A DNA stretch of 64,000 bases, from the IMG/VR virus record IMGVR_UViG_3300029914_000004; one strand, given 5' to 3'. Origin of the DNA: a virus (lineage: Duplodnaviria > Heunggongvirae > Uroviricota > Caudoviricetes). Below the pieces are notes generated by a model. It worked only from the letters and a program-made list of their open reading frames with translations. It was not told the origin of the DNA and did not search any database. This document shows positions 1-64,000 of this stretch, in pieces. Made by a program: the position numbers and the translations under genes. Positions within the stretch are counted from its first letter, which is position 1. The number at the start of each line of letters is the position of its first letter.

Positions 1-47
1 ATCCTTCCTAACGCACCAAAAGTTTTAAAATACGAAGGGGAAATATA

Positions 48-332
48 ATGACACTGGAAAATGAAAAGCTTATTGATTTAGCAACTAATGGATTGGAACT
101 TTCAAATAAAATAAACGATCTTAATGACAGAATTAATATTCTTCAAAGAGATTTAAACGAGTTAAATCAAAGAAAAATGAATGCAACTTTTCAAAAGCAA
201 ATTATATTAACAGAATTAGTTCGCAGAAAGTGTCATGATATTGGCGGAGCGTTAACATTAATTAACAAAGGCGAAATTGACGGAAATAGCACTGAAATTT
301 TTGACAGAGAGAGAAACAAAGTTAAGAAGTAA
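48..332 (+). CDS. hypothetical coiled-coil protein
   Basis: 94-aa ORF rich in heptad-like L/I/N repeats; no recognisable motif. Confidence 0.4.
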   Translation: MTLENEKLIDLATNGLELSNKINDLNDRINILQRDLNELNQRKMNATFQKQIILTELVRRKCHDIGGALTLINKGEIDGNSTEIFDRERNKVKK

Positions 333-337
333 AATAA

Positions 338-434
338 GGGCAGTTGGGGGAGTGGCTTAACCCAAAAGTTTGCTAAACTTTCGGACCAGAATTAAATACT
401 GGTTCCATTCGTTCAAATCGAATACTGCCCGCCA
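338..434 (+). tRNA. tRNA-Ser(GCU), type II with long variable arm
   Basis: Acceptor GGGCAGT/ACTGCCC followed by discriminator G and CCA; D-loop AGTGGCTTAA; anticodon stem AAAGT/ACTTT with loop TTGCTAA (anticodon GCT); long variable arm; T-arm ATTCG-TTCAAAT-CGAAT. Confidence 0.7.
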
Positions 435-463
435 AGTTTAAATTTATAAAAGGAGAAAAAGAC

Positions 464-634
464 ATGCTCGATTATCGACTGTTACATTGTGAATGTGCCT
501 GCCACTTTTTTCCAACAGTTATCAAACATACTGAACCTTGTTGTGATGCAGTAAAATTATTTAAAAAAGACATTGAGATAAAGACTAAGAAAGAAAAGGT
601 AAATACAAAGAAGAATACACAGATGGATGCGTGA
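464..634 (+). CDS. small Cys-rich hypothetical protein (56 aa)
   Basis: ATG preceded by AGGAGAAAAAGAC RBS; Cys-rich (HCECACH...PCC); shorter than the ORF-track cutoff. Confidence 0.35.
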   Translation: MLDYRLLHCECACHFFPTVIKHTEPCCDAVKLFKKDIEIKTKKEKVNTKKNTQMDA

Positions 635-976
635 GTGGTTTATACGATCAGTTTATAAAAACTAACAACCCATTCCATCTGATACAAATTAAATGGAGGT
701 ATTGGGCATTGGCAAGCCCTTCTGTCTCGAAAACAGACGTACCGAAAGGACTTGGGGATTCGACTTCCTCTGCCTCCGCCACTTGGAGAAATAATGGCTT
801 GGACAAATAGAAAATTTTATAAACGACATTCAAAAACGAATTTTTTAATGCTTTATTTGGAAAAGATTAAAAATGAAGAAAGAAGATTGCATGACATTCT
901 TTGTGAACAACTTGCTTATTTGGAAGACGAAGAATGTATAGAAAATTTTAATGATGATGATTGGATAAGTTGCTAA

Positions 977-1489
977 ATGAAAACTATTTTTTTATTTCTG
1001 TTAATATTATCATGCTCTGTTAGCATAGCTCAATCACCAGATTTTTCTGTCCCTAAAAAACATATTATTCCAATGATTTTTAATTATCCGGGATATAATA
1101 TAACCAATGATAATAAACAAAGAAAAATGTTATTCATTGAACGATCAACATTTTTGCTGGATGAAACCACAACTTATATTGCAATTAATAAAACACCAAA
1201 GATAATAACATTAGCAGATGGTTCCAACCATACTTTTCCATTGCAGGAAGGTAATCCCATAATGTCAATATTTGGTAATAGAAATACTATTGGAATTTTG
1301 GGTTCTGGTATTTTTTGGGATAGTGTTTATAATATTAGCACCAGCGAATTATATAAATATTCTGATCATCATTATAGCAATAAAACTAGAAAAGTTATCC
1401 ATGCTGGAATAATTATTATTGGATGCTATTACACTGAAGAACATATTAGGGCTGGAATTACGAATATTAATAATATTAAAAATTATTAA
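977..1489 (+). CDS. hypothetical secreted protein
   Basis: 170 aa; N-terminal signal-peptide-like MKTIFLFLLILSCSVSIAQS. Confidence 0.45.
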   Translation: MKTIFLFLLILSCSVSIAQSPDFSVPKKHIIPMIFNYPGYNITNDNKQRKMLFIERSTFLLDETTTYIAINKTPKIITLADGSNHTFPLQEGNPIMSIFGNRNTIGILGSGIFWDSVYNISTSELYKYSDHHYSNKTRKVIHAGIIIIGCYYTEEHIRAGITNINNIKNY

Positions 1490-1491
1490 AT

Positions 1492-1586
1492 GGAGAGGTG
1501 GCAGAGAGTCTTATTGCGATAGTCTAGAAAACTATTGGGCTTACTAATAATAAGTCCCGTGGGTTAAAATCCCACTCTCTCCTCCA
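1492..1586 (+). tRNA. type II tRNA (long variable arm); anticodon read as AGA (Ser-like), atypical
   Basis: Acceptor GGAGAGG/TCTCTCC with G-U at pair 7, discriminator T and CCA; D-stem GCAG/TTGC; anticodon stem ATAGT/ACTAT with loop CTAGAAA; roughly 22-nt variable arm; T-arm GTGGG-TTAAAAT-CCCAC. Confidence 0.5.
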
Positions 1587-1592
1587 TTTTAT

Positions 1593-1684
1593 GTGCTGAT
1601 ACGGAAGTGGCTTAACCGGGCGGTCTGCAAAATCGCTATAATCATTAATTTGATTCGTGGGTTCGAATCCCACTCAGCACTCCA
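1593..1684 (+). tRNA. type II tRNA-like; anticodon read as GCA (Cys) with a 20-nt variable arm, atypical
   Basis: Acceptor GTGCTGA/TCAGCAC with discriminator T and CCA; D-arm CGG-AAGTGGCTTAA-CCG; anticodon stem GCGGT/ATCGC with loop CTGCAAA; extra arm AATC...GATT; T-arm GTGGG-TTCGAAT-CCCAC. Confidence 0.45.
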
Positions 1685-1704
1685 AAATTCAAAAAGGAAA
1701 AATA

Positions 1705-2643
1705 ATGTTAGATTATTTGCTTTTAATAGTTGCATTGCTTATCAGTTGCGTTTCTGGTTTTTATTCCATTAGCGGATTAGTAAGCATTTTCTCAGGAGCA
1801 TTTATTCCTGTAATTCTAATGGGATCAGTTCTTGAATTAGCAAAAGTAGTGATCGTTTTGTGGTTGCATTCTAATTGGGCAAAAACAAAAACATTTCTGA
1901 AAATTTATTTAACATCAGCAATTTTTATCCTAATGCTTATTACCAGCATTGGGATTTTTGGTTTTCTCAGCAAGGCGCACGTTGCTCAATCAATCACAGG
2001 TTCTGAAATTCAATCTAAAATTTCCATTATTGATGAACAAATTGCAAGTATTAAAAATGAAAAAAATGCAAATCAAGCAACATTATTACAATTAGATAAT
2101 GCAATTACTCAAGTAGTTTCTCAAAGCAAAAATGAAGAAGGGGCAGCAAAAGCATTAAGAATTCGAAATGACCAGCAAAAAGAAAGAATTCAAATTAATA
2201 TTTCTTTGAAAGACGAACAGGAAAATATTGTTAAACTTCAACAACTAGAAACGCCATTACAATTACAATTGGAGAAAAATGAAGTTGATGTTGGCCCAAT
2301 TAAATATATTGCTGCTATGATTTTTGGAGACAATCCAAATAAAAATCTTCTGGAAAGAGCAGTTCGATATATGATTATTTTGCTAGTGGCTGTATTCGAT
2401 CCATTGGCAGTAGCAATGCTTTTAGCATCTGATTTACACAAAACACCAATTGAAAATCCAATTGATATTCCATTAAAAAAGAAAAAGAAAAACTTTGTAA
2501 ATAAAATTGCAGATAAGTACACAGATGATTTAATCTATAAATTATCCAATGAAATAATTACAGTTGATGAACTTTCTGAATCTGAGCAGAACGCGGTTTT
2601 GAAAAAATTGAGTAAACAAAACAATGAAAATCGTGAGTCATAA
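1705..2643 (+). CDS. membrane protein with C-terminal coiled-coil region
   Basis: ORF-track frame 1657..2643 trimmed to the ATG after the tRNA (AAAGGAAAAATAATG); three or four hydrophobic helices followed by a Q/E/K-rich coiled-coil. Confidence 0.5.
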   Translation: MLDYLLLIVALLISCVSGFYSISGLVSIFSGAFIPVILMGSVLELAKVVIVLWLHSNWAKTKTFLKIYLTSAIFILMLITSIGIFGFLSKAHVAQSITGSEIQSKISIIDEQIASIKNEKNANQATLLQLDNAITQVVSQSKNEEGAAKALRIRNDQQKERIQINISLKDEQENIVKLQQLETPLQLQLEKNEVDVGPIKYIAAMIFGDNPNKNLLERAVRYMIILLVAVFDPLAVAMLLASDLHKTPIENPIDIPLKKKKKNFVNKIADKYTDDLIYKLSNEIITVDELSESEQNAVLKKLSKQNNENRES

Positions 2644-2813
2644 TGAATATATTTTGTAGTCCAAAAGAAGAGACGCTGGCAGTACTCGAAAGACGAAACT
2701 GGGGCTAAAAATATCAAATGGTAATTTGCAGTATAGCGTAACGGAATGAGGGTGCAAGACCCTTCGAAATATATTCATTATAAGTTGTTGATTTTAAATA
2801 CTTTATTTTCTTA

Positions 2814-2842
2814 TTGACATTTAAATTTATTTGGGATATACT
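2814..2842 (+). promoter_or_regulatory. sigma70-like promoter (TTGACA-N17-TATACT) of the repeat-gene family
   Basis: TTGACA then a 17-nt spacer then TATACT, followed by 6 nt and ATG (leaderless architecture); upstream T-rich CTTTATTTTCTTA element is shared by all copies. Confidence 0.6.
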
Positions 2843-2848
2843 TTGTAT

Positions 2849-3088
2849 ATGAATGAAATTGAACAAATGGCTGCTGTACAACAATATGGCTGTGCAATTC
2901 AATACATCAAGAATCCAAGTGAAGCTGTGCAAATGGCTGCTGTACAACAATATGGCGAAGCAATTGAATATATAAAGAATCCAAGTGAAGCAATGCAAAT
3001 GGCTGCTGTACAACAAGATGGCCATTTCATTCAATACATCAAGAATCCAAGTGTGAATGCCAAATTAATGGCAAAATTGCTCTCATAA
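2849..3088 (+). CDS. DUF4116-like 20-aa tandem-repeat protein (short copy, about 3 repeats)
   Basis: Repeats PSEAVQMAAVQQYG.AI.YIKN and the family C-terminus INAKLMAKLLS; true ATG is 7 nt after the -10, within ORF-track frame 2831..3088. Confidence 0.65.
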   Translation: MNEIEQMAAVQQYGCAIQYIKNPSEAVQMAAVQQYGEAIEYIKNPSEAMQMAAVQQDGHFIQYIKNPSVNAKLMAKLLS

Positions 3089-3118
3089 GTTGTTAATTTT
3101 AAAGACTATATTTTCTTA

Positions 3119-3147
3119 TTGACAGTTGAATTTATTTAGGATATGCT
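3119..3147 (+). promoter_or_regulatory. second copy of the family promoter (TTGACA-N17-TATGCT)
   Basis: Same 5' T-rich element and spacing; ATG 6 nt downstream. Confidence 0.5.
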
Positions 3148-3153
3148 TTATAT

Positions 3154-3330
3154 ATGACATTGAAAGATAAACTCGAAAAGTATATTGATTCATTGCTAAC
3201 TGAAGAATGCTTTGATCCAATTAGTTATTCCAGTGATGCTTATTACAAGAGATGTGAAATAAAAGCAGAAGTGTTAGAAGATGTAATTTATTGTCTGAAA
3301 GAGATTCTGAAGGAGAGCAATGAAAATTAA
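3154..3330 (+). CDS. small hypothetical protein (58 aa)
   Basis: Leaderless-style ATG behind the family promoter; MTLKDKLEKYIDSLL...; below the ORF-track cutoff. Confidence 0.4.
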   Translation: MTLKDKLEKYIDSLLTEECFDPISYSSDAYYKRCEIKAEVLEDVIYCLKEILKESNEN

Positions 3331-3508
3331 TTACACCAAATTAAGCTATGAAGAAATGGCAGCAATTGTGAAAAACATTTCTGAAGAAACGAAGAATCGA
3401 AATCCTCTATTTGTTAATTCATATATGCAAGATTTTTATGAAGTTGTGAATATTCTACGTTACTTTCATGAAAGAAAACAAGAAAGCCCTGGATTTGACG
3501 AACAATAG
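3320..3508 (+). CDS. hypothetical protein
   Basis: 62-aa ORF; ATG overlaps the preceding stop. Confidence 0.4.
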   Translation: MKINYTKLSYEEMAAIVKNISEETKNRNPLFVNSYMQDFYEVVNILRYFHERKQESPGFDEQ

Positions 3509-3526
3509 AATTCGAAAGGAAAAATA

Positions 3527-3931
3527 ATGTCAATAGCTGCCAAAGATTTTTGTCGTGTAGTAAAACATGGAGACATTGCTGTTGTTCGTCTCTCAAATCG
3601 AGACTCTGCATGTGGCTGCGCTCCTGATTGGTCGCTCACCCAAACTGTGAAATTACACGTTCAACGTAGAGAAAGAGCATATAAAGAACGTGGCGTAGTT
3701 CACCCCGCTGGAGAAATTTGTGTTTTAGCCATTCAAAATGGTGGATGGGCAGAATATCGTGAAGAAGATTGGGAACCAGATTTTGCTTTATTCATTACTG
3801 AAGAATATCGCATGGAAATTCAGAGTCTGAATGGTGAAGATGTTATTCCTGCAAAGCCCTCAATTAATATTCAAAATGAAATTGTTGCCATGCAAAAATC
3901 AATTCTAAAAAATTTGAAGGGACAATTATGA
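3527..3931 (+). CDS. hypothetical protein
   Basis: 134-aa ORF; RBS AGGAAAAATAATG; elevated GC. Confidence 0.5.
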   Translation: MSIAAKDFCRVVKHGDIAVVRLSNRDSACGCAPDWSLTQTVKLHVQRRERAYKERGVVHPAGEICVLAIQNGGWAEYREEDWEPDFALFITEEYRMEIQSLNGEDVIPAKPSINIQNEIVAMQKSILKNLKGQL

Positions 3932-4122
3932 CATTCACAGATGAATTGCTCAGAGTTTTTAGTCTTGCAGCTATTGTAATTGGATTTTTTTGCCTAGTTT
4001 CTCTATCGTCATTAGCAATCATGCCTTATCCTGGAATATGGCTATTATTTGCCATACCAGGAATTATTTCTGGACTTATTGGTTTAGCATATATTTACTG
4101 GAAGGATAAAACTGAGGAATAA
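3928..4122 (+). CDS. small membrane protein
   Basis: 64 aa with two hydrophobic helices; ATGA start/stop overlap with the upstream gene. Confidence 0.45.
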   Translation: MTFTDELLRVFSLAAIVIGFFCLVSLSSLAIMPYPGIWLLFAIPGIISGLIGLAYIYWKDKTEE

Positions 4123-4126
4123 AATT

Positions 4127-4369
4127 ATGTATGATATTATCATAACAAATGCAGATTCCAACAAACCATTAAGAATGTTTGATAGTAATGGTATTACTTG
4201 GAATCTATTTGACTGGTGTGTTGAATATTTTGACGAAGAGCCATCTATTCTTCGCTATGAAGAATATGTTCCAGAAAATGAACAACCCAGTAAATTTATT
4301 CATGGCAAATATGGCCCATTTATTCTTGGAAATCTCACTGGAGTAGTTTGGTCAAGAAAGAGGAAATAA
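4127..4369 (+). CDS. hypothetical protein
   Basis: 80-aa ORF. Confidence 0.4.
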   Translation: MYDIIITNADSNKPLRMFDSNGITWNLFDWCVEYFDEEPSILRYEEYVPENEQPSKFIHGKYGPFILGNLTGVVWSRKRK

Positions 4370-4591
4370 ATGAGTGTTGGAAAGTATTCACCTACAATTC
4401 GAGAAATTTATCCTACTCAAGAACTTTTTGATCTGCAATTTCATCAGTCGGATAGTTCAATTTATGACGATGATGGTTATGACATGTATGGTTATGATGA
4501 AAATGATCTTGATCGAGACGGCCATGATCAATTTTATTATGAGCAGGAAGCTTTGCGTGAAGAATTGGGAGAGGATTATGGTTCTTTTTAA
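4370..4591 (+). CDS. hypothetical acidic protein
   Basis: 73 aa, D/E/Y-rich. Confidence 0.4.
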   Translation: MSVGKYSPTIREIYPTQELFDLQFHQSDSSIYDDDGYDMYGYDENDLDRDGHDQFYYEQEALREELGEDYGSF

Positions 4592-4808
4592 AGCAAAAAC
4601 AAATAAATTAGGAGATAAAAGAACTGTAATCAGTTTTGCATTATTTCCTACCAGAGTTTCTCAAAATAATACATCATCTGGTCCTATAATTTGGTTGGAA
4701 CGATACATAAAATTTCAAACTTATTTTATCGCCGAAGGTGTAAATGAATGGCAAACTTATGATAAGGTAAGATATGACGAAGCATTAATTGAAAAGTTGA
4801 GCGAATAA
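4578..4808 (+). CDS. small protein of the EKLSE C-terminal-motif family
   Basis: In the frame of ORF 4374..4808 from ATG 4578; FALFPTRV...IIWLERYI...YDEALIEKLSE; paralogous to 4810..5058. Confidence 0.5.
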   Translation: MVLFKAKTNKLGDKRTVISFALFPTRVSQNNTSSGPIIWLERYIKFQTYFIAEGVNEWQTYDKVRYDEALIEKLSE

Positions 4809-4809
4809 A

Positions 4810-5058
4810 ATGATAATTAAATCTCGAAAAATAATCATAAAAGTAAAAAATGACCAAATTCGACAGCGAATCAAATTTGCGTGGTTTCCTACAAGAATGA
4901 AGTTATCAATAGAAGACAAATATGGCGAAATAATTTGGTTGGAAAAATATATAATTTTTGAAAAATATCAACATTCTCCATATGATTCTATAAAAGGATG
5001 GAAGTTGCATCAGAAAGTAAGAATTTCCGATGCAACTATTGAAAAATTGAGCGAATAA
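4810..5058 (+). CDS. small protein of the EKLSE C-terminal-motif family (paralog)
   Basis: FAWFPTRM...IIWLEKYI...ISDATIEKLSE. Confidence 0.55.
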   Translation: MIIKSRKIIIKVKNDQIRQRIKFAWFPTRMKLSIEDKYGEIIWLEKYIIFEKYQHSPYDSIKGWKLHQKVRISDATIEKLSE

Positions 5059-5068
5059 GGAGAAATAA

Positions 5069-5365
5069 ATGTTTGTAGCATGTTATTTACCAGTTCTATC
5101 ACCGAATCAAACCGAAGACCCATCACGAAAAGGGTTTAAAACTAAAAAAGATGCGTGGAAATATGTATTTTCTCAAATGTGCAACATGTGTAAAAATGTT
5201 CGGCAAAATGCATTGAATGGCGAAACTTCCAACTCCAAAGAAGATTGGGAAGATGGACTTGAACCTCCAAATTTGTATCCTGCTTGCACATGTGAGTGGG
5301 CAGTTTGCACAGAGCAAGAAATTGATTCAGTTGAACTTGAAAAATTATTGGTTATTGACATTTAA
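5069..5365 (+). CDS. Cys-rich hypothetical protein (putative zinc-binding)
   Basis: 98 aa with CNMCKNV and CTCEWAVC. Confidence 0.4.
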   Translation: MFVACYLPVLSPNQTEDPSRKGFKTKKDAWKYVFSQMCNMCKNVRQNALNGETSNSKEDWEDGLEPPNLYPACTCEWAVCTEQEIDSVELEKLLVIDI

Positions 5366-5391
5366 TATATTTTAAGTTATAATATATTTAG

Positions 5392-6483
5392 GTGAATAAT
5401 ATGAATGAAACTACTTGCTCTCTCGAAAATTACCTTATTCTTCCTGATAATACAATGGATGAGAGAATCGCCAATGCTAAAAAACAGCTTGGCGATTCTC
5501 TCATTATTTTGGGTCATCACTATCAAAGGGATGAAGTCATAAGATTTGCTGATGCAATTGGAGATAGCTACAAACTATCTAAAATTGCTGCCGAAACAAA
5601 CGCAAAATATATTGTATTTTGCGGCGTTCATTTTATGGCAGAAAGTGCTGATATTTTAAGTAAACCTGAGCAGATAGTAATTTTGCCTGATTTAAATGCT
5701 GGTTGTTCCATGGCTGATATGGCGGATATTTCTCAAGTTGAACATTGCTGGGAAGTTCTTGAACAAATGGGAATAGCAAATCATATAATGCCTATTACAT
5801 ATATGAACAGTTCTGCGGCAATTAAAGCATTCTGCGGAGAGCATGAAGGATTGGTTTGTACTTCTTCCAATGCTGATAAAGCATTTGCATATGCTTTTGC
5901 ACATGATAAAAAAATTCTGTTTATTCCTGATCAACATCTTGGAAGAAATACTGGATCAAAAATGGGAATTTCTTTGAATGAAATGACTATTTGGGACCCT
6001 TGGACAATTCAATATGGCAAGAATTTTCTATTCAAAAAAATTATTTTGTGGAAAGGCCATTGTTCAGTTCATCAGAGATTTCTTCCTTCTCACGTTGAAA
6101 CAATTCGTGAGAAGTATCCCAACATGAAAATCATTGTTCATCCTGAATGTAGAATAGAAGTTTGCGAGAAAGCTGACGATATTGGCTCCACTGAAAAATT
6201 AATTTCTTTGATTGAATCTGCTCCTGATGGATCATCTTTTGCAATTGGAACTGAGATACATCTGGTAAATAGGTTAGCTAAAAAATTTCCAAATAAACAT
6301 ATTATTACGTTGGATGACTCTGGTTGTGGATGCCTTTGCACAACAATGTACAGAATCACTCCTCAGCATTTATGCTGGGTATTGGAAAATCTTGTTGATG
6401 GAAAAGTTGTCAATCATATCAAAGTTAAAGACAGCGTTAAACATTGGGCAAACATTGCTCTAAATAGAATGTTGGAGGTTTAA
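5392..6483 (+). CDS. nadA: quinolinate synthase (NadA)
   Basis: 363 aa; blocks VHFMAESADILS, YMNSSAAIKA, CTSSNA, IPDQHLGRN, GHCSVHQRF, IIVHPEC and IGSTEKLI match NadA throughout. Confidence 0.8.
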   Translation: MNNMNETTCSLENYLILPDNTMDERIANAKKQLGDSLIILGHHYQRDEVIRFADAIGDSYKLSKIAAETNAKYIVFCGVHFMAESADILSKPEQIVILPDLNAGCSMADMADISQVEHCWEVLEQMGIANHIMPITYMNSSAAIKAFCGEHEGLVCTSSNADKAFAYAFAHDKKILFIPDQHLGRNTGSKMGISLNEMTIWDPWTIQYGKNFLFKKIILWKGHCSVHQRFLPSHVETIREKYPNMKIIVHPECRIEVCEKADDIGSTEKLISLIESAPDGSSFAIGTEIHLVNRLAKKFPNKHIITLDDSGCGCLCTTMYRITPQHLCWVLENLVDGKVVNHIKVKDSVKHWANIALNRMLEV

Positions 6484-7155
6484 ATGAGTTATTTATATGA
6501 CAATTGGTTGAATATTCAGTATTCATATAGCTCCTCTTCTTGGTTTATTTTAAATCAAGCATACTCTGAGCGGCATCGCGCATATCACACTTGGGATCAT
6601 ATCGAAACCATGTTGCGAAGATTAGATGAATTACAACATTTAGCTACTGCCCCAAACATAATTAGAAGCGCAATTTTTTGGCATGATTCAGTTTATAACA
6701 CTGGATCAGTTATTGAAACCAAAAGTGAAAAACACTATAATCTCATTCCTGATTCTGTCAATGTAATTCAGAGCGCTGAACTTTTTATGAATCATGAAAA
6801 GGCAAAACTTTCTTATTATAAAAATGCTGTCCTTTCCATGATTTTGGGAACAGTAGATCACATTCATGCAAGCCCAACGTTTGAATATTATCCTGGATTT
6901 TCTAACGACTATAAACTTTTTCTTGATCTTGATCTGAGTGGTTTTGCTGATTCATACGATAAATTTATGGAAAATGGAAATAATATTCGCAAGGAATTTT
7001 CATTCGTATCTGATGAAGATTTTATTGTTGCACGAAAACAAATTTATATGAAGTTTTTACATGCTTTTCCGTTATACAAGCTACCAGAAACGAATGAACT
7101 TTGGGGCAAAAAAGCATATGATAATTTACTTAAAGGATATAAGGATATAAAATGA
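6484..7155 (+). CDS. HD-domain metal-dependent phosphohydrolase (COG4339-like)
   Basis: YHTWDH...FWHDSVYN (H..H/HD motifs); immediately downstream of nadA. Confidence 0.45.
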   Translation: MSYLYDNWLNIQYSYSSSSWFILNQAYSERHRAYHTWDHIETMLRRLDELQHLATAPNIIRSAIFWHDSVYNTGSVIETKSEKHYNLIPDSVNVIQSAELFMNHEKAKLSYYKNAVLSMILGTVDHIHASPTFEYYPGFSNDYKLFLDLDLSGFADSYDKFMENGNNIRKEFSFVSDEDFIVARKQIYMKFLHAFPLYKLPETNELWGKKAYDNLLKGYKDIK

Positions 7156-7316
7156 CAACTGTTACTTGTGATACAGGAATTGGAGCAGGAACAAAAAATC
7201 AATTTATCTGAATCAATTAATATTGATTGTGAAGACGATCCCACAGTATATAGTGATTATATTTCTTTAAAAATTGTATCTCAAAATTATTTTAATATAA
7301 AAACTGGTGAAAAAGA

Positions 7317-7703
7317 TTGATTAAAAAATTTAAGCATATTAGACAGCCAAAAGATTCATTGTTGTGTGGTCAAGCATGTTTAGCAATGATTACAAAACAG
7401 TCATTGGAAGAAAGTATTAAACATATTGGTCATTCACATGGAACTATAACAAAGGAATTAGTTAAAGTTCTTAAAAAATTCAAATATAAAACTCCCAAAA
7501 AACTACTTAGATTATCATATATTCCAAAATATGCAATTGCCAAAATCCCTCATAAAAATATTAAAGGATATCCAAAAAACGCTCGTGGATGGCACTGGGT
7601 AGTTTATTGGAATGGAAAACGTTATGATCCAGATTGGAATTCTCCTTCATTTTGCTATAATGTAAAAGCATCATCTTTTTTACCAATTTTAAATTTGAAA
7701 TAA
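7317..7703 (+). CDS. peptidase C39-like (papain-fold cysteine peptidase) domain protein
   Basis: Q-x5-CGQACLAMI and downstream GWHWVVYWNG (catalytic Cys and His motifs of the C39 family); apparent TTG start. Confidence 0.55.
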   Translation: MIKKFKHIRQPKDSLLCGQACLAMITKQSLEESIKHIGHSHGTITKELVKVLKKFKYKTPKKLLRLSYIPKYAIAKIPHKNIKGYPKNARGWHWVVYWNGKRYDPDWNSPSFCYNVKASSFLPILNLK

Positions 7704-7742
7704 ATACAATATGAACTTAATTAAATTTCCAATTGATTAAAA

Positions 7743-8528
7743 ATGAAATATTCAGAAATTAAAAACGGAGATAAAAGAAGCAAATATGTTGATCAGAATG
7801 ATTATTCTTCTGCTCAAATATTTGCTGCTATGAAGGAAAATGCTTCAGAAGCTATCGCTGCTTTTAGCACTGGTCATGCAATATTTAAAGGACTGTTTTC
7901 AAATAAAAATACTCTTTCGGATATAATGCTATCTGATCCGAAATTGATAGAAAGAAAAAGCCAAAATACATCAAATCATTATACGGTGTTATTAGACAAT
8001 TTGCCAAGTTGGAGAAATTTTCCAAAGAGAAGTAGAAGTTTGATTTGCGCAACTAAAAAATATATTGCATCCGGATTTGGAGACGTATTTTTGGTGTTGC
8101 CATTCGATGGAGCAAAAATAGCAGTGTGCCCCGCAGCAGACATTTGGGCAATTAAATTTGAAAAATTAGGAACTAGTCTAGAAATTTTTAACAATATCAT
8201 GAGTAAATATCATATATCAGATTATGATTATGAATCTGTAATTACTACAATATTAATGAACAGAAAAGATATATTATCTAGTACTTCAGCAGAAGATACC
8301 TTAGAACCAACCTTTTTGGCTGGGTTAGCTGCATGTAAAAATAGAAATGATTTAATTTCTTTGTTGAATGATGCGTTGAATCCTATTCCTAATGATTTTG
8401 AATTGACTGATATTTTCAACACTCCAGTAGATGAAAATAAAGAAGTATGGACTGATAGCAAATCATATCTTGTTGATATTGATTCTAGTTTTTATCAATT
8501 AATTCTCGAACATTGTATGTTGATATAA
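7743..8528 (+). CDS. hypothetical protein
   Basis: 261-aa ORF. Confidence 0.5.
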   Translation: MKYSEIKNGDKRSKYVDQNDYSSAQIFAAMKENASEAIAAFSTGHAIFKGLFSNKNTLSDIMLSDPKLIERKSQNTSNHYTVLLDNLPSWRNFPKRSRSLICATKKYIASGFGDVFLVLPFDGAKIAVCPAADIWAIKFEKLGTSLEIFNNIMSKYHISDYDYESVITTILMNRKDILSSTSAEDTLEPTFLAGLAACKNRNDLISLLNDALNPIPNDFELTDIFNTPVDENKEVWTDSKSYLVDIDSSFYQLILEHCMLI

Positions 8529-8533
8529 TTTTC

Positions 8534-8562
8534 TTGACATTTATATCAAGATTTGCTATTAT
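8534..8562 (+). promoter_or_regulatory. promoter (TTGACA-N17-TATTAT), first of a duplicated pair
   Basis: CTTGACATTTATATCAAGATTTGCTATTAT is nearly identical to the copy at 8863. Confidence 0.45.
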
Positions 8563-8579
8563 ATACTTAATGCTTCAAA

Positions 8580-8860
8580 CAAATATAATGTGACCAGCAG
8601 GTGAAATTGGTGAGGATGGCAACCAGTATTTTTCTAGATTATTCTCCAATTTCAAAAATTTCATTGTGGTGGAATAGACATGCTTGCAGATAATAATTGC
8701 CTCTTAATATGGTTAGAAGGATAAAGCAAGCGAAAGTAGACGCAAGGGTTTGGCACCACGAATCGTTTGGTCAATGGCAAACGGGCCCAAAAATTCCAGA
8801 GTGAAACGGTGGAAATCTCTGGCAATGAAATATCTTCTTTATTTTCAATAACTTAAAAAT
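8580..8860 (+). ncRNA. candidate structured non-coding RNA (unclassified)
   Basis: 280 nt with no ORF of 60 aa or more on either strand; GC richer than the flanks; several stable hairpins (CCAGAG...CTCTGG, GTTTGG...CAAAC); bracketed by duplicated promoters. Confidence 0.25.
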
Positions 8861-8862
8861 CA

Positions 8863-8891
8863 TTGACATTTATATTCAGATTTGCTATACT
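8863..8891 (+). promoter_or_regulatory. promoter (TTGACA-N17-TATACT), second of the duplicated pair
   Basis: CATTGACATTTATATTCAGATTTGCTATACT. Confidence 0.45.
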
Positions 8892-8910
8892 GGATTTGTG
8901 ATGGTTATCT

Positions 8911-9183
8911 ATGCATGATTTTACTGAAAGACTCAATGAATTGGCAACAATAGTAGTGGCTCGGAATAGCCCTACTATAACCGAAAAACGATGTAAGAGA
9001 ATATTTAAAATATTTCCAGTTCCATTGAAAAAGTTGTCAAATAATTATTTTGAAGGCTATCACAATTCCCATTGGTTTTCTACTGTATATATTTTTCAAG
9101 AAAAATTTTCAACTGGTAGAGGCTGGTACACAATGGCAGTTTTGGACAAAGATAGAGCAATTGAATATTTGCTGGAACGATAG
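8911..9183 (+). CDS. hypothetical protein
   Basis: 90-aa ORF. Confidence 0.4.
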   Translation: MHDFTERLNELATIVVARNSPTITEKRCKRIFKIFPVPLKKLSNNYFEGYHNSHWFSTVYIFQEKFSTGRGWYTMAVLDKDRAIEYLLER

Positions 9184-9192
9184 GAGAAACCA

Positions 9193-9813
9193 ATGAAGCA
9201 AGATTTTGAAAAGATCAGAATTGCGATACGACATTGGCAACTTGGTCGTAATTATTTTACTGCTGTTCGTGCAATGAATTTTGCTCAAAGCAAACATGTT
9301 GGATTGCGTAAAGATAAGATCACGCCAGAATTTCAACATCAAGTATCTCAGACAAACTTTGCCAGAACTTTGATCAATTCATATATGTTTCCAGAAGAAA
9401 CTCTAGCAACAATCTGGCTGCACGATGTAGTGGAAGATTGCGGCGTTACTATTTCAGAAATAGAAAAAATGTTTGGGGCGCGTATTGCTTTCAGCGTTGA
9501 ATTAATGACCAATCAAGTTTCTGGAGTAAAGAAACCATTAGATAAATATTATTCTGCGATGATTGCTGATCCTATTGCAAGTTTAGCGAAGGGAATTGAT
9601 CGTATGCACAATCACCAATCAATGAATGGAGTTTTCAGTATTACAAAACAAAAGTCATACATTGAAGAATCTGAAACTTACATTTTTCCTATGCTCAAAG
9701 CTGCTCGTAAGACTTTTCCAGAACAGGAAAGTGCATATCAAAACATTCGTCATATCCTGCAAATTCAAATTGAACTTGTAAGAGCAATGATTGAAAACTC
9801 AGAAAGGGCATAA
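9193..9813 (+). CDS. HD-domain (p)ppGpp hydrolase-like protein (SpoT/Mesh1-type small alarmone hydrolase)
   Basis: TIWLHDVVEDCGVTISEIEKMFGARIAFSVELMT resembles the RelA/SpoT HD block LHDVIEDT...FG..VA.LV. Confidence 0.55.
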   Translation: MKQDFEKIRIAIRHWQLGRNYFTAVRAMNFAQSKHVGLRKDKITPEFQHQVSQTNFARTLINSYMFPEETLATIWLHDVVEDCGVTISEIEKMFGARIAFSVELMTNQVSGVKKPLDKYYSAMIADPIASLAKGIDRMHNHQSMNGVFSITKQKSYIEESETYIFPMLKAARKTFPEQESAYQNIRHILQIQIELVRAMIENSERA

Positions 9814-10142
9814 TGAAAAATTTAGGTAAATTCGCATTTCCATATTTCGGAGACTTTTTTCTTCTATTGAAATTTGGATCAGTAGTAGCTATATCGTGGT
9901 GGTGGCTAGTCCCGTTATTTATTCTAGATCAAATTATGGGATCGATTATTATCAAACAAACAGAATCATATTTTAGACTTGCATTTCCATTTTTCTCTGT
10001 AATATTTTTGGTGTTGAATTTAACTGCAACTATTTCTGTGCCGTATTGGTGGCTTATTTGGTTTTTTGCTACTGATTTAACGAGTGTTGGCATTGGGTAT
10101 ATAACTAAAAAAAATAAGAAAGATGCATTGAAAACTGCATGA
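9813..10142 (+). CDS. membrane protein
   Basis: 109 aa with three hydrophobic helices, W-rich. Confidence 0.45.
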   Translation: MKNLGKFAFPYFGDFFLLLKFGSVVAISWWWLVPLFILDQIMGSIIIKQTESYFRLAFPFFSVIFLVLNLTATISVPYWWLIWFFATDLTSVGIGYITKKNKKDALKTA

Positions 10143-10396
10143 CTAGCACTCCACAACAAAGACTTGAAAAATCCAAAAAGTTGCTTTCGATATTAATCGG
10201 AGACAATAAAGAATACCTGTTCAGACGAAGACCAAGAACTCTTCCTTCTGGCATGAATTTTACTAACCATGAATGGCTTGCTATTAATATGGCTCGTACA
10301 GCTACAAACAATATATCAATTAAAACCATATTTGACTTAGAAGAAATGGTCGAAAAATATAAAAATCCTTTACTTATGGTAAAGTTGGAGAGTTAA
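10139..10396 (+). CDS. hypothetical protein
   Basis: 85-aa ORF; ATGA overlap. Confidence 0.4.
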   Translation: MTSTPQQRLEKSKKLLSILIGDNKEYLFRRRPRTLPSGMNFTNHEWLAINMARTATNNISIKTIFDLEEMVEKYKNPLLMVKLES

Positions 10397-10538
10397 ATTG
10401 GGCAATTTTTTCTATTTTTTATTTATCGTTACTTTTATGACTTGGGAATTAATCAAAGAATGTATTTGCCATCCCATCAAAACATTATATACATTAATAG
10501 TTCATGGCTTTGGAAAATTAAATTAAAGGAGAATTAAA

Positions 10539-10877
10539 TTGAAAATTAGAGATGGTTTTGTATCAAATTCAAGTTCAACAAGTTTTTCGATTTATGGTAT
10601 TAACATCGACGGATCAAAATTGCGCAGTCTATTATGCGGTGGACCAGAAGAAGATTTTCCAGATGACGATGGAATTTATGAACTTCTTGAAAATTTAGAA
10701 GGATTAAATACCTATCATGATTATGAAAGCGGCGGCGCATATATTGGTCTTCCTTGGGATTCAATTAAAGATAATGAAACTGGAAAAGAATTCAAAAATA
10801 GAGTTCATGATCTTATAAGAGAACAACTGCACGAAGATTTGACTTGTAGCACAATCAGCGAAACAATTAGCTCATAA
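10539..10877 (+). CDS. KIRxGFVSNSSSxSF-family small protein (paralog 1)
   Basis: TTG start; N-terminus MKIRDGFVSNSSSTSFSIYG; shares YIGLPWD..DNET..EFK.RV..LI with paralog 2. Confidence 0.5.
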   Translation: MKIRDGFVSNSSSTSFSIYGINIDGSKLRSLLCGGPEEDFPDDDGIYELLENLEGLNTYHDYESGGAYIGLPWDSIKDNETGKEFKNRVHDLIREQLHEDLTCSTISETISS

Positions 10878-10887
10878 AGGAAGAATA

Positions 10888-11997
10888 ATGAATCGCATTA
10901 AAAAAATTTCGTTTCCCGATTACAATCGCATTTTTGACCGCAAAACTGGTTTAACAATTGAATATGGAAAAACCATTGATGAAGACCCACCAATGTCTCC
11001 TGATGGCCCATCTATTGCTGATATTGAAATTTCTACTATTTGTAATGGATTTTCTCCTGATGGTGATATTACAAAAAGCAAACCTTGTGCTTGGTGTTAT
11101 AAAACAAACACAGCAAAAGGCACAAATATGTCATTGAATGAATTCAAACATATTTTGAAATTACTTGGGAATGTAGACCAAGTAGCATTGGGGTTAGGTG
11201 ATATTGAAAGTAACCCAGATATATGGAATATGTTATCCTATAGTCGTTCATTGGGAATAATTCCGAATTTGACAGTTAATGGTATGGGAATTACTCCAGA
11301 AATTGCAGATAAGTTAGCAAAGTTTTGTGGGGCTGTGGCGTGTTCTCATTATTCTGACAAAATTTGTTTTAATACTGTAAAAGCACTAACTGATGCTGGG
11401 TTAACTCAGGTGAATATTCACGCCCTTCTATCCAAAGAGACACTATCAAAATGTTTTGATTTGATTGATAAAGTATTCGAGTCAAAAAATGGTGGGGAAG
11501 ATAAAAGTCTCTCTGGATTAAAAGCAATTGTTTTTCTATTGCTCAAACCGAAAGGAGCTAGAAATAAATTTCATCCAGTGGAAAAATTAGAAGATTATAA
11601 AAAATTAATGGATTATGCCAGAGAGAAAAATGTTGCAATTGGAATGGATTCATGCTCTGCTCCAATGGCGTTGAAAACATTGCCATCTGAGTGCATTCCC
11701 TCCATTATTTGTTGTGAGTCAACATACACTTCAATTTATATTGACGTGAATTCTGAAGTATTTCCGTGTAGTTTTGCTGCTGGAACCCCAGGTTGGGAAA
11801 CTGGTATCGATATGAAAAATATCAATAATTTTTTAAATGATGTATGGTTTCATACCAAAATGATAAAATGGAGAGATGGATTAATAAAATCATCCAGTGA
11901 TTGCTCAAATTGTTCAACTCAAAAACATTGCAGAAGTTGCCAGATTTATGATGTGACTATTTGCAAAACAAAATTAGTTAATTTGGAGGTATTATAA
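10888..11997 (+). CDS. radical-SAM-like enzyme (CX14CX2C variant) with a C-terminal Cys-rich SPASM/twitch-like region
   Basis: IEISTIC-x14-CAWC; possible degenerate GGEP-like motif GLGDIESNP; C-terminal CSFAAG...CSNCSTQKHCRSCQIYDVTIC cluster. Confidence 0.45.
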   Translation: MNRIKKISFPDYNRIFDRKTGLTIEYGKTIDEDPPMSPDGPSIADIEISTICNGFSPDGDITKSKPCAWCYKTNTAKGTNMSLNEFKHILKLLGNVDQVALGLGDIESNPDIWNMLSYSRSLGIIPNLTVNGMGITPEIADKLAKFCGAVACSHYSDKICFNTVKALTDAGLTQVNIHALLSKETLSKCFDLIDKVFESKNGGEDKSLSGLKAIVFLLLKPKGARNKFHPVEKLEDYKKLMDYAREKNVAIGMDSCSAPMALKTLPSECIPSIICCESTYTSIYIDVNSEVFPCSFAAGTPGWETGIDMKNINNFLNDVWFHTKMIKWRDGLIKSSSDCSNCSTQKHCRSCQIYDVTICKTKLVNLEVL

Positions 11998-12300
11998 ATG
12001 AAAATTCGGAGCAGCTTCGTAAGCAATTCAAGTTCATCGAGTTTTTTAATCTATGGAACTTTTATTGAAGATTATAAATTTGATGAGTTAAATGTAAAAG
12101 AGAGTGATCTGAAAAAATCCGGTCTTGAAGTAATTTCGACTCCTGGGGACGATGATAAATATATTGGGCTATCGTGGGATGCCACAGAAGATAACGAAAC
12201 GAGGTTGGAATTTAAAGATAGAGTTAAAAATCTTATTATATCTTCTTTAGGAAAAGATATGCCATTGGCTACTTACAGCGAAGCGTGGTACGATGGTTAA
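11998..12300 (+). CDS. KIRxGFVSNSSSxSF-family small protein (paralog 2)
   Basis: MKIRSSFVSNSSSSSFLIYG...YIGLSWDATEDNETRLEFKDRV. Confidence 0.5.
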   Translation: MKIRSSFVSNSSSSSFLIYGTFIEDYKFDELNVKESDLKKSGLEVISTPGDDDKYIGLSWDATEDNETRLEFKDRVKNLIISSLGKDMPLATYSEAWYDG

Positions 12301-12311
12301 AGGAGATAATT

Positions 12312-12599
12312 ATGGCAAAAATACGCAAAGGCTTTGTAAGCAACAGTAGTTCAAGTTCATTCATTATAAAAACACAAAATTTAACTTGTGAGCAAGCAAA
12401 TATGATTTTAAATCATATGGATTATGCAGAAGAACTGGGACTCAAAGATGAATATGTTAATGACTATGATGAATGGCACATCTCTTTTATAGGAGAGTCT
12501 ATTACAGGATATACGTCTATGGATAATTTTAATATGCACGAATTTTTAATTAAAATTGGAGTATCTCCAAACAATATTGAAATGGAGTATAATGGCTAA
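12312..12599 (+). CDS. KIRxGFVSNSSSxSF-family small protein (paralog 3, N-terminal motif only)
   Basis: RBS AGGAGATAATTATG; MAKIRKGFVSNSSSSSFII; in the frame of ORF 12285..12599. Confidence 0.45.
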   Translation: MAKIRKGFVSNSSSSSFIIKTQNLTCEQANMILNHMDYAEELGLKDEYVNDYDEWHISFIGESITGYTSMDNFNMHEFLIKIGVSPNNIEMEYNG

Positions 12600-13656
12600 A
12601 ATTATTAATGATTTAAAACTTAACTTTGATGATGTATTAATTGTGCCGAAATCAAGTTCTTTAGATTCTAGAAAAGACGTAAATTTAAATGTAAATTTTA
12701 AATTTCCTCATTCCAAAGCAACTTGGAGTGGAATTCCCATAATTGCTTCAAATATGACGACTGTTGCAAGTTTTGAAATGGCAAATGCTTTGGCAAAGCA
12801 TAATATTATGACAGCAATTCACAAGTATTATTCTATTGAAGAGCTTAAAAACTTTTTTAATACTAAAATTGCTTGTGACTACGCTTGGTATACATTGGGA
12901 ACCAGCAAAGATGAGTGGGAAAAACTTAAAAAAGTAAATACAAATAAGCTAAGTATAGACAAAATTTGTATCGATGTTGCAAATGGATATCGAGATTCAT
13001 TTGTTGATGCTGTTAAAAAACTTCGTGATGAATATCCATTTGTAACTATTATGGCAGGAAATGTTGTTACTCCTGAGCAGACTGCTGTACTAATTAATGC
13101 AGGAGCAGACATTATTAAAGTAGGGATTGGCGGGGGATCAGGCTGTCTTTCAAGAGTCAAAACAGGAATTGGTTACGGGCAAATTAGCGCAATTTTAGAA
13201 TGTTCAGAAGCTGCGTATGAACTGGATGCATTTATTTGTAGTGATGGTGGATGCAGAAATCCCGGAGATGTTTGCAAAGCATTTGGGGCAATGTATGGTA
13301 AAAATTTTGTAATGCTTGGTTCAATGCTTGCTGGTCATGATGAAACTCAAGCAAAAAAATTTATCAAAGATGGCAAGGAATTTGTAGAATTTTACGGTAT
13401 GAGCAGCGAAAAAGCAATGAGAGAACACAATAATGGAATGGCAGAATATCGAACAAGCGAAGGACGGCATATTTTACTTCCTGCTCGTGGCCCAGTAGAA
13501 AATACCATTTTGGACTGTCTCGGTGGAATTCGCAGTTGTTGCACGTATACAAACACAAAAAATTTGTCTCATCTATCTGAAAACACTACTTTTATACGAG
13601 TGAATGAGACTCACAATAAAATCTATGAAAAACTTGACTTGAACAATCAAATATGA
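12592..13656 (+). CDS. guaC: GMP reductase (GuaC; IMPDH/GMPR family)
   Basis: Near-collinear with E. coli GuaC: VPKSS..SR.DV, IPIIASNMTTV, CIDVANGY, GNVVT, IKVGIGGGSGC..RVKTG.GY.Q, SDGGC..PGDV.KAFG, MLG.MLAGH.E, FYGMSSE.AM, RGPVENT. Confidence 0.85.
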   Translation: MAKIINDLKLNFDDVLIVPKSSSLDSRKDVNLNVNFKFPHSKATWSGIPIIASNMTTVASFEMANALAKHNIMTAIHKYYSIEELKNFFNTKIACDYAWYTLGTSKDEWEKLKKVNTNKLSIDKICIDVANGYRDSFVDAVKKLRDEYPFVTIMAGNVVTPEQTAVLINAGADIIKVGIGGGSGCLSRVKTGIGYGQISAILECSEAAYELDAFICSDGGCRNPGDVCKAFGAMYGKNFVMLGSMLAGHDETQAKKFIKDGKEFVEFYGMSSEKAMREHNNGMAEYRTSEGRHILLPARGPVENTILDCLGGIRSCCTYTNTKNLSHLSENTTFIRVNETHNKIYEKLDLNNQI

Positions 13657-13682
13657 TATAATTAATACAGATTGGAGCAAAA

Positions 13683-13961
13683 ATGATTGAAAAAGCAGTC
13701 AGTCTGCACAATGATATTGGCAACCACGATAAAGTTTATTACATTCAAATCGTGTCGGCTGAAAATAATAAGTTTACTGTATGTTTTCAATATGGCAGAC
13801 GCGGAAAGCATTTGACATATGGCACAAAAACTGACATCCCAGTATCTCTTTGGGAAGCTGAACGACTTTTTAGTGACAAATTAAATCATGAACTGAAAAA
13901 GGGATATCACGTTATTCCAAATCCTGTCGATCTGCTGACAATTATTGGATTTTCATACTAA
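13683..13961 (+). CDS. WGR-domain protein
   Basis: 92 aa; DKVYYIQIV...FQYGRRGKHLTYGT resembles the WGR core (W-G-R-x-G). Confidence 0.4.
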   Translation: MIEKAVSLHNDIGNHDKVYYIQIVSAENNKFTVCFQYGRRGKHLTYGTKTDIPVSLWEAERLFSDKLNHELKKGYHVIPNPVDLLTIIGFSY

Positions 13962-14043
13962 AATATGTTGAAAATCCAATTAGAACTTTAAAAATTACGT
14001 TACAAAATATTTCCTTAACCAAAATAAAGATGAGGACAACTGA

Positions 14044-14778
14044 ATGAATATTACATGGCATACTGAGCAAAAATCACGACCATATCAAGAGGATAGATTT
14101 TTTGTCCAGAAGCTGACTTCTGGAGAAACCATTCTTGGAGTATTTGATGGTCATGGTGATTCTTGGACTTCTGAGTATGCTGCAAAACATACCCCATATA
14201 TTTTTCGGGCATTATTGAAGAATAATCCTTATTCTTATTATTTAACAATGGAAAAAGTAATTAATAGACTTGATAAAAAAACACAAAATCATTATTGCGG
14301 AAGCACTGCATCATTGGTTTTGATCGACAAAGATCAAAAATTTGCATACGTTGCCATTCTTGGCGATAGCCCTGTGATTATTAAAGATGCAGAAGAAAAT
14401 ATTTGGATTGCTCCAGAGCACAATGTTCGATCAAATAAAGCAGAAGCTGATGCTGCTATAAAAGATGGCAAAGCATTTATTTCTGATGGATATTTATTTG
14501 ATCGAAGCAAAGGTCGTGATAGCACCGGCTTACAAATGTCCAGAGCATTAGGGGACAGAAGTTTAGATAATATCTTAAATCGAACTCCAGAAGTTTTTGA
14601 AATCGAATTAAATAAAAATAGCTGGATTTTATGTGCATCTGATGGCTTAACTGATCCTGGCCATTCTTCATCTAATTTTGATAATATCATTGCAAAAATT
14701 TCAACCGCAACTGCTAGAAGCTTAACTAAAGAAGCCGGAATTTATGACAATGCAACAGCTATTTTAGTAAAACTGTAA
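14044..14778 (+). CDS. PP2C-family (PPM) Ser/Thr protein phosphatase
   Basis: GVFDGHGD (motif 1), ILGDSPVII, CASDGLTD (metal-binding Asp motifs). Confidence 0.7.
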   Translation: MNITWHTEQKSRPYQEDRFFVQKLTSGETILGVFDGHGDSWTSEYAAKHTPYIFRALLKNNPYSYYLTMEKVINRLDKKTQNHYCGSTASLVLIDKDQKFAYVAILGDSPVIIKDAEENIWIAPEHNVRSNKAEADAAIKDGKAFISDGYLFDRSKGRDSTGLQMSRALGDRSLDNILNRTPEVFEIELNKNSWILCASDGLTDPGHSSSNFDNIIAKISTATARSLTKEAGIYDNATAILVKL

Positions 14779-15016
14779 AATTTTTACTTTACGATAAATA
14801 AGTATAGATTCAATTTATTTCATAAGCGAGAATTAGCAAGAATGTTACTTTCAATTTTGAAACATTTACCAATATCTATTTTTATAAGTATATCACTATT
14901 ATGCCAGAATACTTTGATTTTCAGTATATTGGTATTTTTATTAATTTGTTTATGTAGTATGTGGTTTTTCTTAGCGTATAAGTTTATTAAATTTCCTTTA
15001 TTCAAAGCGACTATGT

Positions 15017-16294
15017 ATGAAAAATACTAATCTAGATATTAAATGTATTTTCTGTGGCAAAACTAGGGCCGAAAGTTCCAAAATTCTCGTGAGTGGAGAA
15101 TTTTCAATTTGTGATAAATGTGTGTTACTTTTCAATGGTCTTTTAGAAAATAGTAAACCTTCAGAAAAAAAAGCTAAAGAGAAAGAAATTAAGCAAGAAT
15201 CTGAATTAATATCTGAGGAAATTATTCCTCAATTAAATTCCATTGAAATTAAAAAATTTCTTGATAAGAATGTTATTGGGCAAGAAGAAGCAAAAATTGC
15301 ATTGAGCGTTAGTATAGTAAATCACTATAAAAGAATGCTATATGAAACAACTAATTATACACAATTAGACAAAAGTAATTTAATTATCACTGGACCGAGC
15401 GGAAGTGGAAAATCTCTTCTCATTAAAACAATTTCTAAATTTTTAAATGTTCCCTTCGTATCAATAGATGCTACTACATTGACCGAAGCTGGTTATATTG
15501 GAGAAAATGTAGACACTATCATTTCTCGGCTTCTTGCTAATGCAGATGGTGATATTGAAGCTGCTCAACAAGGAATTGTTTTTATTGATGAAATAGATAA
15601 AATTGCCACTGGAAAAACTAGAAGTAGCACAAGCGACAAACATGTATCTGGAGTTCAAGCTGCATTATTAAAAATGGTAGAAGGATCTATTGTAAGAATT
15701 CCATCGCCTTCAATTAAAAAATCATTTATTCCCCAATTAGTCGAAGTTGATACAACAAATATATTGTTCATTTGCGGCGGGGCATTTGAGGGATTAAATG
15801 AAATAGTTATTAATAGATTGAAAAAGAAATCAGGAATGGGGTTTACTGATGCTCCTATAAATAATAAAACTTTAGAAACAGAATATTCTACAGAAGATTT
15901 TATTGAATATGGAATAATTCCTGAATTTATTGGAAGATTTCCATTACATACATATACTACTGCATTGAGTACTGAAGAATTAATTAAAGTTTTAACAGAT
16001 TTAGACAATAATATGCTTTTTCAATATAAATTTTATTTTGAAATTGATGATATTGATATAGAATTTACTGATGAATTTATTGCCAAATTAGCCGCAAAAG
16101 CAAAAATGAATAAAACTGGAGTTCGTGGCCTTAAAGGATTGTGTGATTCAATAATGTCAGATCATTTATTTTTACTTCCTGAATATAAAAAACGTGGAAT
16201 TTTTAAATTAATATTTGACGAAAGTTGTATAGATAAAAAATCTATACCCAAATTTGAATTCACTACATTCAAAGAAAAAGTAAAAACTTCTTGA
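15017..16294 (+). CDS. clpX: ClpX-like AAA+ unfoldase
   Basis: N-terminal C4 zinc-binding domain CIFCGK...ICDKCV; Walker A ITGPSGSGKSLL; Walker B VFIDEIDKI; ClpX-like region GYIGE.V; about 425 aa. Confidence 0.8.
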   Translation: MKNTNLDIKCIFCGKTRAESSKILVSGEFSICDKCVLLFNGLLENSKPSEKKAKEKEIKQESELISEEIIPQLNSIEIKKFLDKNVIGQEEAKIALSVSIVNHYKRMLYETTNYTQLDKSNLIITGPSGSGKSLLIKTISKFLNVPFVSIDATTLTEAGYIGENVDTIISRLLANADGDIEAAQQGIVFIDEIDKIATGKTRSSTSDKHVSGVQAALLKMVEGSIVRIPSPSIKKSFIPQLVEVDTTNILFICGGAFEGLNEIVINRLKKKSGMGFTDAPINNKTLETEYSTEDFIEYGIIPEFIGRFPLHTYTTALSTEELIKVLTDLDNNMLFQYKFYFEIDDIDIEFTDEFIAKLAAKAKMNKTGVRGLKGLCDSIMSDHLFLLPEYKKRGIFKLIFDESCIDKKSIPKFEFTTFKEKVKTS

Positions 16295-16354
16295 TAGAAA
16301 TATTTCAGATACGCTAATACCATAAACAATTAAAATAAACTGAAAGAGGATATA

Positions 16355-16657
16355 ATGACAGTAAATACTTTGAAAAAGGTAAAAATTAATATTGATGTAA
16401 AAGAACCAACTCTATATCAGGTAGTTTATTACAATGACGAAATCACTCCTGCTGTTTTTGTTGCAGAAACATTAATCCAAATTTTCAATTATGAAATTGA
16501 AGATGCTGTTGCATTAACTACAGTTATTAATGATTCTGGGTCAGGTATTGCTGTGAGCGGAATATCAAAAGAATTAGCCACTCATCTGAAGGACCTAGTG
16601 TTGGTATCTGCGCAAGTTGCAAAATACCCACTCAAAGTAGAAGTAAAAGCGAAATAA
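16355..16657 (+). CDS. clpS: ClpS-like Clp protease adaptor
   Basis: 100 aa; YQVVYYNDEITPAVFVAETLIQIFNYEIEDAVALTTVINDSGSGIAVSG fits the ClpS core pattern Y.V.L.NDD.TPMEFV..VL...F......A..LML.VH..G.G..G. Confidence 0.7.
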   Translation: MTVNTLKKVKINIDVKEPTLYQVVYYNDEITPAVFVAETLIQIFNYEIEDAVALTTVINDSGSGIAVSGISKELATHLKDLVLVSAQVAKYPLKVEVKAK

Positions 16658-16690
16658 AAATGGAGAGTTAAACTCTCCATTTTTATTTCT
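16653..16690. terminator. bidirectional rho-independent terminator
   Basis: GGAGAGTT-TA-AACTCTCC hairpin flanked by an A-run and a T-run, between convergent genes. Confidence 0.7.
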
Positions 16691-17003
16691 TTTTGGATGT
16701 AGTTTTTGCTTTTTTTGTTTTACTAATTACAGTATTGTTTGCAATAGCATTAATCGCGTCTTTTTCAATCTCTGCAACTGTTTCAACCACAATTTTTTTT
16801 ACTTTTGTCTTTGCAGCCGTGACCACTTCTTTCGCTGCTGGGGTCGCAATATCAATTAATTCCTGCTCTGCAACCAAAAAAACTTTTGTAGCAGAATTTT
16901 TTAAATCTGATTTTTCAGTTTCTTCTGATTCCTCGGACCTAATAAACTTAACAATTGCTCCTGCTACTACCAATAAAACCAAAATTATGATAACTGTATA
17001 CAT
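16683..17003 (-). CDS. small secreted or membrane-anchored protein
   Basis: 106 aa; N-terminal hydrophobic helix; A/K/T-rich. Confidence 0.45.
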   Translation of the reverse strand: MYTVIIILVLLVVAGAIVKFIRSEESEETEKSDLKNSATKVFLVAEQELIDIATPAAKEVVTAAKTKVKKIVVETVAEIEKDAINAIANNTVISKTKKAKTTSKKK

Positions 17004-17116
17004 TTTGCACCACCTTATAAAATAATTACAAATCTATTTATCTTTTTACTTGACATCATGCATCAAACTTGTTACTATTATATATATAGAAACATATATT
17101 AAAGGAGAATTAAATT

Positions 17117-17365
17117 ATGGCTTTTACAAATATTCAAGGAACACAGACTGCGTTTTTGCACAACTATCTTAGGGGTACAAATCGCACACTAACAGAGAAG
17201 CAAGCACTTAGTTTGTTCGGGATCAAAAATCTTCGTGCAAGATTGAGTGAACTTCGTCTTCTTGGTCTTCGAGTTCGCTCTGAAAAGACTCTTGATGGTC
17301 GTGCAAAGTATAGCGTGAGCCGTCGAGACGTTTACGGCAGTGAATTCAGCTTGGTTTCTAAGTAA
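17117..17365 (+). CDS. small basic protein, putative DNA-binding
   Basis: 82 aa, GC-richer than the surroundings, R/K-rich; RBS AAGGAG. Confidence 0.4.
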   Translation: MAFTNIQGTQTAFLHNYLRGTNRTLTEKQALSLFGIKNLRARLSELRLLGLRVRSEKTLDGRAKYSVSRRDVYGSEFSLVSK

Positions 17366-17383
17366 ATTTTTACTTCGATAATC

Positions 17384-17420
17384 ATAATGGCGGGCTAAAT
17401 TAGCCCGCCATTATATTGTT
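17384..17420 (+). terminator. rho-independent terminator
   Basis: ATAATGGCGGGC-TAAAT-TAGCCCGCCATTAT followed by T-rich sequence. Confidence 0.75.
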
Positions 17421-17444
17421 CAAAACAAAGCACTTATTTTCTTA

Positions 17445-17473
17445 TTGACAAATAAATTTATTTAGGATATTCT
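17445..17473 (+). promoter_or_regulatory. family promoter (TTGACA-N17-TATTCT, leaderless)
   Basis: CTTATTTTCTTATTGACAAATAAATTTATTTAGGATATTCTTTATATATG. Confidence 0.6.
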
Positions 17474-17479
17474 TTATAT

Positions 17480-18181
17480 ATGGATGAAAAAGCACAACTA
17501 GCTGCTGTTCAACAAAATGGTTATGCAATTCAATACATCGACAAGCCAAGCGAAGCTGTGCAACTGGCTGCTGTTCAACAAAATGGTTGTGCAATTGAAT
17601 ACATCAGCAAGCCAAGCGAAGCTGTGCAACTGGCTGCTGTTCAACAAAATGGTTGTGCAATTGAATACATCAGCAAGCCAAGCAAAGCTGTGCAACTAGC
17701 TGCTGTTCAACAAGATGGTTGGGCAATTGAATACATCAGAAATCCAAGCGAAGCTGTGCAATTGGCTGCTGTTCAACAAGATGGTTGGGCAATTGAATAC
17801 ATCGACAATCCAAGCGAAGCTGTGCAAATGGCTGCTATTCAACAAAATGGTTGGGCAATTGAATACATCGACAATCCAAGCGAAGCTGTGCAAATGGCTG
17901 CTATTCAACAAAATGGTCGTGCAATTGAATACATCAGCAAGCCAAGCGAAGCTGTGCAAATGGCTGCTGTTCAACAAGATGGTTGTGCAATTAAATACAT
18001 CGACAAACCAAGCGAAGCTGTGCAAATGGCTGCTGTTCAACAAAATAGTGCGGTAATTCAATACATCGACAAGCCAAGCGAAGCTGTGCAACTGGCTGCT
18101 GTTCAAGAAAATAGTGCGGTAATTCAATTCATAAAAAATCCAACAATTAATGTCAAATTAGTGGCTAAATTGCTATCTTAA
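17480..18181 (+). CDS. DUF4116-like 20-aa tandem-repeat protein (about 11 repeats)
   Basis: Eleven near-identical 60-nt (20-aa) units PSEAVQLAAVQQNGxAIEYI(S/D)K; C-terminus INVKLVAKLLS. Confidence 0.7.
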   Translation: MDEKAQLAAVQQNGYAIQYIDKPSEAVQLAAVQQNGCAIEYISKPSEAVQLAAVQQNGCAIEYISKPSKAVQLAAVQQDGWAIEYIRNPSEAVQLAAVQQDGWAIEYIDNPSEAVQMAAIQQNGWAIEYIDNPSEAVQMAAIQQNGRAIEYISKPSEAVQMAAVQQDGCAIKYIDKPSEAVQMAAVQQNSAVIQYIDKPSEAVQLAAVQENSAVIQFIKNPTINVKLVAKLLS

Positions 18182-18212
18182 CATATTCAAAACAAAGCAC
18201 TTATTTTCTTAT

Positions 18213-18240
18213 TGACTTTACTCTTAAACGTTGATATACT
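18213..18240 (+). promoter_or_regulatory. promoter (TTGACT-N16-TATACT) variant
   Basis: Same 5' T-rich element; near-duplicate at 43097. Confidence 0.45.
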
Positions 18241-18483
18241 ATATTTGTAAGATAAATGGAGTTTTAGGTGTAGTAAAAATCCAAATGCAATTTAAAAGCA
18301 GATTTCGCCAAAAACTTATCATAAAGCGTCCACTGCTGCCAAAGTTTGGTCAGAACATGTATCTTTGTATATAGCACAAGATTTTGTACAGTTTGTTTGG
18401 GATTCTGTGCAATACCAACTAGCGTATCAGCGTAGTATCAAGATTTTCCAACAAATTCTACCATAATCAAAGGGGAATAAACA

Positions 18484-18663
18484 ATGAAGAAATCAAATCT
18501 TGTTGTATCGTCAGAGAATCAAGAACGCAAGCCAATTCAGACTGAAATAACTGTTGGCATGGCTCATACTATTCGCGGTGAGGGCACTCACATTATCATT
18601 CGTCCTGATGGAAAGATCAATCCACTCGATCCAGATAACGATTTGGCAATTCTGATCAGCTAA
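18484..18663 (+). CDS. small hypothetical protein (59 aa)
   Basis: RBS AAAGGGGAATAAACAATG; MKKSNLVVSS...; below the ORF-track cutoff. Confidence 0.4.
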   Translation: MKKSNLVVSSENQERKPIQTEITVGMAHTIRGEGTHIIIRPDGKINPLDPDNDLAILIS

Positions 18664-18695
18664 TTTATATCAATATCAAATAGTGAAAGGAAAAG

Positions 18696-19430
18696 ATGAT
18701 CGACAAAATATTTCCGCAAGATGAAGTTTGGGCTGCTGCTGTAGCAGCTCAAAGAATCAATGGCGTATATGTCAAGAGAGTAAACCACTTATATACACGA
18801 AATGCATCTTTTATTTCTTTTGATAACCCAAAAAATATCGTATCAGAAAATGATTCAAAGCCAACTAATGTTTCTTTAATAAGAGCATTTCTAAATTCTG
18901 ACAAGTCTAACCTCACACTTGAAGATTTTGAAAATGGTCAAAAGATTCGTGAATATTTTTGTACTCTAATATCTTTGATATTTTCTGGTGAAGCCAGAGA
19001 ATATATTAAGATGGCAGTCGCAGCGGCTGCATTGCAAACAATTTCTTTGACTGGAAAAGAGCTACCTTTAATTGCTTCAATGCCAGAGGCATATCAAAAG
19101 AATATGGAAAGAGAAAAAGTTCGATCTTTTCTTTCAGTAATGCAAGCAAATAGTGTTTCTATACCAAATTGTTCTAGTGCTTCCCCGAGTAGTTTTATAT
19201 TTACAGTAGTTGATTGCAAATTTAATAAAAAGTTTTGCCATACTCCATGGGCAATTAATGCTATCGTTTCAAACAAAGATGGCAGCAATTCTTTAGTGTA
19301 TTTTTTTGATTTTAAAGAATGGAAAGTTGGACAAACATATTCTGCTAGTGCATATGTAAAAAGAATAAATGAACAAATAACACAACTTGAATATGTAGCT
19401 CTGGAAAGTAAAATAAATGACAAAAAATAA
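18696..19430 (+). CDS. hypothetical protein
   Basis: 244-aa ORF. Confidence 0.5.
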   Translation: MIDKIFPQDEVWAAAVAAQRINGVYVKRVNHLYTRNASFISFDNPKNIVSENDSKPTNVSLIRAFLNSDKSNLTLEDFENGQKIREYFCTLISLIFSGEAREYIKMAVAAAALQTISLTGKELPLIASMPEAYQKNMEREKVRSFLSVMQANSVSIPNCSSASPSSFIFTVVDCKFNKKFCHTPWAINAIVSNKDGSNSLVYFFDFKEWKVGQTYSASAYVKRINEQITQLEYVALESKINDKK

Positions 19431-20037
19431 ATCATATGTTCAATGGTCAGTGGCCGCTGAATTTTCATTTGAAGAATTTCTAGAATTCTCTGGAGAAGTT
19501 GCAGTAAAAATTGAAAATGATTTATATCATGGCAGCACTGATTCTACCAGAATCAAATGTATTAAAAGAAGTTGCAAATGTGTCTTGTGTGGAATTACTG
19601 CCACTATAGTAAGATTGGAGAGACAAAAAGAAGCAACTGCTGGCAAACGAGATGGATTTCATTTCAATGTTTACGCAAAAGTTGAAGATAGGTCCAACGA
19701 AATTGGATATCGATATGTGTTATTGACTCAAGATCATATTTTTCCAAAATCACTTGGAGGGCCAACCACATTGAATAATCTTCAAACAATGTGTTCTGCC
19801 TGTAATCATAAAAAAGGAGATATCATAGATTTTAATAATCTTCCAGTGTTGGATGAAGATACGAAAAAGAATATCTGGGGGAAATTATGCCATGATGGAA
19901 CGACTTTCAAAACTATCGCATATCTTTTATGCTCTTCAAATGTCAAACTAAATCAAGAATTTGCAAAAGAATTGGGATGTGTTAGTTTATCCAGAATGAA
20001 ACAACCAGAACATCTATTAAAATTGTTTTTAATTTAA
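19417..20037 (+). CDS. HNH endonuclease
   Basis: LTQDHIFPKSLGGPTTLNNLQTMCSACNHKKGD (H-N-H motif) plus N-terminal Cys pairs. Confidence 0.75.
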   Translation: MTKNKSYVQWSVAAEFSFEEFLEFSGEVAVKIENDLYHGSTDSTRIKCIKRSCKCVLCGITATIVRLERQKEATAGKRDGFHFNVYAKVEDRSNEIGYRYVLLTQDHIFPKSLGGPTTLNNLQTMCSACNHKKGDIIDFNNLPVLDEDTKKNIWGKLCHDGTTFKTIAYLLCSSNVKLNQEFAKELGCVSLSRMKQPEHLLKLFLI

Positions 20038-20049
20038 GAGGAATATAAT

Positions 20050-21015
20050 ATGGCACACACTCGAAAATTACTTTTGATCCAAGGAGAATCAGGATCTGGA
20101 AAATCAACCTTTGCTAAAAAATATGTCGAGGATCATCCCAATTATATTAGAATAAATCGTGATGATTTACGCATCGAATTGGCTGATGAACCAAATGCCC
20201 CAAAAGGCGGAAAATTTGAACGCTTTGTTTCTTTGGTTGAAAAAAGCAGAGTTGATAAAGCTTTAAAGGAAAATAAATCAGTAATATTAGATAATACTCA
20301 TTTAAATTCAAACACTGTCGATGGATGGCGTAATTTCGCTCGTCATAAAGCAGAATTTGATATTTATCGAATGCAAACTCCAATGGAAGAGTGTATTTTG
20401 CGTGATTCAAAAAGAATTGGCAAATCACATGTGGGAACGGCTGTAATTCATCGTCAATTTCTTATGTCTGGTAGATTGCCCATTGATCTTTCAAAGAAAA
20501 TAGTGTTGTCTGATGTGGATGGAACTTTGATGGATTGCCATGGAATCCGCAGCCCATATGATGAAAGCAAAGTGTTGTTAGATAAACCTTTTCAAAATAT
20601 CATCAATGAAGTTAATAAATATCATGATGCTGGAAATACTGTTATTATTGTTTCTGGTCGGCATAGCACTTGCGGAGATGATACCATCACTTCACTTACT
20701 AAACATGGTGTAAAATTTGATTTTATTTTTATGCGCCACATGTGGGATAATAATCACGATTATATCGTGAAACAACAAATTTTGGACCAATTACTTAATG
20801 TTGTCCCAAAAGAGCAAATTATTAAAATATGGGATGACCGTCCACAAGTTGTAAAACAAGTGTGGCTCAAAAATAATTTACCAATTCAACCAGTTTTTAA
20901 AAATCAATTAATTCCTATCAATGAATGGACTACTGTTCATGATAAGAATTGCAAATTCATTGCAACCAATAGATTTGGTCGATGCCCTGATTGTGAAGCA
21001 TTGGAGGATTTTTAA
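20050..21015 (+). CDS. polynucleotide 5'-kinase/3'-phosphatase (T4 Pnk/PseT-like)
   Basis: N-terminal P-loop LLIQGESGSGKST and C-terminal HAD phosphatase motif VLSDVDGTL, in the same domain order as T4 Pnk. Confidence 0.65.
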   Translation: MAHTRKLLLIQGESGSGKSTFAKKYVEDHPNYIRINRDDLRIELADEPNAPKGGKFERFVSLVEKSRVDKALKENKSVILDNTHLNSNTVDGWRNFARHKAEFDIYRMQTPMEECILRDSKRIGKSHVGTAVIHRQFLMSGRLPIDLSKKIVLSDVDGTLMDCHGIRSPYDESKVLLDKPFQNIINEVNKYHDAGNTVIIVSGRHSTCGDDTITSLTKHGVKFDFIFMRHMWDNNHDYIVKQQILDQLLNVVPKEQIIKIWDDRPQVVKQVWLKNNLPIQPVFKNQLIPINEWTTVHDKNCKFIATNRFGRCPDCEALEDF

Positions 21016-21321
21016 ATGGAAGGAAACGCAGTGGTTCCTTGCCCAAATTGCAAATTTATGCTTAATGTAGAAGAAGATAAACTTGCAAAATCATATGGGA
21101 ACATTCTAATGGATGATTTTTTGGCTAAAGAAGCAAAAATCAATGTAGACCGTCGTGGGGTACTGGATAGTTCTTTGTCATTAACCTCAGAAGTGAATTT
21201 TAATTATGATAAATTTAAAATAATCATTACTGCTCATTGCGGCAGATGTAAATATGACTACCGCTTCAATCACGAAGAAAATATGAAAGATTTGATCTTA
21301 ATACAAAAATTGGCGAAATAA
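21016..21321 (+). CDS. zinc-ribbon protein
   Basis: CPNC...CGRC Cys pairs. Confidence 0.4.
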   Translation: MEGNAVVPCPNCKFMLNVEEDKLAKSYGNILMDDFLAKEAKINVDRRGVLDSSLSLTSEVNFNYDKFKIIITAHCGRCKYDYRFNHEENMKDLILIQKLAK

Positions 21322-21322
21322 A

Positions 21323-21580
21323 ATGGCAAAATTTGTTGTAGATTTATGGCTAGATGGATATGATTCTGAAGAAGAAATGATCGTGGCTTGTAAAGAATTC
21401 ATATATGAATCACTTAATATGACTGCTAGTTCTGTAAAAGTTGCAGATTTTTATCAATATACAAAAACAGCATGTCCTGCTTGTCTTGCCAATGATCATT
21501 CCCAGCATGATACTAGTGTCTATAAATTAGGTTGTCAAGATCAAACTACAGAAAAACCATGCGAATGCATGGTAGAATAA
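21323..21580 (+). CDS. hypothetical Cys-containing protein
   Basis: 85-aa ORF; ATGA overlap. Confidence 0.4.
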   Translation: MAKFVVDLWLDGYDSEEEMIVACKEFIYESLNMTASSVKVADFYQYTKTACPACLANDHSQHDTSVYKLGCQDQTTEKPCECMVE

Positions 21581-21592
21581 GAGGATATTATT

Positions 21593-22693
21593 ATGGCTTT
21601 GTGGCGAACTTTTGCTTGTAAAATTCAATTGCTTCCACATCCAAACGCAGATAGAATGGAAATTGCTCGTTGCAATTTCAATCAACTTGTGGTTGCTAAA
21701 GGAAATTATCAAGACGGTGATGTTATTGTCTTCGCACCAGAACGAGCAATTTTGCCTGATTCTTTGAAAGGCGAATATGTAAATTCTGAAACTGGAATCA
21801 GTTATCTTACTGGATCAGAGAAAAATAGAGTCAAAGCTATCAAACTGAGAGGAGAACCATCAGACGGAATTTCCCTTCCTATTGAATGGGTATTGGAGCA
21901 AGTTCCTGAATGGAATTCTGTCAAAGATATTCCTTTGGATATTGACATTTCAGAAAAACTTGGTATTTCAAAGTATGAACCTCCAATTCCTTATAATATG
22001 AGCGGAATTGTAAAATCTGTCGATACTTTAAATTTTGCACCGAAAGTCGCTCATCACGATGTTGAACAATTTCGTTTGTTCGCTGATGAATTTGATAAAA
22101 ATGAAGCTGTAATTTGCAGCGAAAAGTTGCACGGAACGCAAATCAATGTCTTTTTCTCTAAAACTGGAGAAATTGGAGTGTCTAGCAAAGGATTCAATTC
22201 CAGAGATTTGATCATTGAACAGGATGCAAAGAATCTCTACTGGCAAGCACTGGAAAATTCTGGTCTAATTAATTTTGTTAAATGCGAAATTCTTGAGTCA
22301 AATGCTCCAGAACTATACAAATCAGATGTTCAATTGGTTGGAGAAGTAATTCCTTGCCAAAAGAATTTTACATATGGTCAAACCAAACCAATTCTGAAGC
22401 TATTTCGTTTTATTGTAAATGGCAAGGAATATTCAGTTCTTGATCTTAACAGAATTTATGGAAAACAGTTCTTGAAAGATCATTGGGTGCCAATTCTTTA
22501 TCACGGAAAATTTGATCCTGAAATATTTGCAAAACTATCTTCTGGAAATGAAACTGTCTCTGGAAAAGGTTTGCACATCAAAGAAGGCATTGTTATTGCT
22601 CCAGAAATTCCGCGAGTAGCGCGAAGAGGATTTCTCCTTCTTTTAAAATGGCTAAATAAGAATTATAAACCAACAGATGAGGATTTTTCTTAA
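21593..22693 (+). CDS. RNA ligase with an N-terminal OB-like domain plus a nucleotidyltransferase domain (Rnl5/DraRnl-NgrRnl-like)
   Basis: Motif I KxHG (SEKLHGTQ) around residue 180, preceded by a roughly 110-aa domain, as in the Deinococcus and Naegleria ligases. Confidence 0.5.
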   Translation: MALWRTFACKIQLLPHPNADRMEIARCNFNQLVVAKGNYQDGDVIVFAPERAILPDSLKGEYVNSETGISYLTGSEKNRVKAIKLRGEPSDGISLPIEWVLEQVPEWNSVKDIPLDIDISEKLGISKYEPPIPYNMSGIVKSVDTLNFAPKVAHHDVEQFRLFADEFDKNEAVICSEKLHGTQINVFFSKTGEIGVSSKGFNSRDLIIEQDAKNLYWQALENSGLINFVKCEILESNAPELYKSDVQLVGEVIPCQKNFTYGQTKPILKLFRFIVNGKEYSVLDLNRIYGKQFLKDHWVPILYHGKFDPEIFAKLSSGNETVSGKGLHIKEGIVIAPEIPRVARRGFLLLLKWLNKNYKPTDEDFS

Positions 22694-23055
22694 TGTTTAA
22701 TATTTGTGAAGACGATTTGACCAATTCAAATTTATTAACTTTAAATTATACTAGAAGTGGAAAAATTGCATGTGCAATTCGTCAACTGTTTAACTGGTAT
22801 TGCCATATTCAAAATAAGGAATATAATCTTCCTTATAATGATGGGTATATCAACTATATACATGCTGATAAAAATTGGATTAAAGTTGATGGACTTATTA
22901 GTGGAAATGAATATCGATGGAATATTCCGATCCCATATAGAAATGAAATGAATATCCCTACTAAATGGTTATTTCAGGAAAACTGGAAAGAATTAATTGA
23001 ACAACAAATTAAACGAGATAAAAATGAATATCTCATAAAAAAATTAAGTGAATAA
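22693..23055 (+). CDS. EKLSE-family small protein
   Basis: C-terminus ENWKELIEQQIKRDKNEYLIKKLSE. Confidence 0.45.
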   Translation: MFNICEDDLTNSNLLTLNYTRSGKIACAIRQLFNWYCHIQNKEYNLPYNDGYINYIHADKNWIKVDGLISGNEYRWNIPIPYRNEMNIPTKWLFQENWKELIEQQIKRDKNEYLIKKLSE

Positions 23056-23279
23056 TGGAGAGTTTTATGATTTTATTTTTAGTAATTTTATATCTAATTT
23101 CTACAATTGAAGCCACGTATTTTTTCAGTAAATCTTGGTTATTCTATAACGATTTATATTTGGGAAATTTGATTTTTTGTTTTATACTGGGACTTTTACC
23201 TTGTGCTTTCGTTCCAGCGTTTATATTATATTTAATAACATATTCCAAGTTGCCAGCCCTTTTAATAAAGAAGAGATAA
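23055..23279 (+). CDS. small membrane protein
   Basis: 74 aa with two hydrophobic helices. Confidence 0.4.
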   Translation: MESFMILFLVILYLISTIEATYFFSKSWLFYNDLYLGNLIFCFILGLLPCAFVPAFILYLITYSKLPALLIKKR

Positions 23280-23602
23280 TGATTCCAGACGAATTAACGA
23301 GAGCATTACAATTGGTGGGGAAAGATCATCAATTAATTAATAACGAAGTTTCTATAATTTATAAAAAATTTCAAGAACTCAAATTGAAAATTTTGGGATA
23401 TTCATGGAACAATAAATGTGTGTCTATTTTTGATGTAATTGAATTAGATTATAATAATAAATTATTTTTCATTAATAAAAAACGTGGATGTTATTTATCA
23501 TTTCCAATTCGTTGGCTCAGCGATCCAAATTGGGAAAAAGAAGCAATAGAAGGGATCAAAATTGAGAGAGATTATGCTCTAATTGACAAACTACAATCAT
23601 AA
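23279..23602 (+). CDS. EKLSE-family small protein (variant C-terminus IDKLQS)
   Basis: ATG after AAGAGATA; NWEKEAIEGIKIERDYALIDKLQS; in the frame of ORF 23177..23602. Confidence 0.4.
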   Translation: MIPDELTRALQLVGKDHQLINNEVSIIYKKFQELKLKILGYSWNNKCVSIFDVIELDYNNKLFFINKKRGCYLSFPIRWLSDPNWEKEAIEGIKIERDYALIDKLQS

Positions 23603-23665
23603 GAAAACAAATGATTTATTTTGACTTTTAGGTTTATATTTGCTGTTCTAGATTAGAGGATCAAA

Positions 23666-24763
23666 ATGATTGTTTTAAATAAACTGCTGAATGTCGAGAC
23701 TTTGGAGCAATTAATTGCTGATGGATATATTTCTCGAAAATTTCACTCCAAATTTCCTTTGGCAATTTTGAACTATTCTCATAAAGCCAACTTTGATCCA
23801 AACTTGATATGGGGCAATGAGTTAAATTTCTGCCGAGGATTGATTTACAATACTGAAACTTTAGAAATTGTTAGTCGTCCATTTTCCAAATTCTGGAACA
23901 TTAATGATACTCGCCATCCTGAAACTATGGAAGAGAATCTTCCCAACGATATTCCTCTAATCACATCAAAGATGGATGGGAGCATGGGAGTATTTTATCA
24001 CTGGGATGGTGTAAATTATATTGCAACTCGTGGAAGTTTTGAGTCTGACCAATCAAATTGGGCCAATGAATGGCTTCATAAAAATTATCCTAATTTGATT
24101 CTTCCAAAAAATTATACTCTGCTATCAGAAATCCTTTTCAAATCTAATAGGATAGTCGTAGAATATGATTTTGAAGGACTTGTAATTTTGGGAGCAGTTC
24201 ATAAAGAAACTGGCCAGGAATTATCACGTCAAAATCTTGTAGATTATTGCGATATTACTAATCTAAACATCGTTCAAGACCACACCAAGTCTTTATCTGA
24301 GTGTGTTTCTGAAGACTTACCCAATTTTGAGGGATATGTCTTAACTTATTCAAATGGGTTAAAAGTTAAAATCAAAGAATTGACTTATTGCACCCTCCAT
24401 AAGATTATTACAGGTCTCAATCCTAAAGCAATTTGGGAATTGAAGCGTGATGGAAAAAATGAAACTATTGATAGTTGGTTGAATGATAAAATAATGCCGA
24501 TTGAATTCAAGAATTGGCTAAACAAGTGGGATGATCAATTATCCAATGATTTCTACAAAATATTGATGACGGCTGAATCTATTTTTAATAAGCAACCAAA
24601 AACTAATTCTCGTAAGGAAATTGCAACATATTTCTTACAAGGAGAAAACAAAGAGTATTCATCTATTTTATTCGGATTATTGGATGGCAAAGATGTTTCT
24701 CAAACAATTTGGAGAATGATTGAGCCAAAATTCAATGACGTATTTAGAGAAGATGGAGAGTAA
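23666..24763 (+). CDS. RNA ligase 1-like (T4 RnlA family)
   Basis: Motif I K-x-D-G (ITSKMDGSMGVF) around residue 100; 365 aa, similar in size to T4 Rnl1. Confidence 0.55.
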   Translation: MIVLNKLLNVETLEQLIADGYISRKFHSKFPLAILNYSHKANFDPNLIWGNELNFCRGLIYNTETLEIVSRPFSKFWNINDTRHPETMEENLPNDIPLITSKMDGSMGVFYHWDGVNYIATRGSFESDQSNWANEWLHKNYPNLILPKNYTLLSEILFKSNRIVVEYDFEGLVILGAVHKETGQELSRQNLVDYCDITNLNIVQDHTKSLSECVSEDLPNFEGYVLTYSNGLKVKIKELTYCTLHKIITGLNPKAIWELKRDGKNETIDSWLNDKIMPIEFKNWLNKWDDQLSNDFYKILMTAESIFNKQPKTNSRKEIATYFLQGENKEYSSILFGLLDGKDVSQTIWRMIEPKFNDVFREDGE

Positions 24764-24780
24764 AATCTCCATCTGATTTT

Positions 24781-25188
24781 TTATGTAATCCAATATTGAT
24801 AAAACAAATTATCAGTTGTTGCTGGAACAGTTGTAAATGTTATTGTTGTTCCGATTAAGGTATATCCAACACCAGGAATTAATGGAAAATTTTGCCATAA
24901 AATTAAAGTATTTGGTATTGGAATTGAAGGCAAAGAAAATATATTATTTATGCCATCTTGACTACCAACTGGAACTCCAGCAACTGGGATAATATTTCCG
25001 CTTCCCTCAGACACTGTTGTTAAAATTTCTGTATTTCCAACAAATGGCGCTCCATCATCGATATCACCATTTCCAATAAAAAGTCTCTGAGAATCGATTG
25101 CCCAACCAAGTTCTCCAGTAGAAAGTTGCGGCAAATTTATTTGCAGTCCGTGGCGAACTTCAATTTTGCTTGTCTGTTTTATGGCCAT
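24781..25188 (-). CDS. Gly-rich hypothetical protein (possible virion or fibre-related)
   Basis: 135 aa, G/P/T-rich. Confidence 0.4.
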   Translation of the reverse strand: MAIKQTSKIEVRHGLQINLPQLSTGELGWAIDSQRLFIGNGDIDDGAPFVGNTEILTTVSEGSGNIIPVAGVPVGSQDGINNIFSLPSIPIPNTLILWQNFPLIPGVGYTLIGTTITFTTVPATTDNLFYQYWIT

Positions 25189-25220
25189 TTGTTAAAATCC
25201 TCTATTGTATTTATTCAGAC

Positions 25221-25249
25221 TTGACATTTTGATTTGATTTTGGTATACT
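25221..25249 (+). promoter_or_regulatory. promoter with extended -10 (TTGACA-N17-TGgTATACT), copy 1
   Basis: 47-nt exact duplicate of 25485..25513. Confidence 0.55.
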
Positions 25250-25258
25250 GTATTTGTA

Positions 25259-25462
25259 GTGAGAAAGAGAGAAAAAATGGAAAGTGGAAAGTGGAAATAT
25301 GTATGGTTCGATTTATCTTTTATTTTGTTCATCTTTGCATGTACATTTTTGGCGTTTTTTCCTCCTATTGTGGCTGGATTTTGCTTGGGATTTTCTATTT
25401 TATGGGCTTTAATGGGAATTGGCGCAACTTTGCAAGAAATTCTTGAGCATCTAAAGCGTTGA
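25259..25462 (+). CDS. small membrane protein
   Basis: 67 aa with two hydrophobic helices. Confidence 0.45.
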   Translation: MRKREKMESGKWKYVWFDLSFILFIFACTFLAFFPPIVAGFCLGFSILWALMGIGATLQEILEHLKR

Positions 25463-25484
25463 TTCTATTCAACTTAAAAAATAC

Positions 25485-25513
25485 TTGACATTTTGATTTG
25501 ATTTTGGTATACT
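25485..25513 (+). promoter_or_regulatory. promoter with extended -10, copy 2
   Basis: Identical to copy 1. Confidence 0.55.
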
Positions 25514-25539
25514 GTATTTGTAGTGGAAAATAGGAAAAT

Positions 25540-25677
25540 ATGAAATTTCTACTTGGAATGGTTATTGGATTTCTTCTGGTACTATTCATTTGGTTTTTCT
25601 TGATACCTGTCCTCGAATTTCTTGCAGTAATGGTAAGTTTGGCTATTATTTGCCTACCTAAGCACCGTTTTGATTGA
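25540..25677 (+). CDS. small membrane protein (45 aa)
   Basis: MKFLLGMVIGFLLVLFIWFFLIPVLEFLAVMVSLAIICLPKHRFD. Confidence 0.4.
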   Translation: MKFLLGMVIGFLLVLFIWFFLIPVLEFLAVMVSLAIICLPKHRFD

Positions 25678-25776
25678 CAAACAATTTGGATTCTGTTATA
25701 CTAATTTTGTATTGTAATATTGCCTTGGATCAACGATTGATTGGCCAATGAGCAAAACCTCAACTGAGCAACAAAG

Positions 25777-26367
25777 TTGCTCCAAACCATAAAGGACAAA
25801 TTATTTATGAGTATTGTATTGGATGCACGCACTTTTTCGCACGCTGGCTCAACTCTTCACAACGGCACATATAAGGCCCGTTTTGCAAATCATCCTGCTG
25901 TTCGCACCAAGATTCTTACTGGAGAGGGACACACAGAAATCGTTCTGGTTGAACTTCCAACTCCAATGAGCAAGCTTGAAGCAATTGCTTGGCTAAAGGA
26001 AAATAAGCCTGCTGGTGTAAATTTGGCATCACTTGATGCCAAGGAAAATTACATCAATAACCAGATTGCAACCATCACAAAGCAAAGTCTCCCAAAGACA
26101 CCAAAGGTTGCGAAGGTGCCATCTGGTCGCAAGCGCGGTCGCCCTCGTCTGAGTGATGAAGTTAAGGCTGCTCGTCTTGCTGCGAAACGTGCTTCAAATC
26201 CAGTAAAGTCAGTAACTCCTGTAGTTGCTGAAGTTGTTCCAACTGTTGCAACCACCTCAAATCCTGTCGTAACTTCGATTGTTTCTGCTGTGAAGAAGTC
26301 GCGGTCAGGGTCAATTCGCGCCAAAGCTGCTTCTGTGGCTGCTGTAGCTACTGCTAATACAAAGTAA
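25777..26367 (+). CDS. AT-hook-containing, Ala/Val-rich basic protein (putative DNA-binding)
   Basis: SGRKRGRPRLS AT-hook; GC-richer than the background. Confidence 0.45.
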   Translation: MLQTIKDKLFMSIVLDARTFSHAGSTLHNGTYKARFANHPAVRTKILTGEGHTEIVLVELPTPMSKLEAIAWLKENKPAGVNLASLDAKENYINNQIATITKQSLPKTPKVAKVPSGRKRGRPRLSDEVKAARLAAKRASNPVKSVTPVVAEVVPTVATTSNPVVTSIVSAVKKSRSGSIRAKAASVAAVATANTK

Positions 26368-26421
26368 ATTCAAACACAGAGCCAGTAGAATTCACTTTCT
26401 GCTGGCTCTGAAAGGTTATAT

Positions 26422-26613
26422 ATGAAACTATTTTGGGGATTAATTGAAACTGAGCCTAAACACAAACATACTTTTGATGGTGGTAAGTGGAATAATACAA
26501 ATACATTGACCATGACTGCTTTTGGACAACCTGCTGGAAGCATCGATTATTATCAAAATACATGCTTGACTTGCGGAGAGTTAGTTGAAAAGGGATATAA
26601 AAGAGTGTCTTAA
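26422..26613 (+). CDS. hypothetical protein
   Basis: 63-aa ORF. Confidence 0.35.
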   Translation: MKLFWGLIETEPKHKHTFDGGKWNNTNTLTMTAFGQPAGSIDYYQNTCLTCGELVEKGYKRVS

Positions 26614-26852
26614 TGGAAGATTATCAAAAAGCAGTTGAATTAAATTTGACAAAAATCGATAGATGTAGTACTGGTCAAGATCATCATCCAATGTCTGAGC
26701 GCATAATGAGATTTTTAGCGGAACATGCTTATAAAGATCATAATGATTACTTTTGTTGGAAATTGGGCGGGGATGGAGATAACGGAGAAGAACTAATGTT
26801 TGAATTGGATACATTTTTTGAATTATTAAATAAAATTGAACATAAATTATAG
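26613..26852 (+). CDS. hypothetical protein
   Basis: 79-aa ORF. Confidence 0.4.
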   Translation: MEDYQKAVELNLTKIDRCSTGQDHHPMSERIMRFLAEHAYKDHNDYFCWKLGGDGDNGEELMFELDTFFELLNKIEHKL

Positions 26853-26858
26853 AGGACA

Positions 26859-27518
26859 ATGAATAGAGAAATTTTTAAACCTAAAGTAAGTTTGATTTCA
26901 ATTACTCCAGATGCTGAAAAAGTTATTACTTATATTGCCAGAGTTTCAAATCCAGATAATCAAAATAATCCAAATATTGCAAAATTATTAAAATATTGTC
27001 TCGATGAAGGCCACGTTTCAATTTTTGAGCAAGCGTCTATTACAATAGAAGTCGAAACACACTTGGCAATTGCAACTCAAATTTTACGACACAGAAGTTT
27101 TTGTTTTCAACAGTTCAGCCAGCGATATGCTGATGTTGGATTGTTAAATGAAAGTATTCCTTTATTTGAATTAAGAACTCAAGATACAAAAAATCGCCAA
27201 AATAGTTTAGACACACTAGACGAAAAAATAAAAGATCAATTCTTGTTTAAAATAGAAAATCATTTTGTAGACGCAATGAGATTATATAATGAAATGATTG
27301 TATCAGGAATTGCAAAAGAATGCGCTAGATTTGTACTGCCTCAAGCAACAACAACTAGAATGTATATTACTGGAAATATTAGAAGTTGGATTTTTTATTT
27401 ACGAGAGCGTCTCAAAGATGGTGTCCAAAAAGAACACCGAGATGTTGCAAAATTATGCCAAAATATTTTTATAGAACAATTGCCTGTCGTTTCGACAAGC
27501 TTAGGATGGAATAAATGA
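26859..27518 (+). CDS. thyX: flavin-dependent thymidylate synthase (ThyX)
   Basis: ThyX signature RHRSFCFQQFSQRY (RHR-x7-S-x-RY); 219 aa. Confidence 0.8.
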   Translation: MNREIFKPKVSLISITPDAEKVITYIARVSNPDNQNNPNIAKLLKYCLDEGHVSIFEQASITIEVETHLAIATQILRHRSFCFQQFSQRYADVGLLNESIPLFELRTQDTKNRQNSLDTLDEKIKDQFLFKIENHFVDAMRLYNEMIVSGIAKECARFVLPQATTTRMYITGNIRSWIFYLRERLKDGVQKEHRDVAKLCQNIFIEQLPVVSTSLGWNK

Positions 27519-27793
27519 CTATTGAACAGCACGAAAAAATTGTTGGAAATCGATTCACACTCACGCATTTAATTATCAAAAGAACCAAAGAACTAATGAA
27601 TGGCGCTAGAAGTTCAAAATCGATATGCCAAAAATTTGGCATTCGCGGAGAAATTCCTAATCATCTAATGGCCAAAATTGCCTTGGAAGAATTAAGATTA
27701 GGAAAGTTACATTGGACTCAATCAAGTAATACAAATCCAGAACCTCTTATTTCAGATATTGCCAAGTCAAATAGCATTATTTTTGAAGGTTAA
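27515..27793 (+). CDS. hypothetical protein
   Basis: 92-aa ORF; ATGA overlap. Confidence 0.4.
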   Translation: MTIEQHEKIVGNRFTLTHLIIKRTKELMNGARSSKSICQKFGIRGEIPNHLMAKIALEELRLGKLHWTQSSNTNPEPLISDIAKSNSIIFEG

Positions 27794-27814
27794 TAAAATT
27801 TACAAATTAAATTA

Positions 27815-27876
27815 CTTTACATACATCGACAATCCAACAATTAATGTCAAATTAGTGGCTAAATTGCTGTCTTAAA
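27815..27876 (+). repeat. orphan 3'-end fragment of a DUF4116-like repeat gene (recombination remnant)
   Basis: ...YIDNPTINVKLVAKLLS* coding tail with no gene body, directly upstream of the next family promoter. Confidence 0.6.
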
Positions 27877-27904
27877 ATATTCAAAACAAAGCACTTATTT
27901 TCTT

Positions 27905-27933
27905 ATTGACAAATAAATTTATTTAGGATATTC
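27905..27933 (+). promoter_or_regulatory. family promoter
   Basis: TTGACAAATAAATTTATTTAGGATATTCT. Confidence 0.6.
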
Positions 27934-27940
27934 TTTATAT

Positions 27941-28474
27941 ATGAATGAAAAAGTACAAATGGCTGCTGTTCGACAATATGGTCGTGCAATTAAATACATC
28001 GACAAGCTAAGCGAAGCTGTGCAACTGGCTGTTGTTCGACAATATGGTCGTGCAATTAAATACATCGACAAGCCAAGCGAAGCTGTGCAACTGGCTGCTG
28101 TTCAACAAAATGGTTGGGTAATTCAATACATCAGCAAGCCAAGCGAAGCTGTGCAACTGGCTGCTGTTCAACGAAATAGTTGTGCAATTGAATACATCGG
28201 AAATCCAAGCGAAGCTGTGCAACTGGCTGCTGTTCGACAATATTGTTATGCAATTCAATACATCGACAAGCCAAGCGAAGCTGTGCAACTGGCTGCTGTT
28301 CAACAAGATTGTTATGCAATTCAATACATCGACAAGCCAAGCGAAGCTGTGCAACTGGCTGCTGTTCAACAAGATGGTCGTGCAATTAAATACATCGACA
28401 AACCAAGCGAAGCTGTGCAAATGGCTGCTGTTCAACAATATGGTCGTCCAATTAAATACATAAGGAAAAGATAA
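27941..28474 (+). CDS. DUF4116-like tandem-repeat protein (about 8 repeats)
   Basis: Repeats as in 17480..18181; C-terminus diverges (YIRKR). Confidence 0.7.
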   Translation: MNEKVQMAAVRQYGRAIKYIDKLSEAVQLAVVRQYGRAIKYIDKPSEAVQLAAVQQNGWVIQYISKPSEAVQLAAVQRNSCAIEYIGNPSEAVQLAAVRQYCYAIQYIDKPSEAVQLAAVQQDCYAIQYIDKPSEAVQLAAVQQDGRAIKYIDKPSEAVQMAAVQQYGRPIKYIRKR

Positions 28475-28478
28475 TATT

Positions 28479-29099
28479 ATGATTGTAATTATAGGCGATG
28501 TTCATGGAAAATGGAATGAGTATAGTAAAATACTCAATAAATATCCAAATGAAATAAGTATTCAAATCGGCGACTGTGGTGTTGGCTTCCCAAAATCACC
28601 AGAATTAATATTACCAAAAAATGCATTTTGGTTTAGAGGAAATCATGATAATCCTGATACTGCAAAAAATCACCCCAATCATTTAGGAGACTTCGGATCA
28701 AAAATTATTGACGGAATAAAGATTTTTTGGGTGGCTGGAAGTTGGAGCATTGATCAACAATTTAGAATTCCTGGATGGACTTGGTGGGAAGACGAAGAAT
28801 TGTCAATCAGAGAACTTGAAACTGCGATGGAGCAATATCTAAAAGTCAAACCAGATGTCATGCTAACTCATGATACTGCTGGACCGTTTGCATCCAAAAT
28901 ATTGTCAAAATATTCAATTATGGGTGACGGACTTGTTTATCCTACGAGAACTGGTCAAGCATTATCTGCTATGTTTGAAGCTTATCAACCAAAACTTTGG
29001 GTTTGCGGTCATTATCATGCTTCTGTTACTGAAATTATCAAAGGAACAAAATTTATTTGCTTAAACGAATTAGAATCACTGGAACTTACAAATGTTTAA
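28479..29099 (+). CDS. calcineurin-like metallophosphoesterase
   Basis: IIGDVHGKW and RGNHDNP motifs. Confidence 0.65.
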   Translation: MIVIIGDVHGKWNEYSKILNKYPNEISIQIGDCGVGFPKSPELILPKNAFWFRGNHDNPDTAKNHPNHLGDFGSKIIDGIKIFWVAGSWSIDQQFRIPGWTWWEDEELSIRELETAMEQYLKVKPDVMLTHDTAGPFASKILSKYSIMGDGLVYPTRTGQALSAMFEAYQPKLWVCGHYHASVTEIIKGTKFICLNELESLELTNV

Positions 29100-29218
29100 G
29101 AGTTTTACATTTATTTCCGTGAAATCTTGTATAACTTGAACAATATATTGTATTATTGCAATGTTCACAAATTTTGGCATTTTTTATTTCTATTGCTTTT
29201 AATTATTAAAAATTATTA

Positions 29219-29638
29219 ATGAATTGGAGTAGTATGAACTTACAATCATTTGAAATTATTAAAAAAAGCTATTATAATGATAATATTTCTTTAATTTTAT
29301 CCATTGAAGAAATTAATACTCTTTGTGCGGCAGTAAATGAAGATCCGAGTTTATTAGCATGGATTTATAATTCCAATGATGATATTCAAATTGCAGCAAT
29401 TAATTCAACATCAACAAAGGATTATAAAGATGGAAGAATTCTTCAAGTTATTAAAAATCCGTCTGAAAAAGTTCAATTGATTGCTGTCCAAAAAGATGGA
29501 GAATGTATTCGTTATTTGAGGAATCCATCTGAAGCTGTTCAACTAGTAGCGATTAATCAAAATAAATTGGCAATTCGATATATTCGAGAACCATTCCAAA
29601 GTGTAAAAAATGCTGCAAAAATTTTTGTAGATAAATAA
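29219..29638 (+). CDS. protein with degenerate DUF4116-like repeats
   Basis: NPSEKVQLIAVQKDGECIRYLRNPSEAVQLVAINQN. Confidence 0.5.
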   Translation: MNWSSMNLQSFEIIKKSYYNDNISLILSIEEINTLCAAVNEDPSLLAWIYNSNDDIQIAAINSTSTKDYKDGRILQVIKNPSEKVQLIAVQKDGECIRYLRNPSEAVQLVAINQNKLAIRYIREPFQSVKNAAKIFVDK

Positions 29639-29789
29639 TTATGAATTTTATATCTGAAGACGCATTACGTTATCGTGAATTAATGAAAGTATGGCACGAT
29701 CAAACAGCGTATATCAATCTTTCTGGCATCAATGATCATCCAACATTTTATGAAATAATTGAGAATTACTCTTTTGAAGGAAAGAAACG

Positions 29790-30254
29790 ATGATTAAGTA
29801 CGTGGCAGGATTTTTGTTTGATGAAGAGCAGAACCATGTAGCGCTGATTCTTAAAAATCGTGGCCCTGCGGTGCTTGTCGGAAAGTGGAACGCTATCGGC
29901 GGCAAGCGGATAGACAATCACGACTTGGGCCTCCCTGACGAAAGCAGCGCAGCGGCGATGTGGCGCGAATTCGCAGAGGAAGCAGGTGTCTATATCGAGA
30001 ATTGGGAACCATTTTTGATTCTCAAGGCGAGGGGGCCGAACCCTGAATGGCAAGTGGATTTCTTCCACGCTTTCAGCACTGAAAAACTCGCTCAAGTTAA
30101 GACAATGGAGCAAGAACAAGTGATGGTTTGGCACCTCGATGAGCTACCGGCTATTGTTCCTAATCTTAGTTGGATCATCCCAATGGCTCTAAACCACAAA
30201 AATGAGCATGTTTGGGTGTACGAAGTGATCGAAAAGGAAACTTTTGCAGCGTAA
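29790..30254 (+). CDS. Nudix hydrolase
   Basis: Nudix box GGKRIDNHDLGLPDESSAAAMWREFAEEAGV; about 50% GC, so likely acquired. Confidence 0.65.
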   Translation: MIKYVAGFLFDEEQNHVALILKNRGPAVLVGKWNAIGGKRIDNHDLGLPDESSAAAMWREFAEEAGVYIENWEPFLILKARGPNPEWQVDFFHAFSTEKLAQVKTMEQEQVMVWHLDELPAIVPNLSWIIPMALNHKNEHVWVYEVIEKETFAA

Positions 30255-30369
30255 GGAATCAAGTATATAAGTACCAAATCCCAAAAATAAATTATAGATC
30301 AAAGTGAAATACTAGAAATTTGGTATATTTGAGGTAAAAATAATAATTACTTATAATTAAAAATTTAGG

Positions 30370-30603
30370 TTGAAAATCATTCCAAACTTTGTTATATGTA
30401 ATTTACTGGAGAAAATTATGAGCAGATCAAAGAAAAAAGACGTTTTCAGCAAAGTGGCGGCTGTGAAATCAAACGCCCGTGATAGAATAGGTATGCCAAA
30501 GTCCTCTTTTGTCATTACTCCCAAAAGTGAAAAACCTGCTCGTTATAAGCCATCACTGAGAGATTTGCTGCGTGATGATTATGAAAATGAAGATAATAAA
30601 TGA
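30370..30603 (+). CDS. small basic protein
   Basis: 77 aa, K/R-rich. Confidence 0.4.
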   Translation: MKIIPNFVICNLLEKIMSRSKKKDVFSKVAAVKSNARDRIGMPKSSFVITPKSEKPARYKPSLRDLLRDDYENEDNK

Positions 30604-30715
30604 ATCTAATTTATATAGTATTTGCGATTTTAATACTTATCAAATTGCCATTTGAAATCATTTCTTTTCGTCGTGATAAAAATGATAAGTTATTCAGAAC
30701 AAAAATTATAAATCA

Positions 30716-30970
30716 TTGGATTACAACCATTGGGTTAATATTAGCTATGTTTATATTAACATTTCTTTAGGAAAGACAAAAATGATATTTTTTCTCACAG
30801 TTTATTTGATGGTTGGTGCAGGAATATCTGCGACTATTTTAGATGGAGTCATTGATTATTTAATTAATCTTGACTCAACAAAGTATACAAATAATTTTTC
30901 ATTGAAATTATTTGTAGTTAGTTTAATTGTATTTTTTTGGCCAATTATTTTTATGTCTGGGAGAAATTAA
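30716..30970 (+). CDS. small membrane protein
   Basis: Two or three hydrophobic helices; the true start may be a later ATG. Confidence 0.4.
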   Translation: MDYNHWVNISYVYINISLGKTKMIFFLTVYLMVGAGISATILDGVIDYLINLDSTKYTNNFSLKLFVVSLIVFFWPIIFMSGRN

Positions 30971-31681
30971 ATGCATTATATTCTTGCAAAATGTTGGAAT
31001 AATCATACATGGGAAGGCAGAACAACTTCTCTGGAAAAATCAACATCTTTTAATAATCGAGGCGAACTAGAAAAGATGGTTCCTAGATTATGCCCAGAAT
31101 GTGGCAACGCATGTTATAATTATATTCTGGAATATAATGATCCATCATTTATTATTAATAAATTTAATGTTAGGACATTTGCTGGTGTTTTACATACAGA
31201 TATTCAGGCCTTAAAAAATTATCCCAGTGATGAAATTTTGCGTGTTCTATATTCTGAAAATTTTGTAATTACAAAAACAGAAGGAAGTTATCCAACCAAA
31301 ATCTATTTAGAAAATAATAAAAAGCAAACTGCAATGATTGAATCTGAATATAGAAAAAAAATTGGAAAATTATATTTGGCTACACCAATAAATGATCCAA
31401 TTATTAAAAAAATAAAAGCATCAGTAAAACTTGAAAACCAAAAAATAATAAAAACTAAAATTAAAATTACATCGATGCCAGATGTTATTGGCACTGATTT
31501 AAAAATTGGAGATTGGGTTGCATTCGTTAAACACAACACTATTAATGTTGCAAAAATTATAAAATTCAATGAAAAGACTCTTGGATTAAAAGATAAAAAA
31601 GGGCGCACATATTCTGCATATTCTCACAATTCATCTTTGTTAAACGAACAACAACTTTTAGTTTTTCTATTATCTAATTAA
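30971..31681 (+). CDS. hypothetical protein
   Basis: 236-aa ORF. Confidence 0.5.
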   Translation: MHYILAKCWNNHTWEGRTTSLEKSTSFNNRGELEKMVPRLCPECGNACYNYILEYNDPSFIINKFNVRTFAGVLHTDIQALKNYPSDEILRVLYSENFVITKTEGSYPTKIYLENNKKQTAMIESEYRKKIGKLYLATPINDPIIKKIKASVKLENQKIIKTKIKITSMPDVIGTDLKIGDWVAFVKHNTINVAKIIKFNEKTLGLKDKKGRTYSAYSHNSSLLNEQQLLVFLLSN

Positions 31682-31707
31682 ATTTAACCGACAGCAGAGA
31701 AGCTGTA

Positions 31708-32580
31708 TTGAAAGGTATTATGCGAAAATTATTTACAATTATTATGTTGGCTATTGTATCATATGGAGTTATGGGATGTTCTGTTGCTACACCAGATGCT
31801 GGGCATCAAGCAGTATGGATGGAAAAACCAATGTTTTTGGTCATGGCGGAGTTGATGCAAATCCAGTGCAAGCTGGGCGTGAATATGGTGCTTTTACGAG
31901 CGATGCTATTGATGTAAATATGCTACCTCAGCGAATGGATATGGAATTTGACGACATGATGACCAAGAGTGGTGTTCCAGTGAATTTTCATGTGGTCGCA
32001 ACATTTACTATTATTGATTCTGTAAAGCTTGTAAGCCATTATGGTGCTGACAGGGAATGGCTATCTTGGCAATGTCCAAAAGCTGGAGAGAGTTGCAATG
32101 GAGAGCCAGAAGGCTGGGGTTTCTGGGATCGAAACATCGATCAGCCTCTTCGTACTGCTGTTCGTGATTCAGTGAAGAAACGCGATATGCAAGAAATGGC
32201 AATTTCACAAACTGCGGCAGATGTAGTTGGAGTTGAAATTTCAGCAGCAGCTATTAAAATTGTTCAGCAAACTGGAGTTCCAATTCTATTCTCTGCCATT
32301 AATGTTGGTCGTGTAAATCCTCCTGATGCTATTAAAAATTAACGAATTGAAACTGCTGCTCAGGAGCAGAGAGCAATTACTGAACAACAAACTAAGCTTG
32401 CTGAAGATCAACGAAAAGCAGCAGAGCAAAGTAGAGCCAGCGCAGACAACGCTTACAGGAAAGATATGGAGTTGTCACCAGATCAATTTTTACAACTGGA
32501 ACGTATTAAGATGCAGCGCGATGTTTGCTCACATGGAACAACTTGCACATTTTTCATTAGCGGCGGGCCAAATCCAGTGA
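31708..32580 (+). pseudogene. disrupted SPFH/band-7 (stomatin/HflKC-like) lipoprotein gene
   Basis: Lipobox signal (VMGCS) in one frame; SPFH core (TKSGVPVNFHVVATFTII, GRVNPPDAI) in the -1 frame with the switch at a T5 run near 31835; in-frame TAA at 32340, followed by a typical band-7 coiled-coil tail (RIETAAQEQRAI...). Confidence 0.55.
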
Positions 32581-32612
32581 TCGATGTTGGCAGAAAGTAA
32601 TTAAAAATAACC

Positions 32613-32648
32613 AAAAAAATCCCAGCCAAATGGCTGGGATTTTTTTGG
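32613..32648. terminator. rho-independent terminator
   Basis: AAAAAAATCCCAGCC-AAAT-GGCTGGGATTTTTTT. Confidence 0.75.
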
Positions 32649-32754
32649 TTATTGAAAATTTTCCTGCTTTATCCTTTTCATAAATTTTCTACCAAAAGTA
32701 ATATCTTTAGCTAAAAAATGGTATATTCAACAAAATAAAGAACTTATTTTCTTA

Positions 32755-32783
32755 TTGACAAATAAATTTATTTAGGATATTCT
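32755..32783 (+). promoter_or_regulatory. family promoter
   Basis: TTGACA-N17-TATTCT. Confidence 0.6.
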
Positions 32784-32789
32784 TTATAT

Positions 32790-32963
32790 ATGGATGAAAA
32801 AGCACAACTGGCTGCTGTTCAACGAAATGGTTGGGCAATTCAATTCATCAGAAATCCAAGCGAAACTGTGCAACTGGCTGCTGTTCAACAAGATGGTCAT
32901 GCAATTGAATTTATCGACAATCCAACAATTAATGTCAAATTAATGGCTAAATTGCTGTCTTAA
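32790..32963 (+). CDS. DUF4116-like repeat protein (minimal two-repeat copy, 57 aa)
   Basis: MDEKAQLAAVQRNGWAIQFIRNPSETVQLAAVQQDGHAIEFIDNPTINVKLMAKLLS. Confidence 0.6.
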   Translation: MDEKAQLAAVQRNGWAIQFIRNPSETVQLAAVQQDGHAIEFIDNPTINVKLMAKLLS

Positions 32964-32994
32964 CATATTCAAAACAAAGCACTTATTTTCTTAT

Positions 32995-33023
32995 TGACAA
33001 ATCACCTAAAGTTTAGTATACTT
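32995..33023 (+). promoter_or_regulatory. family promoter with a conventional leader (TTGACA-N17-TATACT)
   Basis: Followed by a 22-nt leader with a GGAG RBS. Confidence 0.55.
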
Positions 33024-33041
33024 ATTTTAGTGGAGAAAACT

Positions 33042-34367
33042 ATGACCAAGATGAATCAAAATGCGCTGGCAGTAATGGAGACTCTTGAAAATGCAGGGTA
33101 CGATGCCTTTTTATGCGGGGGCGCGGTCAGAGATTTGCTTCTTGGCTTGACTCCACACGATTGGGATGTAACTACTTCTGCCCCTGCTGAAGTCGTGGAT
33201 TCTCTCTTTCCCAATACAAAGATGGTGGGAGAAAATTTTGGCGTTTCTCTTGTTGAATACAATGGAGAAACATTTGAAGTTGCGCGATTCCGTCGTGATG
33301 GAGATTATAGCGATAATCGCCGCCCAGATTTTGTGGACTTCACTTTGTCTGCTGAAGAAGATGTTGCTAGAAGAGATTTTACCATGAATGCTTTGCTCAT
33401 GGATCGAAACGGAAATGTTTACGATTTTGTTGGTGGACAGACTGATTTGCAGAATGGTTTGCTCCGGGCTGTTGGAAATCCTGAAACTCGTTTCACTGAA
33501 GATGCATTGCGTTTACTTCGAGCTGTCCGTTTCGCAGCGCGATTTAATCTTCGATTTGATCGGGAAACTCATGAAGCAATAGAAAAGAGGGCTTTTTCTG
33601 TTGAAACTCTTCCGCCTGATCGTGTTAGCGGAGAACTTGTCAAGATGCTGACTGGTGGCAATGTCAATGTTGCTTTCAAGCTTATGGACAACACTGGATT
33701 GCTTCAGCATGTTTTGCCTGAAGTCAATGCAATGCGTGGTGTGGATCAAAATAGCAAATTTCATCCAGAAGGAGATGTTTTTCAGCATACTCTGCTCATG
33801 CTGTCTAAGCTTCCTGCGAATTGCAGCGTCACTCTTGCCTTGTCTGTCCTTCTTCATGATGTGGCAAAACCAACAACTGCTGTTCGTAACGTAAAGACTG
33901 GTGAAAATCAGTTTTTTGGCCACGAAACAGTCGGTGCTGAAATGGCTGCAAAGATGCTTCGCAATCTTCGATTTTCAAATGAAGTTGTAGATGCTGTTAG
34001 CAGCCTTGTTTCTCAGCACATGAAGTTTTTCAACGTAACGAAGATGAATGATTCCAAGTTGAAGAGATTCGTTCGTCAGGAAAATTTCAGCGAATTGCTT
34101 GAACTGAATCGTCTTGATAGTCTTTGCAGTAATGGTGATCTCACTGATTTCAATTTTGCTGTTGATTTTCTTGCAAGTGTCACTGAAGAGTCTTTGAATC
34201 CTGTTCGTCTGCTTACTGGAAACGATTTGCAGGCAATGGGGTTGAAGCCTGGCCCGATGTTTAAGACTTTGCTTACTGCACTCGAAAATGCGCAGCTTGA
34301 CGGGCGTGTAACAACTCGTGACGAAGCTGTATTTTTCGTTGAATCTTTGACTGGCGGAGACAGGTAA
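33042..34367 (+). CDS. cca: CCA-adding enzyme (tRNA nucleotidyltransferase, head domain plus HD domain)
   Basis: Pol-beta nucleotidyltransferase motif LCGGAVRDLLLG..DWDV; RRDFTMNAL; C-terminal HD domain LLHDVAKP; about 45% GC. Confidence 0.8.
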   Translation: MTKMNQNALAVMETLENAGYDAFLCGGAVRDLLLGLTPHDWDVTTSAPAEVVDSLFPNTKMVGENFGVSLVEYNGETFEVARFRRDGDYSDNRRPDFVDFTLSAEEDVARRDFTMNALLMDRNGNVYDFVGGQTDLQNGLLRAVGNPETRFTEDALRLLRAVRFAARFNLRFDRETHEAIEKRAFSVETLPPDRVSGELVKMLTGGNVNVAFKLMDNTGLLQHVLPEVNAMRGVDQNSKFHPEGDVFQHTLLMLSKLPANCSVTLALSVLLHDVAKPTTAVRNVKTGENQFFGHETVGAEMAAKMLRNLRFSNEVVDAVSSLVSQHMKFFNVTKMNDSKLKRFVRQENFSELLELNRLDSLCSNGDLTDFNFAVDFLASVTEESLNPVRLLTGNDLQAMGLKPGPMFKTLLTALENAQLDGRVTTRDEAVFFVESLTGGDR

Positions 34368-34388
34368 ATCCTGTCTCCGCTTTATTTT
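34354..34388 (+). terminator. rho-independent terminator overlapping the cca stop
   Basis: GCGGAGACAGG-TAAAT-CCTGTCTCCGC followed by TTTATTTT. Confidence 0.75.
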
Positions 34389-34591
34389 GGAGGAATAATG
34401 CTAATTAAAACCAATAAAGATTATTCATACTTCTTGAATGTGTACCAAAACAAGACTGGAAAACATCCCACGTTTGTTGAGAGAACTGAAGCATTTTTCT
34501 GTGCAAAGGACGGGACTTTGCCAAATTGGATGTGGTGGTAATATATGAGCCATCACTTACGTTGAGTTCAAAACAGTTAAAAGGAGAAACA

Positions 34592-34804
34592 ATGCTTTAT
34601 CTTGTAATAATTTATGTATTCATCGGTTTTACTGTGGCTGGACTAGCAACTGATTTGACTATTAAAACTACGTTGGATCAAAAGCCTGAACTGACAGAAT
34701 TAGTTCAAAAATCCATTTTTATATATAGATCAGTTTTAATTTTGTTTTTTGTAGTTGGTTGGGGGCCAATTCTCATTACATATTTTATTAAAAATAAACA
34801 ATAA
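34592..34804 (+). CDS. small membrane protein
   Basis: RBS AAGGAG; two hydrophobic helices; in the frame of ORF 34526..34804. Confidence 0.45.
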   Translation: MLYLVIIYVFIGFTVAGLATDLTIKTTLDQKPELTELVQKSIFIYRSVLILFFVVGWGPILITYFIKNKQ

Positions 34805-34851
34805 TTTGGGATATCATTGACTTTCACGATAAATACTGATACACTGTTAGT

Positions 34852-35133
34852 ATGAGGTGGAAAATGAATTGGATTGACGCTATTACCATTGAAAGCAATA
34901 AAAAAATTCGAGAAGCTGGCAAGCATGTTGTGGTAATTCCTGCTCAAAATGTCTCTGCTCCAATCGATACATTCGATGTATTTGACGGAAATACCTGCCA
35001 ATTTATTGCCACTAATGTTTCAGAAAAGACCGCAAGCGAATTTGCATTAATTTGGAATGGATTGATTGATAATGGAGAAAGTGTGGAAAATATTAGTCGA
35101 ATCAATTTGGGATGGCTGACTGGAGTGAAGTAA
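34852..35133 (+). CDS. hypothetical protein
   Basis: 93-aa ORF. Confidence 0.45.
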   Translation: MRWKMNWIDAITIESNKKIREAGKHVVVIPAQNVSAPIDTFDVFDGNTCQFIATNVSEKTASEFALIWNGLIDNGESVENISRINLGWLTGVK

Positions 35134-35316
35134 ATGTATATTCCAGAAGAGATGTTTGCAATTCGTTCACACGCTCCAAACCGAAAATTTGAAATTTTTG
35201 GCACAATAGTTTGTTTAACTTCTTCTTCTGAAATAGGTAGTATAATTGAAACTTTTAAATTTTCATCTAATCAAGAAGCTAAAGATGCAGTACTTTTGGT
35301 GAAATTATCAACATGA
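35134..35316 (+). CDS. small protein with the C-terminal EAKD..LVKLS motif (family variant)
   Basis: FKFSSNQEAKDAVLLVKLST. Confidence 0.4.
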   Translation: MYIPEEMFAIRSHAPNRKFEIFGTIVCLTSSSEIGSIIETFKFSSNQEAKDAVLLVKLST

Positions 35317-35531
35317 AAATTGATCTACAAGACGATTGTGATTTTCACAATATTGATTTTCATATCGGTAACGCTTGGAGAAGAAAGTTTTCTGTTGACT
35401 TATATAGAAGTTTTTGGTGTGTTAAAGTAACACATATTTCACGAACATTCCTTGCAACTAATTCGTATGTAAAATGTTCTTCAAAACAAGAAGCAACATT
35501 ATTGGCATTAGAATGCTCTTTATCAGAATAG
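35313..35531 (+). CDS. small hypothetical protein (family variant)
   Basis: VKCSSKQEATLLALECSLSE tail. Confidence 0.35.
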   Translation: MKIDLQDDCDFHNIDFHIGNAWRRKFSVDLYRSFWCVKVTHISRTFLATNSYVKCSSKQEATLLALECSLSE

Positions 35532-35540
35532 AAAGGTAAT

Positions 35541-35735
35541 ATGGAGAAGAAAGTAACGAAAGATTTCTCATCAACAAAAGAAGCATTGGATTTTATCACT
35601 GCTCTGGAAAACCAAAAAATTAATGGTTTACTAAATTGTTTCTTGAACAAGGACAAAACATATAATTGGCTTGTAACATATATCCCAAAAACAACAGTAA
35701 AGGAAAAGAAAAATGAAGATCGAAAGATTGCTTGA
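35541..35735 (+). CDS. small protein carrying the family motif at its N-terminus
   Basis: FSSTKEALDFITALENQK. Confidence 0.35.
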   Translation: MEKKVTKDFSSTKEALDFITALENQKINGLLNCFLNKDKTYNWLVTYIPKTTVKEKKNEDRKIA

Positions 35736-36681
35736 AGTTCCAACTGGCCATATTTGTATTGCTCAAGGTAGTGAAGGGAAAATTGAATTTTTATCTCTCG
35801 GAGATTATGGGCAAGATGTAAATTTGAATCAACACAAAGCTGTTGCTCACCAAGAAATTATGCCTTTAACAGAAAAATGGGTAATTACAGTGTCAACGCA
35901 ATTTGGGTGCAGTATGGGATGTAGTTTTTGCGATTGCCCCAAAGTTGGACCTGGAAAGAATGCGTCTTTTTACGATCTCACTGGTCAAATTTTGTGTGCG
36001 CTAAAACTTCATCCAGAAATTACTGGCACAAAGAGATTGAATGTTCACTTCGCCAGAATGGGAGAACCTACTTGGAATCCTAACGTCCTTGATTGTGGAA
36101 AGTGGCTCCATACTCACATGAACGACACTTTTCATATTCATCCAGTAGTGTCAACAATGATGCCGCGTAGGAATATCTGGTTGAAGACATTCATCCACAA
36201 CTGGATGAGGATGAAGAACCGTTTGTACAACGGAAATGCAGGACTTCAACTGTCGATCAACTCAACGAGTAAGAGTGAGCGCGACAAGATGTTTCATAAC
36301 AACGCTTGCACGTTTGAAGAGATCGCAAGGATTATGGAAGGAATTATTCCTGTAGGAAGAAAGATCACTCTCAATTTCGCTGTTGCCGGTTACGAGATTG
36401 ATCCAACCGTGCTATTGAACTACTTCGATCCATCGCTTTACGTGTGCAAGCTAACTCCGATGCATAAGACGCACACTGCTCTTGATAACGGGATTCAAAC
36501 GGAAGGTGATTACACTGACTTCCATCCGTACATCCACCACGAGGATGCTTTGAAGAAGGCAGGGTATGATGTGCTCACTTTCATCGCTTCCGTAGAAGAG
36601 GATTTAGGTAGGATCACTTGTGGAAATGCCATTTTAAGTGGAACGCTTCCGCTGGTTGATTATAAAGAGACTTATTTATGA
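35713..36681 (+). CDS. radical SAM RNA methyltransferase-like (RlmN/Cfr family-like)
   Basis: STQFGCSMGCSFCDC (CX3CX2C in an RlmN-like context), ARMGEPTWN (MGEP-type SAM motif), later conserved Cys ITCGN; GC-richer than the background. Confidence 0.5.
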   Translation: MKIERLLEVPTGHICIAQGSEGKIEFLSLGDYGQDVNLNQHKAVAHQEIMPLTEKWVITVSTQFGCSMGCSFCDCPKVGPGKNASFYDLTGQILCALKLHPEITGTKRLNVHFARMGEPTWNPNVLDCGKWLHTHMNDTFHIHPVVSTMMPRRNIWLKTFIHNWMRMKNRLYNGNAGLQLSINSTSKSERDKMFHNNACTFEEIARIMEGIIPVGRKITLNFAVAGYEIDPTVLLNYFDPSLYVCKLTPMHKTHTALDNGIQTEGDYTDFHPYIHHEDALKKAGYDVLTFIASVEEDLGRITCGNAILSGTLPLVDYKETYL

Positions 36682-37310
36682 GTAACTTTGATAAACTGAA
36701 GAAACAATTAGATAAAGCAGAGGAAAATGCTTCTATTAAACGTGAAGAATTTTATGGTTTAATCACAGAAGTATTGTCTGTATTTAATTTGAATAATGAT
36801 CATTACGACGATGTATGGTCAAATGAAACTCATGTAATTGTGAACTATAGCTGGAGGGCTGCTGGATGTAACTGCTCAGATTCTATTACTCTCCCAAAGT
36901 CAATTTTTGATGCTGCTGATCCTGTTGCCGTCGCAAAAATTTATAAAAATGATCTTGATAATAGCAAGAAAAAGTCTGAACGTTCAATAAAATTAGAAGA
37001 ATTTAATGCTTTAAAGAAAGAACTTGGTGTAAAAATAATGAAAGCAACTCATCCAATACAACCATTAGTTAGCGACAAAGTTGGAACAACCAGATTTAAA
37101 GAAAATGCTATTGTTAGCTATCTTATTGACATTGCAACACAAAAAGGCATAGCAGACATGAATTCTCTGGCTATTATGAATTTCTCAAATGAAGATCGTG
37201 AGCAATTTGCTCAACTGATTGGATATTCATTGGACGGATTTGGTGAATTATCATATGTAAGTGATGAGACATATGATTTGGCTGCAAAGCAAAAAGTTTT
37301 TAAGGAATAA
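36678..37310 (+). CDS. hypothetical protein
   Basis: 210-aa ORF. Confidence 0.5.
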   Translation: MSNFDKLKKQLDKAEENASIKREEFYGLITEVLSVFNLNNDHYDDVWSNETHVIVNYSWRAAGCNCSDSITLPKSIFDAADPVAVAKIYKNDLDNSKKKSERSIKLEEFNALKKELGVKIMKATHPIQPLVSDKVGTTRFKENAIVSYLIDIATQKGIADMNSLAIMNFSNEDREQFAQLIGYSLDGFGELSYVSDETYDLAAKQKVFKE

Positions 37311-37329
37311 ATACAAGTGTTAAATAACG

Positions 37330-37700
37330 CTCGTGAAAGGACAGTATAAAATCAACGGACAACACACCGGTTCAACTCCGGTCAGGTCCACCAAATTTAT
37401 GATTCAATGTTTTATTTGGGCCTGTCATGGTATCGATTGACGTGTGGTTGGACTACTGACGAGCCGACTGGTGTGGCCATCGTAAATGGACACATAAACA
37501 ATAATTGCTACCTCTGGTATCAATGGCAGTGCAAAGATTTTCACGTATTCTGTGAATCTCCGCAACACTGAGCTAGTAAACGCCTAATAAGCTTTACTCC
37601 GAGGAGTTGTTCCGTCCTTGTAAAAGAAACGGAACTATAAAATTTCCTTTAACAACTCAGTAGATCACTGCATATAGGACAATTTTATTTTGCATCTAGA
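37330..37700 (+). ncRNA. ssrA: candidate circularly permuted (two-piece) tmRNA-like RNA
   Basis: T-arm plus 3' acceptor plus CCA (ACCGGTTCAACTCCGGT-CAGGTCC-A-CCA; GGTTCAACTCC is identical to the E. coli tmRNA T-arm) with no 5' acceptor upstream; perfectly complementary 5' acceptor GGGCCTG 14 nt downstream, followed by ATCGATTGACG (compare tmRNA GGATTCGACG); 420-nt ORF-free, GC-richer, hairpin-rich region; possible tag frame ending AAC GCC TAA TAA. Confidence 0.4.
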
Positions 37701-37741
37701 AAATAATGTAGATATTTCATTCTTATAGATAAGTTATCATC

Positions 37742-37924
37742 ATGAAAAAATTAATATATAAAATTCGTTTTGATCTTGGTTTCCTTTATCCATATGTTGT
37801 ATATAACTTTTTAGAAGGAACCACTATGGTTGATGACTTTCCTGAGCATGTGGAACATATAGAATTTTTTAAAACTGAGCAAGAAGCCAAAGATTTTATT
37901 CTAATAGAAAAGTTGGCAGCATGA
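37742..37924 (+). CDS. small-protein array gene 1 (C-terminus EQEAKDFILIEKLAA)
   Basis: Conserved roughly 45-nt 3' block; ATGA overlap with the next gene. Confidence 0.55.
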   Translation: MKKLIYKIRFDLGFLYPYVVYNFLEGTTMVDDFPEHVEHIEFFKTEQEAKDFILIEKLAA

Positions 37925-38097
37925 AAATAATATATACAATCGTCCCTCCATTTGAAGAAGAAATGAAATGGATGGTTATGAAAAGATGGATATCATCACA
38001 GGATGCATGTGTAGATTATAAAATACCAAGATTTTACAGATTTGAATCTGAGCAAGAAGCTGAAAATTTCATTTTATTAGAAAAGTTAGCATCATGA
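37921..38097 (+). CDS. small-protein array gene 2 (C-terminus SEQEAENFILLEKLAS)
   Basis: 58 aa; ATGA-coupled; below the ORF-track cutoff. Confidence 0.5.
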   Translation: MKIIYTIVPPFEEEMKWMVMKRWISSQDACVDYKIPRFYRFESEQEAENFILLEKLAS

Positions 38098-38285
38098 AAT
38101 ACTCATATCGTATAGATCATATTAAATATAGAACAATCTTTCAATGGTCAGTTAGAAAATATTCAAATTATTCTCATCCAAACAATAACAATTCGTGGGC
38201 GTGGAATTTATTATCAGAAAGTTTTTATTTTGAAACTGAGCAAGAAGCCAAAGATTTTGTTCTAATAGAGAAATTATCATCATGA
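38094..38285 (+). CDS. small-protein array gene 3 (C-terminus TEQEAKDFVLIEKLSS)
   Basis: ATGA-coupled. Confidence 0.55.
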   Translation: MKYSYRIDHIKYRTIFQWSVRKYSNYSHPNNNNSWAWNLLSESFYFETEQEAKDFVLIEKLSS

Positions 38286-38455
38286 AAATAACATATGAGC
38301 TACTTGAATTAGATAATGGATGGGGAGTAGCTGCGCGGCAGCAAAAAACTCCGCAAGATGCATTTCTTCGTCAAGAGGCAAGAACAAATATGTTTTGGTT
38401 TTCAAATAGAAAAGAAGCAGAAGATTTCATTTTAATAGAAAAGTTGGCAGAATGA
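38282..38455 (+). CDS. small-protein array gene 4 (C-terminus NRKEAEDFILIEKLAE)
   Basis: 57 aa; ATGA-coupled. Confidence 0.5.
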   Translation: MKITYELLELDNGWGVAARQQKTPQDAFLRQEARTNMFWFSNRKEAEDFILIEKLAE

Positions 38456-38637
38456 AAAAATATACAATCATCCCTCCACAGGAATACAATGATAAATGGA
38501 TAGTCCGGGAAAGACTATATGTTGGAGATACTGAATGTGTGATTAATACCATTGAACTTAAAATTCCTAAAGTTTATATATTTGATTCTAAGAAAGAAGC
38601 AGAAGATTTCATTTTAATAGAAAAATTATCATCATGA
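38452..38637 (+). CDS. small-protein array gene 5 (C-terminus SKKEAEDFILIEKLSS)
   Basis: ATGA-coupled. Confidence 0.55.
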   Translation: MKKYTIIPPQEYNDKWIVRERLYVGDTECVINTIELKIPKVYIFDSKKEAEDFILIEKLSS

Positions 38638-38774
38638 AACGAAAATATAATCTTTATCATCTTACAAAATGGTATGTAGAAGTATGGGCTGAAAGTTTAT
38701 GCCCTCTTTTATATTCATTTGATTCTAAGAAAGAAGCAGAAGATTTCATTTTAATAGAAAAATTATCATCATGA
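38634..38774 (+). CDS. small-protein array gene 6 (C-terminus SKKEAEDFILIEKLSS)
   Basis: 46 aa; its 3' 45 nt are identical to gene 5. Confidence 0.45.
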   Translation: MKRKYNLYHLTKWYVEVWAESLCPLLYSFDSKKEAEDFILIEKLSS

Positions 38775-38798
38775 AACTAAGAAAGAGGCAGAAAAATT

Positions 38799-39056
38799 AT
38801 GTCAATGAAAATTTTATGCACGCCAACAAAATCAGCGAGTGATTTTGGAGAATATAATCCAATCAGAAAATGGAAAATTGAACCAAAAATTTATGAACCA
38901 GAAAAATTTCTTTACAAAACATGGTTTGAATTAAATAGCGAGGATACTAAAAGAAACTATGGTGTTTCATTCTTACTGGGAACATTATTTACAGCAGAAT
39001 TCACCTCCAAAAAAGAAGCTGAAATTTTTTCAGTAATAGATAAACTCATAAGTTGA
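38799..39056 (+). CDS. small-protein array gene 7 (C-terminus SKKEAEIFSVIDKLIS)
   Basis: 85 aa; overlaps the start of the next gene. Confidence 0.55.
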   Translation: MSMKILCTPTKSASDFGEYNPIRKWKIEPKIYEPEKFLYKTWFELNSEDTKRNYGVSFLLGTLFTAEFTSKKEAEIFSVIDKLIS

Positions 39057-40483
39057 TAAATACTAATATGAGATTCAATGAACTATTAACGGAATACAAT
39101 TCAAGTCCATCAAATTTGATAAATTTAGCATCTCAAATAGATGCTAGGGTTGGAATTGAATTTGAAATGATAGTTCCAGGAATTTTGAAGAAACTTGTAA
39201 AAGAACGCGATAGTGATGCTGATGTTTATTGTACATCAATTGATCAAATTGTAGATTTCTTTGATCATGATCAAATAAATTCGCCTCATGATTTGCGATA
39301 TTTACGAACTAGCCTTGAAACAAATTTTAGAGAATATCTTGAGAATAAAGCTGACAAAAACTGGGATAAAGAAGAAGATATTGTTCTTCATAAATATGCT
39401 GAAGAACAAACTGGAGAAGACGAAGAATGCGAGGAGTTATATAACGATCTTCTTCGTGGAAAAAGCAGAGAGTTTTTTAATATTAAAGAAGATTGGATTC
39501 AAGAGTGGATTCTAGATAATAAATATTCTCTGGAATCTGATTGGTTGGACGATGCTGGCTATGTAACTATGGAAGAAGTAAACAGAGAACATGATATTGA
39601 CTGGCCATACTTTCTTGAAGTTAATTCAGGAGGAGATTTGGATTTAGATGATTTGGCTGATGAATTTGAATATGTAATTCAAAATAAAGTATCAGTCAAT
39701 AATGAATATCATAATCAAACCAAAAGATTGGATAGTTGGTATCTAGAGCCTGATGAAAGTATTATTCCCAGCGGGAATGATTCAACTGGCTTGGAATTTG
39801 TATCTCCTCCAATGCCATTTTTAGAAATGGTAGTTTCTATTAACAAAATTATTTCATGGGCAACGAGCAATAACTATTATACTAATAAATCTACTGGACT
39901 GCATGTTAACGTAAGTATAAAAAATGGTAAATTGCTCAACATAGATTATGTCAAATTAGTTCTATTGCTTGGTGATAATTATATTCTAGATAAATTTGGC
40001 AGAGGAGCAAATAGCTACTGTAGACCAGCATTGGGAAAGATTAATGCTGCGATTAAGCTTCATCCAGAAATGATTAGAAATTATTTAATGCAAATGAAAC
40101 AACAATTAAATAATTTTTCTATGAAACTTATAACAACTACAGACAAGTACACCAGCATCAATTTAAAAAGCGGTTATGTTGAATTTAGAAGTCCAGGCGG
40201 AAATTGGTTAAAAGAAGATATTACGGTGCTTCAATCAACCATTGCCAGATTTATTGTTGCATTAGATGCTGCATGTGATCCCACTAAATATCAAAAAGAA
40301 TACGCAACAAAATTATATAAATTAATTCAAGGATCTACACCTACTGATGAAAACTCTGATACTATTTCATATTTTTCTCAGTACGCTGCTGGAAAATTAA
40401 GCAAAGAAGAATTAGTATCAATCATAAAACAAATACAATCTAATAGAAATTATACCAAATATAAACCTACAATAGAAAGTTGA
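39053..40483 (+). CDS. hypothetical acidic protein
   Basis: 476-aa ORF, D/E-rich. Confidence 0.55.
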   Translation: MINTNMRFNELLTEYNSSPSNLINLASQIDARVGIEFEMIVPGILKKLVKERDSDADVYCTSIDQIVDFFDHDQINSPHDLRYLRTSLETNFREYLENKADKNWDKEEDIVLHKYAEEQTGEDEECEELYNDLLRGKSREFFNIKEDWIQEWILDNKYSLESDWLDDAGYVTMEEVNREHDIDWPYFLEVNSGGDLDLDDLADEFEYVIQNKVSVNNEYHNQTKRLDSWYLEPDESIIPSGNDSTGLEFVSPPMPFLEMVVSINKIISWATSNNYYTNKSTGLHVNVSIKNGKLLNIDYVKLVLLLGDNYILDKFGRGANSYCRPALGKINAAIKLHPEMIRNYLMQMKQQLNNFSMKLITTTDKYTSINLKSGYVEFRSPGGNWLKEDITVLQSTIARFIVALDAACDPTKYQKEYATKLYKLIQGSTPTDENSDTISYFSQYAAGKLSKEELVSIIKQIQSNRNYTKYKPTIES

Positions 40484-41064
40484 AATACATGTCGCAAAAA
40501 TTATCATCCACTAAAATCCAATATATGGATTTAGAAATGCAATGTTGGGAAGATGGAAATTGCCCCATAGATCAAACAAATCATATAATTCAAATTGGAT
40601 TAGTTGAAGTTGATGCAACTGACCTAGTGATAATTCGTCAAGAAAATTATTATATCAGACCAAAAAATAAAAATTTTGATATTAGTAATTATTGTACAAA
40701 TCTTACTGGTATTACCAAAGAAAAAATTATTTCAGAAGGACGAAGATTTTCGGATGTAATGCAGACGATAAAAAATGAATTCAGCCCCAGGAATAAAGTA
40801 TCATATTCTTGGGGATCAGACAATGATGCAATCATAAGTCATTGTAAAGATTATAACTGTTATAATCCATGGCAAAATACAGGAATTTGGGATTTAGGAA
40901 TTATATTTCAAAGTACATTCTTATTGAAACGAAAACTTGCTTTGGGAAAAGCATTGGAATTTTTAAATGTGCCTTTTAATGGCACTCCTCATAATGCTGT
41001 TTGGGATGCTGCTTCATTGGCTGATTTGCACATAGAAATGATGAAGAGATTGAGAGAGAAATAA
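40480..41064 (+). CDS. DEDDh 3'-5' exonuclease (DnaQ/RNase T-like)
   Basis: Motif I YMDLEM and motif III HNAVWDAASLADL (H-x4-D). Confidence 0.55.
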   Translation: MKYMSQKLSSTKIQYMDLEMQCWEDGNCPIDQTNHIIQIGLVEVDATDLVIIRQENYYIRPKNKNFDISNYCTNLTGITKEKIISEGRRFSDVMQTIKNEFSPRNKVSYSWGSDNDAIISHCKDYNCYNPWQNTGIWDLGIIFQSTFLLKRKLALGKALEFLNVPFNGTPHNAVWDAASLADLHIEMMKRLREK

Positions 41065-41158
41065 TGATAGAAGATATAGACAGTATTATTCCAATGGAAG
41101 CAACAACAGAAGAAGATGCATTTCTTTGGTATCTTAATGGAGAGTTGGCGGATAAAAA

Positions 41159-41599
41159 ATGAAAATAGAATTATATCATTCCGAACTTGCTACTTTATTA
41201 AAAGCATTGAGTCCATTTACTAATCCACAAGAATGGGAAAGCGAAGAATTCGAGAATATTAATAATATTCTAAAAGAAAAAATTGCTGATCCTTTTATTA
41301 GAAGTTGTGCTTCTGGACACGCTAAAATTTTTTATCCTGGTGAATGGAATATTTCTACAATAATTGATACAGTACGAGAAAGAGAATATTTTAATATTTT
41401 GATTGTTGGTGATGAATATAAATATAACGAAATATATAATATCTGCAACTCAGTTGATAATCCACATATAAAAATCGCAAATAAAACAAGAAATTTTATT
41501 GATTTTTATTCAGGGCCAATGTGCCATTTTTTAAATTGTAAAGATGAAAATATTGAAAATAAAATACGAGGTACGAGATACGATTGTATGTTTTTATAA
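41159..41599 (+). CDS. hypothetical protein
   Basis: 146-aa ORF. Confidence 0.45.
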   Translation: MKIELYHSELATLLKALSPFTNPQEWESEEFENINNILKEKIADPFIRSCASGHAKIFYPGEWNISTIIDTVREREYFNILIVGDEYKYNEIYNICNSVDNPHIKIANKTRNFIDFYSGPMCHFLNCKDENIENKIRGTRYDCMFL

Positions 41600-41644
41600 T
41601 TGACATTATGAAAATTTATATGTATGATAAATTAAGAGGAATAA

Positions 41645-42196
41645 ATGAATATTATATATAAAGAAATTGAATTTGATTATGGACATAGAGTTGCACTACA
41701 TGAAACTTTTGACGGCAAGCCAGGAAAATGTAGTTCATGTCATGGCCACAGAGGGAAAGTGATTGCTTATCTTTCTGGAAAATTATTTGAGAGTGGCCCC
41801 CAAACTCAAATGATTTTTGATTATGGTTTTCTAAAAAATTTACTTGTTGAAAATATTGATGCTCATTGCGATCATGCTATGATATTGTCGTTTAAAGATG
41901 AAAAATTTATGGGAATGGCATATAGTGATCGATTGACTAAAGAAATTTATATAGATTGGCATAATAATATCAAAAAATCAATTAAAATTGATAGTTTTTG
42001 GTTTGGTCAAACAAATTTTGGAAAAACATATATCATAGCAGATTACCCAACAGCAGAATCTTTGGCCAAACATTTTTTTGAAATTTTAAGACCAAAAATT
42101 TTAGTTGCTACAAACAATCAAGCACGACTAGATTCTATAGTATTCAAAGAAACTCCTACTTCTGGCGCTGAATACAAAGGAAATTATGTGGATTAA
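41645..42196 (+). CDS. queD: 6-pyruvoyl-tetrahydropterin synthase family (QueD-like)
   Basis: FDYGHR...CSSCHGH (C-x3-HGH zinc motif), DAHCDHAMIL (compare DHHYLN). Confidence 0.65.
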   Translation: MNIIYKEIEFDYGHRVALHETFDGKPGKCSSCHGHRGKVIAYLSGKLFESGPQTQMIFDYGFLKNLLVENIDAHCDHAMILSFKDEKFMGMAYSDRLTKEIYIDWHNNIKKSIKIDSFWFGQTNFGKTYIIADYPTAESLAKHFFEILRPKILVATNNQARLDSIVFKETPTSGAEYKGNYVD

Positions 42197-42389
42197 TCCA
42201 ACAAATGTGACAGGTCCTATTGAATATCACTATGATCGTCGAGAGAAAATTCCTGAAGAACATAGATGCAAACAGTGCGATGGCCTTGGTATATATCGAT
42301 GGCGACATAGTTGTTTTGTGACAGATGAAGGAGATTGGAAAGAATGTTGGTCTTGTAACGGAAGTGGAATAAAAACTGTACGTTTTTAG
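42186..42389 (+). CDS. DnaJ-type zinc-finger (CxxCxGxG x2) small protein
   Basis: CKQCDGLGIY and CWSCNGSGI. Confidence 0.5.
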   Translation: MWINPTNVTGPIEYHYDRREKIPEEHRCKQCDGLGIYRWRHSCFVTDEGDWKECWSCNGSGIKTVRF

Positions 42390-42463
42390 TTGGCATTTCA
42401 TGTTTATCATGATACTATTACTTCAGTGAGTAAATAAACCACTCATAGATATGCATATAACGC

Positions 42464-42494
42464 CAAAATCCAGAGCATTTGCTCTGGATTTTCG
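42464..42494 (+). terminator. rho-independent terminator
   Basis: AATCCAGAGCA-TT-TGCTCTGGATTTT. Confidence 0.7.
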
Positions 42495-42528
42495 ACATTT
42501 GGTTGATTCTAAAGAACTTATTTTCTTA

Positions 42529-42557
42529 TTGACAAATAAATTTATTTAGGATATTCT
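42529..42557 (+). promoter_or_regulatory. family promoter
   Basis: TTGACA-N17-TATTCT then 6 nt then ATG. Confidence 0.6.
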
Positions 42558-42563
42558 TTATAT

Positions 42564-43046
42564 ATGAATGAAAAAGCACAACTGGCTGCTGTTCAACAAA
42601 ATGGTTATGCAATTCAATACATCGACAAGCCAAGCGAAGCTATGCAAATGGCTGCTGTTCAACAAAATGGTTGTGCAATTGAATACATCAGCAAGCCAAG
42701 CGAAGCTGTGCAAATGGCTGCTGTTCAACAAAATGGTCGGGCAATTTACTACATCGACAAGCCAAGCGAAGCTGTGCAACTGGCTGCTGTTCAACAAAAT
42801 GGTTATGCAATTGAATACATCGACAAGCCAAGCGAAGCTGTGCAAATGGCTGCTGTTCAACAATATGGTCGTGCAATTGAATACATCAGCAAGCCAAGCG
42901 AAGCTGTGCAAATGGCTGCTGTTCAAGAAGATAGTTGGGCAATTTGCTACATCGACAAGCCAAGCGAAACTGTGCAAATGGCTGCTGTTCAACGAAATTA
43001 TTGGGCAATTCAATTCATAAAAAGCCAACAATTAATGTCAAATTAA
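42564..43046 (+). CDS. DUF4116-like tandem-repeat protein (about 7 repeats; frameshifted C-terminus)
   Basis: An A-run one nt shorter than in sister copies converts ...KPTINVKLMAKLLS into ...SQQLMSN*. Confidence 0.65.
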   Translation: MNEKAQLAAVQQNGYAIQYIDKPSEAMQMAAVQQNGCAIEYISKPSEAVQMAAVQQNGRAIYYIDKPSEAVQLAAVQQNGYAIEYIDKPSEAVQMAAVQQYGRAIEYISKPSEAVQMAAVQEDSWAICYIDKPSETVQMAAVQRNYWAIQFIKSQQLMSN

Positions 43047-43096
43047 TGGCTAAATTGCTGTCTTAAAATATTCAAAACAAAGCACTTATTTTCTTA

Positions 43097-43125
43097 TTGA
43101 CTTTACTCTTAACCTTTGATACAAT
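43097..43125 (+). promoter_or_regulatory. promoter (TTGACT-N17-TACAAT)
   Basis: Near-duplicate of 18213; leader carries GGAGAG RBS. Confidence 0.5.
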
Positions 43126-43143
43126 ATATTTATTGGAGAGTAT

Positions 43144-43455
43144 ATGACTGATATGACAGTTGCAAAGACGATTCTAGAACAGCTCGGCGGCCCTCGTTTT
43201 TTGGTAATGACTGGCGCTCGTGGTCTGGTTGGCTCCGAAAATTCTCTTAGTTTCAAAGTTCCAAATGCCGCAAAGAAGATTACACAAGTGATTATAACTA
43301 TAATGCCTTCAGATACTTACAAGATGGAATTCATAAATTGCCGAATGGCGGCGCATGGGTTAAAACGTGAAATTATCAGTTCATTTGATGATGTTTATTG
43401 TGATCAACTTCAAAAAATCTTCACTGAAGAGACAGCTCTTTATACTCATATTTAA
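43144..43455 (+). CDS. hypothetical protein (GC-richer cassette)
   Basis: 103-aa ORF. Confidence 0.45.
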   Translation: MTDMTVAKTILEQLGGPRFLVMTGARGLVGSENSLSFKVPNAAKKITQVIITIMPSDTYKMEFINCRMAAHGLKREIISSFDDVYCDQLQKIFTEETALYTHI

Positions 43456-43496
43456 ATTATACATATTATCATATATAATCCATCCATAAAGTAAAC

Positions 43497-43526
43497 AAAA
43501 GCCCCATGAGATTGTCATGGGGCTTT
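43497..43526 (+). terminator. rho-independent terminator
   Basis: AAAAGCCCCATGA-GATTG-TCATGGGGCTTTC. Confidence 0.75.
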
Positions 43527-43720
43527 CTGCTACGCCAAAATACCTTTTTAAGTCATTGATTCTAAAGACCCAAAAACAAGAAAAATGCCCTATAACCCGC
43601 TCTAAGCCCCTCAGACATGTCCAAGTGCCATAAAGCAAATAATATTGCTTAAAAGGCATTTTTAAGCTCTTTGTTTTGTGTTTGTTACAAATTGTTGATT
43701 GCAAAGCACTTATTTTCTTA

Positions 43721-43749
43721 TTGACAAATAAATTTATTTAGGATATTCT
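43721..43749 (+). promoter_or_regulatory. family promoter
   Basis: TTGACA-N17-TATTCT. Confidence 0.6.
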
Positions 43750-43755
43750 TTATAT

Positions 43756-44127
43756 ATGAATGAAAAAGCACAACTGGCTGCTGTTCAACGAAATTATCGT
43801 GCAATTCAATACATCGACAAGCCAAGCGAAGCTGTGCAAATGGTTGCTGTTCAACAATATGGTCGTGCAATTTACTACATCGACAAGCCAAGCGAAGCTG
43901 TGCAACTGGCTGCTGTTCAACAAGATGGTCGTGCAATTCAACACATCGACAAGCCAAGCGAAGCTGTGCAAATGGCTGCTGTTCAAGAAACTAGTCGGGC
44001 AATTTGCTACATCGACAAGCCAAGCGAAACTGTGCAAATGGCTGCTGTTCAACGAGATAGTTGGGCAATTCAATTCATAAAAAAGCCAACAATTAATGTC
44101 AAATTAATGGCTAAATTGCTGTCTTAA
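43756..44127 (+). CDS. DUF4116-like tandem-repeat protein (about 5 repeats)
   Basis: Repeats plus canonical C-terminus PTINVKLMAKLLS. Confidence 0.7.
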   Translation: MNEKAQLAAVQRNYRAIQYIDKPSEAVQMVAVQQYGRAIYYIDKPSEAVQLAAVQQDGRAIQHIDKPSEAVQMAAVQETSRAICYIDKPSETVQMAAVQRDSWAIQFIKKPTINVKLMAKLLS

Positions 44128-44157
44128 CATATTCAAAGCAAAGCACTTATTTTCTTA

Positions 44158-44186
44158 TTGACAAATAAATTTATTTAGGATATTCT
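44158..44186 (+). promoter_or_regulatory. family promoter
   Basis: TTGACA-N17-TATTCT. Confidence 0.6.
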
Positions 44187-44192
44187 TTATAT

Positions 44193-44828
44193 ATGGATGA
44201 AAAAGCACAACTGGCTGCTGTTCGACAAGATGGTCGTGCAATTAAATACATCGACAAGCCAAGCGAAGCTGTGCAAATGGCTGCTGTTCGACAAGATGGT
44301 TGGGCAATTAAATACATCAGCAAGCCAAGCGAAGCTGTGCAAATGGCTGCTGTTCAACAATATGGTCGTGCAATTTACTACATCGACAAGCCAAGCGAAG
44401 CTGTGCAAATGGCTGCTGTTCAACAATATGGTCGTGCAATTTACTACATCGACAAGCCAAGCGAAGCTGTGCAACTGGCTGCTGTTCAACAAACTAGTCG
44501 TGCAATTCAATACATCGACAAGCCAAGCGAAGCTGTGCAAATGGCTGCTGTTCAACAATATGGTTGTGCAATTTACTACATCGACAAGCCAAGCGAAGCT
44601 GTGCAACTGGCTGCTGTTCAACAAGATGGTCGTGCAATTCAACACATCGACAAACCAAGCGAAGCTGTGCAACTGGCTGCTGTTCAAGAAGATGGTTGTG
44701 CAATTAAATACATCAGCAAGCCAAGCGAAGCTGTGCAAATGGCTGCTGTTCAACAAAATGGTTGTGCAATTGAATGCATAAAAAAGCCAACAATTAATGT
44801 CAAATTAATGGCTAAATTGCTGTCTTAA
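44193..44828 (+). CDS. DUF4116-like tandem-repeat protein (about 10 repeats)
   Basis: Repeats plus canonical C-terminus. Confidence 0.7.
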   Translation: MDEKAQLAAVRQDGRAIKYIDKPSEAVQMAAVRQDGWAIKYISKPSEAVQMAAVQQYGRAIYYIDKPSEAVQMAAVQQYGRAIYYIDKPSEAVQLAAVQQTSRAIQYIDKPSEAVQMAAVQQYGCAIYYIDKPSEAVQLAAVQQDGRAIQHIDKPSEAVQLAAVQEDGCAIKYISKPSEAVQMAAVQQNGCAIECIKKPTINVKLMAKLLS

Positions 44829-44858
44829 CATATTCAAAGCAAAGCACTTATTTTCTTA

Positions 44859-44887
44859 TTGACAAACAACCCAAACTTTGGTATTAT
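44859..44887 (+). promoter_or_regulatory. family promoter (TTGACA-N17-TATTAT), leaderless
   Basis: Same architecture; ATG 6 nt after the -10. Confidence 0.5.
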
Positions 44888-44893
44888 CTTTAT

Positions 44894-44986
44894 ATGGAGG
44901 AACACATGACGACTTTTCTGATCAAAGAAATCAAGATTTTGGCAATTCTTACACTCGCTACCATTCTGTTTGCTGCGTTTACCTAA
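44894..44986 (+). CDS. tiny membrane peptide (30 aa)
   Basis: MEEHMTTFLIKEIKILAILTLATILFAAFT. Confidence 0.3.
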   Translation: MEEHMTTFLIKEIKILAILTLATILFAAFT

Positions 44987-45011
44987 AATCTGAAAATTCT
45001 GAATTTTTAGG

Positions 45012-45040
45012 TTGACAAACACCACCAACTTTGTTATGAT
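45012..45040 (+). promoter_or_regulatory. family promoter (TTGACA-N17-TATGAT) with a leader and GGAG RBS
   Basis: Same spacing. Confidence 0.5.
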
Positions 45041-45062
45041 TAAAACACTGGAGAAAACAACG

Positions 45063-46142
45063 ATGGCTACAGTAACAATCATGAATGGCTCGTGTAAAGG
45101 TCAACGAATCAAGAACCAAACTTTCCGTCTCATTCAAGGCTTTAAAATTGAGCACGGAATTGGTTTCGTAACTGTTGATGGCACATCACTTACTGGTCGG
45201 ACTGCCGCTCGTGTCAAAGTTGGTCGTAATGATTTTGTGGTAAATGGAGAAGCATCTGGAAAGCGCGGCCGCAAGCCAAATGCAGTGAATGCAACAACTG
45301 GCAGCGTATCTATTGTTGATCGCCAGCTTGAAATTGAGCCTGAGCCAGAATCCACTGAGACTGATGAAGAAATTTTGACTCGCATCAGCAAACGTTTTGA
45401 TATTCTCAACAAGATGACTCTTGGCGCACGTAATGGAGATATTCGCGCTCTCTTTGTTGTTGGCGCTCCTGGTGTTGGCAAAACGTACGGAGTCGAAAAG
45501 ACTCTTGAAGACGCTGGCTTGATCGAAACATTTTCTGGAGAATCAAAAAAGTTTCAAATTATTTCTGGCGCAGCTAGTGCAGTTGGGTTGTATATGAAGC
45601 TTTATGAATTCCGTGAAGATAACAACGTTCTTGTTTTTGACGATTGTGATTCTATTTTCACAGACGAATTAATGCTGAATCTTATGAAAGCTGCTTTGGA
45701 CACCTCTGCAAAGCGCATGATTCACTGGAATGTGGATTCAGTTTCTCTTCGCCGTGGCGATGTGCCGAATTCATTTGAATTCAAAGGAAGCGTGATCTTC
45801 ATTTCAAACGTTAACTTCCGCAAGATTCGCTCTGAACGTATGCGCGGCCACATCACTGCCCTTGCTTCGAGAAGTCATTTTTTGGACTTGACTATCAGTA
45901 CTGACCGCGAAAAGCTGCTTCGTATTGAAGACTTGGTTACTAACAAAGGAATGCTGAAGCAGTTTAAGCTTTCTGATAAAACTTCAGCAAAAGTTATGAA
46001 GTTCATTCGTGATCATGCCGCTGAGTTCAACGAATTATCTCTTCGCACCGTAATTAAACTTTCTGGATTAGCCCGAACTTTTGAAGATAATGACGAGTGG
46101 ATGGATGTTGCTCGTATGAGTCTTATGGGAAATATAATCTAA
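45063..46142 (+). CDS. P-loop (AAA-type) ATPase, GC-richer cassette
   Basis: Walker A VVGAPGVGKTYG; Walker B VLVFDDCD; about 45% GC; in the frame of ORF 45012..46142. Confidence 0.55.
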   Translation: MATVTIMNGSCKGQRIKNQTFRLIQGFKIEHGIGFVTVDGTSLTGRTAARVKVGRNDFVVNGEASGKRGRKPNAVNATTGSVSIVDRQLEIEPEPESTETDEEILTRISKRFDILNKMTLGARNGDIRALFVVGAPGVGKTYGVEKTLEDAGLIETFSGESKKFQIISGAASAVGLYMKLYEFREDNNVLVFDDCDSIFTDELMLNLMKAALDTSAKRMIHWNVDSVSLRRGDVPNSFEFKGSVIFISNVNFRKIRSERMRGHITALASRSHFLDLTISTDREKLLRIEDLVTNKGMLKQFKLSDKTSAKVMKFIRDHAAEFNELSLRTVIKLSGLARTFEDNDEWMDVARMSLMGNII

Positions 46143-46155
46143 AAACAAAAACAAA

Positions 46156-46185
46156 AAAGCAGAGATAAAAGTCTCTGCTTTTTGT
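46156..46185 (+). terminator. rho-independent terminator
   Basis: GCAGAGA-TAAAAG-TCTCTGC followed by TTTTT. Confidence 0.7.
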
Positions 46186-46266
46186 GCATAGTATGTTGCA
46201 CACTTCATTATTTATTCTAACAAATATAAATTTGACTTTATTTTTGATATCTGATACACTAATTTA

Positions 46267-46569
46267 GTGATGAATAAAAATAAATCCGATATCAGTTTTA
46301 CAAATTCTTGGCTCTTAACAAAAGATGATGAAGTCGTACATCTTTTGTTTTTTAGGGCAGAAGATGGAGTAAATTGGTATGGAACATTTTCTGGAAAACC
46401 AGAAAATTTATCATTTGAATTAGACAACGGCGGCAATGGATTAAAACTGAGAGAAAGAATTATAAAATATGAAGAGCAAGGATTCAAGAGAAGTGTGAAA
46501 TCTGTTCCCCAAAAATTAATCCTAAGAGCAAATATCGATTTACAAATTTACATAAAGCTGCTGTCATGA
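46267..46569 (+). CDS. small protein, EKLSE-family variant (C-terminus IKLLS)
   Basis: 100 aa. Confidence 0.45.
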   Translation: MMNKNKSDISFTNSWLLTKDDEVVHLLFFRAEDGVNWYGTFSGKPENLSFELDNGGNGLKLRERIIKYEEQGFKRSVKSVPQKLILRANIDLQIYIKLLS

Positions 46570-46847
46570 ATAAAAAATTAATTTCACATTATGATCAAAA
46601 AATGATCAACAAGCATGAGAAGTTAAATGCTTTGCAGAATTATATATTTGTAACGAACAATGATAAACAAAAATCATGTGACGAACTTATGTTGGAAGAA
46701 TTTGATCAGAAAAATTATGATATCATTTACATAAATAATCCAATAAAAGAATTACAACTCGCAGCTATTCAAAAAGATGTTTATGCAATTAACTATATTA
46801 GAAAACCATGCAAAGAAGCGAAACTATTAGCGAAGATAATGTCATGA
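46566..46847 (+). CDS. small protein with a DUF4116-like repeat fragment (LQLAAIQKDVYAINYIRKP) and C-terminus AKIMS
   Basis: 93 aa; ATGA-coupled. Confidence 0.45.
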   Translation: MNKKLISHYDQKMINKHEKLNALQNYIFVTNNDKQKSCDELMLEEFDQKNYDIIYINNPIKELQLAAIQKDVYAINYIRKPCKEAKLLAKIMS

Positions 46848-47041
46848 ATGAAAAAATAAAAGTGCTAAAAATATTTCCTGAAGCAAATGAGTATTTTTAT
46901 AAACATAATAATAGAAATTATATTCTATCTGATCTATCTTCTGATTGTATGATTTTGGGGTCTGCGTCAGATACAGAAAACGCTCGGATAGATGCTTATA
47001 AGCAAATGCTCGTTAATCTTGAAGGGAAATTAACACAATGA
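46844..47041 (+). CDS. small protein of the array
   Basis: ATGA-coupled; MNEKIKVLKIFPEANEYFYK. Confidence 0.4.
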   Translation: MNEKIKVLKIFPEANEYFYKHNNRNYILSDLSSDCMILGSASDTENARIDAYKQMLVNLEGKLTQ

Positions 47042-47247
47042 CAGAAGAAGCAAATCACGCAAAACAAAAAGTTTTGGAATATTATCCAGATGCCATAGAA
47101 CATATTTGGGATGGTGCTGGGAATCCAGACGTGTATATTAGTACAAAATTTTGTCCAATTAGTTATTGGAATACTTCAGAAGAAAAAGCATGGATAGATG
47201 CTTGGTATGCAATTCAACAAAAAATAATAGAGAAATTATCTAAATGA
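47038..47247 (+). CDS. EKLSE-family small protein (..AWIDAWYAIQQKIIEKLSK)
   Basis: ATGA-coupled; conserved core KQKVLEYYPDA. Confidence 0.5.
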   Translation: MTEEANHAKQKVLEYYPDAIEHIWDGAGNPDVYISTKFCPISYWNTSEEKAWIDAWYAIQQKIIEKLSK

Positions 47248-47450
47248 CTTCTGCATATTACAAAGAGCAAGTGCTAAAAATTTATCCAAACGCTAAAGCT
47301 TATGTAGGAAATAAAAATTCTGCTCAAGTTCTCATCTTTGATCAAGATAAAAATCCCCAAAATGGTTTGTGGACGTATTGCCCAGAATCAATATGGGAGG
47401 AAGGATGGAAATATATTCAAGAAAAAATTATGGAGAAATTATCTGAATGA
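47244..47450 (+). CDS. EKLSE-family small protein (..WKYIQEKIMEKLSE)
   Basis: ATGA-coupled. Confidence 0.5.
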   Translation: MTSAYYKEQVLKIYPNAKAYVGNKNSAQVLIFDQDKNPQNGLWTYCPESIWEEGWKYIQEKIMEKLSE

Positions 47451-47671
47451 TTTCAGAAGCAGAAGAAGCAAAACAAAAAGTTCTCAAAATATATCCTGAT
47501 GCACATGAATATAGATACTATGTAGCAATGGATAAATTGTCAGAAGACGTTTTAATTACATGTTATCTAAACAAATCTCTTGAAGGAAGATGGCAACCCA
47601 ATTCTGAAAGGGCATGGATAGATACATGGAAAAGAATACAAGAAAAATTAATAAAGAAATTAGAGGAATAA
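47447..47671 (+). CDS. EKLSE-family small protein (..AWIDTWKRIQEKLIKKLEE)
   Basis: ATGA-coupled. Confidence 0.5.
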   Translation: MISEAEEAKQKVLKIYPDAHEYRYYVAMDKLSEDVLITCYLNKSLEGRWQPNSERAWIDTWKRIQEKLIKKLEE

Positions 47672-48187
47672 ATGAATACTTGGATATCGTCAGATGCACA
47701 CATGTCACATTTTAGAATATGTGAATATTGTTCTCGTCCATTTCACGAAATAAATGAAATGAACGAATTTTTAATCAACGAATGGAATAGTGTAGTCGAA
47801 CCTGAAGATCATGTTTATTATTTGGGTGATTTTGGTTTGGCTGGCCCCGAAAAATTAATGCCATATCGAGAAAGAATGAATGGAATTTGGAAACTATTTT
47901 TAGCAGGGAATCACGATAGAAATTCAATGGTTAAAATTCCGTCACTAGCAGAAACTATAATTAAATATTCGCCAACAAAACGATATGAAATTGAACTTGA
48001 AGGAATTCCATTTGTCATGAGTCATTGTCCAATTCCAAGAGATATCAAAGATGATAGAGTTTACTTATTTGGGCATACACATTCAACAATTGCAAAAGAA
48101 AATTCAAAAGTAAATAATATTAATATTGGCGTAGACGCTTGGAATTATAGTCCTGTTTCTATCACACAGTTAAAGGAAATTATTTAA
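47672..48187 (+). CDS. calcineurin-like metallophosphoesterase
   Basis: YYLGDFG, GNHDRN and FGHTH motifs. Confidence 0.6.
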   Translation: MNTWISSDAHMSHFRICEYCSRPFHEINEMNEFLINEWNSVVEPEDHVYYLGDFGLAGPEKLMPYRERMNGIWKLFLAGNHDRNSMVKIPSLAETIIKYSPTKRYEIELEGIPFVMSHCPIPRDIKDDRVYLFGHTHSTIAKENSKVNNINIGVDAWNYSPVSITQLKEII

Positions 48188-48209
48188 GATTGCATAAATT
48201 CAGGAAATA

Positions 48210-48240
48210 AAAAAGCTGACCAAATTTGGTCAGCTTTTTT
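48210..48240. terminator. bidirectional rho-independent terminator
   Basis: AAAAAGCTGACCA-AATT-TGGTCAGCTTTTTT. Confidence 0.8.
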
Positions 48241-48871
48241 ATGCGCCTTCATCAACTTTAAAAAAATTTGAAACTATATCAACATAATATCGACTAATAG
48301 CAAAATATTTTCCATGAATAGAAATTTCATTTCCTGATTCTAAAGCAGCAACCATATTTTCATTTTGAAATTCCCACTTATTCACAAATTCTTCTGCTCC
48401 CCACTCAGCTACTTTTTCTTTATTTGCCCTTATTTTGGCAGCATGAGAAGCATCCCATATATCCAATGATCTTGACAATATTTCATTACTTCCCACATCG
48501 GATATTAATTTGCTCCAAGTAAAATCAAATCCATTAATTGGAAATATTATATAAGGTCTGCCGAATCTTGAGATTTCAGCCAATGTGGATGAGCAAGATG
48601 CACTATTAGATCGCACAGCTTCATATCCAGACAAAGACAAAAGCAAATCCAATATACGCTGTTCATGAAAAGTTTGTCCTTTTGGCAATCTATTTTCTGG
48701 AGAATTAGCCATAAAAATTGGAGAAGGAGTAATTGAATAATCAACTCCGCGATATAAAAACATCTGTGCTTTTTTCATATCAGAAACAAATTGAGAACAT
48801 TGAACGATTATCTTTCGACAACAAGCAATGACATCTTTTTCTGATAATTCTTTTATCTCATTAATTCTCAT
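48239..48871 (-). CDS. FLYRG/FPINGFD-family protein (paralog 1); possible ADP-ribosyltransferase fold
   Basis: Shared blocks FLYRG, R.NS..C(S/T)S, IFPINGFD(F/Y).W, EISIHG with 48932 and 50310. Confidence 0.35.
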   Translation of the reverse strand: MRINEIKELSEKDVIACCRKIIVQCSQFVSDMKKAQMFLYRGVDYSITPSPIFMANSPENRLPKGQTFHEQRILDLLLSLSGYEAVRSNSASCSSTLAEISRFGRPYIIFPINGFDFTWSKLISDVGSNEILSRSLDIWDASHAAKIRANKEKVAEWGAEEFVNKWEFQNENMVAALESGNEISIHGKYFAISRYYVDIVSNFFKVDEGA

Positions 48872-48931
48872 ATTAGTATTTATTGCTTTTGAATAAATAC
48901 TAATATAGCAATTGTAAATTTTTGGAGGAAA

Positions 48932-49606
48932 ATGAATTTAACTGAATTGTTTGAACCAACTGATCTTCCACATAACAATGTTGTAGAATTTGTTCAAGAA
49001 AAATGCTCTAATATAATTGACACATATAACGACACTGAAAGATTATTATATCGTGGATTTAAAATTCCAATTGAAAAAGATGTTTTTATTTCAGAATCTC
49101 CAATAAAAAGAAAGCCAATAGACTCTTCAGAAATAGCATCTAAAATATTTGATATGGCATTGAAGCAAGATGGCATAAGAGCGTTGAGAAGTAATAGTAT
49201 CTTTACAGTTGCTCATTTAGTGAGAGCAAATTCATACACCAGAGACACAAATCAAATTTTCGCCATATTTCCAATTAATGGATTTGATTATTGTTGGTCT
49301 GCATCAGAAGATGATATGGTAATAACAAATAATAGAATGCTAATATCATTGAAAATTGATTTCAATATAGATCCTACTATGACTGGCGGTAAAATGCGTG
49401 ATGCTGCTGGGAAAAAATTAAAAAACGAAATTATTGAAAATAATAAAATAAAAGATGAATATTTGCAAAAAATACTTGATCGCTACGAACCTAGAAATTT
49501 TGATATCAAGACAGCAATTATGAAAAAGCATGAAGTTTGGATTCACGGATCATATGTTGCAATTAGACAAACTGAAGGAAAATTAATTTATCAAATTTTA
49601 GCATAA
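48932..49606 (+). CDS. FLYRG/FPINGFD-family protein (paralog 2)
   Basis: LLYRG, LRSNSIFTVAH, IFPINGFDYCWS, EVWIHGSY. Confidence 0.35.
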   Translation: MNLTELFEPTDLPHNNVVEFVQEKCSNIIDTYNDTERLLYRGFKIPIEKDVFISESPIKRKPIDSSEIASKIFDMALKQDGIRALRSNSIFTVAHLVRANSYTRDTNQIFAIFPINGFDYCWSASEDDMVITNNRMLISLKIDFNIDPTMTGGKMRDAAGKKLKNEIIENNKIKDEYLQKILDRYEPRNFDIKTAIMKKHEVWIHGSYVAIRQTEGKLIYQILA

Positions 49607-50301
49607 CGCCTTCCTAATCCATCATACTGTTTATTGGAAATACCTTTGAGAATAGCTTGTGCTTCTGGACTTGCAGGAGTTAATAAAAATTTATTTAATT
49701 TCTTTCTGGCCACTTCAAAATCTGGAGCAAGTAAATTAAAATCATCATTTCTTACTAATGCAAAATTTCTTTCTTCAAACATAGATGAATATTGCTTTAA
49801 ATTATTTTTAACTGAAGAATATGCTGTATTAAAATAATCCATATCTACTTGTCTATTTTTATCTTCTGGACTTGTAGTAGTCATTTGCCTAGATAAAATC
49901 CTTTCTTTTGCTATTTTTTCATCTACATCTACATACAGCATAAAAGTATTATAATAAGATGATTTCAAGTTTTCATTTAATTTTGAAATTGTATTTAAAT
50001 TTCTTCCAGTAGTATTGAGTACCAATCCCAAATAATCATTTCTCCATACATGAAATCTTCTTTCAGTGGTGGCACCAGCATGTGGGTAATCTTGATTATT
50101 CATTGATGGTCGAATATTTTTCAATCGTAGCATAGTGCTATCAGCATTCAAAGATTTTAAGCCACGAGCTTCAAGTCCCAAATTTCTTTCTATAGTTGAT
50201 TTTCCGCTACCCGGAGCGCCGACGACAAAAATAGCCTTGAAAACGTATGGATCATGAACGCCTTCATCTAATACGTCGAATTTTATTTCTTCTGGATTCA
50301 T
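49591..50301 (-). CDS. P-loop nucleotide/nucleoside kinase-like protein
   Basis: Walker A VVGAPGSGKST near the N-terminus; 236 aa. Confidence 0.45.
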   Translation of the reverse strand: MNPEEIKFDVLDEGVHDPYVFKAIFVVGAPGSGKSTIERNLGLEARGLKSLNADSTMLRLKNIRPSMNNQDYPHAGATTERRFHVWRNDYLGLVLNTTGRNLNTISKLNENLKSSYYNTFMLYVDVDEKIAKERILSRQMTTTSPEDKNRQVDMDYFNTAYSSVKNNLKQYSSMFEERNFALVRNDDFNLLAPDFEVARKKLNKFLLTPASPEAQAILKGISNKQYDGLGRRYAKI

Positions 50302-50309
50302 ATTTGTAT

Positions 50310-50990
50310 TTATTCCGTAAATGCTTTCATTAATATTTTTGATCCCATTATTTCATCACGTTGAATTCCAACATATTGACCATGAATTGAAATTTCTGTT
50401 TCTGCTGACATAGCTTCTACAAAATCTTCATTTGTAAATCCCCATTTTTCCACAAAAGCTCTAGCTGTTTGTTTGTTTAATGGAGTTTGAATTCTTCCAC
50501 TCTCTTTAGTAAAGTCCATAAGCGATCTTTCCAAAGAAAAATCTCCGCCAATATCATGTATATTTTCGCACCACATATAATCAAAACCATTGATTGGAAA
50601 TATAATATGCAAATTTCCCCATTTTGAGGCATTTTTTATATCTGAAGTGCATGGGACAGAATTAATACGCAAAGCCTTAAATCCAACTAGTTTGAATATT
50701 CTATCCAAAATATGTTGTGCTTTAGTACTCTGCCCTATAGGAACTCTATGTAATGGAGTGGTAGCCAAGTATACTACTGGAACTTTTTCTAGTTTATCAA
50801 TACCTCTATACAAGAAATTTCCAGTTCTTCTCATTTCTCTTAAAAATTTAGAACAATTCTTTTCTATGAACTTAACGATTTTTTCATCTTTTTCTTCTTC
50901 GTGATTATTAAATCCGCCATAGCCAGCTGACCAAACATCAAGCTTGTCCTTCTTCATATCAATTTGTTTCATTAGTTCATTTAGGCGCAT
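50310..50990 (-). CDS. FLYRG/FPINGFD-family protein (paralog 3)
   Basis: FLYRG, LRINSVPCTSD, IFPINGFDYMWC, ETEISIHG. Confidence 0.35.
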   Translation of the reverse strand: MRLNELMKQIDMKKDKLDVWSAGYGGFNNHEEEKDEKIVKFIEKNCSKFLREMRRTGNFLYRGIDKLEKVPVVYLATTPLHRVPIGQSTKAQHILDRIFKLVGFKALRINSVPCTSDIKNASKWGNLHIIFPINGFDYMWCENIHDIGGDFSLERSLMDFTKESGRIQTPLNKQTARAFVEKWGFTNEDFVEAMSAETEISIHGQYVGIQRDEIMGSKILMKAFTE

Positions 50991-51040
50991 ATATGTATTT
51001 ATTGCTTGACATTAATTATTGAAATGTATATAATCATAAT

Positions 51041-51586
51041 ATGATTACTTCATCAAAAATGATAGATATCGAAACACTTTCTACTCAACCAAATGCTGCA
51101 ATTCTTTCTATTTCAGCAGTTGCTTTTGATCCATTTGAAATAACCACTGACTTTTCTTTAAATCCTAAATTTGATGTGTTAATTGATTTAGAAAGTCAAC
51201 CAAATAGAGAAATTTCTGAAGAGACACTTGAATGGTGGAGCAAGCAATCTCCTTTAACAAGAGATAAAATATTTGGAGATGAAAATAGAATTTCTCTTAA
51301 AGAAGCACTTGAACAATTAACTAAATTTGTTTGGAATACGACCAATAAGATTTGGGTTCAAGGAGTTTCTTTGGATATACCTGTTCTTGACCATGCATTT
51401 CATGAACAAAATATATCAGTTCCATGGGGATATCATCAAATTAGAGATTCTCGTACTTTACTTGATCTAGTATTTGTCGAGCAGCCATCAGTGTCTCATG
51501 ATAGTATTGATGATTGCTATCGTCAAATCATAGGAGTACAAAGAGCATTACAAAAACTTGGAATTACACAATTTGTAAGGAAATAA
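51041..51586 (+). CDS. DEDDh 3'-5' exonuclease
   Basis: Motif I MIDIETL; motif III SHDSIDD. Confidence 0.5.
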   Translation: MITSSKMIDIETLSTQPNAAILSISAVAFDPFEITTDFSLNPKFDVLIDLESQPNREISEETLEWWSKQSPLTRDKIFGDENRISLKEALEQLTKFVWNTTNKIWVQGVSLDIPVLDHAFHEQNISVPWGYHQIRDSRTLLDLVFVEQPSVSHDSIDDCYRQIIGVQRALQKLGITQFVRK

Positions 51587-51613
51587 AAACGGAGCCAATT
51601 GGCTCCGTTTTAT
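51584..51613. terminator. bidirectional rho-independent terminator
   Basis: AAAAACGGAGCC-AATT-GGCTCCGTTTTAT. Confidence 0.8.
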
Positions 51614-51978
51614 GCTTGTTTTATTTCAAATTTAAATCTCTGGAAAACTTCAGGAAAATGTTCTTTCGATATTTTTAACATTTCTGCAAAATCAAAAGTC
51701 CCTTCTGCTAGAAAATTGCTATTACTTTTATGTCTAGAATCAATGCTTCTATCCCAAAATGATAATACAGTCCACCCATCTTTCTGATGAATTGAAGAAA
51801 GTCCTTCAGTTTCATAACCAATAGTTTTTGGGCATAAACCTGAATCAATTTCATATCCCCATGGATTTTTATCTACAAATTCATGCTCTTCAGTCGAATA
51901 TCTTAATTTTCCATTAGCATCTGATGCTCTCATAAAATGGCCGTGATCTTTATAACATCCAAAATAAAATACTTTCAT
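51610..51978 (-). CDS. hypothetical protein
   Basis: 122-aa ORF. Confidence 0.45.
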   Translation of the reverse strand: MKVFYFGCYKDHGHFMRASDANGKLRYSTEEHEFVDKNPWGYEIDSGLCPKTIGYETEGLSSIHQKDGWTVLSFWDRSIDSRHKSNSNFLAEGTFDFAEMLKISKEHFPEVFQRFKFEIKQA

Positions 51979-52469
51979 TGTCTCTTTTCCTTTGTTTCAG
52001 AAATTATAATGGGAATTATTTCTAAATTTTCATTATAGAAAATAATTCCATATTGGCATCCATTCTTTACTTTATTAAGCTGCATTATTCCCATAATTTT
52101 TCCTGATAACAATTCATGTTGATATTTATTAACATCAGCTAAATCATTAATGCTTCTATCTAAAAATTCTTTGGCATCCCAATTACTATATTTCAGTGGG
52201 CCGCCAGGATGAGTATGAATATTTCCAAAATATTTATAAGGAGATCCTTCTTCCAATTCAATTTCTGGGCATTCATAGGATATGGATATTTCCTCTTTAT
52301 TATTAATTCTTTTTGATACACTCATATCATAAAAAGCACATATATTTAAACGATTTCCTATTTGTTTTCCCAGCACTGCTTGAATATGTTCTTTTGGATA
52401 AAAGTTTAACGCCGCTTTTTTAAATTTATCTATGATTGATTTATGGATAACTATTTCGGTTATTGGCAT
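51975..52469 (-). CDS. JAB/MPN+ (JAMM) metalloprotease-domain protein
   Basis: E...HTHPGGPLKYSNWD (H-x-H-x7-S-x2-D). Confidence 0.55.
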   Translation of the reverse strand: MPITEIVIHKSIIDKFKKAALNFYPKEHIQAVLGKQIGNRLNICAFYDMSVSKRINNKEEISISYECPEIELEEGSPYKYFGNIHTHPGGPLKYSNWDAKEFLDRSINDLADVNKYQHELLSGKIMGIMQLNKVKNGCQYGIIFYNENLEIIPIIISETKEKRQ

Positions 52470-52480
52470 AATCCTCTACA

Positions 52481-52927
52481 TTACTTTTTCCATTCAATTC
52501 CATCTTCATCATAATAATATCCTGATGCATAACTATTTATAGAAAAACCAAAAGACTTTAATAATTTTTGACTTGGATAATTTGTCATTCGTGTATGAGC
52601 AAATAATGTAGTTATTCCCATTTTAGTTAAATCTTCTATATTGTAAGTTAACAATTTTTTTGCATTTCCTTTTCCTTGATACTTTGAGAGTATAGCAATA
52701 CTTGCCAAATATGCTATTCCAGAAATTCTATTTATATCCCAAACAATATAACCTATAATTTTATTATTTTCAGACATAAAATATACTTCAATGGTATCTG
52801 AAAAATAAGATAACCAATCTTTTTTGGACCATGCATCCTTCAAAAAACAAACCTTATCCAATTTGGCTAAGGTTTTTGCTGTTTTTTCGTTAAGCAGAGG
52901 CGAGGAAATCATTTTTCTCCTTAACAA
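52481..52927 (-). CDS. GNAT family N-acetyltransferase
   Basis: YQGKGNAKKLL (Q/R-x-x-G-x-G/A acetyl-CoA motif); 148 aa. Confidence 0.6.
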   Translation of the reverse strand: MLRRKMISSPLLNEKTAKTLAKLDKVCFLKDAWSKKDWLSYFSDTIEVYFMSENNKIIGYIVWDINRISGIAYLASIAILSKYQGKGNAKKLLTYNIEDLTKMGITTLFAHTRMTNYPSQKLLKSFGFSINSYASGYYYDEDGIEWKK

Positions 52928-53180
52928 GATTCATAGCCATATCTAATTGTTTTGGATACTGCACATAAAAACTATTAAATAAATTATCATAATTTGGTTC
53001 AGTTACAACTTTTCCATCTTGTTGATAATCTCTGCACTTTACTACTTCTTTCTTCTTCAAATCTAGAATTAAATTTGCTCGTTTGAGATCAGTTAAACGC
53101 ATATTGCGAACTATTGCAACACTCTCTTCTTTCAATTCGCTATTATAACTTCTCTTTAAATATGTAGCAGTTAAAAACAT
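52890..53180 (-). CDS. hypothetical protein (positionally equivalent to a clamp-loader small subunit)
   Basis: 96 aa, directly downstream of the gp44-like gene. Confidence 0.3.
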   Translation of the reverse strand: MFLTATYLKRSYNSELKEESVAIVRNMRLTDLKRANLILDLKKKEVVKCRDYQQDGKVVTEPNYDNLFNSFYVQYPKQLDMAMNLVKEKNDFLASA

Positions 53181-53190
53181 TTGTTTCTCC

Positions 53191-54129
53191 TTATTGATTA
53201 TCTTTTTGAAATAATTCTATTAATACTGCTGAAATTAATATTTCAGCATCAGCGACGAGTGGAATCTGAACTAAACCTTTCCTAATTTTTAGAATTGCAG
53301 AATCTTTTTCTTGATCAGTTGTCCCAAATAAATCTAAATTATCGTATAAAAATCTAAAAAAATCTTCTAATTCTTCTACTCGTATTTGATTACAAATCAA
53401 TTGCCTTGCTTCTCTAATTTTTCCTGCTTTAAATAATTCTATTGCGTCAATTTTATAATCTTTAGTATTAGTACTACTGTCATCGTCTGCTATAAGTTTA
53501 TTATTGATACTATTTAATTGGCAAGTCCCAATGGCTTTTCTCATGTCGGGCCAATATTTTTTAACATAATCATCTAGAACATCTAATTCAAATTCAACAT
53601 TCTCATTCATCAAAATTTCAGCTATTTTTACAGTGAATTCTGTAACATCCATCTTATTAATTTTTAATGATTGTGTTCTTGAATGAATTGCTGGAAGAAT
53701 TTTATGGGGATAATTACACGTTAAAATGAATCTACTCGTAGAAGAATATTGTTCCATGATTCCACGCAAAGCTGGCTGAGCATAAAGCTGATTCAACCCA
53801 TCTGCCTCATCCAAAACAACAATTCTCATTTTTCCAAAAGGAATTGTACTTACAAATGAAGTGATTCTATCTCTCATGGTATCAATATTTCTTTCTCGAC
53901 TTGCATTGATCCATAATACATCATAAGGATCAATATTCAATTCGTTAATGAGAACATAAGCAATTGTACTTTTTCCAGTTCCAGCAGGACCGCTCGCCAA
54001 AATATGCGGAATATCTTGGTCTTTGACCCATTTTTCTATTTGTAATTTTTGTTGCGCATTACTGAAAACATATTCAGATAATGTTTTCGGCCTATATTTC
54101 TCAACCCACAAACTATTTTCAATATTCAT
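53191..54129 (-). CDS. sliding-clamp loader large subunit (T4 gp44/RFC-like AAA+)
   Basis: Walker A ASGPAGTGKST; DEAD-box-like VVLDEADGL; SRC-like motif HSRT. Confidence 0.75.
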   Translation of the reverse strand: MNIENSLWVEKYRPKTLSEYVFSNAQQKLQIEKWVKDQDIPHILASGPAGTGKSTIAYVLINELNIDPYDVLWINASRERNIDTMRDRITSFVSTIPFGKMRIVVLDEADGLNQLYAQPALRGIMEQYSSTSRFILTCNYPHKILPAIHSRTQSLKINKMDVTEFTVKIAEILMNENVEFELDVLDDYVKKYWPDMRKAIGTCQLNSINNKLIADDDSSTNTKDYKIDAIELFKAGKIREARQLICNQIRVEELEDFFRFLYDNLDLFGTTDQEKDSAILKIRKGLVQIPLVADAEILISAVLIELFQKDNQ

Positions 54130-54160
54130 AATTAAATTGTATCAAAATGTTCAATACAAA

Positions 54161-54517
54161 TCAAGCTTTTTCTATACCTGGATCGCTATTTCTTATTCCC
54201 AAAATACATTTTGGGTCTACTCTTCGGACTGTAATATTTAAATCTTCTATATCAATTCCCCTAGACCATCTACCATGCTCAATTAAAATCCACTGTTCTG
54301 AAACGATATCTTTTTGATCTGGGCCAACTGCATATACTTTTGCCCAACGAGGATGGATTCCTCGTTCTTTCTTATCGTCATCTAAAATAATAATGCCAGC
54401 CGAAGTGACAGTTTCTCCAAAATACATATCATAAACCAATACATCTTTATGCAATGGTATGAGTTGTTTGGCTGAAATTACTGGACGGATTTCTTCCTGT
54501 TTCATTTCTATATCCAT
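54161..54517 (-). CDS. GroES-like co-chaperonin (T4 gp31-like)
   Basis: LIPLHKDVLV...TSAGIIIL...KVYAVGP fits the GroES beta-barrel pattern (P.-.RVLV...T.GGI.L....VVAVG). Confidence 0.45.
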   Translation of the reverse strand: MDIEMKQEEIRPVISAKQLIPLHKDVLVYDMYFGETVTSAGIIILDDDKKERGIHPRWAKVYAVGPDQKDIVSEQWILIEHGRWSRGIDIEDLNITVRRVDPKCILGIRNSDPGIEKA

Positions 54518-54519
54518 TA

Positions 54520-54768
54520 CTATTCTCCTTTAGACTTTTTCAATTTGGTAGTTTGTTTTTCATCCACTTTTTCGGTAACTGTTACTGGAGAAAGGGATGG
54601 AACCACAGCTTTTAATTTAGCTGGCTCATTAACTATAATATTTTTCAATTCAAGTTTGGTTGATGTTCTTGCTCTTACATTTTTAATTAGAGTAGCTTTT
54701 TTCTGAGAAGTTTTCAAACCTTCCATGTCTAATTTTTTACCTGTTGCTGTAATTGTATATTGTGTCAT
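54520..54768 (-). CDS. small basic protein
   Basis: 82 aa, K/T-rich. Confidence 0.4.
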   Translation of the reverse strand: MTQYTITATGKKLDMEGLKTSQKKATLIKNVRARTSTKLELKNIIVNEPAKLKAVVPSLSPVTVTEKVDEKQTTKLKKSKGE

Positions 54769-54777
54769 TGTTTTCTC

Positions 54778-55299
54778 CTAATTTCTTAAAAATTCATTTA
54801 TGTCCAATTGATAATACAAACTATCAACTTTGTGTATGTCGAGGAGAAAAAGACAATAGCTACTACAACTTGATCCGCGCCCCACTCCCCAAACTATATT
54901 ATTTTCTTTAGCCACATCTCTTAAATATTTTAAATAACGAAGCAGATTAATTAAATTAAACTTCTTATATAAATTTAATTCCAATTCAACTCGCTCTTTT
55001 TCATTTGTATTTTTACATTTATCTAATAAATATTTTTCAATATCTAATTTTTTATATTCGTTAGGCATCAACCAATTACTTTGCAAAGTTGCAATATATT
55101 CTTCTTTAGATACAGAGTTATCTTTACTATCCCAATTATTTGTTTTTGGCATTGGTATGAAAGTATCTTGCTCAGCTTTAGAATATTGGTCATAGTCAAT
55201 AATAAACACGTTGCTATAATCCAAAGCAGGATTTTTTCTAAGAGCTTCTATTATTTCCTCCTGAAAAAATCCCATTCTGCCATATGAGTCAGTTATCAT
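54778..55299 (-). CDS. protein carrying a DnaE (Pol III alpha) palm-like segment
   Basis: GVGRGSSCSSYCLFLLDIHKVDSLYYQLDINEFLRN resembles DnaE [35 protein letters not shown]; the protein ends there. Confidence 0.4.
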   Translation of the reverse strand: MITDSYGRMGFFQEEIIEALRKNPALDYSNVFIIDYDQYSKAEQDTFIPMPKTNNWDSKDNSVSKEEYIATLQSNWLMPNEYKKLDIEKYLLDKCKNTNEKERVELELNLYKKFNLINLLRYLKYLRDVAKENNIVWGVGRGSSCSSYCLFLLDIHKVDSLYYQLDINEFLRN

Positions 55300-55925
55300 T
55301 ATTTTTCCTCTGGATCATCTGATTTTATATCTTTCCCGCCTTCTAAAATAAAAATTGATGGAATTTTTCTATCAGCAGGAAAAACAATTTCAGTGCCATC
55401 TTCATCCACTTTCCATGCCAAATCCAAGTCTTTCCAAGTAATATTATTCTCTTCTAAAATACTATTAGTCGATATGTCAGATCTATCCCACCACTGTTCT
55501 TTATCATTTTCTAAATTATCAAAATCACTGAAATCATCTATAGTATATATTATATTATCTGAGTCTTTACTGCTAATTGTTATAGTATCTACTTCAAATT
55601 TACCTTCAGTAATTGCTGTGATTTTATGAAACAATATAAAACCAATTACTTGATCATATGGGTCTTCAGGAAGAATTATAAAATGATTGTTTCCTAATAG
55701 TTGCTTAATAGCCAATAAATTTGGATTTTTATAATTAATAAAAATACTATTATTAAATATTTCTTTGATTAAAAATAAAATTCGTTGAAATGCAACATTT
55801 TGCTCATAACTATCGTCTGTGGCAGTAATTACATTAATCTGCAAATTAAATGTATTTGGAAACATTTTTCTTTCGTCTATGACAATGGCAACAAAATCAA
55901 TATCATAACTTAGTTTAACATTCAT
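55299..55925 (-). CDS. hypothetical acidic protein (possible sliding-clamp-like by position and size)
   Basis: 208 aa; MKLS-like N-terminus and acidic C-terminus. Confidence 0.3.
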   Translation of the reverse strand: MNVKLSYDIDFVAIVIDERKMFPNTFNLQINVITATDDSYEQNVAFQRILFLIKEIFNNSIFINYKNPNLLAIKQLLGNNHFIILPEDPYDQVIGFILFHKITAITEGKFEVDTITISSKDSDNIIYTIDDFSDFDNLENDKEQWWDRSDISTNSILEENNITWKDLDLAWKVDEDGTEIVFPADRKIPSIFILEGGKDIKSDDPEEK

Positions 55926-55929
55926 TATA

Positions 55930-56211
55930 TCATCCTATATTAATGGGACTATCTTCATTATTTTCAATATTTTTATTGCGTTTTTTAAAATGTTCTGTTA
56001 ATTTTTTATCTAATCTAAGTTCTTGTTCATATTTATACTGCTCTAAGATATCCCTGGCTTGCATAGATAAATTCATATTAGTTGAATATAATATTCTTTG
56101 CAATTTTACGATTTTTTGTTCCAATTCTTCATCGTTTAATTTTTCAAATTCTTTATTAATCATTTTTACCTCCCTATTTTCTATCAGTTGACCCAAAGCC
56201 GCCTGAACCAC
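55930..56211 (-). CDS. hypothetical coiled-coil protein
   Basis: 93-aa ORF. Confidence 0.4.
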   Translation of the reverse strand: MVQAALGQLIENREVKMINKEFEKLNDEELEQKIVKLQRILYSTNMNLSMQARDILEQYKYEQELRLDKKLTEHFKKRNKNIENNEDSPINIG

Positions 56212-57469
56212 GACTACTTTCTTCTAAAGATTCAACTTCTATAACTTCGCCACAATGAATTGCAGGAATTGGAATTAATTGAGCAAGTTTGCAAGGTAAC
56301 TGAATATCTGGCATATCTTTATTAACCTTTCTCAAAGCCACAATTATATTTCCTACATAAGAACGATCAATTATACCAAGTTCATTAGCAAAAGTATAGC
56401 CAGTTTTTGACATGGAACTTCTTGGTGCCATCATTAGCCAATATCCATATGATATTTGTGCTTTTATACCAGTATCATAATATTCAACATCACCCAGTTG
56501 TTTAATTTTTGAAAGCAATGTTAAATCATATCCAGAATCGCTTGGATTGGCTTTTGATGGCAAAATTGCATCTTGACAAGTTTTGACACATTTAAATTGA
56601 ATATTATTACTATGAGTTCCTGAACCGCTCAATCCAGGGACCCATAATTTCCATTGAAAATAAAGTTCATATTTTCTTTCTAAATAATAGTTTGCATTAT
56701 CATACATTTTCCCCAAAACATCTAATGCATTGTTTCCATCCCATTCCAATATTGATCTTTTTGCAGCATTCCTTCCAGGAATATTTATAAATGAAAATAT
56801 ATCTTCCCTAAATTTTGGAGAGCTTGAAGCTATATTAATTGTGGGATAAGAAAATCCATGAGATTGTTTATTCCATGGTCTATTTACAGAACCATCCCCA
56901 TCAAACACTCCTCGTATAAATGCCCAACCCAAAAAATTATTATAATAAATACTTTTGGGAAATTGAACTGTAAATGATTTTGCTCCAGGAGGAATTTCTA
57001 AATGTTTGCAAATATCTTTAACAATTTTTCCAGAGCAAAATCTAAATGTTTTCATAGGACGTGATTTATGTAATTTGGCAGCAAAATTTATTCCTAATAT
57101 TTTATTAAAAGAATTAAATATTTTAGTATCTTTATTATGAATTTCAATAGCTATTTCTCCATTTTTATTAATAGCTCCATAACTTGCAATCCATCCCAAT
57201 AGATACGCTTTCCCTTCTGAATCAATTTCATTAAAAAAATTATCATCTAATAAATATTTGCAATTTGGATTGTTTCTTCCAGAATGTTTTAATTGCCTTG
57301 AACAATTCAAGCATATATCTTTTCCATTATTATTCTCTCGGCAAATCATCCCAGTTCTATAATCTGATTTATAAATATTTTTACATTTTTCGCTTAATTT
57401 AATATCGCACTCTACTATTATTTTTCTATGAGATTTTTCAGAAAATCCAGTAACATCATTTAAAAACAT
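56174..57469 (-). CDS. dut: dUTPase fused to an N-terminal Zn-finger/LAGLIDADG-like module
   Basis: C-terminal 150 aa carry all five dUTPase motifs (SDSGYDL, PRSSMS, GIIDRSYVGN, KLAQLIP, RGSGGFGSTD); N-terminal 280 aa carry CxxC pairs and two LAGLIDADG-like motifs (YLLGWIASYG, FLGWAFIRGVFDGDGS). Confidence 0.65.
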   Translation of the reverse strand: MFLNDVTGFSEKSHRKIIVECDIKLSEKCKNIYKSDYRTGMICRENNNGKDICLNCSRQLKHSGRNNPNCKYLLDDNFFNEIDSEGKAYLLGWIASYGAINKNGEIAIEIHNKDTKIFNSFNKILGINFAAKLHKSRPMKTFRFCSGKIVKDICKHLEIPPGAKSFTVQFPKSIYYNNFLGWAFIRGVFDGDGSVNRPWNKQSHGFSYPTINIASSSPKFREDIFSFINIPGRNAAKRSILEWDGNNALDVLGKMYDNANYYLERKYELYFQWKLWVPGLSGSGTHSNNIQFKCVKTCQDAILPSKANPSDSGYDLTLLSKIKQLGDVEYYDTGIKAQISYGYWLMMAPRSSMSKTGYTFANELGIIDRSYVGNIIVALRKVNKDMPDIQLPCKLAQLIPIPAIHCGEVIEVESLEESSRGSGGFGSTDRK

Positions 57470-57553
57470 TATTTCTCCAACATTATTTAATTTGTAGGAA
57501 TATTTCTCCTATCTATACATTAATTATATATAGAAGAAATAATAATGTCAAGA

Positions 57554-58330
57554 TTAAAAAGTTGATGCAGCAAGTCTTTTCCAAATTTCTGTTGCTCCAT
57601 TATAATTAGCAATACATATATAAATGTAAGTAGCATCATACGCAATCATCCCAGCCGTATCACCAACTGCTCCTAGGCTTGATACTGGAGTATATGCTTT
57701 AGCAACAGCACTATTATCTTTAACAGATAATAACCAATTAATTCCATCAATACTTCCCAAAGTAAGTTCATATGGAATATTAACAGAGGATAAAGTAAAT
57801 ATATTTGTAACTGAATTATAACCAGCAACATTATTAGCAAAAATATTTCCTGATACTGACAAATTATTTAAACTAATAAATTGCGGAGCAGATGTTGTTG
57901 ACGCGCCAATAACTATTTCTGAATATCCAAGATTTGGAAAATTTACAGGATTAACAACAATAGTAGTTCCAGATCCTTCAATATCAACATTATGATAGTA
58001 ACCTTGAGTAAAATCAAATGCTATCGTTCCTGATGTTGATATTGTGCCATGATTTAATACTCCATAGCCAAAATCTGTTATACCAACATTATTAATTGGA
58101 GAACCTGCAAAATTATTAATATTTGAATTTGAACCATATGTTAAAGGGGCTGATACAATTACTTTATTAAGTAAATCATTAATTTCATTTTCAGTTTCAA
58201 TAAAATTATTTTGAATTCCAAGAAAATTTGATCTAAATCCTTGCGTTGATTGGTTAACCCCAGCCACAGGATAGGCAGAGTCGATATTATATGGATTTAT
58301 TTGACTTGACATAGTTAACTCCTCAAACAC
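57554..58330 (-). CDS. tail-fibre-like protein
   Basis: N/G/S/T-rich, beta-rich composition; adjacent to the large fibre gene. Confidence 0.5.
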   Translation of the reverse strand: MFEELTMSSQINPYNIDSAYPVAGVNQSTQGFRSNFLGIQNNFIETENEINDLLNKVIVSAPLTYGSNSNINNFAGSPINNVGITDFGYGVLNHGTISTSGTIAFDFTQGYYHNVDIEGSGTTIVVNPVNFPNLGYSEIVIGASTTSAPQFISLNNLSVSGNIFANNVAGYNSVTNIFTLSSVNIPYELTLGSIDGINWLLSVKDNSAVAKAYTPVSSLGAVGDTAGMIAYDATYIYICIANYNGATEIWKRLAASTF

Positions 58331-60977
58331 TAATGATACTTTGATTTACAAAAGTTGAATTTTTAAATTTTAAATAAATGCTATTTTCATCTGGATATAA
58401 AAAGTTATTTTCATTAATATATCCATAGTTCCAAATATATCTATCTGTTTCTGCTTTAATTGTATTTAAAGCTGGACCAGTTGAATTATAATATTTCTGA
58501 AGATAGAATAAGATTCGTTTTCCACAACCAGGATTAACATAAACTAAAGGTATTGCTGGTATAAACCCAATTACATTATTATCTGGCTGCACATCTCTCA
58601 TCCATGTTGGGAGAAAGTTATTATCTACTGCTCCCAATGTTTCTGCAATTTGATTCATCATATTGGGAAGAGTTGCTGGATATAATTCCAATTGATTATT
58701 ATTACTAACCTTATATATATAAGAATCAGCCATATATAAATTAGAATCAACTGTTATTTCTGGTGCAAAAATAGCTGGATATATATTTCCTTGATATGTA
58801 GCTCCATTAATATCTGTAAATTCATCAATTGGTTGTATATAAATTACTTCATAATTATCTGTTGTACTTCGAGCCCACTTTAAATTATTCAATAAGAATG
58901 TTTTATTATGATGATATTTGGCAATAGTGACGATAACATTTTCTGGTAATACTGGAGGGATTCCATATGCTATTAACATTCTCATGGTTTGTTGTTTCCC
59001 AAAATAAAAATCACCGTCTCTATAAATATCTAAATTTGAAATTATTGATTGATTACTAATTGGACTAAACAAAGTATTATAATCGTTATCAGATAATAAA
59101 AATTCCAATGATAAATTGGTCTGCGGGACAATTGATTCTGAGTTATTTACTATGAGAGAAAAATTCTGAGTTGATTGTACTAATGTCTGAAAATCTTCTA
59201 TAACTACATTTCCTGGCCCTGGAATATCTGGTTCAGTATAATTAATTTCTTTATTTGTCCCAATTGATGCTGTAACAGCAAAATTATATATGTTTGATGA
59301 TGAATATGCATTTGCTAATCCAACAATCAAACCATTAGATAAAAATTCAAGTCCAAGCGGCAATGTTCCATTTGATAAATTATAGCTAATGGGATTGGTT
59401 GGTTTAATAACTGTTGATCCATTTATTGTTACTTCTGGGATTTCTTGATAATTGTTGCCAGTTAAAGTTACAATTGCTTTTGATATTGAATTATTAAAAA
59501 TAATAGCATTTGCTTGCGCTTGAACTGTTTCGCCAGTATAACTAAATCCAATGGTGGCAGAATCACAAAATCTTCCGCTATTAATAATGTTTATATTATC
59601 TACACCAAAATCTAAATTAAATAATGCATTGTATCCATTTGAATTTTCCCACGCAATATTATTCAATATTGGGAGTTCTGTATATTCTTGCACTCCTGAT
59701 TTAATAATAATATTTGTTATCACACCAGAATTTACCCCGCTAATTATAATGTTAGCTGGATAAGTAAATTTTCCTCCTGGTATATTTAAATATTCTCCAA
59801 TACTAAAATTATTCCCTCCATTCACTATTTCTGCGCCGACTAATTTCAAAGTCGCAGAGGCAGTTGGATTTATTGTTGGTGGGATTATAAACGGATCTAT
59901 AATTTCTGCATTAATTCGTAATGTGCTAGGAATTCCAGCAGTAATATTACTTAATTGTGTTTGTGTTTTCCATTGAATGCTTTTTTCTAATGGCGATTGA
60001 ATTGTAAAAGTAACAGGCATTATTGTTTGATATGGATTTATATTTGGACCAGATAATGGTTCAGTTATTGATTTGTACGCCCTAATATCAAAAGTATATG
60101 GCAAAACTAAATCGTCATTCAAATTAATATATCCTGTTAGCCATCCAGTATTGGAATTTAAACTGACATTTCCAGGAATAGCATTTCCATTGATAAGTTG
60201 ATATTTTACCAAATCATTTTCAAAATCTTCAGTGATAAATTGATAGTAAATAGAATCACCACAAATATTGCCCAAATTAATATTCGCTGAATTTGGATTT
60301 TGATAAAAGTTAGCATCGATGAAAATTGGCGCATGATAAACTGGCCTCAACACGTTTGCGTTGGAATTAGCATATAAATCAGCCCGCATAACGGTCATTG
60401 AATAATTAGATGTTATATTGGCATCATAACCAACCATAAAAGAAAATGATTTGGTGTTTGCGCTATTGTAACCATTAGCAGTAGGTGTAGTATAAAGATT
60501 ATTTGGATTTATGTAACCAGAAATCATACCAATAGAATCTATTGATAAATTGCCAGGCAATACTCCTGAAATTATGGAAATATTGCCATTAAATAGAGAA
60601 ATAGGAGCAACATTAGCAAACATCCAAAATCCATCTGGAAAAATTCCAAGATTACTATTTGGAAATATGTTCCCTGTTTCATCATCATTAACTATTAATG
60701 AAAAAGTCCTGTCATCAATGCCAACATTACTTATTGCTCTAATAGTAAACGAATATTCTTTTGAATTTTCATTTGTTGGAACTATTCCGTATATAGATGG
60801 ATATGGAAGAGTTTGATTATTTCCTGGTGCTGATAATGTCAACCCATTAGGTAATTCTCCAGAAATAACAGAATATTTTATTAATGGATATGTTGTTTGA
60901 TATTGCAACGAAATATTTGCTAACTCTCCTCTATCTAAGTTAGCCAATAAACCAGAAGATGTTATCCATGAAGACAT
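58323..60977 (-). CDS. large tail-fibre/baseplate-distal structural protein (884 aa)
   Basis: Length; N/G/S/T/I-rich low-complexity beta-type repeats typical of phage fibres. Confidence 0.55.
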   Translation of the reverse strand: MSSWITSSGLLANLDRGELANISLQYQTTYPLIKYSVISGELPNGLTLSAPGNNQTLPYPSIYGIVPTNENSKEYSFTIRAISNVGIDDRTFSLIVNDDETGNIFPNSNLGIFPDGFWMFANVAPISLFNGNISIISGVLPGNLSIDSIGMISGYINPNNLYTTPTANGYNSANTKSFSFMVGYDANITSNYSMTVMRADLYANSNANVLRPVYHAPIFIDANFYQNPNSANINLGNICGDSIYYQFITEDFENDLVKYQLINGNAIPGNVSLNSNTGWLTGYINLNDDLVLPYTFDIRAYKSITEPLSGPNINPYQTIMPVTFTIQSPLEKSIQWKTQTQLSNITAGIPSTLRINAEIIDPFIIPPTINPTASATLKLVGAEIVNGGNNFSIGEYLNIPGGKFTYPANIIISGVNSGVITNIIIKSGVQEYTELPILNNIAWENSNGYNALFNLDFGVDNINIINSGRFCDSATIGFSYTGETVQAQANAIIFNNSISKAIVTLTGNNYQEIPEVTINGSTVIKPTNPISYNLSNGTLPLGLEFLSNGLIVGLANAYSSSNIYNFAVTASIGTNKEINYTEPDIPGPGNVVIEDFQTLVQSTQNFSLIVNNSESIVPQTNLSLEFLLSDNDYNTLFSPISNQSIISNLDIYRDGDFYFGKQQTMRMLIAYGIPPVLPENVIVTIAKYHHNKTFLLNNLKWARSTTDNYEVIYIQPIDEFTDINGATYQGNIYPAIFAPEITVDSNLYMADSYIYKVSNNNQLELYPATLPNMMNQIAETLGAVDNNFLPTWMRDVQPDNNVIGFIPAIPLVYVNPGCGKRILFYLQKYYNSTGPALNTIKAETDRYIWNYGYINENNFLYPDENSIYLKFKNSTFVNQSIISV

Positions 60978-60978
60978 T

Positions 60979-61527
60979 TTAATTACCGCTAGTTACTAAT
61001 GGAGTTGTTCCATAAAATATATTTGAAATATTTGCATATAAAAATTTTTGAGTGCTATATGTGTTGGGAGAAGTATTAACATTTCCGATTGAAATATTTC
61101 CTGCTCCTGCAAAATTATTTGGCCAAGACCAGCTAAAATTTCCTGTAACCCCTTGTTCAATTAAAAAAGTATATTCTATTCCATCAACACCATTAATTGC
61201 AATACTTGATGATACATTACTAGTTAATGTAATAAATTGTTTATTACTAATAGAAAGATCAATTACAGGATGAGCATTAGCCATTGTATAATTTATTGGC
61301 TGGATACTTGAAAATGTTCCCCAAAATGTAGCTCCATTTCCATAAGAAATCAAACCTTGATCAAGTGTGCCGACTCCACTAGGAAATGAAAAAGCTACAT
61401 TTGCTAAATTGCCATTGCCTGATACATTAGCAAAATTAGCATTAATTTTTTGAAATGCTGTGCGTAAATTATCGCCAGTTCCATCATTAGCAAATTCACC
61501 AACAGCTATAGGTATATATCCAGACAT
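60979..61527 (-). CDS. tail-fibre-like protein
   Basis: G/N/S/T-rich; heads the fibre operon. Confidence 0.5.
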   Translation of the reverse strand: MSGYIPIAVGEFANDGTGDNLRTAFQKINANFANVSGNGNLANVAFSFPSGVGTLDQGLISYGNGATFWGTFSSIQPINYTMANAHPVIDLSISNKQFITLTSNVSSSIAINGVDGIEYTFLIEQGVTGNFSWSWPNNFAGAGNISIGNVNTSPNTYSTQKFLYANISNIFYGTTPLVTSGN

Positions 61528-61555
61528 GTAGAAGTTCCTCTAATATATTTATGCA

Positions 61556-61590
61556 AAAAGCAATGGCTGCATTATGCAGCCATTGCTTTT
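61556..61590. terminator. bidirectional rho-independent terminator
   Basis: AAAAGCAATGGCTGCAT-TATGCAGCCATTGCTTTT. Confidence 0.8.
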
Positions 61591-61657
61591 ATAAGAATAA
61601 TTTTTCTGCTAATAGTCTTTTAGTTTCTTTCCAAGCTGTTTTCCACGACTGACCGAT

Positions 61658-61849
61658 TTATTGCATTAATAAGTATTCAAGGTCTGCTTGAATACCTTCC
61701 CATGCATCTTTCCACTCCCAATATGGACTGTATCCAACTCCGAATTTATAAGAGTCATCAGCCAATCCAATAACTGATACTACTCCAGGTTTTATTATAG
61801 TGCATTTGGCGCTGGGATATACTGCTAGAACTTTTTCTCGGTAATTCAT
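61658..61849 (-). CDS. EKLSE-family-like small protein (..WKDAWEGIQADLEYLLMQ)
   Basis: Conserved core KVLAVYPSAK similar to 47038..47671. Confidence 0.4.
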   Translation of the reverse strand: MNYREKVLAVYPSAKCTIIKPGVVSVIGLADDSYKFGVGYSPYWEWKDAWEGIQADLEYLLMQ

Positions 61850-61851
61850 AG

Positions 61852-62067
61852 TTAGAAACGATAAACTATTCTTGCCTTCTCAAGAGAATATGGAGACAAT
61901 TCTAACTGAACATTATCTCCTGGTTCAATTCTAATATTATTTTTTCGTAATCGACCACCAAGATAAGCAAGGACAATCTGCCCTCCTGGAATTTCAACTT
62001 CCCAAATTGTATTTGGTAATGCTTTTACTACTTTTCCTTTAATACTAACTTGATCTGCTTGTGCCAT
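61852..62067 (-). CDS. infA: translation initiation factor IF-1
   Basis: 71 aa; near-collinear with E. coli InfA (GKVVKALPNTIWEVEIPGGQIVLAYLGGRLRKNNIRIEPGDNVQLELSPYSLEKARIVYR compared with [60 protein letters not shown]). Confidence 0.85.
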   Translation of the reverse strand: MAQADQVSIKGKVVKALPNTIWEVEIPGGQIVLAYLGGRLRKNNIRIEPGDNVQLELSPYSLEKARIVYRF

Positions 62068-62083
62068 ATTCTCCTTTCTTATT

Positions 62084-62302
62084 TTACTTATTTAGTTTAT
62101 TTATTAATTGATTATTTACAACTTTTTTTGCCCAAATCCAAGCTGTTTTCTCATTTACAAAACTAACCGCTAAAATATTTCTACAATTATAAATCTCATA
62201 TCTAAGTGATACATTTTTATTTTTTACAATTCTCATTTTGGCTTCTGGGATTACAGACAAAACAAATTGTTTGTCTATTGAATCGAAAACTTCTTTTTTC
62301 AT
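62084..62302 (-). CDS. EKLSE-family-like small protein (..INKLNK)
   Basis: 72-aa ORF. Confidence 0.4.
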   Translation of the reverse strand: MKKEVFDSIDKQFVLSVIPEAKMRIVKNKNVSLRYEIYNCRNILAVSFVNEKTAWIWAKKVVNNQLINKLNK

Positions 62303-62411
62303 GGTTCAAATTTCTCCTAAAAATTTTCTACATTTCAAAAGACCAGCTCCAAAGTATATACGTCTCTTGCAAAGTACTCCTAAATATATTGTTTTACAAA
62401 CTGTTCGCCGG

Positions 62412-62560
62412 TCATGATAACAATTTTATAACTACTTTCGCTTCTGTCATTGAATTAAAAATACCAACTAATGTGTCAGATCGATTCCAAGACGATTCAT
62501 AAACTTTAACTTTTAACCACAAAAATCCACAACGATAATAATTATATTTTCGAGTCATTG
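62412..62560 (-). CDS. small protein (MTRKYNYY...; C-terminus TEAKVVIKLLS)
   Basis: Internal Met chosen to avoid overlap with 62597..62848; in the frame of ORF 62412..62654. Confidence 0.3.
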
Positions 62561-62596
62561 TGTATCTAAATAATTCTGCATCGTGTGTTGTTTTAA

Positions 62597-62848
62597 TTAT
62601 GATTCCAACTTTCTCATCAACTCTTCTTCGATGTGTTGTCTCGACCACATCCATGCATAATACTCAGCTTCAATTCCAGAATTATCCCACTTGGTTTTAT
62701 TCAAAATTTCTTGCACGTCATCATTTCCAGTTGCGTAAATAGCACCATCACAAAATTCTGCGTTTGGATAAATCGATTGCACGAATTGCTTATGATTTTC
62801 CATTGCTGGAATCATCCAAGTTTTCATAAATGATTTATCCAAACGCAT
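62597..62848 (-). CDS. EKLSE-family small protein (..HIEEELMRKLES)
   Basis: 83-aa ORF. Confidence 0.45.
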   Translation of the reverse strand: MRLDKSFMKTWMIPAMENHKQFVQSIYPNAEFCDGAIYATGNDDVQEILNKTKWDNSGIEAEYYAWMWSRQHIEEELMRKLES

Positions 62849-62850
62849 AG

Positions 62851-64000
62851 TTATTTTACCGACCTAAGCAAAATACTATCTTTGTTTAAGCATTCTTTCA
62901 AACGAGTTGCCACCGCACGAATATCATTGAACCACTTGATAACGCCTGGCTTTCCATAATTATTGAATTGTTTCAGTTGCTCTGCTGGCTTACGCAAAGT
63001 TTTTTGAACACTTTTCACTGTATCGAGATTAAGAATTCGCGTTCCTTTTACATCAAGAGTTGAATTGGACAATGCAACATAATGTCCCAACTTCTTTGTG
63101 CGAGTATTATATGTCCAAATTTCAGAACTCTTCAAAATCTGAGTTGGATCAAAACTTTCCAACTTCAACCCAGCGAAAGTCTTAGTAAACTTCAACTTAC
63201 CAACAACTTTAGCAGGAGCAATAATCTTCTTTTTTCGTGCTTTGCGTGTACTTTTCTTGAGTTGCCCAAAGCTATTAAAATCATTGATAGCTTGTTCCCA
63301 CCATGCGATAGCAGCTTTTATTTCTCGCTTTCCCAAATGAGAATACGCTTCAGAAATTTGTTCATCTTTTCCAGTTTGAGCCAATTGATATTCGCTCAAG
63401 TAACGAGTTGCATAATCAATCAAGTCTTTCATTCGATTGCTGGGAGCAGATGTTTCTGGTTTTGCAAGAATCGCCATTACTGGGCGTGAAGAAATTGGTG
63501 TTCGATAATCAGCAACAATAAACTGATCAAATGCAGCATCGATCTCTCCCTTTACCACTTTCAATTTTGCTGAAATGTATTCTTGAATGTTTGGCTTTGT
63601 ATTTTTTGCGTCAGAAGATTCCACTGATACTTTTTGATTGTCTAAGCATTCACGCAGCGCCTTGACAATTCGCCTGCGCTCTGCAAAACGCAAAACTAAT
63701 CCCATTCTCGCCATGCGAATCAAACAAGCTGATGTATGCGCGATTGGCAAAGTGCTATTTTTAATCCCCACAATTAGATCAGGAAAATGACCGCTTGCGC
63801 TGAGAGCAGACAATGCTAAATCATTGATATTCTTATCTTCTTGCAAAGAATTTGAATACCAATTAAATGCAATTAACATATGATTTTCATAATCATTTTT
63901 GCTCCACAACTTTTGCTCTTCAACAGAAGGATAAAGATGTTCCTCTTCGCCAATAAACTTGGCGCCGTCTGCTTTGAACTTGAGAGTCTGTGTGGTTTTT
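62851..64000 (-). CDS. hypothetical protein, 5'-partial (ORF continues beyond the window end)
   Basis: The reading frame stays open upstream of the listed TTG/Met to position 64000. Confidence 0.5.
   Translation of the reverse strand, partial: KTTQTLKFKADGAKFIGEEEHLYPSVEEQKLWSKNDYENHMLIAFNWYSNSLQEDKNINDLALSALSASGHFPDLIVGIKNSTLPIAHTSACLIRMARMGLVLRFAERRRIVKALRECLDNQKVSVESSDAKNTKPNIQEYISAKLKVVKGEIDAAFDQFIVADYRTPISSRPVMAILAKPETSAPSNRMKDLIDYATRYLSEYQLAQTGKDEQISEAYSHLGKREIKAAIAWWEQAINDFNSFGQLKKSTRKARKKKIIAPAKVVGKLKFTKTFAGLKLESFDPTQILKSSEIWTYNTRTKKLGHYVALSNSTLDVKGTRILNLDTVKSVQKTLRKPAEQLKQFNNYGKPGVIKWFNDIRAVATRLKECLNKDSILLRSVK

Follow-up and report, generated by a model that had tools for sequence, protein, structure and literature searches.

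The question raised by this locus is why what looks like a single strong promoter stands in front of several unrelated genes that are richer in GC than their neighbours. The window, by which we mean the whole 64,000-nt stretch of DNA that was analysed, comes from an uncultured large phage in peat-bog metagenomes, with contigs of up to 148 kb. The initial annotation proposed that one portable promoter, paired with a terminator, serves as a docking platform at which GC-richer foreign genes, among them cca, the gene at 43144 and a P-loop ATPase gene, were recently captured as morons. We consider it probable that, instead, gene cassettes of the DUF4116 family recombined in front of old resident promoters, with no capture of foreign genes by a single promoter.

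The segment is a portion of the hyperplastic, putatively early, region of the phage, and it appears to be split into short transcription units, many of which are closed by hairpin terminators. It was compared with four relatives (contigs L012, L013, L015 and L019; 46-82% protein identity), the comparison covering the sequence outside the 17-18 kb region that holds genes 17117 and 18484. The gene order ThyX, Rpb6-like, Metallophos, DUF7205, cca, RNase_T and ATPase is common to all four. Those genes, promoters and cassettes of the window for which a start and an end are given below lie on the plus strand.

The promoter class and its upstream element

TTGACA-N16-18-TATNNT has 21 matches in the window against 1.47 expected, and none of 100 shuffles reached 21; consensus sigma-70-type promoters are thus strongly enriched, and the sites at 32994, 44859 and 45012 lie where they had been placed. 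Another consensus promoter (41600-41628) precedes the QueD/PTPS gene (41645-42196). The layout comprises a T-rich element of about TTGATTCTAAAG-ACTTATTTT, TTGACA, a 17-nt spacer often ending in TG, TATACT and atatttgt, and these promoters are predicted to form one strong sigma-70-type class across the clade. Several promoters have a hairpin 36-50 nt on their upstream side (17389-17409 for 17445, 42470 for 42529 and 46154 for 46232), and another hairpin, at 32607-32652, lies upstream of the promoter at 32755.

The T-rich element, CTTATTTTCTTATTGAC, has 12 exact plus-strand copies in the window, where 0.97 would be expected. Outside the DUF4116 family, its carriers are the promoters at 18212, 32994 (cca), 43097 (43144 gene) and 44859 (an ORF of 26 aa). 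All of these sites directly follow the tail of a DUF4116 family gene (KLLS-stop), and the identical stretch takes in that tail, so the element is shared by non-family genes because a DUF4116 cassette lies immediately upstream each time. What had been seen as a shared promoter before cca and the others is the rear border of a repeat-gene cassette that has multiplied recently. The element does stand before cca (32982) and the 43144 gene (43085), as claimed, but it is absent from the ATPase promoter. Nor is the promoter the same before all of these genes: only the upstream element and the -35 hexamer are common, while spacer, -10 and leader differ at cca, 44859 and 45012. At cca and at 44859 the identity between cassette tails stops at TTGACAAA, and both promoters are mosaic, with a cassette-like upstream part and a core like that of the relatives.

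At the cca locus, the family promoter TTGACAAATAAATTTATTTAGGATATTCT (32755-32783), which the window contains in six identical copies, is followed by a short DUF4116 family gene of 57 aa (32790-32963), the ATG of which is placed 6 nt after the -10 in a leaderless geometry. The junction of this gene is repeated in the independent contigs L007, L008, L009 and L011. The 3' flank of the cassette (32964-33001) consists of intergenic sequence, the T-rich element and the -35 (catattcaaaacaaagcacttattttcttaTTGACAAA), where the cassette-tail identity ends. The cca promoter (32994-33022) continues with its spacer, the -10 TATACT and the leader tattttagtGGAG. The core has its orthologues, and its best matches, in the cca promoters of L015 (identity 0.78) and L012 (0.68), and the 40 nt 5' of the core agree with the window's other cassette tails at an identity of 0.97.

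Upstream of the ATPase gene, a cassette tail and upstream element are fused to the resident promoter P1 (44829-44887). The upstream part of P1 (44859) is identical to the cassette tail (1.00), and its spacer agrees with that of the L012 promoter at 18326 at 16 of 17 positions. P1 heads an ORF (44906-44986), read from the sequence, for a hydrophobic 26-aa peptide with a GGAGG ribosome-binding site; the family element assigned earlier to the ATPase promoter sits here, 150 nt upstream of it. The resident ATPase promoter, P2 (45012-45040), is without the family upstream element and has counterparts at 19208 in L012 and 5191 in L019. The slot between P1 and P2 holds no ORF in L019, one in the window and two in L012.

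In front of the 43144 gene, the cassette tail leads into promoter variant B (43047-43125), which reads TTGACT-N17-TACAAT in place of the TTGACA and TATNNT reported there. The region aligns with 18150-18246 over 97 nt at 93% identity, and similarity ends about 7 nt past the -10. The junctions at 43097 and 18212 are located past the -10, not at the -35, with the whole promoter before two unrelated sequences, as the initial annotation proposed. The gene itself (43144-43455; phrog_9437, "YahA-like" in some records) is a small accessory gene with a GGAG leader before its ATG, as described, and a hairpin after it (43497-43527, 13-bp stem).

The DUF4116 cassettes

The DUF4116 gene cassette, built on 66-nt (22-aa) tandem repeats, has at least seven copies and is confined to the window's lineage. 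The family protein matches PF13475 (E=1e-26), phrog_5925 and phrog_17056, and a structure model of the 211-aa member (pLDDT 88) predicts an alpha-solenoid, in agreement with a published contact-based model of DUF4116 (PMC8078820). At its end each cassette repeats the T-rich upstream element together with the -35 hexamer. The ATG of the family genes starts 6 nt after the -10, in line with the leaderless arrangement described, and their translation is presumably leaderless.

Cassettes of a family promoter and its gene were located at 42529-43046 (promoter 42529-42557, 160-aa gene 42564-43046), 43721-44127 (123-aa gene 43756-44127) and 44158-44828 (211-aa gene 44193-44828). The first of these lies 42 nt downstream of a plus-strand hairpin read from the sequence (ccagagc-attt-gctctgg, 42470-42487). 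Two others are outside the range considered initially. The cassette at 17445-18246 runs promoter, 233-aa gene, tail and promoter variant B, and a permuted one at 27820-28474 has the order tail, upstream element, promoter and ORF. The permuted copy is bordered by ATACAT on both sides and sits between the Rpb6-like and Metallophos genes, where L013 and L019 have an empty intergenic space.

These cassettes appear to be recent and dynamic, since the six family promoter cores are identical and strains differ in repeat units. Among contigs with more than 99% identity to the window, differences from it come as whole 66-nt units (+198, +132 and +66 nt); the counterpart of the 160-aa gene has 182 aa in strain L025, and L005 has a 123-aa and L006 a 255-aa version of the 211-aa gene. 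Unique cassette junctions recur in independent assemblies. The module about 150 nt further upstream of 43721 recurs in L036 (a copy past the window end) and in L033, which is identical to the window at 43621-43726 up to TTGACA and then continues with another promoter core, followed by a DUF2201-like gene. Alternative joins in L033 and L035-L040 may be assembly chimeras across repeats.

High-copy cassettes are absent from these promoter sites in all of L012, L013, L015 and L019, where only diverged single DUF4116 genes were seen. In relatives, too, a DUF4116 gene can stand before a promoter of this class, for example in L015 (gene 2076-2291, promoter 2314). An empty site in a near-identical strain was not found for any of the cassettes, and parsimony over the four relatives (46-82% protein identity) suggests that the cassettes were gained in the window's lineage.

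Resident genes and their composition

The cca gene (33042-34367) encodes a CCA-adding tRNA nucleotidyltransferase (Pfam PolyA_pol, PolyA_pol_RNAbd and HD; phrog_2244; GC 0.437, GC3 0.353) and has syntenic orthologues at 63-68% identity in L012, L013 and L015. Its promoter position, GGAG leader and GC excess were as described, and a terminator hairpin (34353-34381, plus strand) overlaps the stop codon; recent foreign capture was not upheld, because the gene is at the same locus in relatives. The P-loop ATPase gene (45063-46142; T4 NrdC.10 type, phrog_1250; GC 0.424, GC3 0.369) is syntenic in L012 (60%) and L019 (46%), and its GGAG leader, GC excess and following hairpin (46154-46183) were confirmed. 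The comparison with relatives that had been proposed as a check on foreign import found cca, the ATPase gene and the 25807 gene (GC 0.465, GC3 0.332) at the same loci (46-68% amino acid identity), where their promoter cores are orthologous and GC3 is raised likewise. Judged by these comparisons, cca is an old resident gene of the phage clade, the NrdC.10-like ATPase an old backbone gene and the 25807 gene an old resident, each with its own promoter. Capture as morons is refuted for cca and the ATPase gene by their presence at the same loci.

The GC excess of the cca, ATPase, Nudix, 35713, 25807 and 17117 genes (the last with GC 0.426 and GC3 0.337) is real against a background GC3 of about 0.21. 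Much of the raised GC at 17-18 kb, 28 kb and 42.5-44.8 kb is due to the family genes, whose GC is about 0.42. In every relative, GC3 of the cca, ATPase and 25807 orthologues exceeds that of their neighbours, as in L019, where the ATPase gene has 0.556 against about 0.33. The GC-richer genes favour AAG, CGY and CTT and avoid TTA, AGA and ATA; their orthologues keep the class of AAG, CGY and no TTA, and the preferred codons CTT, CGT and ACT are not simply GC-rich choices. Conserved four-fold site identity is 0.24-0.47, compared with 0.28-0.34 expected at saturation. Synonymous sites are near-saturated, and the composition would therefore be maintained, not a relic of recent import.

Position behind a promoter accompanies this composition. 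The first gene after a promoter has a median GC3 of 0.30 against 0.22 (Mann-Whitney p=3e-5), and conserved and variable genes do not differ in GC3 (p=0.27). Promoter-proximal genes assigned to the early region have GC3 of about 0.30-0.37 and its other genes about 0.21, with about 0.17 in a minus-strand block that includes structural-looking genes. The 43144 gene, the Nudix gene and Band_7 are truly variable across relatives, and the QueD/PTPS gene is AT-rich despite its variable presence. The higher GC and the codon class look like a conserved property of promoter-proximal early genes and no mark of recent import. Selection may keep the codon class, most plausibly through translation with host tRNAs before the phage supply takes effect.

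Two further genes had been described as terminated units. The Nudix gene (29790; GC 0.482, GC3 0.529) is absent from all relatives compared, and a radical-SAM-like gene inside an operon (35713-36681; CxxxCxxC motif, weak RlmN/Cfr similarity; GC 0.421, GC3 0.424) is found in L015 and is absent from L012 and L013. Each overlaps the stop of the preceding ORF, and neither has its own promoter or a following hairpin. For context, a permuted tmRNA gene (37329-37534; RF04321, 73 bits) also occurs in L015 and L019.

Proposed origin and known systems

The duplicated DUF4116 unit would span from one promoter to the next, and would therefore end in a second copy of the upstream element and -35. Homologous recombination within the shared stretch of about 40-60 nt could have put cassettes directly before resident promoters. 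This would rebuild two working promoters, a hybrid that drives the resident gene and the family promoter that drives the cassette.

Recent capture of foreign genes at a portable promoter and terminator is an improbable explanation for the same arrangement. It would explain why cca, the 43144 gene and the ATPase gene are each GC-richer and stand alone between a promoter and a hairpin, and why the complete variant B precedes two unrelated sequences (18212 and 43097). The 43144 gene is missing from the sampled relatives and has homologues scattered in unrelated phages, and the nearest cellular homologues of cca, in Acidobacteriota at about 51% identity, point to a cellular origin at some time. 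However, cca and the ATPase gene share synteny, promoter cores and GC3 excess with their orthologues, near-saturated synonymous sites argue against a composition left over from recent import, and the ATPase promoter is without the family element. GC3 is also unrelated to variable presence, and the most foreign-looking gene, Nudix (GC3 0.53), has neither promoter nor hairpin.

Equally doubtful is that old DUF4116 genes have been homogenised by gene conversion with no recent movement, the relatives having lost their copies. Pairs of DUF4116 gene and promoter in relatives, such as that in L015, would fit, as would window copies that are near-identical at their ends and only 85-93% identical in their internal repeats. 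Several independent losses would be needed, however, as the cassettes are missing at the cca, Rpb6-like/Metallophos and ATPase sites in the four relatives, and the permuted ATACAT-bounded copy at 27820 looks like an insertion. This explanation also overlaps with cassette recombination, as gene conversion is recombination across the same promoter homology. Chimeric joining of unrelated regions through the repeated cassette by short-read assemblers is very unlikely, for although many contigs end at cassettes and L035, L036, L037, L038 and L040 join different 5' and 3' contexts through one, the relevant joins (family gene-cca promoter-cca; PTPS-cassette-43144; 43144-123-aa cassette-next cassette; cassette-P1-ATPase) recur in MEGAHIT (ENA) and JGI assemblies made independently from different samples, with 99-100% identity, and the repeats shared exactly at these joins measure only some 40-60 nt, below final k-mer sizes.

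Recombination of DUF4116 cassettes in front of resident promoters keeps part of the initial reading. That conserved promoter sequences bound slots with gene turnover is supported, with a cargo other than GC-rich foreign genes. The promoters, GC-richer genes, leaders and some hairpins were as observed; the ATPase element, the uniform promoter and the Nudix and 35713 units were not.

Morons, described in lambdoid and other temperate phages by Hendrix and colleagues, are units of one gene that bring a promoter and a terminator of their own and have an atypical base composition; what defines them is that they come and go between relatives whose gene order is otherwise the same. Like them, cca, the 43144 gene and the ATPase gene are single-gene units set between other genes, but cca and the ATPase gene are conserved at their loci, their orthologues share the atypical composition, and the phage looks like a large lytic-type phage, not a prophage. 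Work by Cowe and Sharp in 1991 is said to have found that codon usage in T4 depends on expression class. Distinct codon-usage classes likewise occur within this one genome, and a link to host rather than phage tRNAs is a hypothesis. Jumbo phages also carry multicopy DUF4116 (PF13475) genes, annotated there as hypothetical only; tblastn of the family found 15 places each in Agrobacterium phage Atu_ph07 and Salicola phage SCTP-2, at 39-41% identity.

Promoter-mediated modular shuffling, in which the DUF4116 cassette is the cargo that moves, describes the locus best. It resembles the shuffling by promoter-early stem-loop cassettes (PeSLs) known from phages of the T4 type (Arbiol et al. 2010, PMC2839356; Comeau et al. 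2014, PMC4122927). Unlike in PeSLs, the stem-loop is not integral to the repeated motif, and joints of cassette tail and next promoter are without a hairpin. The cargo is mainly one gene family of at least seven copies instead of diverse ORFans, and its gene is probably leaderless. The phage may also lie outside the T4 group, and a DNA_pol3_alpha-like fragment was seen in L005. As in PeSLs, variable genes are bounded by promoter motifs, several promoters have a hairpin shortly upstream, the inserted unit carries its own promoter, crossovers fall at the AT-rich and -35 part, matching the published model, and some contigs (L038, L040) have circle-type or tandem-type junctions, the mini-circles being putative. 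This is a known route of gene shuffling in large phages, of which the present case is an ordinary example.

The DUF4116 cassettes and the early promoters

The family promoter TTGACAAATAAATTTATTTAGGATATTCT was found in six identical copies in the window, each followed by ttatat and then by the ATG of a gene built from 66-nt (22-aa) tandem repeats. The 211-aa family protein matched Pfam DUF4116 (PF13475) with 92.4 bits, against a gathering cut-off of 24.9, as well as several PHROGs of unknown function. Its structure model (pLDDT 88) predicts an alpha-solenoid of helix-turn-helix repeats, and a Foldseek search of this model against the PDB gave no match at E below 0.1. The jumbo phages Atu_ph07 and SCTP-2 carry similar multicopy DUF4116 genes, like the window.

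The family copies are located at ~2850 (diverged), 17480, 27941, 32790, 42564, 43756 and 44193, and a further copy just past the window end was seen in the metagenome contig L036. In all eight copies, the -10 hexamer is followed by the 6 nt ttatat and the ATG, the A of which lies 7 nt after the final -10 base, and there is no Shine-Dalgarno sequence. This geometry fits leaderless mRNAs, which lack a Shine-Dalgarno sequence and whose transcription begins on the A of the ATG or only a few nt away, and the family mRNAs are predicted to be of this kind. The same spacing, also without a Shine-Dalgarno sequence, was observed at non-family genes: a 58-aa ORF (ORF 3154; 3119-3330) behind a diverged family promoter, an Rv2179c-like exonuclease gene with an ambiguous start (51006-51586) and a DUF2201-like metallopeptidase gene in another contig (L033, 84-140). 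Leaderless starts may be a general habit of the phage or its host.

Sites matching TTGACA-N16-18-TATNNT were present 21 times in the window when 1.47 were expected, a number attained in none of the shuffles, and the T-rich element CTTATTTTCTTATTGAC was present 12 times on the + strand (0.97 expected). In an alignment of 44 promoters from the window and its relatives, the conserved parts were TTGACA, TATACT preceded by an extended -10 of the form TtTG, and a T-rich region upstream. This upstream element is clade-wide in a diverged form (TTGATTCTAAAG-ACTTATTTT), and a metagenome scan for it found 4 loci. Many exactly identical copies of it were found in the window only, which marks recent duplication or conversion. 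The promoters and cassettes discussed here lie on the + strand, in an early-type region of short genes.

The initial annotation had placed one and the same promoter, with its T-rich element, in front of cca (33042), which encodes the CCA-adding tRNA nucleotidyltransferase, the P-loop ATPase gene (45063) and the small accessory gene at 43144. The TTGACA-N17-TATNNT form was recovered at cca (32994) and at the ATPase (45012), whereas the promoter of the 43144 gene (43097) is TTGACT-N17-TACAAT; the upstream element is present at cca and the 43144 gene and missing from the ATPase promoter. The conventional GGAG leader was found in all three, and hairpins are predicted after cca (34353-34381), the 43144 gene (43497-43527) and the ATPase (46154-46183), so that each appears as a single gene with its own predicted promoter and hairpin. 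The Nudix gene (29790) and the radical-SAM-like (RlmN-like) gene (35713) have no promoter or hairpin of their own and both overlap their preceding ORFs.

When all promoters were aligned together with their flanks, the upstream element in front of non-family genes in every case ran on directly from a family-gene tail, …AKLLS-stop-catattcaaa[a/g]caaagcacttattttcttaTTGAC. These sites, each behind a cassette tail, are 18212, 32994 (cca), 43097 (43144 gene) and 44859 (a 26-aa ORF). The upstream 40 nt are 0.97 identical to the window's cassette tails at cca and 1.00 identical at 44859, and in both cases the match to the other copies ends at TTGACAAA, beyond which the spacer, -10 and leader are different. 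The core of the cca promoter is instead most similar to the cca promoters of the related phages L015 (0.78) and L012 (0.68), and the core at 44859 resembles the L012 promoter at 18326, with a spacer identical at 16/17 positions. The repeated unit therefore spans from promoter to promoter, and the cca promoter, which had been read as the family promoter, is a mosaic that has only the upstream element and -35 in common with it. The sites 18212 and 43097 have a second promoter variant in common through the -10 (90/97 nt), followed by two unrelated sequences. The non-coding stretch 18241-18480 was considered as a decayed copy of the 43144 gene and rejected, having no DNA or protein similarity to it beyond the promoter.

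Upstream of the ATPase, the promoters at 44859 (P1) and 45012 (P2) form a tandem pair, with counterparts at 18326 and 19208 in L012 and at 5114 and 5191 in L019, another related phage. This pair is ancestral. What lies between P1 and P2 varies: L019 has no gene there, the window has a single 26-aa ORF, and L012 has two genes.

Two identical promoters at 25221-25249 and 25485-25513, repeated over 56 nt (D6), were also observed, each before a small hydrophobic ORF. Both ORFs precede the 25674 promoter and the 25807 gene with its long structured leader; related cores were found after the L015 DUF4116 gene (2314) and in L012 (4042).

Composition and conservation of the GC-richer genes

The GC-richer genes of the initial annotation are real, with GC3 values of 0.32-0.53 (cca 0.35, ATPase 0.37, 43144 gene 0.32, Nudix 0.53 and 35713 gene 0.42) against ~0.21 in other early genes. 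At 17-18, 28 and 42.5-44.8 kb, it is largely the family repeat genes themselves that give the GC-richer signal. The interpretation offered was moron capture, with foreign genes acquired behind a repeated promoter and terminator. This was compared with four related phage loci, L012 (GC 30%), L013 (36%), L015 (32%) and the more distant L019 (40%), the GC of the window being ~32%; the comparison covers loci other than the 17-18 kb region (genes 17117 and 18484), for which no relatives were obtained. An IMG/VR search found no relatives of cca and, for the ATPase, only distant loci (L001-L004; GC 43-46%) that could hardly serve a synteny comparison.

Among candidate recent imports, the Nudix gene (29790-30254) stands first. 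Nowhere else in the window does composition change as sharply as at its boundaries (GC 0.48, GC3 0.53); it is absent from 4/4 relatives, where a different gene occupies the slot, and has its best cultured-phage matches in jumbo phages of Rhizobiales. This most foreign-looking gene, however, lacks a private promoter and terminator. For the 43144 gene, moron capture is possible: it had no match in the four relatives, and its closest homologue on a long contig (P0123, in L016) lies in the context of an unrelated phage. Truly variable presence was seen for these two and Band_7, for the radical-SAM-like gene and PTPS, found in L015 only and L013 only, respectively, and for many small ORFs. Recent transfer of the radical-SAM-like gene was suggested by its 88% protein identity to L015, compared with ~65% for its neighbours, and was rejected as its four-fold sites are saturated (0.34 vs 0.30 expected), so the high identity is due to strong constraint.

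For cca and the ATPase the moron reading fails, because relatives have the same genes at the same loci with the same GC3 excess. A tblastn search recovered a backbone of RNA ligases, the 25807 gene (in 4/4 relatives), ThyX, Rpb6-like, Metallophos, DUF7205, cca, the 34864 gene, RNase_T and the ATPase, in which cca keeps its position in L012, L013 and L015 and the ATPase in L012 and L019. The variable presence expected of morons was thus seen for the 43144 gene and not for cca or the ATPase. For the cca, ATPase and 25807 orthologues, GC3 exceeds that of the neighbours in every relative, for example in L012 (median 0.18; cca 0.30, ATPase 0.32), in L015 (cca 0.34 against 0.22) and in L019 (ATPase 0.56 against ~0.33). 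The orthologues keep a distinct codon class, in which 73% of Lys codons are AAG, compared with 14% in other early genes, and 72% of Arg codons are CGY, while TTA, AGA and ATA are avoided. At conserved four-fold sites, the third base was in common at 0.24-0.47, with 0.28-0.34 expected at saturation. As the orthologues are equally GC3-rich and these sites are near saturation, the codon class is maintained rather than being a leftover from import, and the deviating base composition of these genes is therefore no sign of recent acquisition.

Across the window, the first gene after a consensus promoter had a median GC3 of 0.30 vs 0.22 (p=3e-5), and GC3 had no relation to variable presence (p=0.27). 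The lowest GC3 (0.17) was found in the minus-strand block of structural-looking genes. T4 has an expression-linked codon class, and by analogy we infer that the GC3-rich genes form such a class, possibly reflecting translation with host tRNAs in early infection.

The phage, its host and its small gene families

The window is from an uncultured large phage. Exact protein look-ups place it in peat and bog metagenomes (JGI, ENA) with contigs of up to 148 kb, several metagenome contigs are 99-100% identical to it, and Megablast of 32900-46200 against cultured phages gave no match. Its proteins match phage families, including tRNA nucleotidyltransferase, QueD-like PTPS, RNase_T-like exonuclease, amidoligase and the NrdC.10-type ATPase; the latter and a clamp-loader-like gene may point to the T4 superfamily. 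The window also encodes tRNAs and a permuted tmRNA.

Clues to the host point in conflicting directions. The phage-type relatives of cca are 55-68% identical, while its nearest cellular homologues, in Acidobacteriota, reach a maximum of only ~51%, which points weakly to a host in that phylum. The permuted type of the tmRNA and the best cultured-phage matches of DUF4116, Nudix and the 43144 gene (Atu_ph07 and Sinorhizobium/Rhizobium phages) point to Alphaproteobacteria, and an alphaproteobacterial host would have a GC far above that of the phage.

The tmRNA of the two-piece type (37329-37534; ARAGORN 37297-37678) is phage-encoded, conserved and syntenic in two relatives (L015 15433-15699 and L019 4003-4259; Rfam RF04321, 71-75 bits). 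Its neighbours are RNA and translation genes (cca, two RNA ligases, the RlmN-like gene, QueD and tRNAs), and its tag peptide, as predicted by ARAGORN, looks atypical. Directly downstream of cca, L012 has a tRNA gene (11305-11378; Rfam tRNA, 67.6 bits) where the window has only the hairpin.

Small paralogue families were also observed. A tandem array at 37683-38780 contains ~8 ORFs (~57-63 aa) that recur every ~175 nt and overlap at their ATGA junctions (D4); only one of them has a detectable L015 homologue. A second family, on both strands (46808-47671, and minus-strand 61658-61849 and 62597-62827), has the common N-terminal motif K-V-L-x-I/V-Y-P-D/S/N-A, and three further paralogues (10539-10877, 11998-12300 and 12312-12599) each start with ...(R/K)xGFVSNSSS(T/S)SF...

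Probable promoter-mediated modular shuffling

The explanation with the best support is modular shuffling mediated by promoters, in which a strong early promoter class would supply portable homology through its conserved upstream/-35 part. The DUF4116 cassette begins and ends in this sequence and would have spread in the lineage of the window, where its copies now lie upstream of resident promoters, those of cca and the ATPase among them. In L012, L013, L015 and L019, no high-copy cassettes were found at the sites occupied in the window, and their DUF4116 genes are diverged single copies only, orthologous to window gene 29234, plus L015 2076. The general idea of an insertion and expression platform survives as promoter-bounded slots, but its proposed cargo and direction are wrong.

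The cassettes vary among close strains. Between the window and contigs with >99% identity to it, three cassettes differ in their number of whole 66-nt units (+198, +132 and +66 nt), and the last cassette gene encodes 123, 211 or 255 aa among near-identical contigs. A search of near-identical strains for empty-site polymorphism found only these repeat-number differences and ambiguous alternative joins. The 27820-28474 cassette has its parts in a circularly permuted order, with the tail first, then the upstream element, the promoter and the ORF. It has ATACAT at both ends and occupies an intergenic site that is empty in L013 and L019, an arrangement that fits the insertion of a circular or phase-matched fragment.

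Contigs from other samples (L033, L035, L036, L037, L038 and L040) were compared with window parts 13535-17945, 42511-43943 and 62881-64000. L033 is identical to 43621-43726 up to TTGACA, and beyond this it has another promoter core and, with leaderless spacing, the metallopeptidase gene, which is absent from the window. In L035-L040, different contexts are joined through the cassette, or the joins are of tandem or circle type, as in L038 and L040; joins of the latter kind include 43090|42523 and 44866|42511. The alternative joins may be population recombinants or mini-circles, or they may be assembler chimeras; the junctions relevant to the finding were recovered in independent assemblies.

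Two bolder readings are also conceivable, although we consider them rather unlikely. In the first, the cassette would be a self-propagating, promoter-targeting element, its unit, from -35 to -35, entering any early promoter of the class by homologous recombination, possibly through excised mini-circles, with both promoters left working. Its cargo would be a leaderless alpha-solenoid gene with strain-variable repeats, perhaps a host-directed arms-race factor. In the second, the phage would keep a separate, host-like codon class, maintained by selection, for promoter-proximal immediate-early genes, and these would be translated before the phage tRNA, CCA-adding enzyme and tmRNA machinery acts.

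To conclude, atypical GC with a private promoter and terminator is not proof of recent gene capture, and a tempting misreading is corrected: promoter-proximal early genes have this composition as a conserved property, and the common half of the promoter is a footprint of the cassette next to it. Promoter-mediated shuffling of modules, until now known from T4-type coliphages and vibriophages, is extended to an uncultured large environmental phage lineage, and its main moving part is identified as a DUF4116 gene that is amplified, varies in repeat number and has leaderless geometry. If confirmed experimentally, this would be a clean natural case of gene spread via regulatory sequences as portable homology, and of a codon-class partition between host and phage translation resources.

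Modular shuffling of this kind was proposed for the promoter-early stem-loop cassettes (PeSLs) of T4-type phages (PMC2839356, PMC4122927). As with PeSLs, variation in the window is bounded by motifs, in the P1-P2 slot, at the cassettes of cca and P1 (breakpoint at the -35) and in L033 (TTGACA); the Nudix and radical-SAM-like genes are exceptions. In apparent contrast to PeSLs, the hairpin is outside the repeated module: hairpins lie 36-50 nt upstream of some promoters (17445, 42529 and 46232), and the repeated tail and promoter module has none. The cargo also differs, being one amplified gene family predicted to be leaderless, and mini-circles are in the window a conjecture from features that may also be assembly effects, the contig joins of L038 and L040 and the permuted cassette.

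Follow-up and report, generated by a model that had tools for sequence, protein, structure and literature searches.

A circularly permuted tmRNA gene of an Acidobacteriaceae-related clade in the DNA of an uncultured phage

The window, a 64,000-nt stretch of phage DNA (IMGVR_UViG_3300029914_000004), contains a gap of 431 nt between ORFs (37311-37741). The GC content of this gap is about 0.43 as compared to 0.26-0.34 in the flanks, in agreement with the GC-rich region noted in the original prediction. The same prediction described the region as free of ORFs, which does not hold, as one mechanical ORF of 54 aa is found inside the gap (37407-37571). ARAGORN run in the permuted mode calls a tmRNA at 37297-37678 on the plus strand, with the tag ATSGINGSAKIFTYSVNLRNTELVNA followed by two stops. 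The Rfam model RF04321 (tmRNA_permuted) matches positions 37329-37534 over its entire length (model positions 1-213 of 213) at 73.1 bits, the gathering score being 47 bits. When the entire window is searched with 4227 Rfam families, this match has E=4e-12. With this E-value and the independent ARAGORN call, the match is more than chance, and the permuted two-piece tmRNA that had been predicted is borne out. A local scan of the candidate tmRNA with the same model yields 75.5 bits. No other family among the 4227 scored above threshold in this region. Standard tools found this gene at once.

The order of the elements is permuted: the T-arm, the 3' acceptor strand and the CCA are all located upstream of the 5' acceptor strand (Table 1). 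The T-arm (ACCGG-TTCAACT-CCGGT), the acceptor strand and the CCA at 37366-37393 (ACCGGTTCAACTCCGGT CAGGTCC A CCA) have no nearby upstream partner strand, as had been observed initially. Indeed, on the plus strand no GGRCCTG occurs upstream of the T-arm closer than position 35947, and thus an ordinary tRNA cannot form. The pairing strand GGGCCTG was correctly predicted to lie downstream of the CCA; however, the spacer between them is 24 nt long, not 14. This AU-rich spacer is predicted to be removed during processing, by analogy with known two-piece tmRNAs. The two acceptor strands do pair, but the pairing is not perfect as had been claimed, since it includes one G-U pair; this is the alanine identity pair G3:U70 (G37420:U37387) and not a flaw. 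The sequence TCATGGTATCGATTGACG comes directly after GGGCCTG, again as predicted.

Table 1. Positions of the tmRNA elements and of neighbouring genes in the window
Feature	Position	Strand	Details
ClpX (with zinc finger)	15017-16294	+	Pfam; aligned to E. coli ClpX
ClpS	16355-16657	+	Pfam
CCA-adding tRNA nucleotidyltransferase	32994-34367	+	Pfam; 44.7% identical to Tunturi_5 gp279
Acceptor piece	37329-37393	+	P2 5' strands, T-arm, 3' acceptor strand, A73, CCA; RF04321 model position 1, helix coordinates
P2a	37329-33 with 37460-64	+	97% paired, one two-sided change
P2b	37342-46 with 37454-58	+	69% paired; low value due to local alignment shift
P2c	37356-57 with 37441-42, 37360-62 with 37437-39	+	inner part 100% paired, two two-sided changes
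T-arm	37366-37382	+	5-bp stem ACCGG/CCGGU (37366-70 with 37378-82), T-loop UUCAACU
3' acceptor strand CAGGUCC	37383-37389	+	pairs with 37418-37424
Discriminator A73	37390	+
CCA	37391-37393	+
AU-rich spacer, 24 nt	37394-37417	+	aligns to unpaired loop of RF04321 model
Coding piece	37418-37640	+	5' acceptor strand GGGCCUG, D-loop analogue UCAUGGUAUCGA, P2 3' strands, PK1, tag, helix 5, PK2
P2 3' strands (P2c/P2b/P2a)	37437-37464	+	pair with 37329-37362, hold two pieces together
PK1	37465-37495	+	S1 37465-67 with 37480-82; S2 37471-75 with 37491-95
Tag reading frame	37507-37590	+	resume codon GCU 37507-09; 26 codons (ATSGINGSAKIFTYSVNLRNTELVNA); stops TAA TAA 37585-90
Helix 5	37576-37597	+	GUAAA(C)GC/GCUUUAC, 37576-83 with 37591-97; both stops in loop
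PK2, beta-tmRNA type	37600-37635	+	S1 CGAGG/CCUUG 37600-04 with 37616-20; S2 GUUCCGU/ACGGAAC 37609-15 with 37629-35
RNase T-like exonuclease	40480-41064		window context

The tRNA-Ala-like domain is complete, with a 7-bp acceptor stem, G3:U70, A73, CCA, a 5-bp T-stem and a 7-nt T-loop. The T-loop UUCAACU is also present in E. coli ssrA. [quoted passage not shown] The gene start given by ARAGORN (37297) is further upstream than the RF04321 start (37329), and the 3' end of the coding piece is approximate, 37640 here and 37678 in the ARAGORN call.

The 449-nt region is 100% identical in six independent assemblies (JGI, ENA, Logan) with the same junctions; thus it is not an assembly artefact, a chimera or host contamination. 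Since the assemblies are identical, they provide no microdiversity for the analysis of covariation. One could still suppose that the locus is what remains of a tRNA 3' half or of an ssrA 3' end and serves as an att site, or that phage and host DNA were joined into a chimera during assembly. Indeed, tmRNA genes are frequent integration sites, and their fragments occur in prophages (PMC9004378). However, the locus is more than a 3' fragment, as it has both pieces with the complete coding part; no integrase was found among the ORFs scanned in the window; the composition is intermediate and not host-like; and a chimera would hardly have the same junctions six times. These explanations are therefore extremely improbable.

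A search for distant BLASTN matches in a phage collection yielded a single match, inside the tmRNA, to an unannotated place in the genome of the Tunturiibacter phage Tunturi_5, which is a jumbo myovirus (309 kb) with a host from Acidobacteriaceae. This place contains a tmRNA gene (PP885688, approximately 157893-158195, minus strand; 86.4 bits with RF04321) that was missed by ARAGORN and is absent from both the GenBank record and the paper describing the phage. Like the gene considered here, it is phage-borne and belongs to the same clade (see below), with 88.7% identity over the 53-nt block covering PK1 and the region before the resume codon. Unlike it, the Tunturi_5 gene has a clear intrinsic terminator, and its flanking genes are not homologous to those in the window, so that synteny cannot be used. 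The Tunturi_5 genome has a GC content of 58%; like the window, it encodes a CCA-adding enzyme (gp279). The possibility that the two phages are close relatives was dropped, as only five or six ORFs of the window have homologues in Tunturi_5.

A gapped pattern for the permuted tRNA-like domain recovered about 35 permuted tmRNAs in IMG/VR contigs and, in a collection of bacterial genomes, seven loci in metagenome-assembled genomes of Acidobacteriaceae (L054, L076, L087, L112, L116, L121, L148). The Acidobacteriaceae copies reside on contigs of up to 1.42 Mb and adjoin genes for GH127, GH92, GH31, LpxA, LpxI and AhpC. Given the contig size and the gene context, they are chromosomal ssrA genes and not prophage cargo, and the possibility that they are prophage-borne or represent mis-binned phage DNA was ruled out. 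They share with the window the permuted order, the acceptor stem GGGCC(U/C)G / C(A/G)GGUCC, the P2a start UAACGCUCGUGAA.AGACAG, the PK1 block GGUGUGGCC ... GGACACA, and a long tag with a homologous core. They differ from it in being bacterial and chromosomal, in the GC content of 61%, and in the 28-residue tag with the canonical end ALAA. In the 3' domain, which comprises helix 5 and PK2, their sequences cannot be aligned with that of the window.

The lineage was analysed using a core of 166 nt made up of the acceptor piece plus 100 nt from the start of the coding piece. The core of the window is 58-62% identical to those of Acidobacteriaceae, 59.8% to that of Tunturi_5, and at most 57% to all others. 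In the neighbour-joining tree, the window, Tunturi_5 and Acidobacteriaceae form a clade with bootstrap support of 160/200. Among about 39 tmRNAs compared, the PK1 string GGTGTGGCC is found only in these three groups. The window has all parts of the clade signature, that is, the PK1 block GGUGUGGCC...GGACACA, the 5' P2a block and a tag of 26-34 residues with the core [VI][VLF][ST][FY]. An HMM constructed from the seven Acidobacteriaceae genes alone assigns 84.8 bits to Tunturi_5 and 68.5 bits to the window, its second-best non-training match, whereas all other non-training sequences score at most 54.8 bits; an HMM constructed from bacterial beta-type genes of Betaproteobacteria assigns 33.2 bits to the window. 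The ranking of relatives by BLAST was rejected as uninformative, since it is dominated by the T-arm similarity; the core alignment, the bootstrap and the HMMs were used instead. Thus, as far as can be judged from sequence comparison, the nearest relatives of the phage gene are the chromosomal permuted tmRNAs of Acidobacteriaceae and the Tunturi_5 tmRNA. The original assignment to the type of alpha-proteobacteria and cyanobacteria is therefore retained with respect to the permuted order but not with respect to the lineage, for which the respective models fail.

The best of the lineage-specific Rfam models is beta_tmRNA (RF01850), which produces two partial matches of 39.2 and 13.3 bits as compared to the cut-off of 84; other models of the same clan scored lower. 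The partial matches fall in the tRNA-like domain and PK2. The Acidobacteriaceae genes themselves reach the threshold only for RF04321 and for none of the lineage models. The two-piece tmRNA of Betaproteobacteria, which Sharkady and Williams are said to have described in 2004, resembles the window in the succession of the acceptor piece, spacer, coding piece, PK1, tag, helix 5 and PK2 with the CCUUGU motif. Its tags are short (e.g. ANDERFALAA), unlike the 26-residue tag of the window. As PK2 of the window has a motif closer to that of the beta type, the clade is best regarded as a branch of a broad 'beta-like' permuted architecture. In the tmRNA database, five of 2144 genomes of Acidobacteriota are listed as 'Permuted (beta)' (PMC11915505, Table S2).

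No intermediate relatives were observed. Exact scans of IMG/VR with the PK1 block produced either no match or chance matches inside coding DNA, and a clade-specific gapped pattern applied to one metagenome and in the first genome scan produced only chance matches in GC-rich genes. The upstream ORF of 210 aa has no relatives in IMG/VR.

The alignment used for the analysis of covariation comprised seven sequences, the window, Tunturi_5 and five Acidobacteriaceae genes, and covered 35 proposed pairs in eight helices, PK1 included. Across these sequences, 92.2% of the proposed pairs are formed, and 11 pairs change on both sides. None of 500 shuffles reached any of the five measures, and slid controls showed 35-44% pairing with at most three two-sided changes. 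As the five Acidobacteriaceae rows are close to each other, the covariation comes from three lineages only. The tRNA-Ala-like domain is 100% paired in all seven sequences and has compensatory changes; in particular, three of the five T-arm pairs change on both sides. The pseudoknot PK1, directly upstream of the alanine resume codon, is also 100% paired, with a two-sided change from A-U to G-C in S1 and a one-sided change from G-U to G-C in S2. Between the window and the Acidobacteriaceae gene L112, 12 pairs differ (counted by hand), without loss of pairing in the window at any of them.

The 3' domain was analysed separately. Helix 5 is seen in the window sequence alone, with no alignable covariation with the relatives. 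PK2 corresponds to a local match to positions 253-304 of the beta_tmRNA model. Its S2 helix of 7 bp was reached by 23 of 2000 shuffles. In the homologues, S2 differs in sequence but is again complementary and equally far from the CCUUGU motif, and several of these helices were reached by 0 of 2000 shuffles; the homology of the window PK2 to the Acidobacteriaceae 3' domain is without support from alignable covariation. Since a covariance-model match was found, and the pseudoknots and the tag frame are present and agree with the homologues, the tmRNA architecture expected in the original prediction is supported. The description of the region as full of hairpins is not, as plain MFE folding yields z=-0.95 relative to shuffles; such a weak signal is expected for a pseudoknotted RNA.

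A consensus scan for promoters and terminators at the phage tmRNA locus performed no better than on shuffled sequences and revealed no intrinsic terminator. A possible terminal helix of 37299-37307 with 37645-37653 was noticed by eye only and is not claimed here.

Both ARAGORN and the Rfam alignment place the resume codon at the same GCU (37507). As predicted, the tag frame ends with GTA AAC GCC TAA TAA (37576-37590). The predicted C-terminal stretch of the tag is ...SVNLRNTELVNA, so that the peptide ends with Leu-Val-Asn-Ala, and the usual hydrophobic Ala-Ala end is absent. Although typical for tmRNA tags, such an end is not strictly required for membership in the family. The two remaining frames of this region terminate in RIL and PQH (read by hand), and of the three only the frame called by ARAGORN matches the homologues. 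In the homologous register, Tunturi_5 encodes AKNSPVVRGTAKVLSFARKFVPAVSSTRAFAMAA followed by three stops, a tag that is similarly long and has the core G[ST]AK[IV][FL][ST][YF] in common with the window, but differs in having 34 residues, the end AMAA and the three stops. The Acidobacteriaceae frame is also open in this register and encodes a tag of 28 residues, e.g. ANKGVFASKANVVSFPTKSVAPAFALAA. The tag cores are conservatively substituted: GSAKIFTY in the window, GTAKVLSF in Tunturi_5 and SKANVVSF in Acidobacteriaceae. This conservation suggests that the tag is actually translated and that its sequence is of importance.

The GC content is about 31% in the phage and about 61% in the Acidobacteriaceae tmRNA genes. 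Given the shared clade, the gene was probably exchanged with the host lineage and later drifted towards the low GC content of the phage. Might it then be a decaying passenger, that is, a host ssrA acquired by the phage and no longer under selection? The drift from approximately 0.61 in the Acidobacteriaceae copies to 0.45, the lineage-specific Rfam models staying below threshold, the atypical C-terminus of the tag and the lack of conserved synteny with Tunturi_5 are compatible with decay. However, after about 40% divergence the tRNA-like domain, P2 and PK1 have all their helices paired, with compensatory changes; G3:U70, A73, the CCA and a canonical T-loop have been preserved; the tag can be read without interruption in the homologous register up to its two stops; and the gene has been kept in two phages so distantly related that they have only five or six ORFs of the window in common. 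Hence decay is very unlikely. We consider it highly probable that the 431-nt gap contains a complete, selectively maintained, circularly permuted ssrA gene that acts as a two-piece tmRNA in the manner proposed below.

In processing, in charging, in the partnership with SmpB and in what happens to tagged proteins, the candidate mechanism is modelled on what is established for two-piece tmRNAs (Keiler et al. 2000 and Sharkady and Williams 2004, as cited in PMC11915505 and PMC9004378). The whole region would be transcribed as a single precursor. RNase P would cut it before G37418, and tRNA 3'-end processing would trim it to the encoded CCA at 37393, releasing the 24-nt spacer. Two RNAs are expected to result, the acceptor piece with a length of at least about 65 nt and the coding piece with some 220-260 nt, joined by the acceptor stem and the P2 helices. 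The host AlaRS would charge the RNA with alanine, recognizing G3:U70 and A73. During infection, the RNA, together with the host SmpB and EF-Tu, would enter ribosomes that have stalled on non-stop or broken messages. The first alanine of the tag would be the one carried by the tmRNA; translation would resume at GCU 37507, add the rest of the 26-residue tag and stop at TAA TAA. As a result, the ribosome would be recycled and the incomplete protein would be marked.

The role of SmpB in this scheme would fall to the host. No SmpB was found in the 64-kb window, either by tblastn with E. coli SmpB or by Pfam analysis of 20 mid-sized ORFs, and therefore the function of the tmRNA depends on a presumed host SmpB. 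The Pfam analysis found no ClpP in the window either. On the other hand, as noted in the original prediction and confirmed by Pfam, it contains phage clpX and clpS genes. The prediction linked them to the tmRNA in a trans-translation and degradation axis. What stands of this axis is the co-occurrence in one window; in contrast, the complete genome of Tunturi_5 has a homologous tmRNA and no detectable SmpB, ClpX or ClpS, and so the tmRNA does not travel with the Clp genes. A functional link between ClpX, ClpS and the tmRNA is thus a speculation.

The main determinant recognized by ClpXP in E. coli is the terminal Ala-Ala-COO- (PMC7652416), whereas the phage tag ends with Asn-Ala. As the host-type tags of the same clade end with LAA or MAA, the lineage of the window has departed from them specifically. 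One possibility is that the phage RNA rescues ribosomes but its tag no longer acts as a degron, or that it competes with the host tmRNA, so that ribosomes are freed or host trans-translation is blocked without delivery to the host ClpXP; this might spare truncated phage proteins or disable a tmRNA-dependent host response. A precedent is the tmRNA variant of phage DS6A, which has no coding region and is reported to inhibit the endogenous tmRNA (PMC11915505). We regard this explanation as unlikely. The intact frame of 26 codons, the double stop in helix 5 and the conserved core all argue for a peptide that is synthesized and whose sequence is important. Besides, tags without Ala-Ala occur elsewhere, e.g. 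AEAPKAFAAHA in the tmRNA genes L009 and L017. Finally, other parts of ssrA tags are recognized by other proteases and adaptors.

Another possibility concerns the phage ClpX itself. Six residues of ClpX are reported to be critical for ssrA recognition (PMC7652416). Two of them, Y153 and T199, are the same in the phage and E. coli proteins, two are substituted conservatively (V154I and R228K), and two non-conservatively (V202K in the pore-2 loop and H230S in the RKH loop). The ClpP-docking loop is retained, with MGF in place of IGF. The combination of a divergent phage ClpX with the Asn-Ala end of the tag is suggestive, and, coming from sequence comparison, should be taken as a lead only. It could mean that the ...ELVNA tag is a poor substrate for the host ClpX and is read by the phage ClpX in a private channel, perhaps with the participation of the neighbouring phage ClpS, although we find this quite unlikely. 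If true, it is the phage and not the host that would decide the fate of proteins from stalled ribosomes.

The window also encodes PNKP, Rnl1, Rnl2, an Rv2179c-like exoribonuclease, a clamp loader and ThyX, as well as four tRNAs with encoded CCA, and is thus phage DNA rich in functions of RNA maintenance. The CCA-adding enzyme might serve to keep CCA ends intact, both in the phage tRNAs and in the acceptor piece.

The lineage of the tmRNA suggests, indirectly, that the phage may infect Acidobacteriaceae; the large difference in GC content between the phage (about 31%) and the Acidobacteriaceae tmRNA genes (about 61%) speaks against this host. This provides a sequence-based hint at the host of an uncultured, very AT-rich phage from soil or bog. 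A further, rather improbable reading is that phages of this kind were the vehicles that brought the permuted ssrA into one branch of Acidobacteriaceae.

Two-piece tmRNAs of phages have been described previously, and the gene considered here is a further example, unusual chiefly in its long tag with the Asn-Ala end and in the presence of phage ClpX and ClpS in the same window. Among 133 unique phage tmRNAs in one survey, 53 were classified as two-piece (PMC9004378), and the tmRNA database contains 79 phage sequences (PMC11915505). Permuted ssrA genes are encoded, as in the window, by marine phages, namely the OM43 phage Melnitz, pelagimyophages and cyanophages; these have lytic genomes of the myovirus type, and the function of their tmRNAs is putative (PMC9004378). 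However, these RNAs belong to alpha-proteobacterial or cyanobacterial lineages, and, unlike the situation in the window, some of them are accompanied by a glutamine riboswitch (PMC9004378). Huge phages, in the part of the report considered here, resemble the window in combining a large genome rich in genes for translation and RNA maintenance with a tmRNA, but are reported to have SmpB in addition (Al-Shayeb et al. 2020, PMC7162821), for which the search of the window gave no match. The same part of that report contains no discussion of permuted forms.

New in this case are the connection with the Acidobacteriaceae-type clade, a homologue that had escaped annotation in an isolated jumbo phage, the diverged tag end and the hint at the host. 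The little-noticed group of two-piece tmRNAs from Acidobacteriaceae is now tied to phages of these bacteria. The general picture of trans-translation is not changed by this gene. However, three related tags, ...ALAA in the host, ...AMAA in Tunturi_5 and ...LVNA in the window, together with the phage ClpX, form a natural test case for the role of phage tmRNAs. Finally, as the example of Tunturi_5 demonstrates, tmRNA genes can be missed by standard phage annotation.

A permuted tmRNA was found in an isolated jumbo phage, Tunturiibacter phage Tunturi_5, between gp219 and gp218, where it scores 86.4 bits with the Rfam permuted tmRNA model RF04321. The tag has 34 residues ending in AMAA and is followed by three stop codons. 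This gene has no entry in the GenBank annotation and is not mentioned in the paper describing the phage, and ARAGORN gives no call for it.

Unusually long tags, of 26-32 residues, such as ANADTFEFSGFNFTGNTVRGAANEGRFALAA, are encoded by other phage permuted tmRNAs (loci L007, L015, L023, L029, L032, L040, L043), and therefore long tags are recurrent in phage-borne two-piece tmRNAs. In several IMG/VR phage contigs, one or two tRNAs with the CUA anticodon lie within about 1 kb of the permuted tmRNA. These are amber suppressors, labelled Pyl by ARAGORN, and such proximity may point to a connection of phage tmRNAs with the recoding of stop codons.

Chromosomal permuted ssrA genes were observed in at least seven species-level genomes of Acidobacteriaceae, including L087 and L116 in addition to those listed in the table. 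They reach the threshold of the general permuted model only. The tag, ANKGVFASKANVVSFPTKSVAPA[LF]ALAA, is conserved and has 28 residues. The gene neighbours are not the same in L112 and L054. The majority of Acidobacteriota have the standard form of tmRNA.

Coordinates of features in the window and in the compared loci
Sequence	Feature	Coordinates	Strand	Basis
Window	tRNA-Ser (AGA), adjoining the next	1492-1586	+	ARAGORN
Window	tRNA with Cys anticodon (GCA)	1593-1684	+	ARAGORN, Rfam
Window	PP2C phosphatase	14044-14778		
Window	ClpX	15017-16294	+	
Window	ClpS	16355-16657		
Window	DUF4116-repeat protein	17480-18181		
Window	DUF4116-repeat protein	27941-28474		
Window	DUF4116-repeat protein	42564-43046		
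Window	DUF4116-repeat protein	44193-44828		
Window	PNKP, Rnl2-like and Rnl1-like RNA ligases	20050-24763		
Window	CCA-adding enzyme	32994-34367		
Window	Seven small ORFs	37742-39056	+	
Window	RNase T-like exonuclease	40480-41064		
Window	Rv2179c-like 3'-5' exoribonuclease	51041-51586		
Tunturi_5 (L001)	Permuted tmRNA	2860-3162	+	RF04321
Tunturi_5 (PP885688.1)	Same	about 157893-158195	-	RF04321
L006	CUA tRNA/permuted tmRNA neighbourhood	672-1059		
L007	Same	4617-4690		
L020	Same	3421-3496		
L025	Same	11745-12132		
L054	Permuted ssrA	3094-3492		
L076	Permuted ssrA	1083-1476	-	
L112	Permuted ssrA	2820-3217		
L121	Permuted ssrA	5232-5625		
L148	Permuted ssrA	5931-6325		

RNA repair and end-maintenance genes are concentrated in the window: PNKP, the two RNA ligases, the CCA-adding enzyme and the two exonucleases look like a set for maintenance of tRNA and tmRNA. 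The CCA ends of the window tmRNA and of all four tRNAs are encoded in the genes. The tRNA with the GCA anticodon has discriminator U73 and an 18-nt variable arm, a feature typical of Ser, Leu and Tyr tRNAs; the anticodon AGA of the adjoining tRNA-Ser is unusual in bacteria.

The phage ClpX, preceded by the phosphatase gene and followed by clpS, retains the zinc finger, the GYIG pore-1 loop and the MGF loop that docks ClpP. The pore-2 residue V202 (E. coli numbering) is replaced by K, and the RKH loop by KKS. No ClpP was found within the window.

Directly downstream of the window tmRNA there are seven tandem overlapping ORFs of 46-85 aa. The N-terminal parts of their products are unlike, and the C-termini share a motif, roughly F(E/D)S(E/K)(Q/K)EAE(D/N)FIL(I/L)EKL, followed by AA, AS, SS, AE or IS. 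The first one ends in EKLAA, similar to an ssrA-type C-terminus.

The four DUF4116-repeat proteins are paralogous. The DNA is probably repetitive at 42558-43046 and 44187-44828, since both strands, and more than one frame, contain long ORFs there.

Follow-up and report, generated by a model that had tools for sequence, protein, structure and literature searches.

The DNA analysed, a stretch of 64,000 nucleotides referred to here as the window, carries seven consecutive ORFs of 46–85 aa on the + strand at positions 37742–39056. These coordinates and lengths, first given in an earlier note made from the sequence alone, were confirmed, and the same seven ORFs were also predicted by independent gene callers. 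ORF1 (37742–37924, 60 aa) is followed by ORF2 (37921–38097, 58 aa), ORF3 (38094–38285, 63 aa; HMM E = 2.9e-21), ORF4 (38282–38455, 57 aa), ORF5 (38452–38637, 61 aa) and ORF6 (38634–38774, 46 aa, the shortest member). ORF7 (38799–39056, 85 aa) is the most divergent. All of the ORFs had been described as coupled through ATGA stop/start overlaps, which holds for the five junctions within ORF1–6 but not for ORF7, which is separated from ORF6 by a 24-nt spacer and has an AAGAGG Shine-Dalgarno sequence of its own. A Shine-Dalgarno core is present in 45 of 66 long genes but is absent before ORF1–6. ORF1–6 would form a single polycistronic unit, translated most likely via termination-reinitiation at the ATGA overlaps, and translation of ORF7 would be initiated independently.

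A C-terminal motif, F-x-[ST]-x-x-E-A-x-x-F-[IV]-L-[IL]-E-K-L, was common to all seven ORFs, with invariant F, E, A, F, K and L columns. The proposal that every ORF ends in a shared motif is borne out, except that the fit of ORF7 (EAEIFSVIDKLIS) is loose. The final two residues are variable (AA, AS, SS, AE, IS, SQ, SR, SI, SL, SN and AT). At the DNA level, a 32-nt degenerate consensus gave six matches at ≤1 mismatch, all within the array, and none in 100 shuffles. A repeat search returned an eight-copy family, inside coding sequence, with copies of 39–69 nt at a spacing of 137–282 nt. Near-identity of the last ~45 nt between copies, as previously claimed, was found for ORF5 and ORF6 only, which share a perfect 61-nt repeat. 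Copy 1 (38580–38640, +) comprises the ORF5 tail, the stop codon and ATGAAAC, beyond which the flanks diverge abruptly; copy 2 (38717–38777, +) covers the ORF6 tail, and the copied ATGAAAC gives rise to a spurious short ORF from 38771. The other pairs range from 50 to 83% nucleotide identity in the tail, with values of 67–83%, and many synonymous differences, among ORF1–6 and of 50–55% in pairs involving ORF7. Conservation between paralog tails could reflect protein constraint as much as gene conversion, and some of the nucleotide conservation may serve the start of the downstream gene. Tail dN between orthologs was not below body dN.

The N-terminal halves had been regarded as unrelated. ORF2 and ORF5 are, however, full-length paralogs with clearly homologous N-terminal halves (z = 11.5; 71% nucleotide identity over 58 nt; dN/dS of 0.78 for the duplicate pair), and a weak pattern, MK-x-x-Y-x-I ... 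W-x-V, is present in most copies. The description does apply to the remaining within-window pairs, for which no N-terminal similarity was detectable (z < 2.6). The paralog copies are old (dS of ~0.5 or more), and their bodies are mostly unalignable.

An eighth, decayed copy, a pseudogene relic at about 37650–37741 (+), lies directly upstream of ORF1. Both a tail-like sequence and the TTATCATCATG junction are retained, the latter now standing ahead of the ORF1 start. The corresponding repeat copy (37688–37756) is 65–67% identical to the live tails and has in-frame stops. The relic aligns to an intact 52-aa gene at a related locus (L008:612–770), relative to which it has lost ~80 nt internally; it also lacks an ATG. 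A candidate distant paralog (35134–35316, +; 60 aa, ending FKFSSNQEAKDAVLLVKLST) was flagged in the first pass of the family HMM with E = 4.8e-05. It is located within a second small-gene cluster, upstream of a gene encoding a CxxxCxxC motif, and has a counterpart at L019:1574–1774. ATGA-coupled to it is a further possible distant paralog (35313–35531, +; 72 aa, ending VKCSSKQEATLLALECSLSE), which is tentative given a weak HMM E of 0.006. The iterative HMM search is circular for the members built into it and served only to flag such candidates.

Orthologs of several array genes were identified at related loci. ORF1 corresponds to L008:767–952 (N-terminal z = 22.6; dN/dS 0.24), ORF2 to P0006 in L011 (z = 20.9), ORF6 to P0009 in L008 and to L019:5195–5335 (z = 21.9 and 8.1, respectively) and ORF7 to P0010 in L012 (z = 37.6; dN/dS 0.44). 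ORF4 showed weak similarity to P0011 in L008 and to L019:5001–5198 (z = 5.5 and 7.7). The pairing of N-terminus and tail is kept in orthologs (z = 20–37). Between orthologs dN/dS was 0.2–0.44, consistent with real genes, and calculation by half gave 0.16–0.50, with similar purifying selection on both halves.

AlphaFold (AF2) models, built on a 14-sequence alignment, placed strands at residues 3–7, 16–21 and 41–44 of ORF5 and a helix at residues 47–60, with a pLDDT of 78.8 overall and low confidence for residues 22–40. The tail region had the highest pLDDT of the model (92–95). ORF1 gave a similar layout at lower confidence (pLDDT 63; strands at 3–8 and 19–24, helix at 46–59). The array proteins are thus predicted to be one small domain of three strands and a single helix, of which the tail supplies the third strand and the helix. 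Each member would be a small soluble single domain in which three beta strands pack against one amphipathic helix at the C-terminus. The structural core would be formed by the conserved tail, which comprises strand 3 and the helix with its S/T-x-x-E capping box, whereas strands 1 and 2 and the long loop would have diverged almost beyond recognition. The models argue against the idea of a constant C-terminal module joined to variable N-terminal modules, because the tail as the last strand and helix of one predicted domain is not separable from it but is its structural core. Foldseek returned nothing significant for the predicted fold.

The array proteins make up a family of tiny phage proteins that had not been described before and that is restricted to one narrow lineage. 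They had no match at or above threshold in Pfam, PHROGs, NCBIfam or PADLOC, and no relative was found in BFVD or in a family-profile search of PDB sequences. Similarly, tblastn and blastn against 50,697 isolate phages revealed no relative of the array. A match of ORF2 to Cauli_VI (PF01693; E of 0.008, 16.8 bits) was under the 21-bit cut-off and was seen for 1 of 17 members. Among 1.84 billion cluster representatives, ~15 homologues were recovered, all in one narrow phage lineage. A second word-indexed homolog search with a wider alignment added P0013 and P0014 only, and the degenerate tail pattern had no matches when scanned over viral_contigs and metagenome_contigs.

Neighboring genes were also used as anchors. 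Relatives of the adjacent amidoligase in IMG/VR (35–37% identity, L013–L018) were not accompanied by family members, and the upstream 210-aa protein yielded no loci. The CxxxCxxC gene yielded 80 loci, among which only L021, identical to the window, matched, and did so to the distant paralog at 35134. One of these CxxxCxxC-anchored loci, L028, belongs to a high-GC phage and has an unrelated neighborhood. The absence of family members from the other 79 loci indicates horizontal sharing of the CxxxCxxC gene, which therefore does not serve to anchor synteny.

Comparison of the locus across related phages, which the earlier note had suggested, gave a different outcome at each evolutionary distance. 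L008, L011, L019 and L020 differ in the sets and orders of their family genes, and the junctions are always ATGA; by contrast, seven distinct contigs from several samples matched the window at 100% identity and had its gene order. Sixteen ORF6-carrying contigs were read, and no within-population variants were found. Similarity between the window and its relatives, which are strongly diverged and represented by short contigs, begins and ends at the tails. Because these loci come from few samples and as short contigs, the gene-order comparison is fragmentary. The family member P0018 is located in a different small-gene array of L020, with ATGA on both sides; this array is homologous to window positions 61859–63124, where there is no family member. 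The body of ORF6 is ~90% identical in nucleotide sequence to that of its L008 ortholog but the tail only ~75%, and this points to replacement of the ORF6 tail in one lineage. A second homogenized pair of tails was found in L008, at 93% identity versus 61–72% for other pairs.

The reading that we favor, with a probability of roughly 0.7, is that the array is a lineage-specific tandem accessory multigene family in a hyperplastic region, shaped by birth-and-death and by gene conversion or unequal recombination at conserved 3′ tails. Genes would arise by tandem duplication and then diverge and decay, and recombination or gene conversion between the 60–70-nt tail-plus-junction repeats would add, delete and homogenize whole genes, leaving reading frames and coupling intact. 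That the conserved 3′ tails behave as recombination substrates is supported, as far as sequence comparison can tell, by the perfect 61-nt tract shared by ORF5 and ORF6 despite their unrelated bodies, by the discordance of tail and body in the ORF6 comparison with L008 and by the second homogenized pair of tails there. Birth and death are indicated by the relic copy, by the ORF2/ORF5 duplicate pair and by the differing gene sets and orders of L008, L011, L019 and L020. Such recombination swaps or deletes whole genes and makes no new combinations of N- and C-termini. The plasticity of the array is real, yet it is an ordinary kind of phage hyperplastic-region biology, here in an uncultured lineage. 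Of the proposed cassette system with built-in homology for shuffling, what survives is the footprint of recombination at tails and the differences in gene set between relatives; an active or programmed system is not indicated, given the seven identical contigs and the preserved pairings. No reverse transcriptase or recombinase was found among the annotated flanking genes, and inverted repeats at the array locus were short and weak.

Two other accounts of the repeats were weighed. The tails and their ATGA junctions might be coding-embedded recombination linkers, functionally analogous to PeSL or integron cassettes, so that a single tiny gene could leave the array, perhaps as a mini-circle, and re-enter at any other tail, including those of other arrays (as for P0018 in L020); it would automatically regain its reading frame and translational coupling, and every inserted cassette would therefore be expressed. 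The constancy of ATGA across relatives of varied gene set and order is compatible with this account, as are the presence of P0018 between two ATGA junctions where the homologous part of the window lacks it, the perfect or near-perfect tail pairs joined to otherwise unrelated bodies and the junction retained by the relic ahead of ORF1; moreover, homology of <50 bp is enough for T4-type recombination (PMC2839356). It is nevertheless an unlikely account: contigs encoding array proteins show no within-population variants, most tail pairs are only 61–83% identical and hence poor substrates for homologous recombination, no circles or recombinase are known, and ordinary duplication, deletion and occasional conversion explain the pattern equally well. 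That the repeats are instead a non-coding regulatory or structural DNA or RNA element, with spurious ORFs, is scarcely credible. Regular repeat spacing at 137–188 nt, the AT-rich region and the one non-coding copy upstream of ORF1 would fit such an element, but frames are kept in every copy and every relative, ortholog bodies are conserved with dN/dS values of 0.2–0.44, there is no Rfam match within the array, terminator-like sites are lacking and promoter-like sites are not above chance. The coding signatures effectively refute it.

The array belongs to a large T4-like phage, found in peat-bog metagenomes, whose genome has many genes for translation and RNA repair. A polynucleotide kinase, two RNA ligases and a clamp loader provide the T4-like context, and the neighborhood also encodes a CCA-adding enzyme, an RNase T-like exonuclease, QueD and IF-1. 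A permuted tmRNA lies immediately upstream of the array in both the window and L008, and a tmRNA-like sequence occupies the same position in L019. Directly 3′ of the array is an Amidoligase_2 gene, encoding a GS-like amidoligase, which likewise follows P0010 in L012; in L019, the amidoligase is a 53-aa remnant and the family is still present.

With regard to function, we tentatively infer that the array may encode small binding proteins whose variable sheet and loop faces recognize differing host or phage macromolecules in take-over or counter-defense, a possibility that falls short of an even chance; members would have diversified under an arms race. It is considerably less probable that they are small RNA- or ribosome-associated factors acting with the adjacent tmRNA, translation and RNA-repair genes. 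The position of the array directly downstream of the permuted tmRNA (tmRNA-like in L019) and the RNA-processing genes nearby (CCA-adding enzyme, RNase T-like exonuclease, QueD, polynucleotide kinase, RNA ligases and IF-1) are in keeping with such factors, and there is a weak likeness of layout to the nucleic-acid-binding AP2 and RNase H1 hybrid-binding domains. The proteins are, however, neutral to acidic (most pI values 4.6–8, with net negative tails), unlike typical nucleic-acid binders; the Cauli_VI match is under threshold and confined to a single member; members of the family are found at other loci too; and a shared hyperplastic region may alone explain the synteny. Least probable of the functional readings, and very doubtful, is that the conserved C-terminus serves as an address or tag, whether a Pup-like amidoligase substrate, a protease degron mimic or a packaging signal like the T4 capsid-targeting sequence. 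The Amidoligase_2 gene does adjoin the array end, KLAA and KLAS ends are superficially ssrA-like (ORF1 ends LAA) beside a tmRNA, and T-even internal proteins carry a common terminal motif on variable bodies (PMC9391042). Against this, the final two residues are not conserved, the L019 amidoligase is reduced to a remnant though the family persists, and the tail, modeled with the highest pLDDT, is predicted to be buried as the core helix. A Pup-like tag was rejected on the grounds that there is no invariant C-terminal residue and that the ligase linkage is not conserved (the 53-aa remnant in L019), and an ssrA-like degron on the grounds of variable terminal residues and the predicted burial of the tail.

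Several known systems resemble the array in part. UPF0339/DUF1508 (YegP-like) proteins are of similar size (~50–60 aa) and have the strand-strand-strand-helix order of the predicted array fold, but there is no sequence or HMM similarity between the families, with no match to PF07411 at E values up to 10 for seven window proteins and 17 aligned members. Genomic accordions, such as poxvirus K3L and T4 dmd-tifA (PMC9391042), are alike in short-homology copy-number change and diversification of accessory genes, and short-homology amplification and deletion do occur in T4 (PMC9391042); accordions, however, involve recent near-identical copies under acute selection, whereas the array copies are old (see dS above). 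In programmed systems (DGR, shufflon and silent-cassette conversion), population variants would be expected, and none were seen in the seven identical contigs. The internal proteins of T-even phages, some of which have anti-defense roles, are, like the array proteins, small accessory proteins with a short conserved terminal segment and very divergent bodies (PMC9391042). Their conserved segment is N-terminal, cleaved and a packaging signal, whereas that of the array is C-terminal and a predicted structural core. There is no sequence similarity between the two groups, and a CTS-type N-terminal targeting sequence is absent from the array proteins, whose N-termini share only MK-x-x-Y. Recombination of T-even internal proteins within their shared leader was reportedly described by Repoila et al. 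in 1994.

The closest likeness in organization is to PeSL-flanked ORFan cassettes (Arbiol et al. 2010, PMC2839356; Comeau et al. 2014, PMC4122927), which are likewise arrays of tiny genes in T4-like genomes. In T4-type hyperplastic regions, small ORFan genes are inserted and deleted by way of short, repeated patches of homology on their flanks (PMC2839356, PMC4122927). In both cases a repeated patch of ~50–70 nt bounds each small gene (here eight copies of 39–69 nt), whole genes are inserted, deleted or replaced between relatives, and repeat recombination is the proposed driver. The array repeat is, however, coding (the last ~19 codons plus the stop/start overlap), whereas the PeSL is an intergenic promoter and stem-loop; array genes are translationally coupled and mutually paralogous, whereas PeSL genes are transcriptionally insulated and unrelated ORFans. 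As regards the sigma-70 promoter and stem-loop terminator of PeSLs, the array locus contained no terminator-like sites, and its 17 promoter-like sites (11.1 ± 3.6 expected) had no consistent placement in the repeats. The array is a clean example of the birth, homogenization and loss of small accessory genes in large T4-like phages, notable in that the homology for recombination is itself coding and goes together with stop/start coupling. Should the proteins turn out to act in anti-defense or take-over, the array would amount to a small, compact set of related binders that differ in specificity. Should the tails turn out to work as active cassette linkers, modular shuffling of the PeSL type would be extended by a protein-coding counterpart of PeSL and integron cassettes, through which a mobile pool of tiny host-interaction proteins would be maintained in the phage lineage.

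The + strand between 37742 and 39056 carries seven consecutive ORFs (ORF1-ORF7) of 60, 58, 63, 57, 61, 46 and 85 amino acids. ORF1 to ORF6 are joined by five ATGA stop/start overlaps, and each gene is therefore shifted by -1 relative to the preceding one. An earlier note on this DNA had described all seven ORFs as overlapping, which is correct for the five junctions within ORF1-6 but not for ORF7 (38799-39056, +), which follows a 24-nt spacer and has its own Shine-Dalgarno sequence (AAGAGG) 8-9 nt 5' of the ATG. A Shine-Dalgarno core was found in 45 of the 66 long genes of the window and was absent from ORF1-6.

The shared C-terminal motif noted previously, F-x-[ST]-x-x-E-A-x-x-F-[IV]-L-[IL]-E-K-L-x-x (invariant F, E, A, F, K and L), was present in all seven proteins, although ORF7 fits it only loosely. 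The array sharing this tail (the motif and its 3' DNA) is real and non-random. A 32-nt degenerate tail consensus, allowing at most one mismatch, gave six matches, all within the array, and none in 100 dinucleotide shuffles; a repeat search revealed an eight-copy family with a spacing of 137-282 nt. Near-identity of the tails at the DNA level, proposed for the copies in general, was restricted to ORF5 (38452-38637) and ORF6 (38634-38774), which share a perfect 61-nt tract (38580-38640 and 38717-38777) that crosses the stop codon into ATGAAAC and beyond which divergence is abrupt. By contrast, the remaining tail pairs within ORF1-6 are 67-83% identical, with numerous synonymous differences, and pairs involving ORF7 are 50-55% identical.

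The array ORFs represent genuine genes: the same ORFs were identified by independent gene callers on seven other contigs, and orthologs of ORF1 (L008), ORF2 (L011), ORF6 (L008 and L019) and ORF7 (L012) in related phages are conserved over their full length (N-terminal z = 8-38). The dN/dS values of orthologs were 0.21-0.44 overall and 0.16-0.50 when N-terminal body and tail were computed apart; between orthologs, constraint is therefore not peculiar to the tail. Among the window paralogs, the N-terminal halves mostly lack detectable similarity (z < 2.6). The view that these halves are unrelated thus stands for most pairs but fails for ORF2 and ORF5, which are full-length paralogs (z = 11.5; 71% nucleotide identity across 58 nt), and a weak MK-x-x-Y-x-I ... 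W-x-V pattern is common to most copies. Directly 5' of ORF1, an eighth, decayed copy (~37650-37741) can be aligned with a family gene of 52 aa that is intact in L008; the window copy has lost its ATG, carries an ~80-nt deletion and in-frame stops, and retains the TTATCATCATG junction preceding ORF1.

The EKL-tail protein family is new. Neither the window proteins nor 17 aligned members reached threshold against Pfam, PHROG, NCBIfam or PADLOC, and a profile search against PDB sequences gave no match for either set; the sole family hint was ORF2 against Cauli_VI (16.8 bits, below the cut-off of 21). When 1.84 billion cluster representatives were scanned exhaustively with an HMM, 15 proteins emerged at E < 1e-3, of which 14 are tiny proteins of this phage lineage and one (P0015) is a repeat protein with only a generic F-x-T-K-E-E-A motif in common. 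The window genes at 35134-35316 (first-pass E = 5e-5) and 35313-35531 are probable weaker paralogs, and that at 21016-21321 is a possible one. The tiny gene at 62412-62654 (-), with the C-terminal end GIFNSMTEAKVVIKLLS, may represent a remote member of the same superfamily; its likely true start is an internal MTRKYNYY..., resembling MKRKYNLY...W.V.V of ORF6.

An AlphaFold2 model of ORF5 built on a 14-sequence alignment (pLDDT 78.8) contains strands at residues 3-7, 16-21 and 41-44 and a helix at 47-60, with a poorly defined loop at 22-40 and the tail as the most confident region (block means 92-95). The ORF1 model has the same layout at pLDDT 63. Foldseek searches against PDB and BFVD returned twilight matches only, none under E = 0.1. 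On the basis of the ORF5 model and the motif, the tail is predicted to belong to one small domain, of which it supplies strand 3, an S/T-x-x-E capping box and the only helix. A protein architecture of constant C-terminal and variable N-terminal modules, as previously suggested, is not borne out, the tail being an ordinary structural helix in the predicted model.

Comparison across related loci gave a divided answer on cassette dynamics. Seven distinct contigs from several samples were 100% identical to the window, with 0 SNPs and unchanged gene order, whereas more distant relatives show gene-content dynamics: adjacent family genes overlap by ATGA at every junction, and their sets and orders vary. 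The order in L008 is a new 52-aa gene, an ORF1-like gene, P0011, an ORF6-like gene, a new 67-aa gene and a 93-aa-type gene; in L011 an ORF2-like gene is followed directly by the 93-aa type, and in L012 unrelated sequence precedes an ORF7-like gene. L019, syntenic with the window through a CCA-adding enzyme, a CxxxCxxC gene, a tmRNA-like sequence and RNase T, has family genes of 52, 65 and 46 (ORF6-like) aa and, set apart from these, a further member of 58 aa; genes of another small-protein family are interspersed among them. L020 shows homology to window 61859-63124 (minus strand); at its positions 790-1351 the counterpart of the 62412-62654 (-) gene occurs in two copies, one on either side of an inserted family member, P0018, which is absent from the corresponding position in window 61859-63124. 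The distribution of the family is limited to a narrow lineage. None of 80 loci anchored on the CxxxCxxC gene (47-100% identity) carried a member of the ORF1-7 family, and only L021, identical to the window, matched, to the distant 35134 paralog. The cassette proposal thus survives in part as an evolutionary description but not as an active system, the identical contigs being unchanged.

The findings agree with a multigene family that is specific to this lineage and lies in a hyperplastic accessory region, in which tandem duplication, divergence and decay would drive array evolution and the conserved 3' tails would undergo homologous recombination or gene conversion with each other. Because the tails end in overlapping stop/start codons, such recombination would add or remove whole genes with frames and coupling intact. 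Homogenisation of tails is seen in more than the ORF5/ORF6 pair. The ORF6 ortholog of L008 is ~90% identical at the nucleotide level in the body and only ~75% in the tail (dS 0.55 and 1.46, respectively), and within L008 the tails of two non-adjacent, otherwise dissimilar genes are 93% identical, compared with 61-72% for other pairs. Five independently assembled contigs end in or beside tails, at 38234 (L005), 38245 (L006), 38450 (L002), 38571 (L007) and 38777 (L003), which probably reflects assembly-graph breakage at repeats rather than variation; the L003 end, exactly the final base of the 61-nt repeat, may alternatively mark an ORF6-deletion variant in the population.

The source phage is large, T4-like and AT-rich (~32% GC), from peat and bog metagenomes, and no similar isolate phage was found at the DNA or protein level. 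An RNA-repair/tRNA-maintenance module (20050-24763 and 32994-34367, +) encodes polynucleotide kinase, RNA ligase (phrog_968), RnlA-type RNA ligase (phrog_562) and a CCA-adding enzyme with an HD domain; clamp loader, RNase T-like exonuclease, QueD and four to five tRNAs are also encoded. In the tRNA cluster at 338-1684 (+), ARAGORN called three tRNA-Ser (GCT, CGA, AGA) and an unusually long, 92-nt tRNA-Cys, just the last two calls being supported by Rfam at gathering score. The CxxxCxxC gene (35713-36681, +; 322 aa, CSMGCSFC, radical-SAM-like in appearance, no Pfam match) recurs at 72-85% identity in numerous metagenome contigs, some of them high-GC phage contigs whose gene neighbourhoods are unrelated (such as L028, 216 kb), and is thus apparently a horizontally shared auxiliary gene. 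An IF-1 homolog (61852-62067, -; 71 aa; TIGR00008 infA, 78.5 bits, cut-off 61.15) sits inside another array of tiny genes. A second tiny-protein family without a Pfam match (window 61658-61849, 62084-62302 and 62597-62848, -; L019 4638-4841 and 5800-6063; L020 276-793 and 1348-1817), with N-terminal (F)V(K/L)S(I/V)YP(D/N/S/E)A and C-terminal ...KLES, KLNK, KLQS or KLER, alternates with the EKL-tail family in L019 and L020; ...KL-x-x C-termini recur in several tiny-gene families. At ~48000-50000, both GC and AT skew reverse sign and the genes turn from the + to the - strand, which may mark a transcription or replication module boundary.

As to function, we infer, at a probability of roughly one in three, that the array proteins are small binders for host take-over or counter-defence, on which variable sheet and loop faces would confer differing specificities. 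That the tail is a coding-embedded mobile-cassette linker is an evolutionary reading, compatible with the binder proposal and rather unlikely. Less probable still is an RNA or ribosome role tied to the tmRNA neighbourhood. A permuted (two-piece) tmRNA (37297-37678, +; RF04321 match at 37329-37534, 73 bits, gathering score 47; ARAGORN tag peptide ...SVNLRNTELVNA) lies immediately 5' of the array. The array proteins range from neutral to acidic and their tails bear a net negative charge, which argues against a typical nucleic-acid binder. The tmRNA is conserved in L008 (269-648, tag ...DLRKMEIAA), and its core (37457-37508) matches, at 89% identity, an intergenic region without annotation in Tunturi_5, a 309-kb phage of Tunturiibacter (Acidobacteriota).

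An Amidoligase_2 (GS-like) gene (39053-40483) directly follows ORF7, and the tail might be envisaged as a C-terminal tag for this enzyme, or as a degron or packaging signal. Such roles are highly improbable: the last residues are variable, the tail is predicted to be buried, and in L019 the amidoligase is reduced to a ~53-aa C-terminal remnant (6238-6399), its N-terminal part replaced by other small genes.

In T4-type phages, repeated 50-70-nt promoter/stem-loop motifs (PeSL) flank ORFans and recombine, homology of <50 bp being sufficient (PMC2839356, PMC4122927), and amplification and deletion proceed via short homology (PMC9391042). The array pattern agrees with the latter, and the recombination proposed for its tails would work on the principle of PeSL-mediated modular shuffling. 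Unlike PeSLs, however, the array homology is coding, no promoter or terminator signature was found in the tail repeat, and the array genes are paralogs. The kind of system is already known; the family itself is new.
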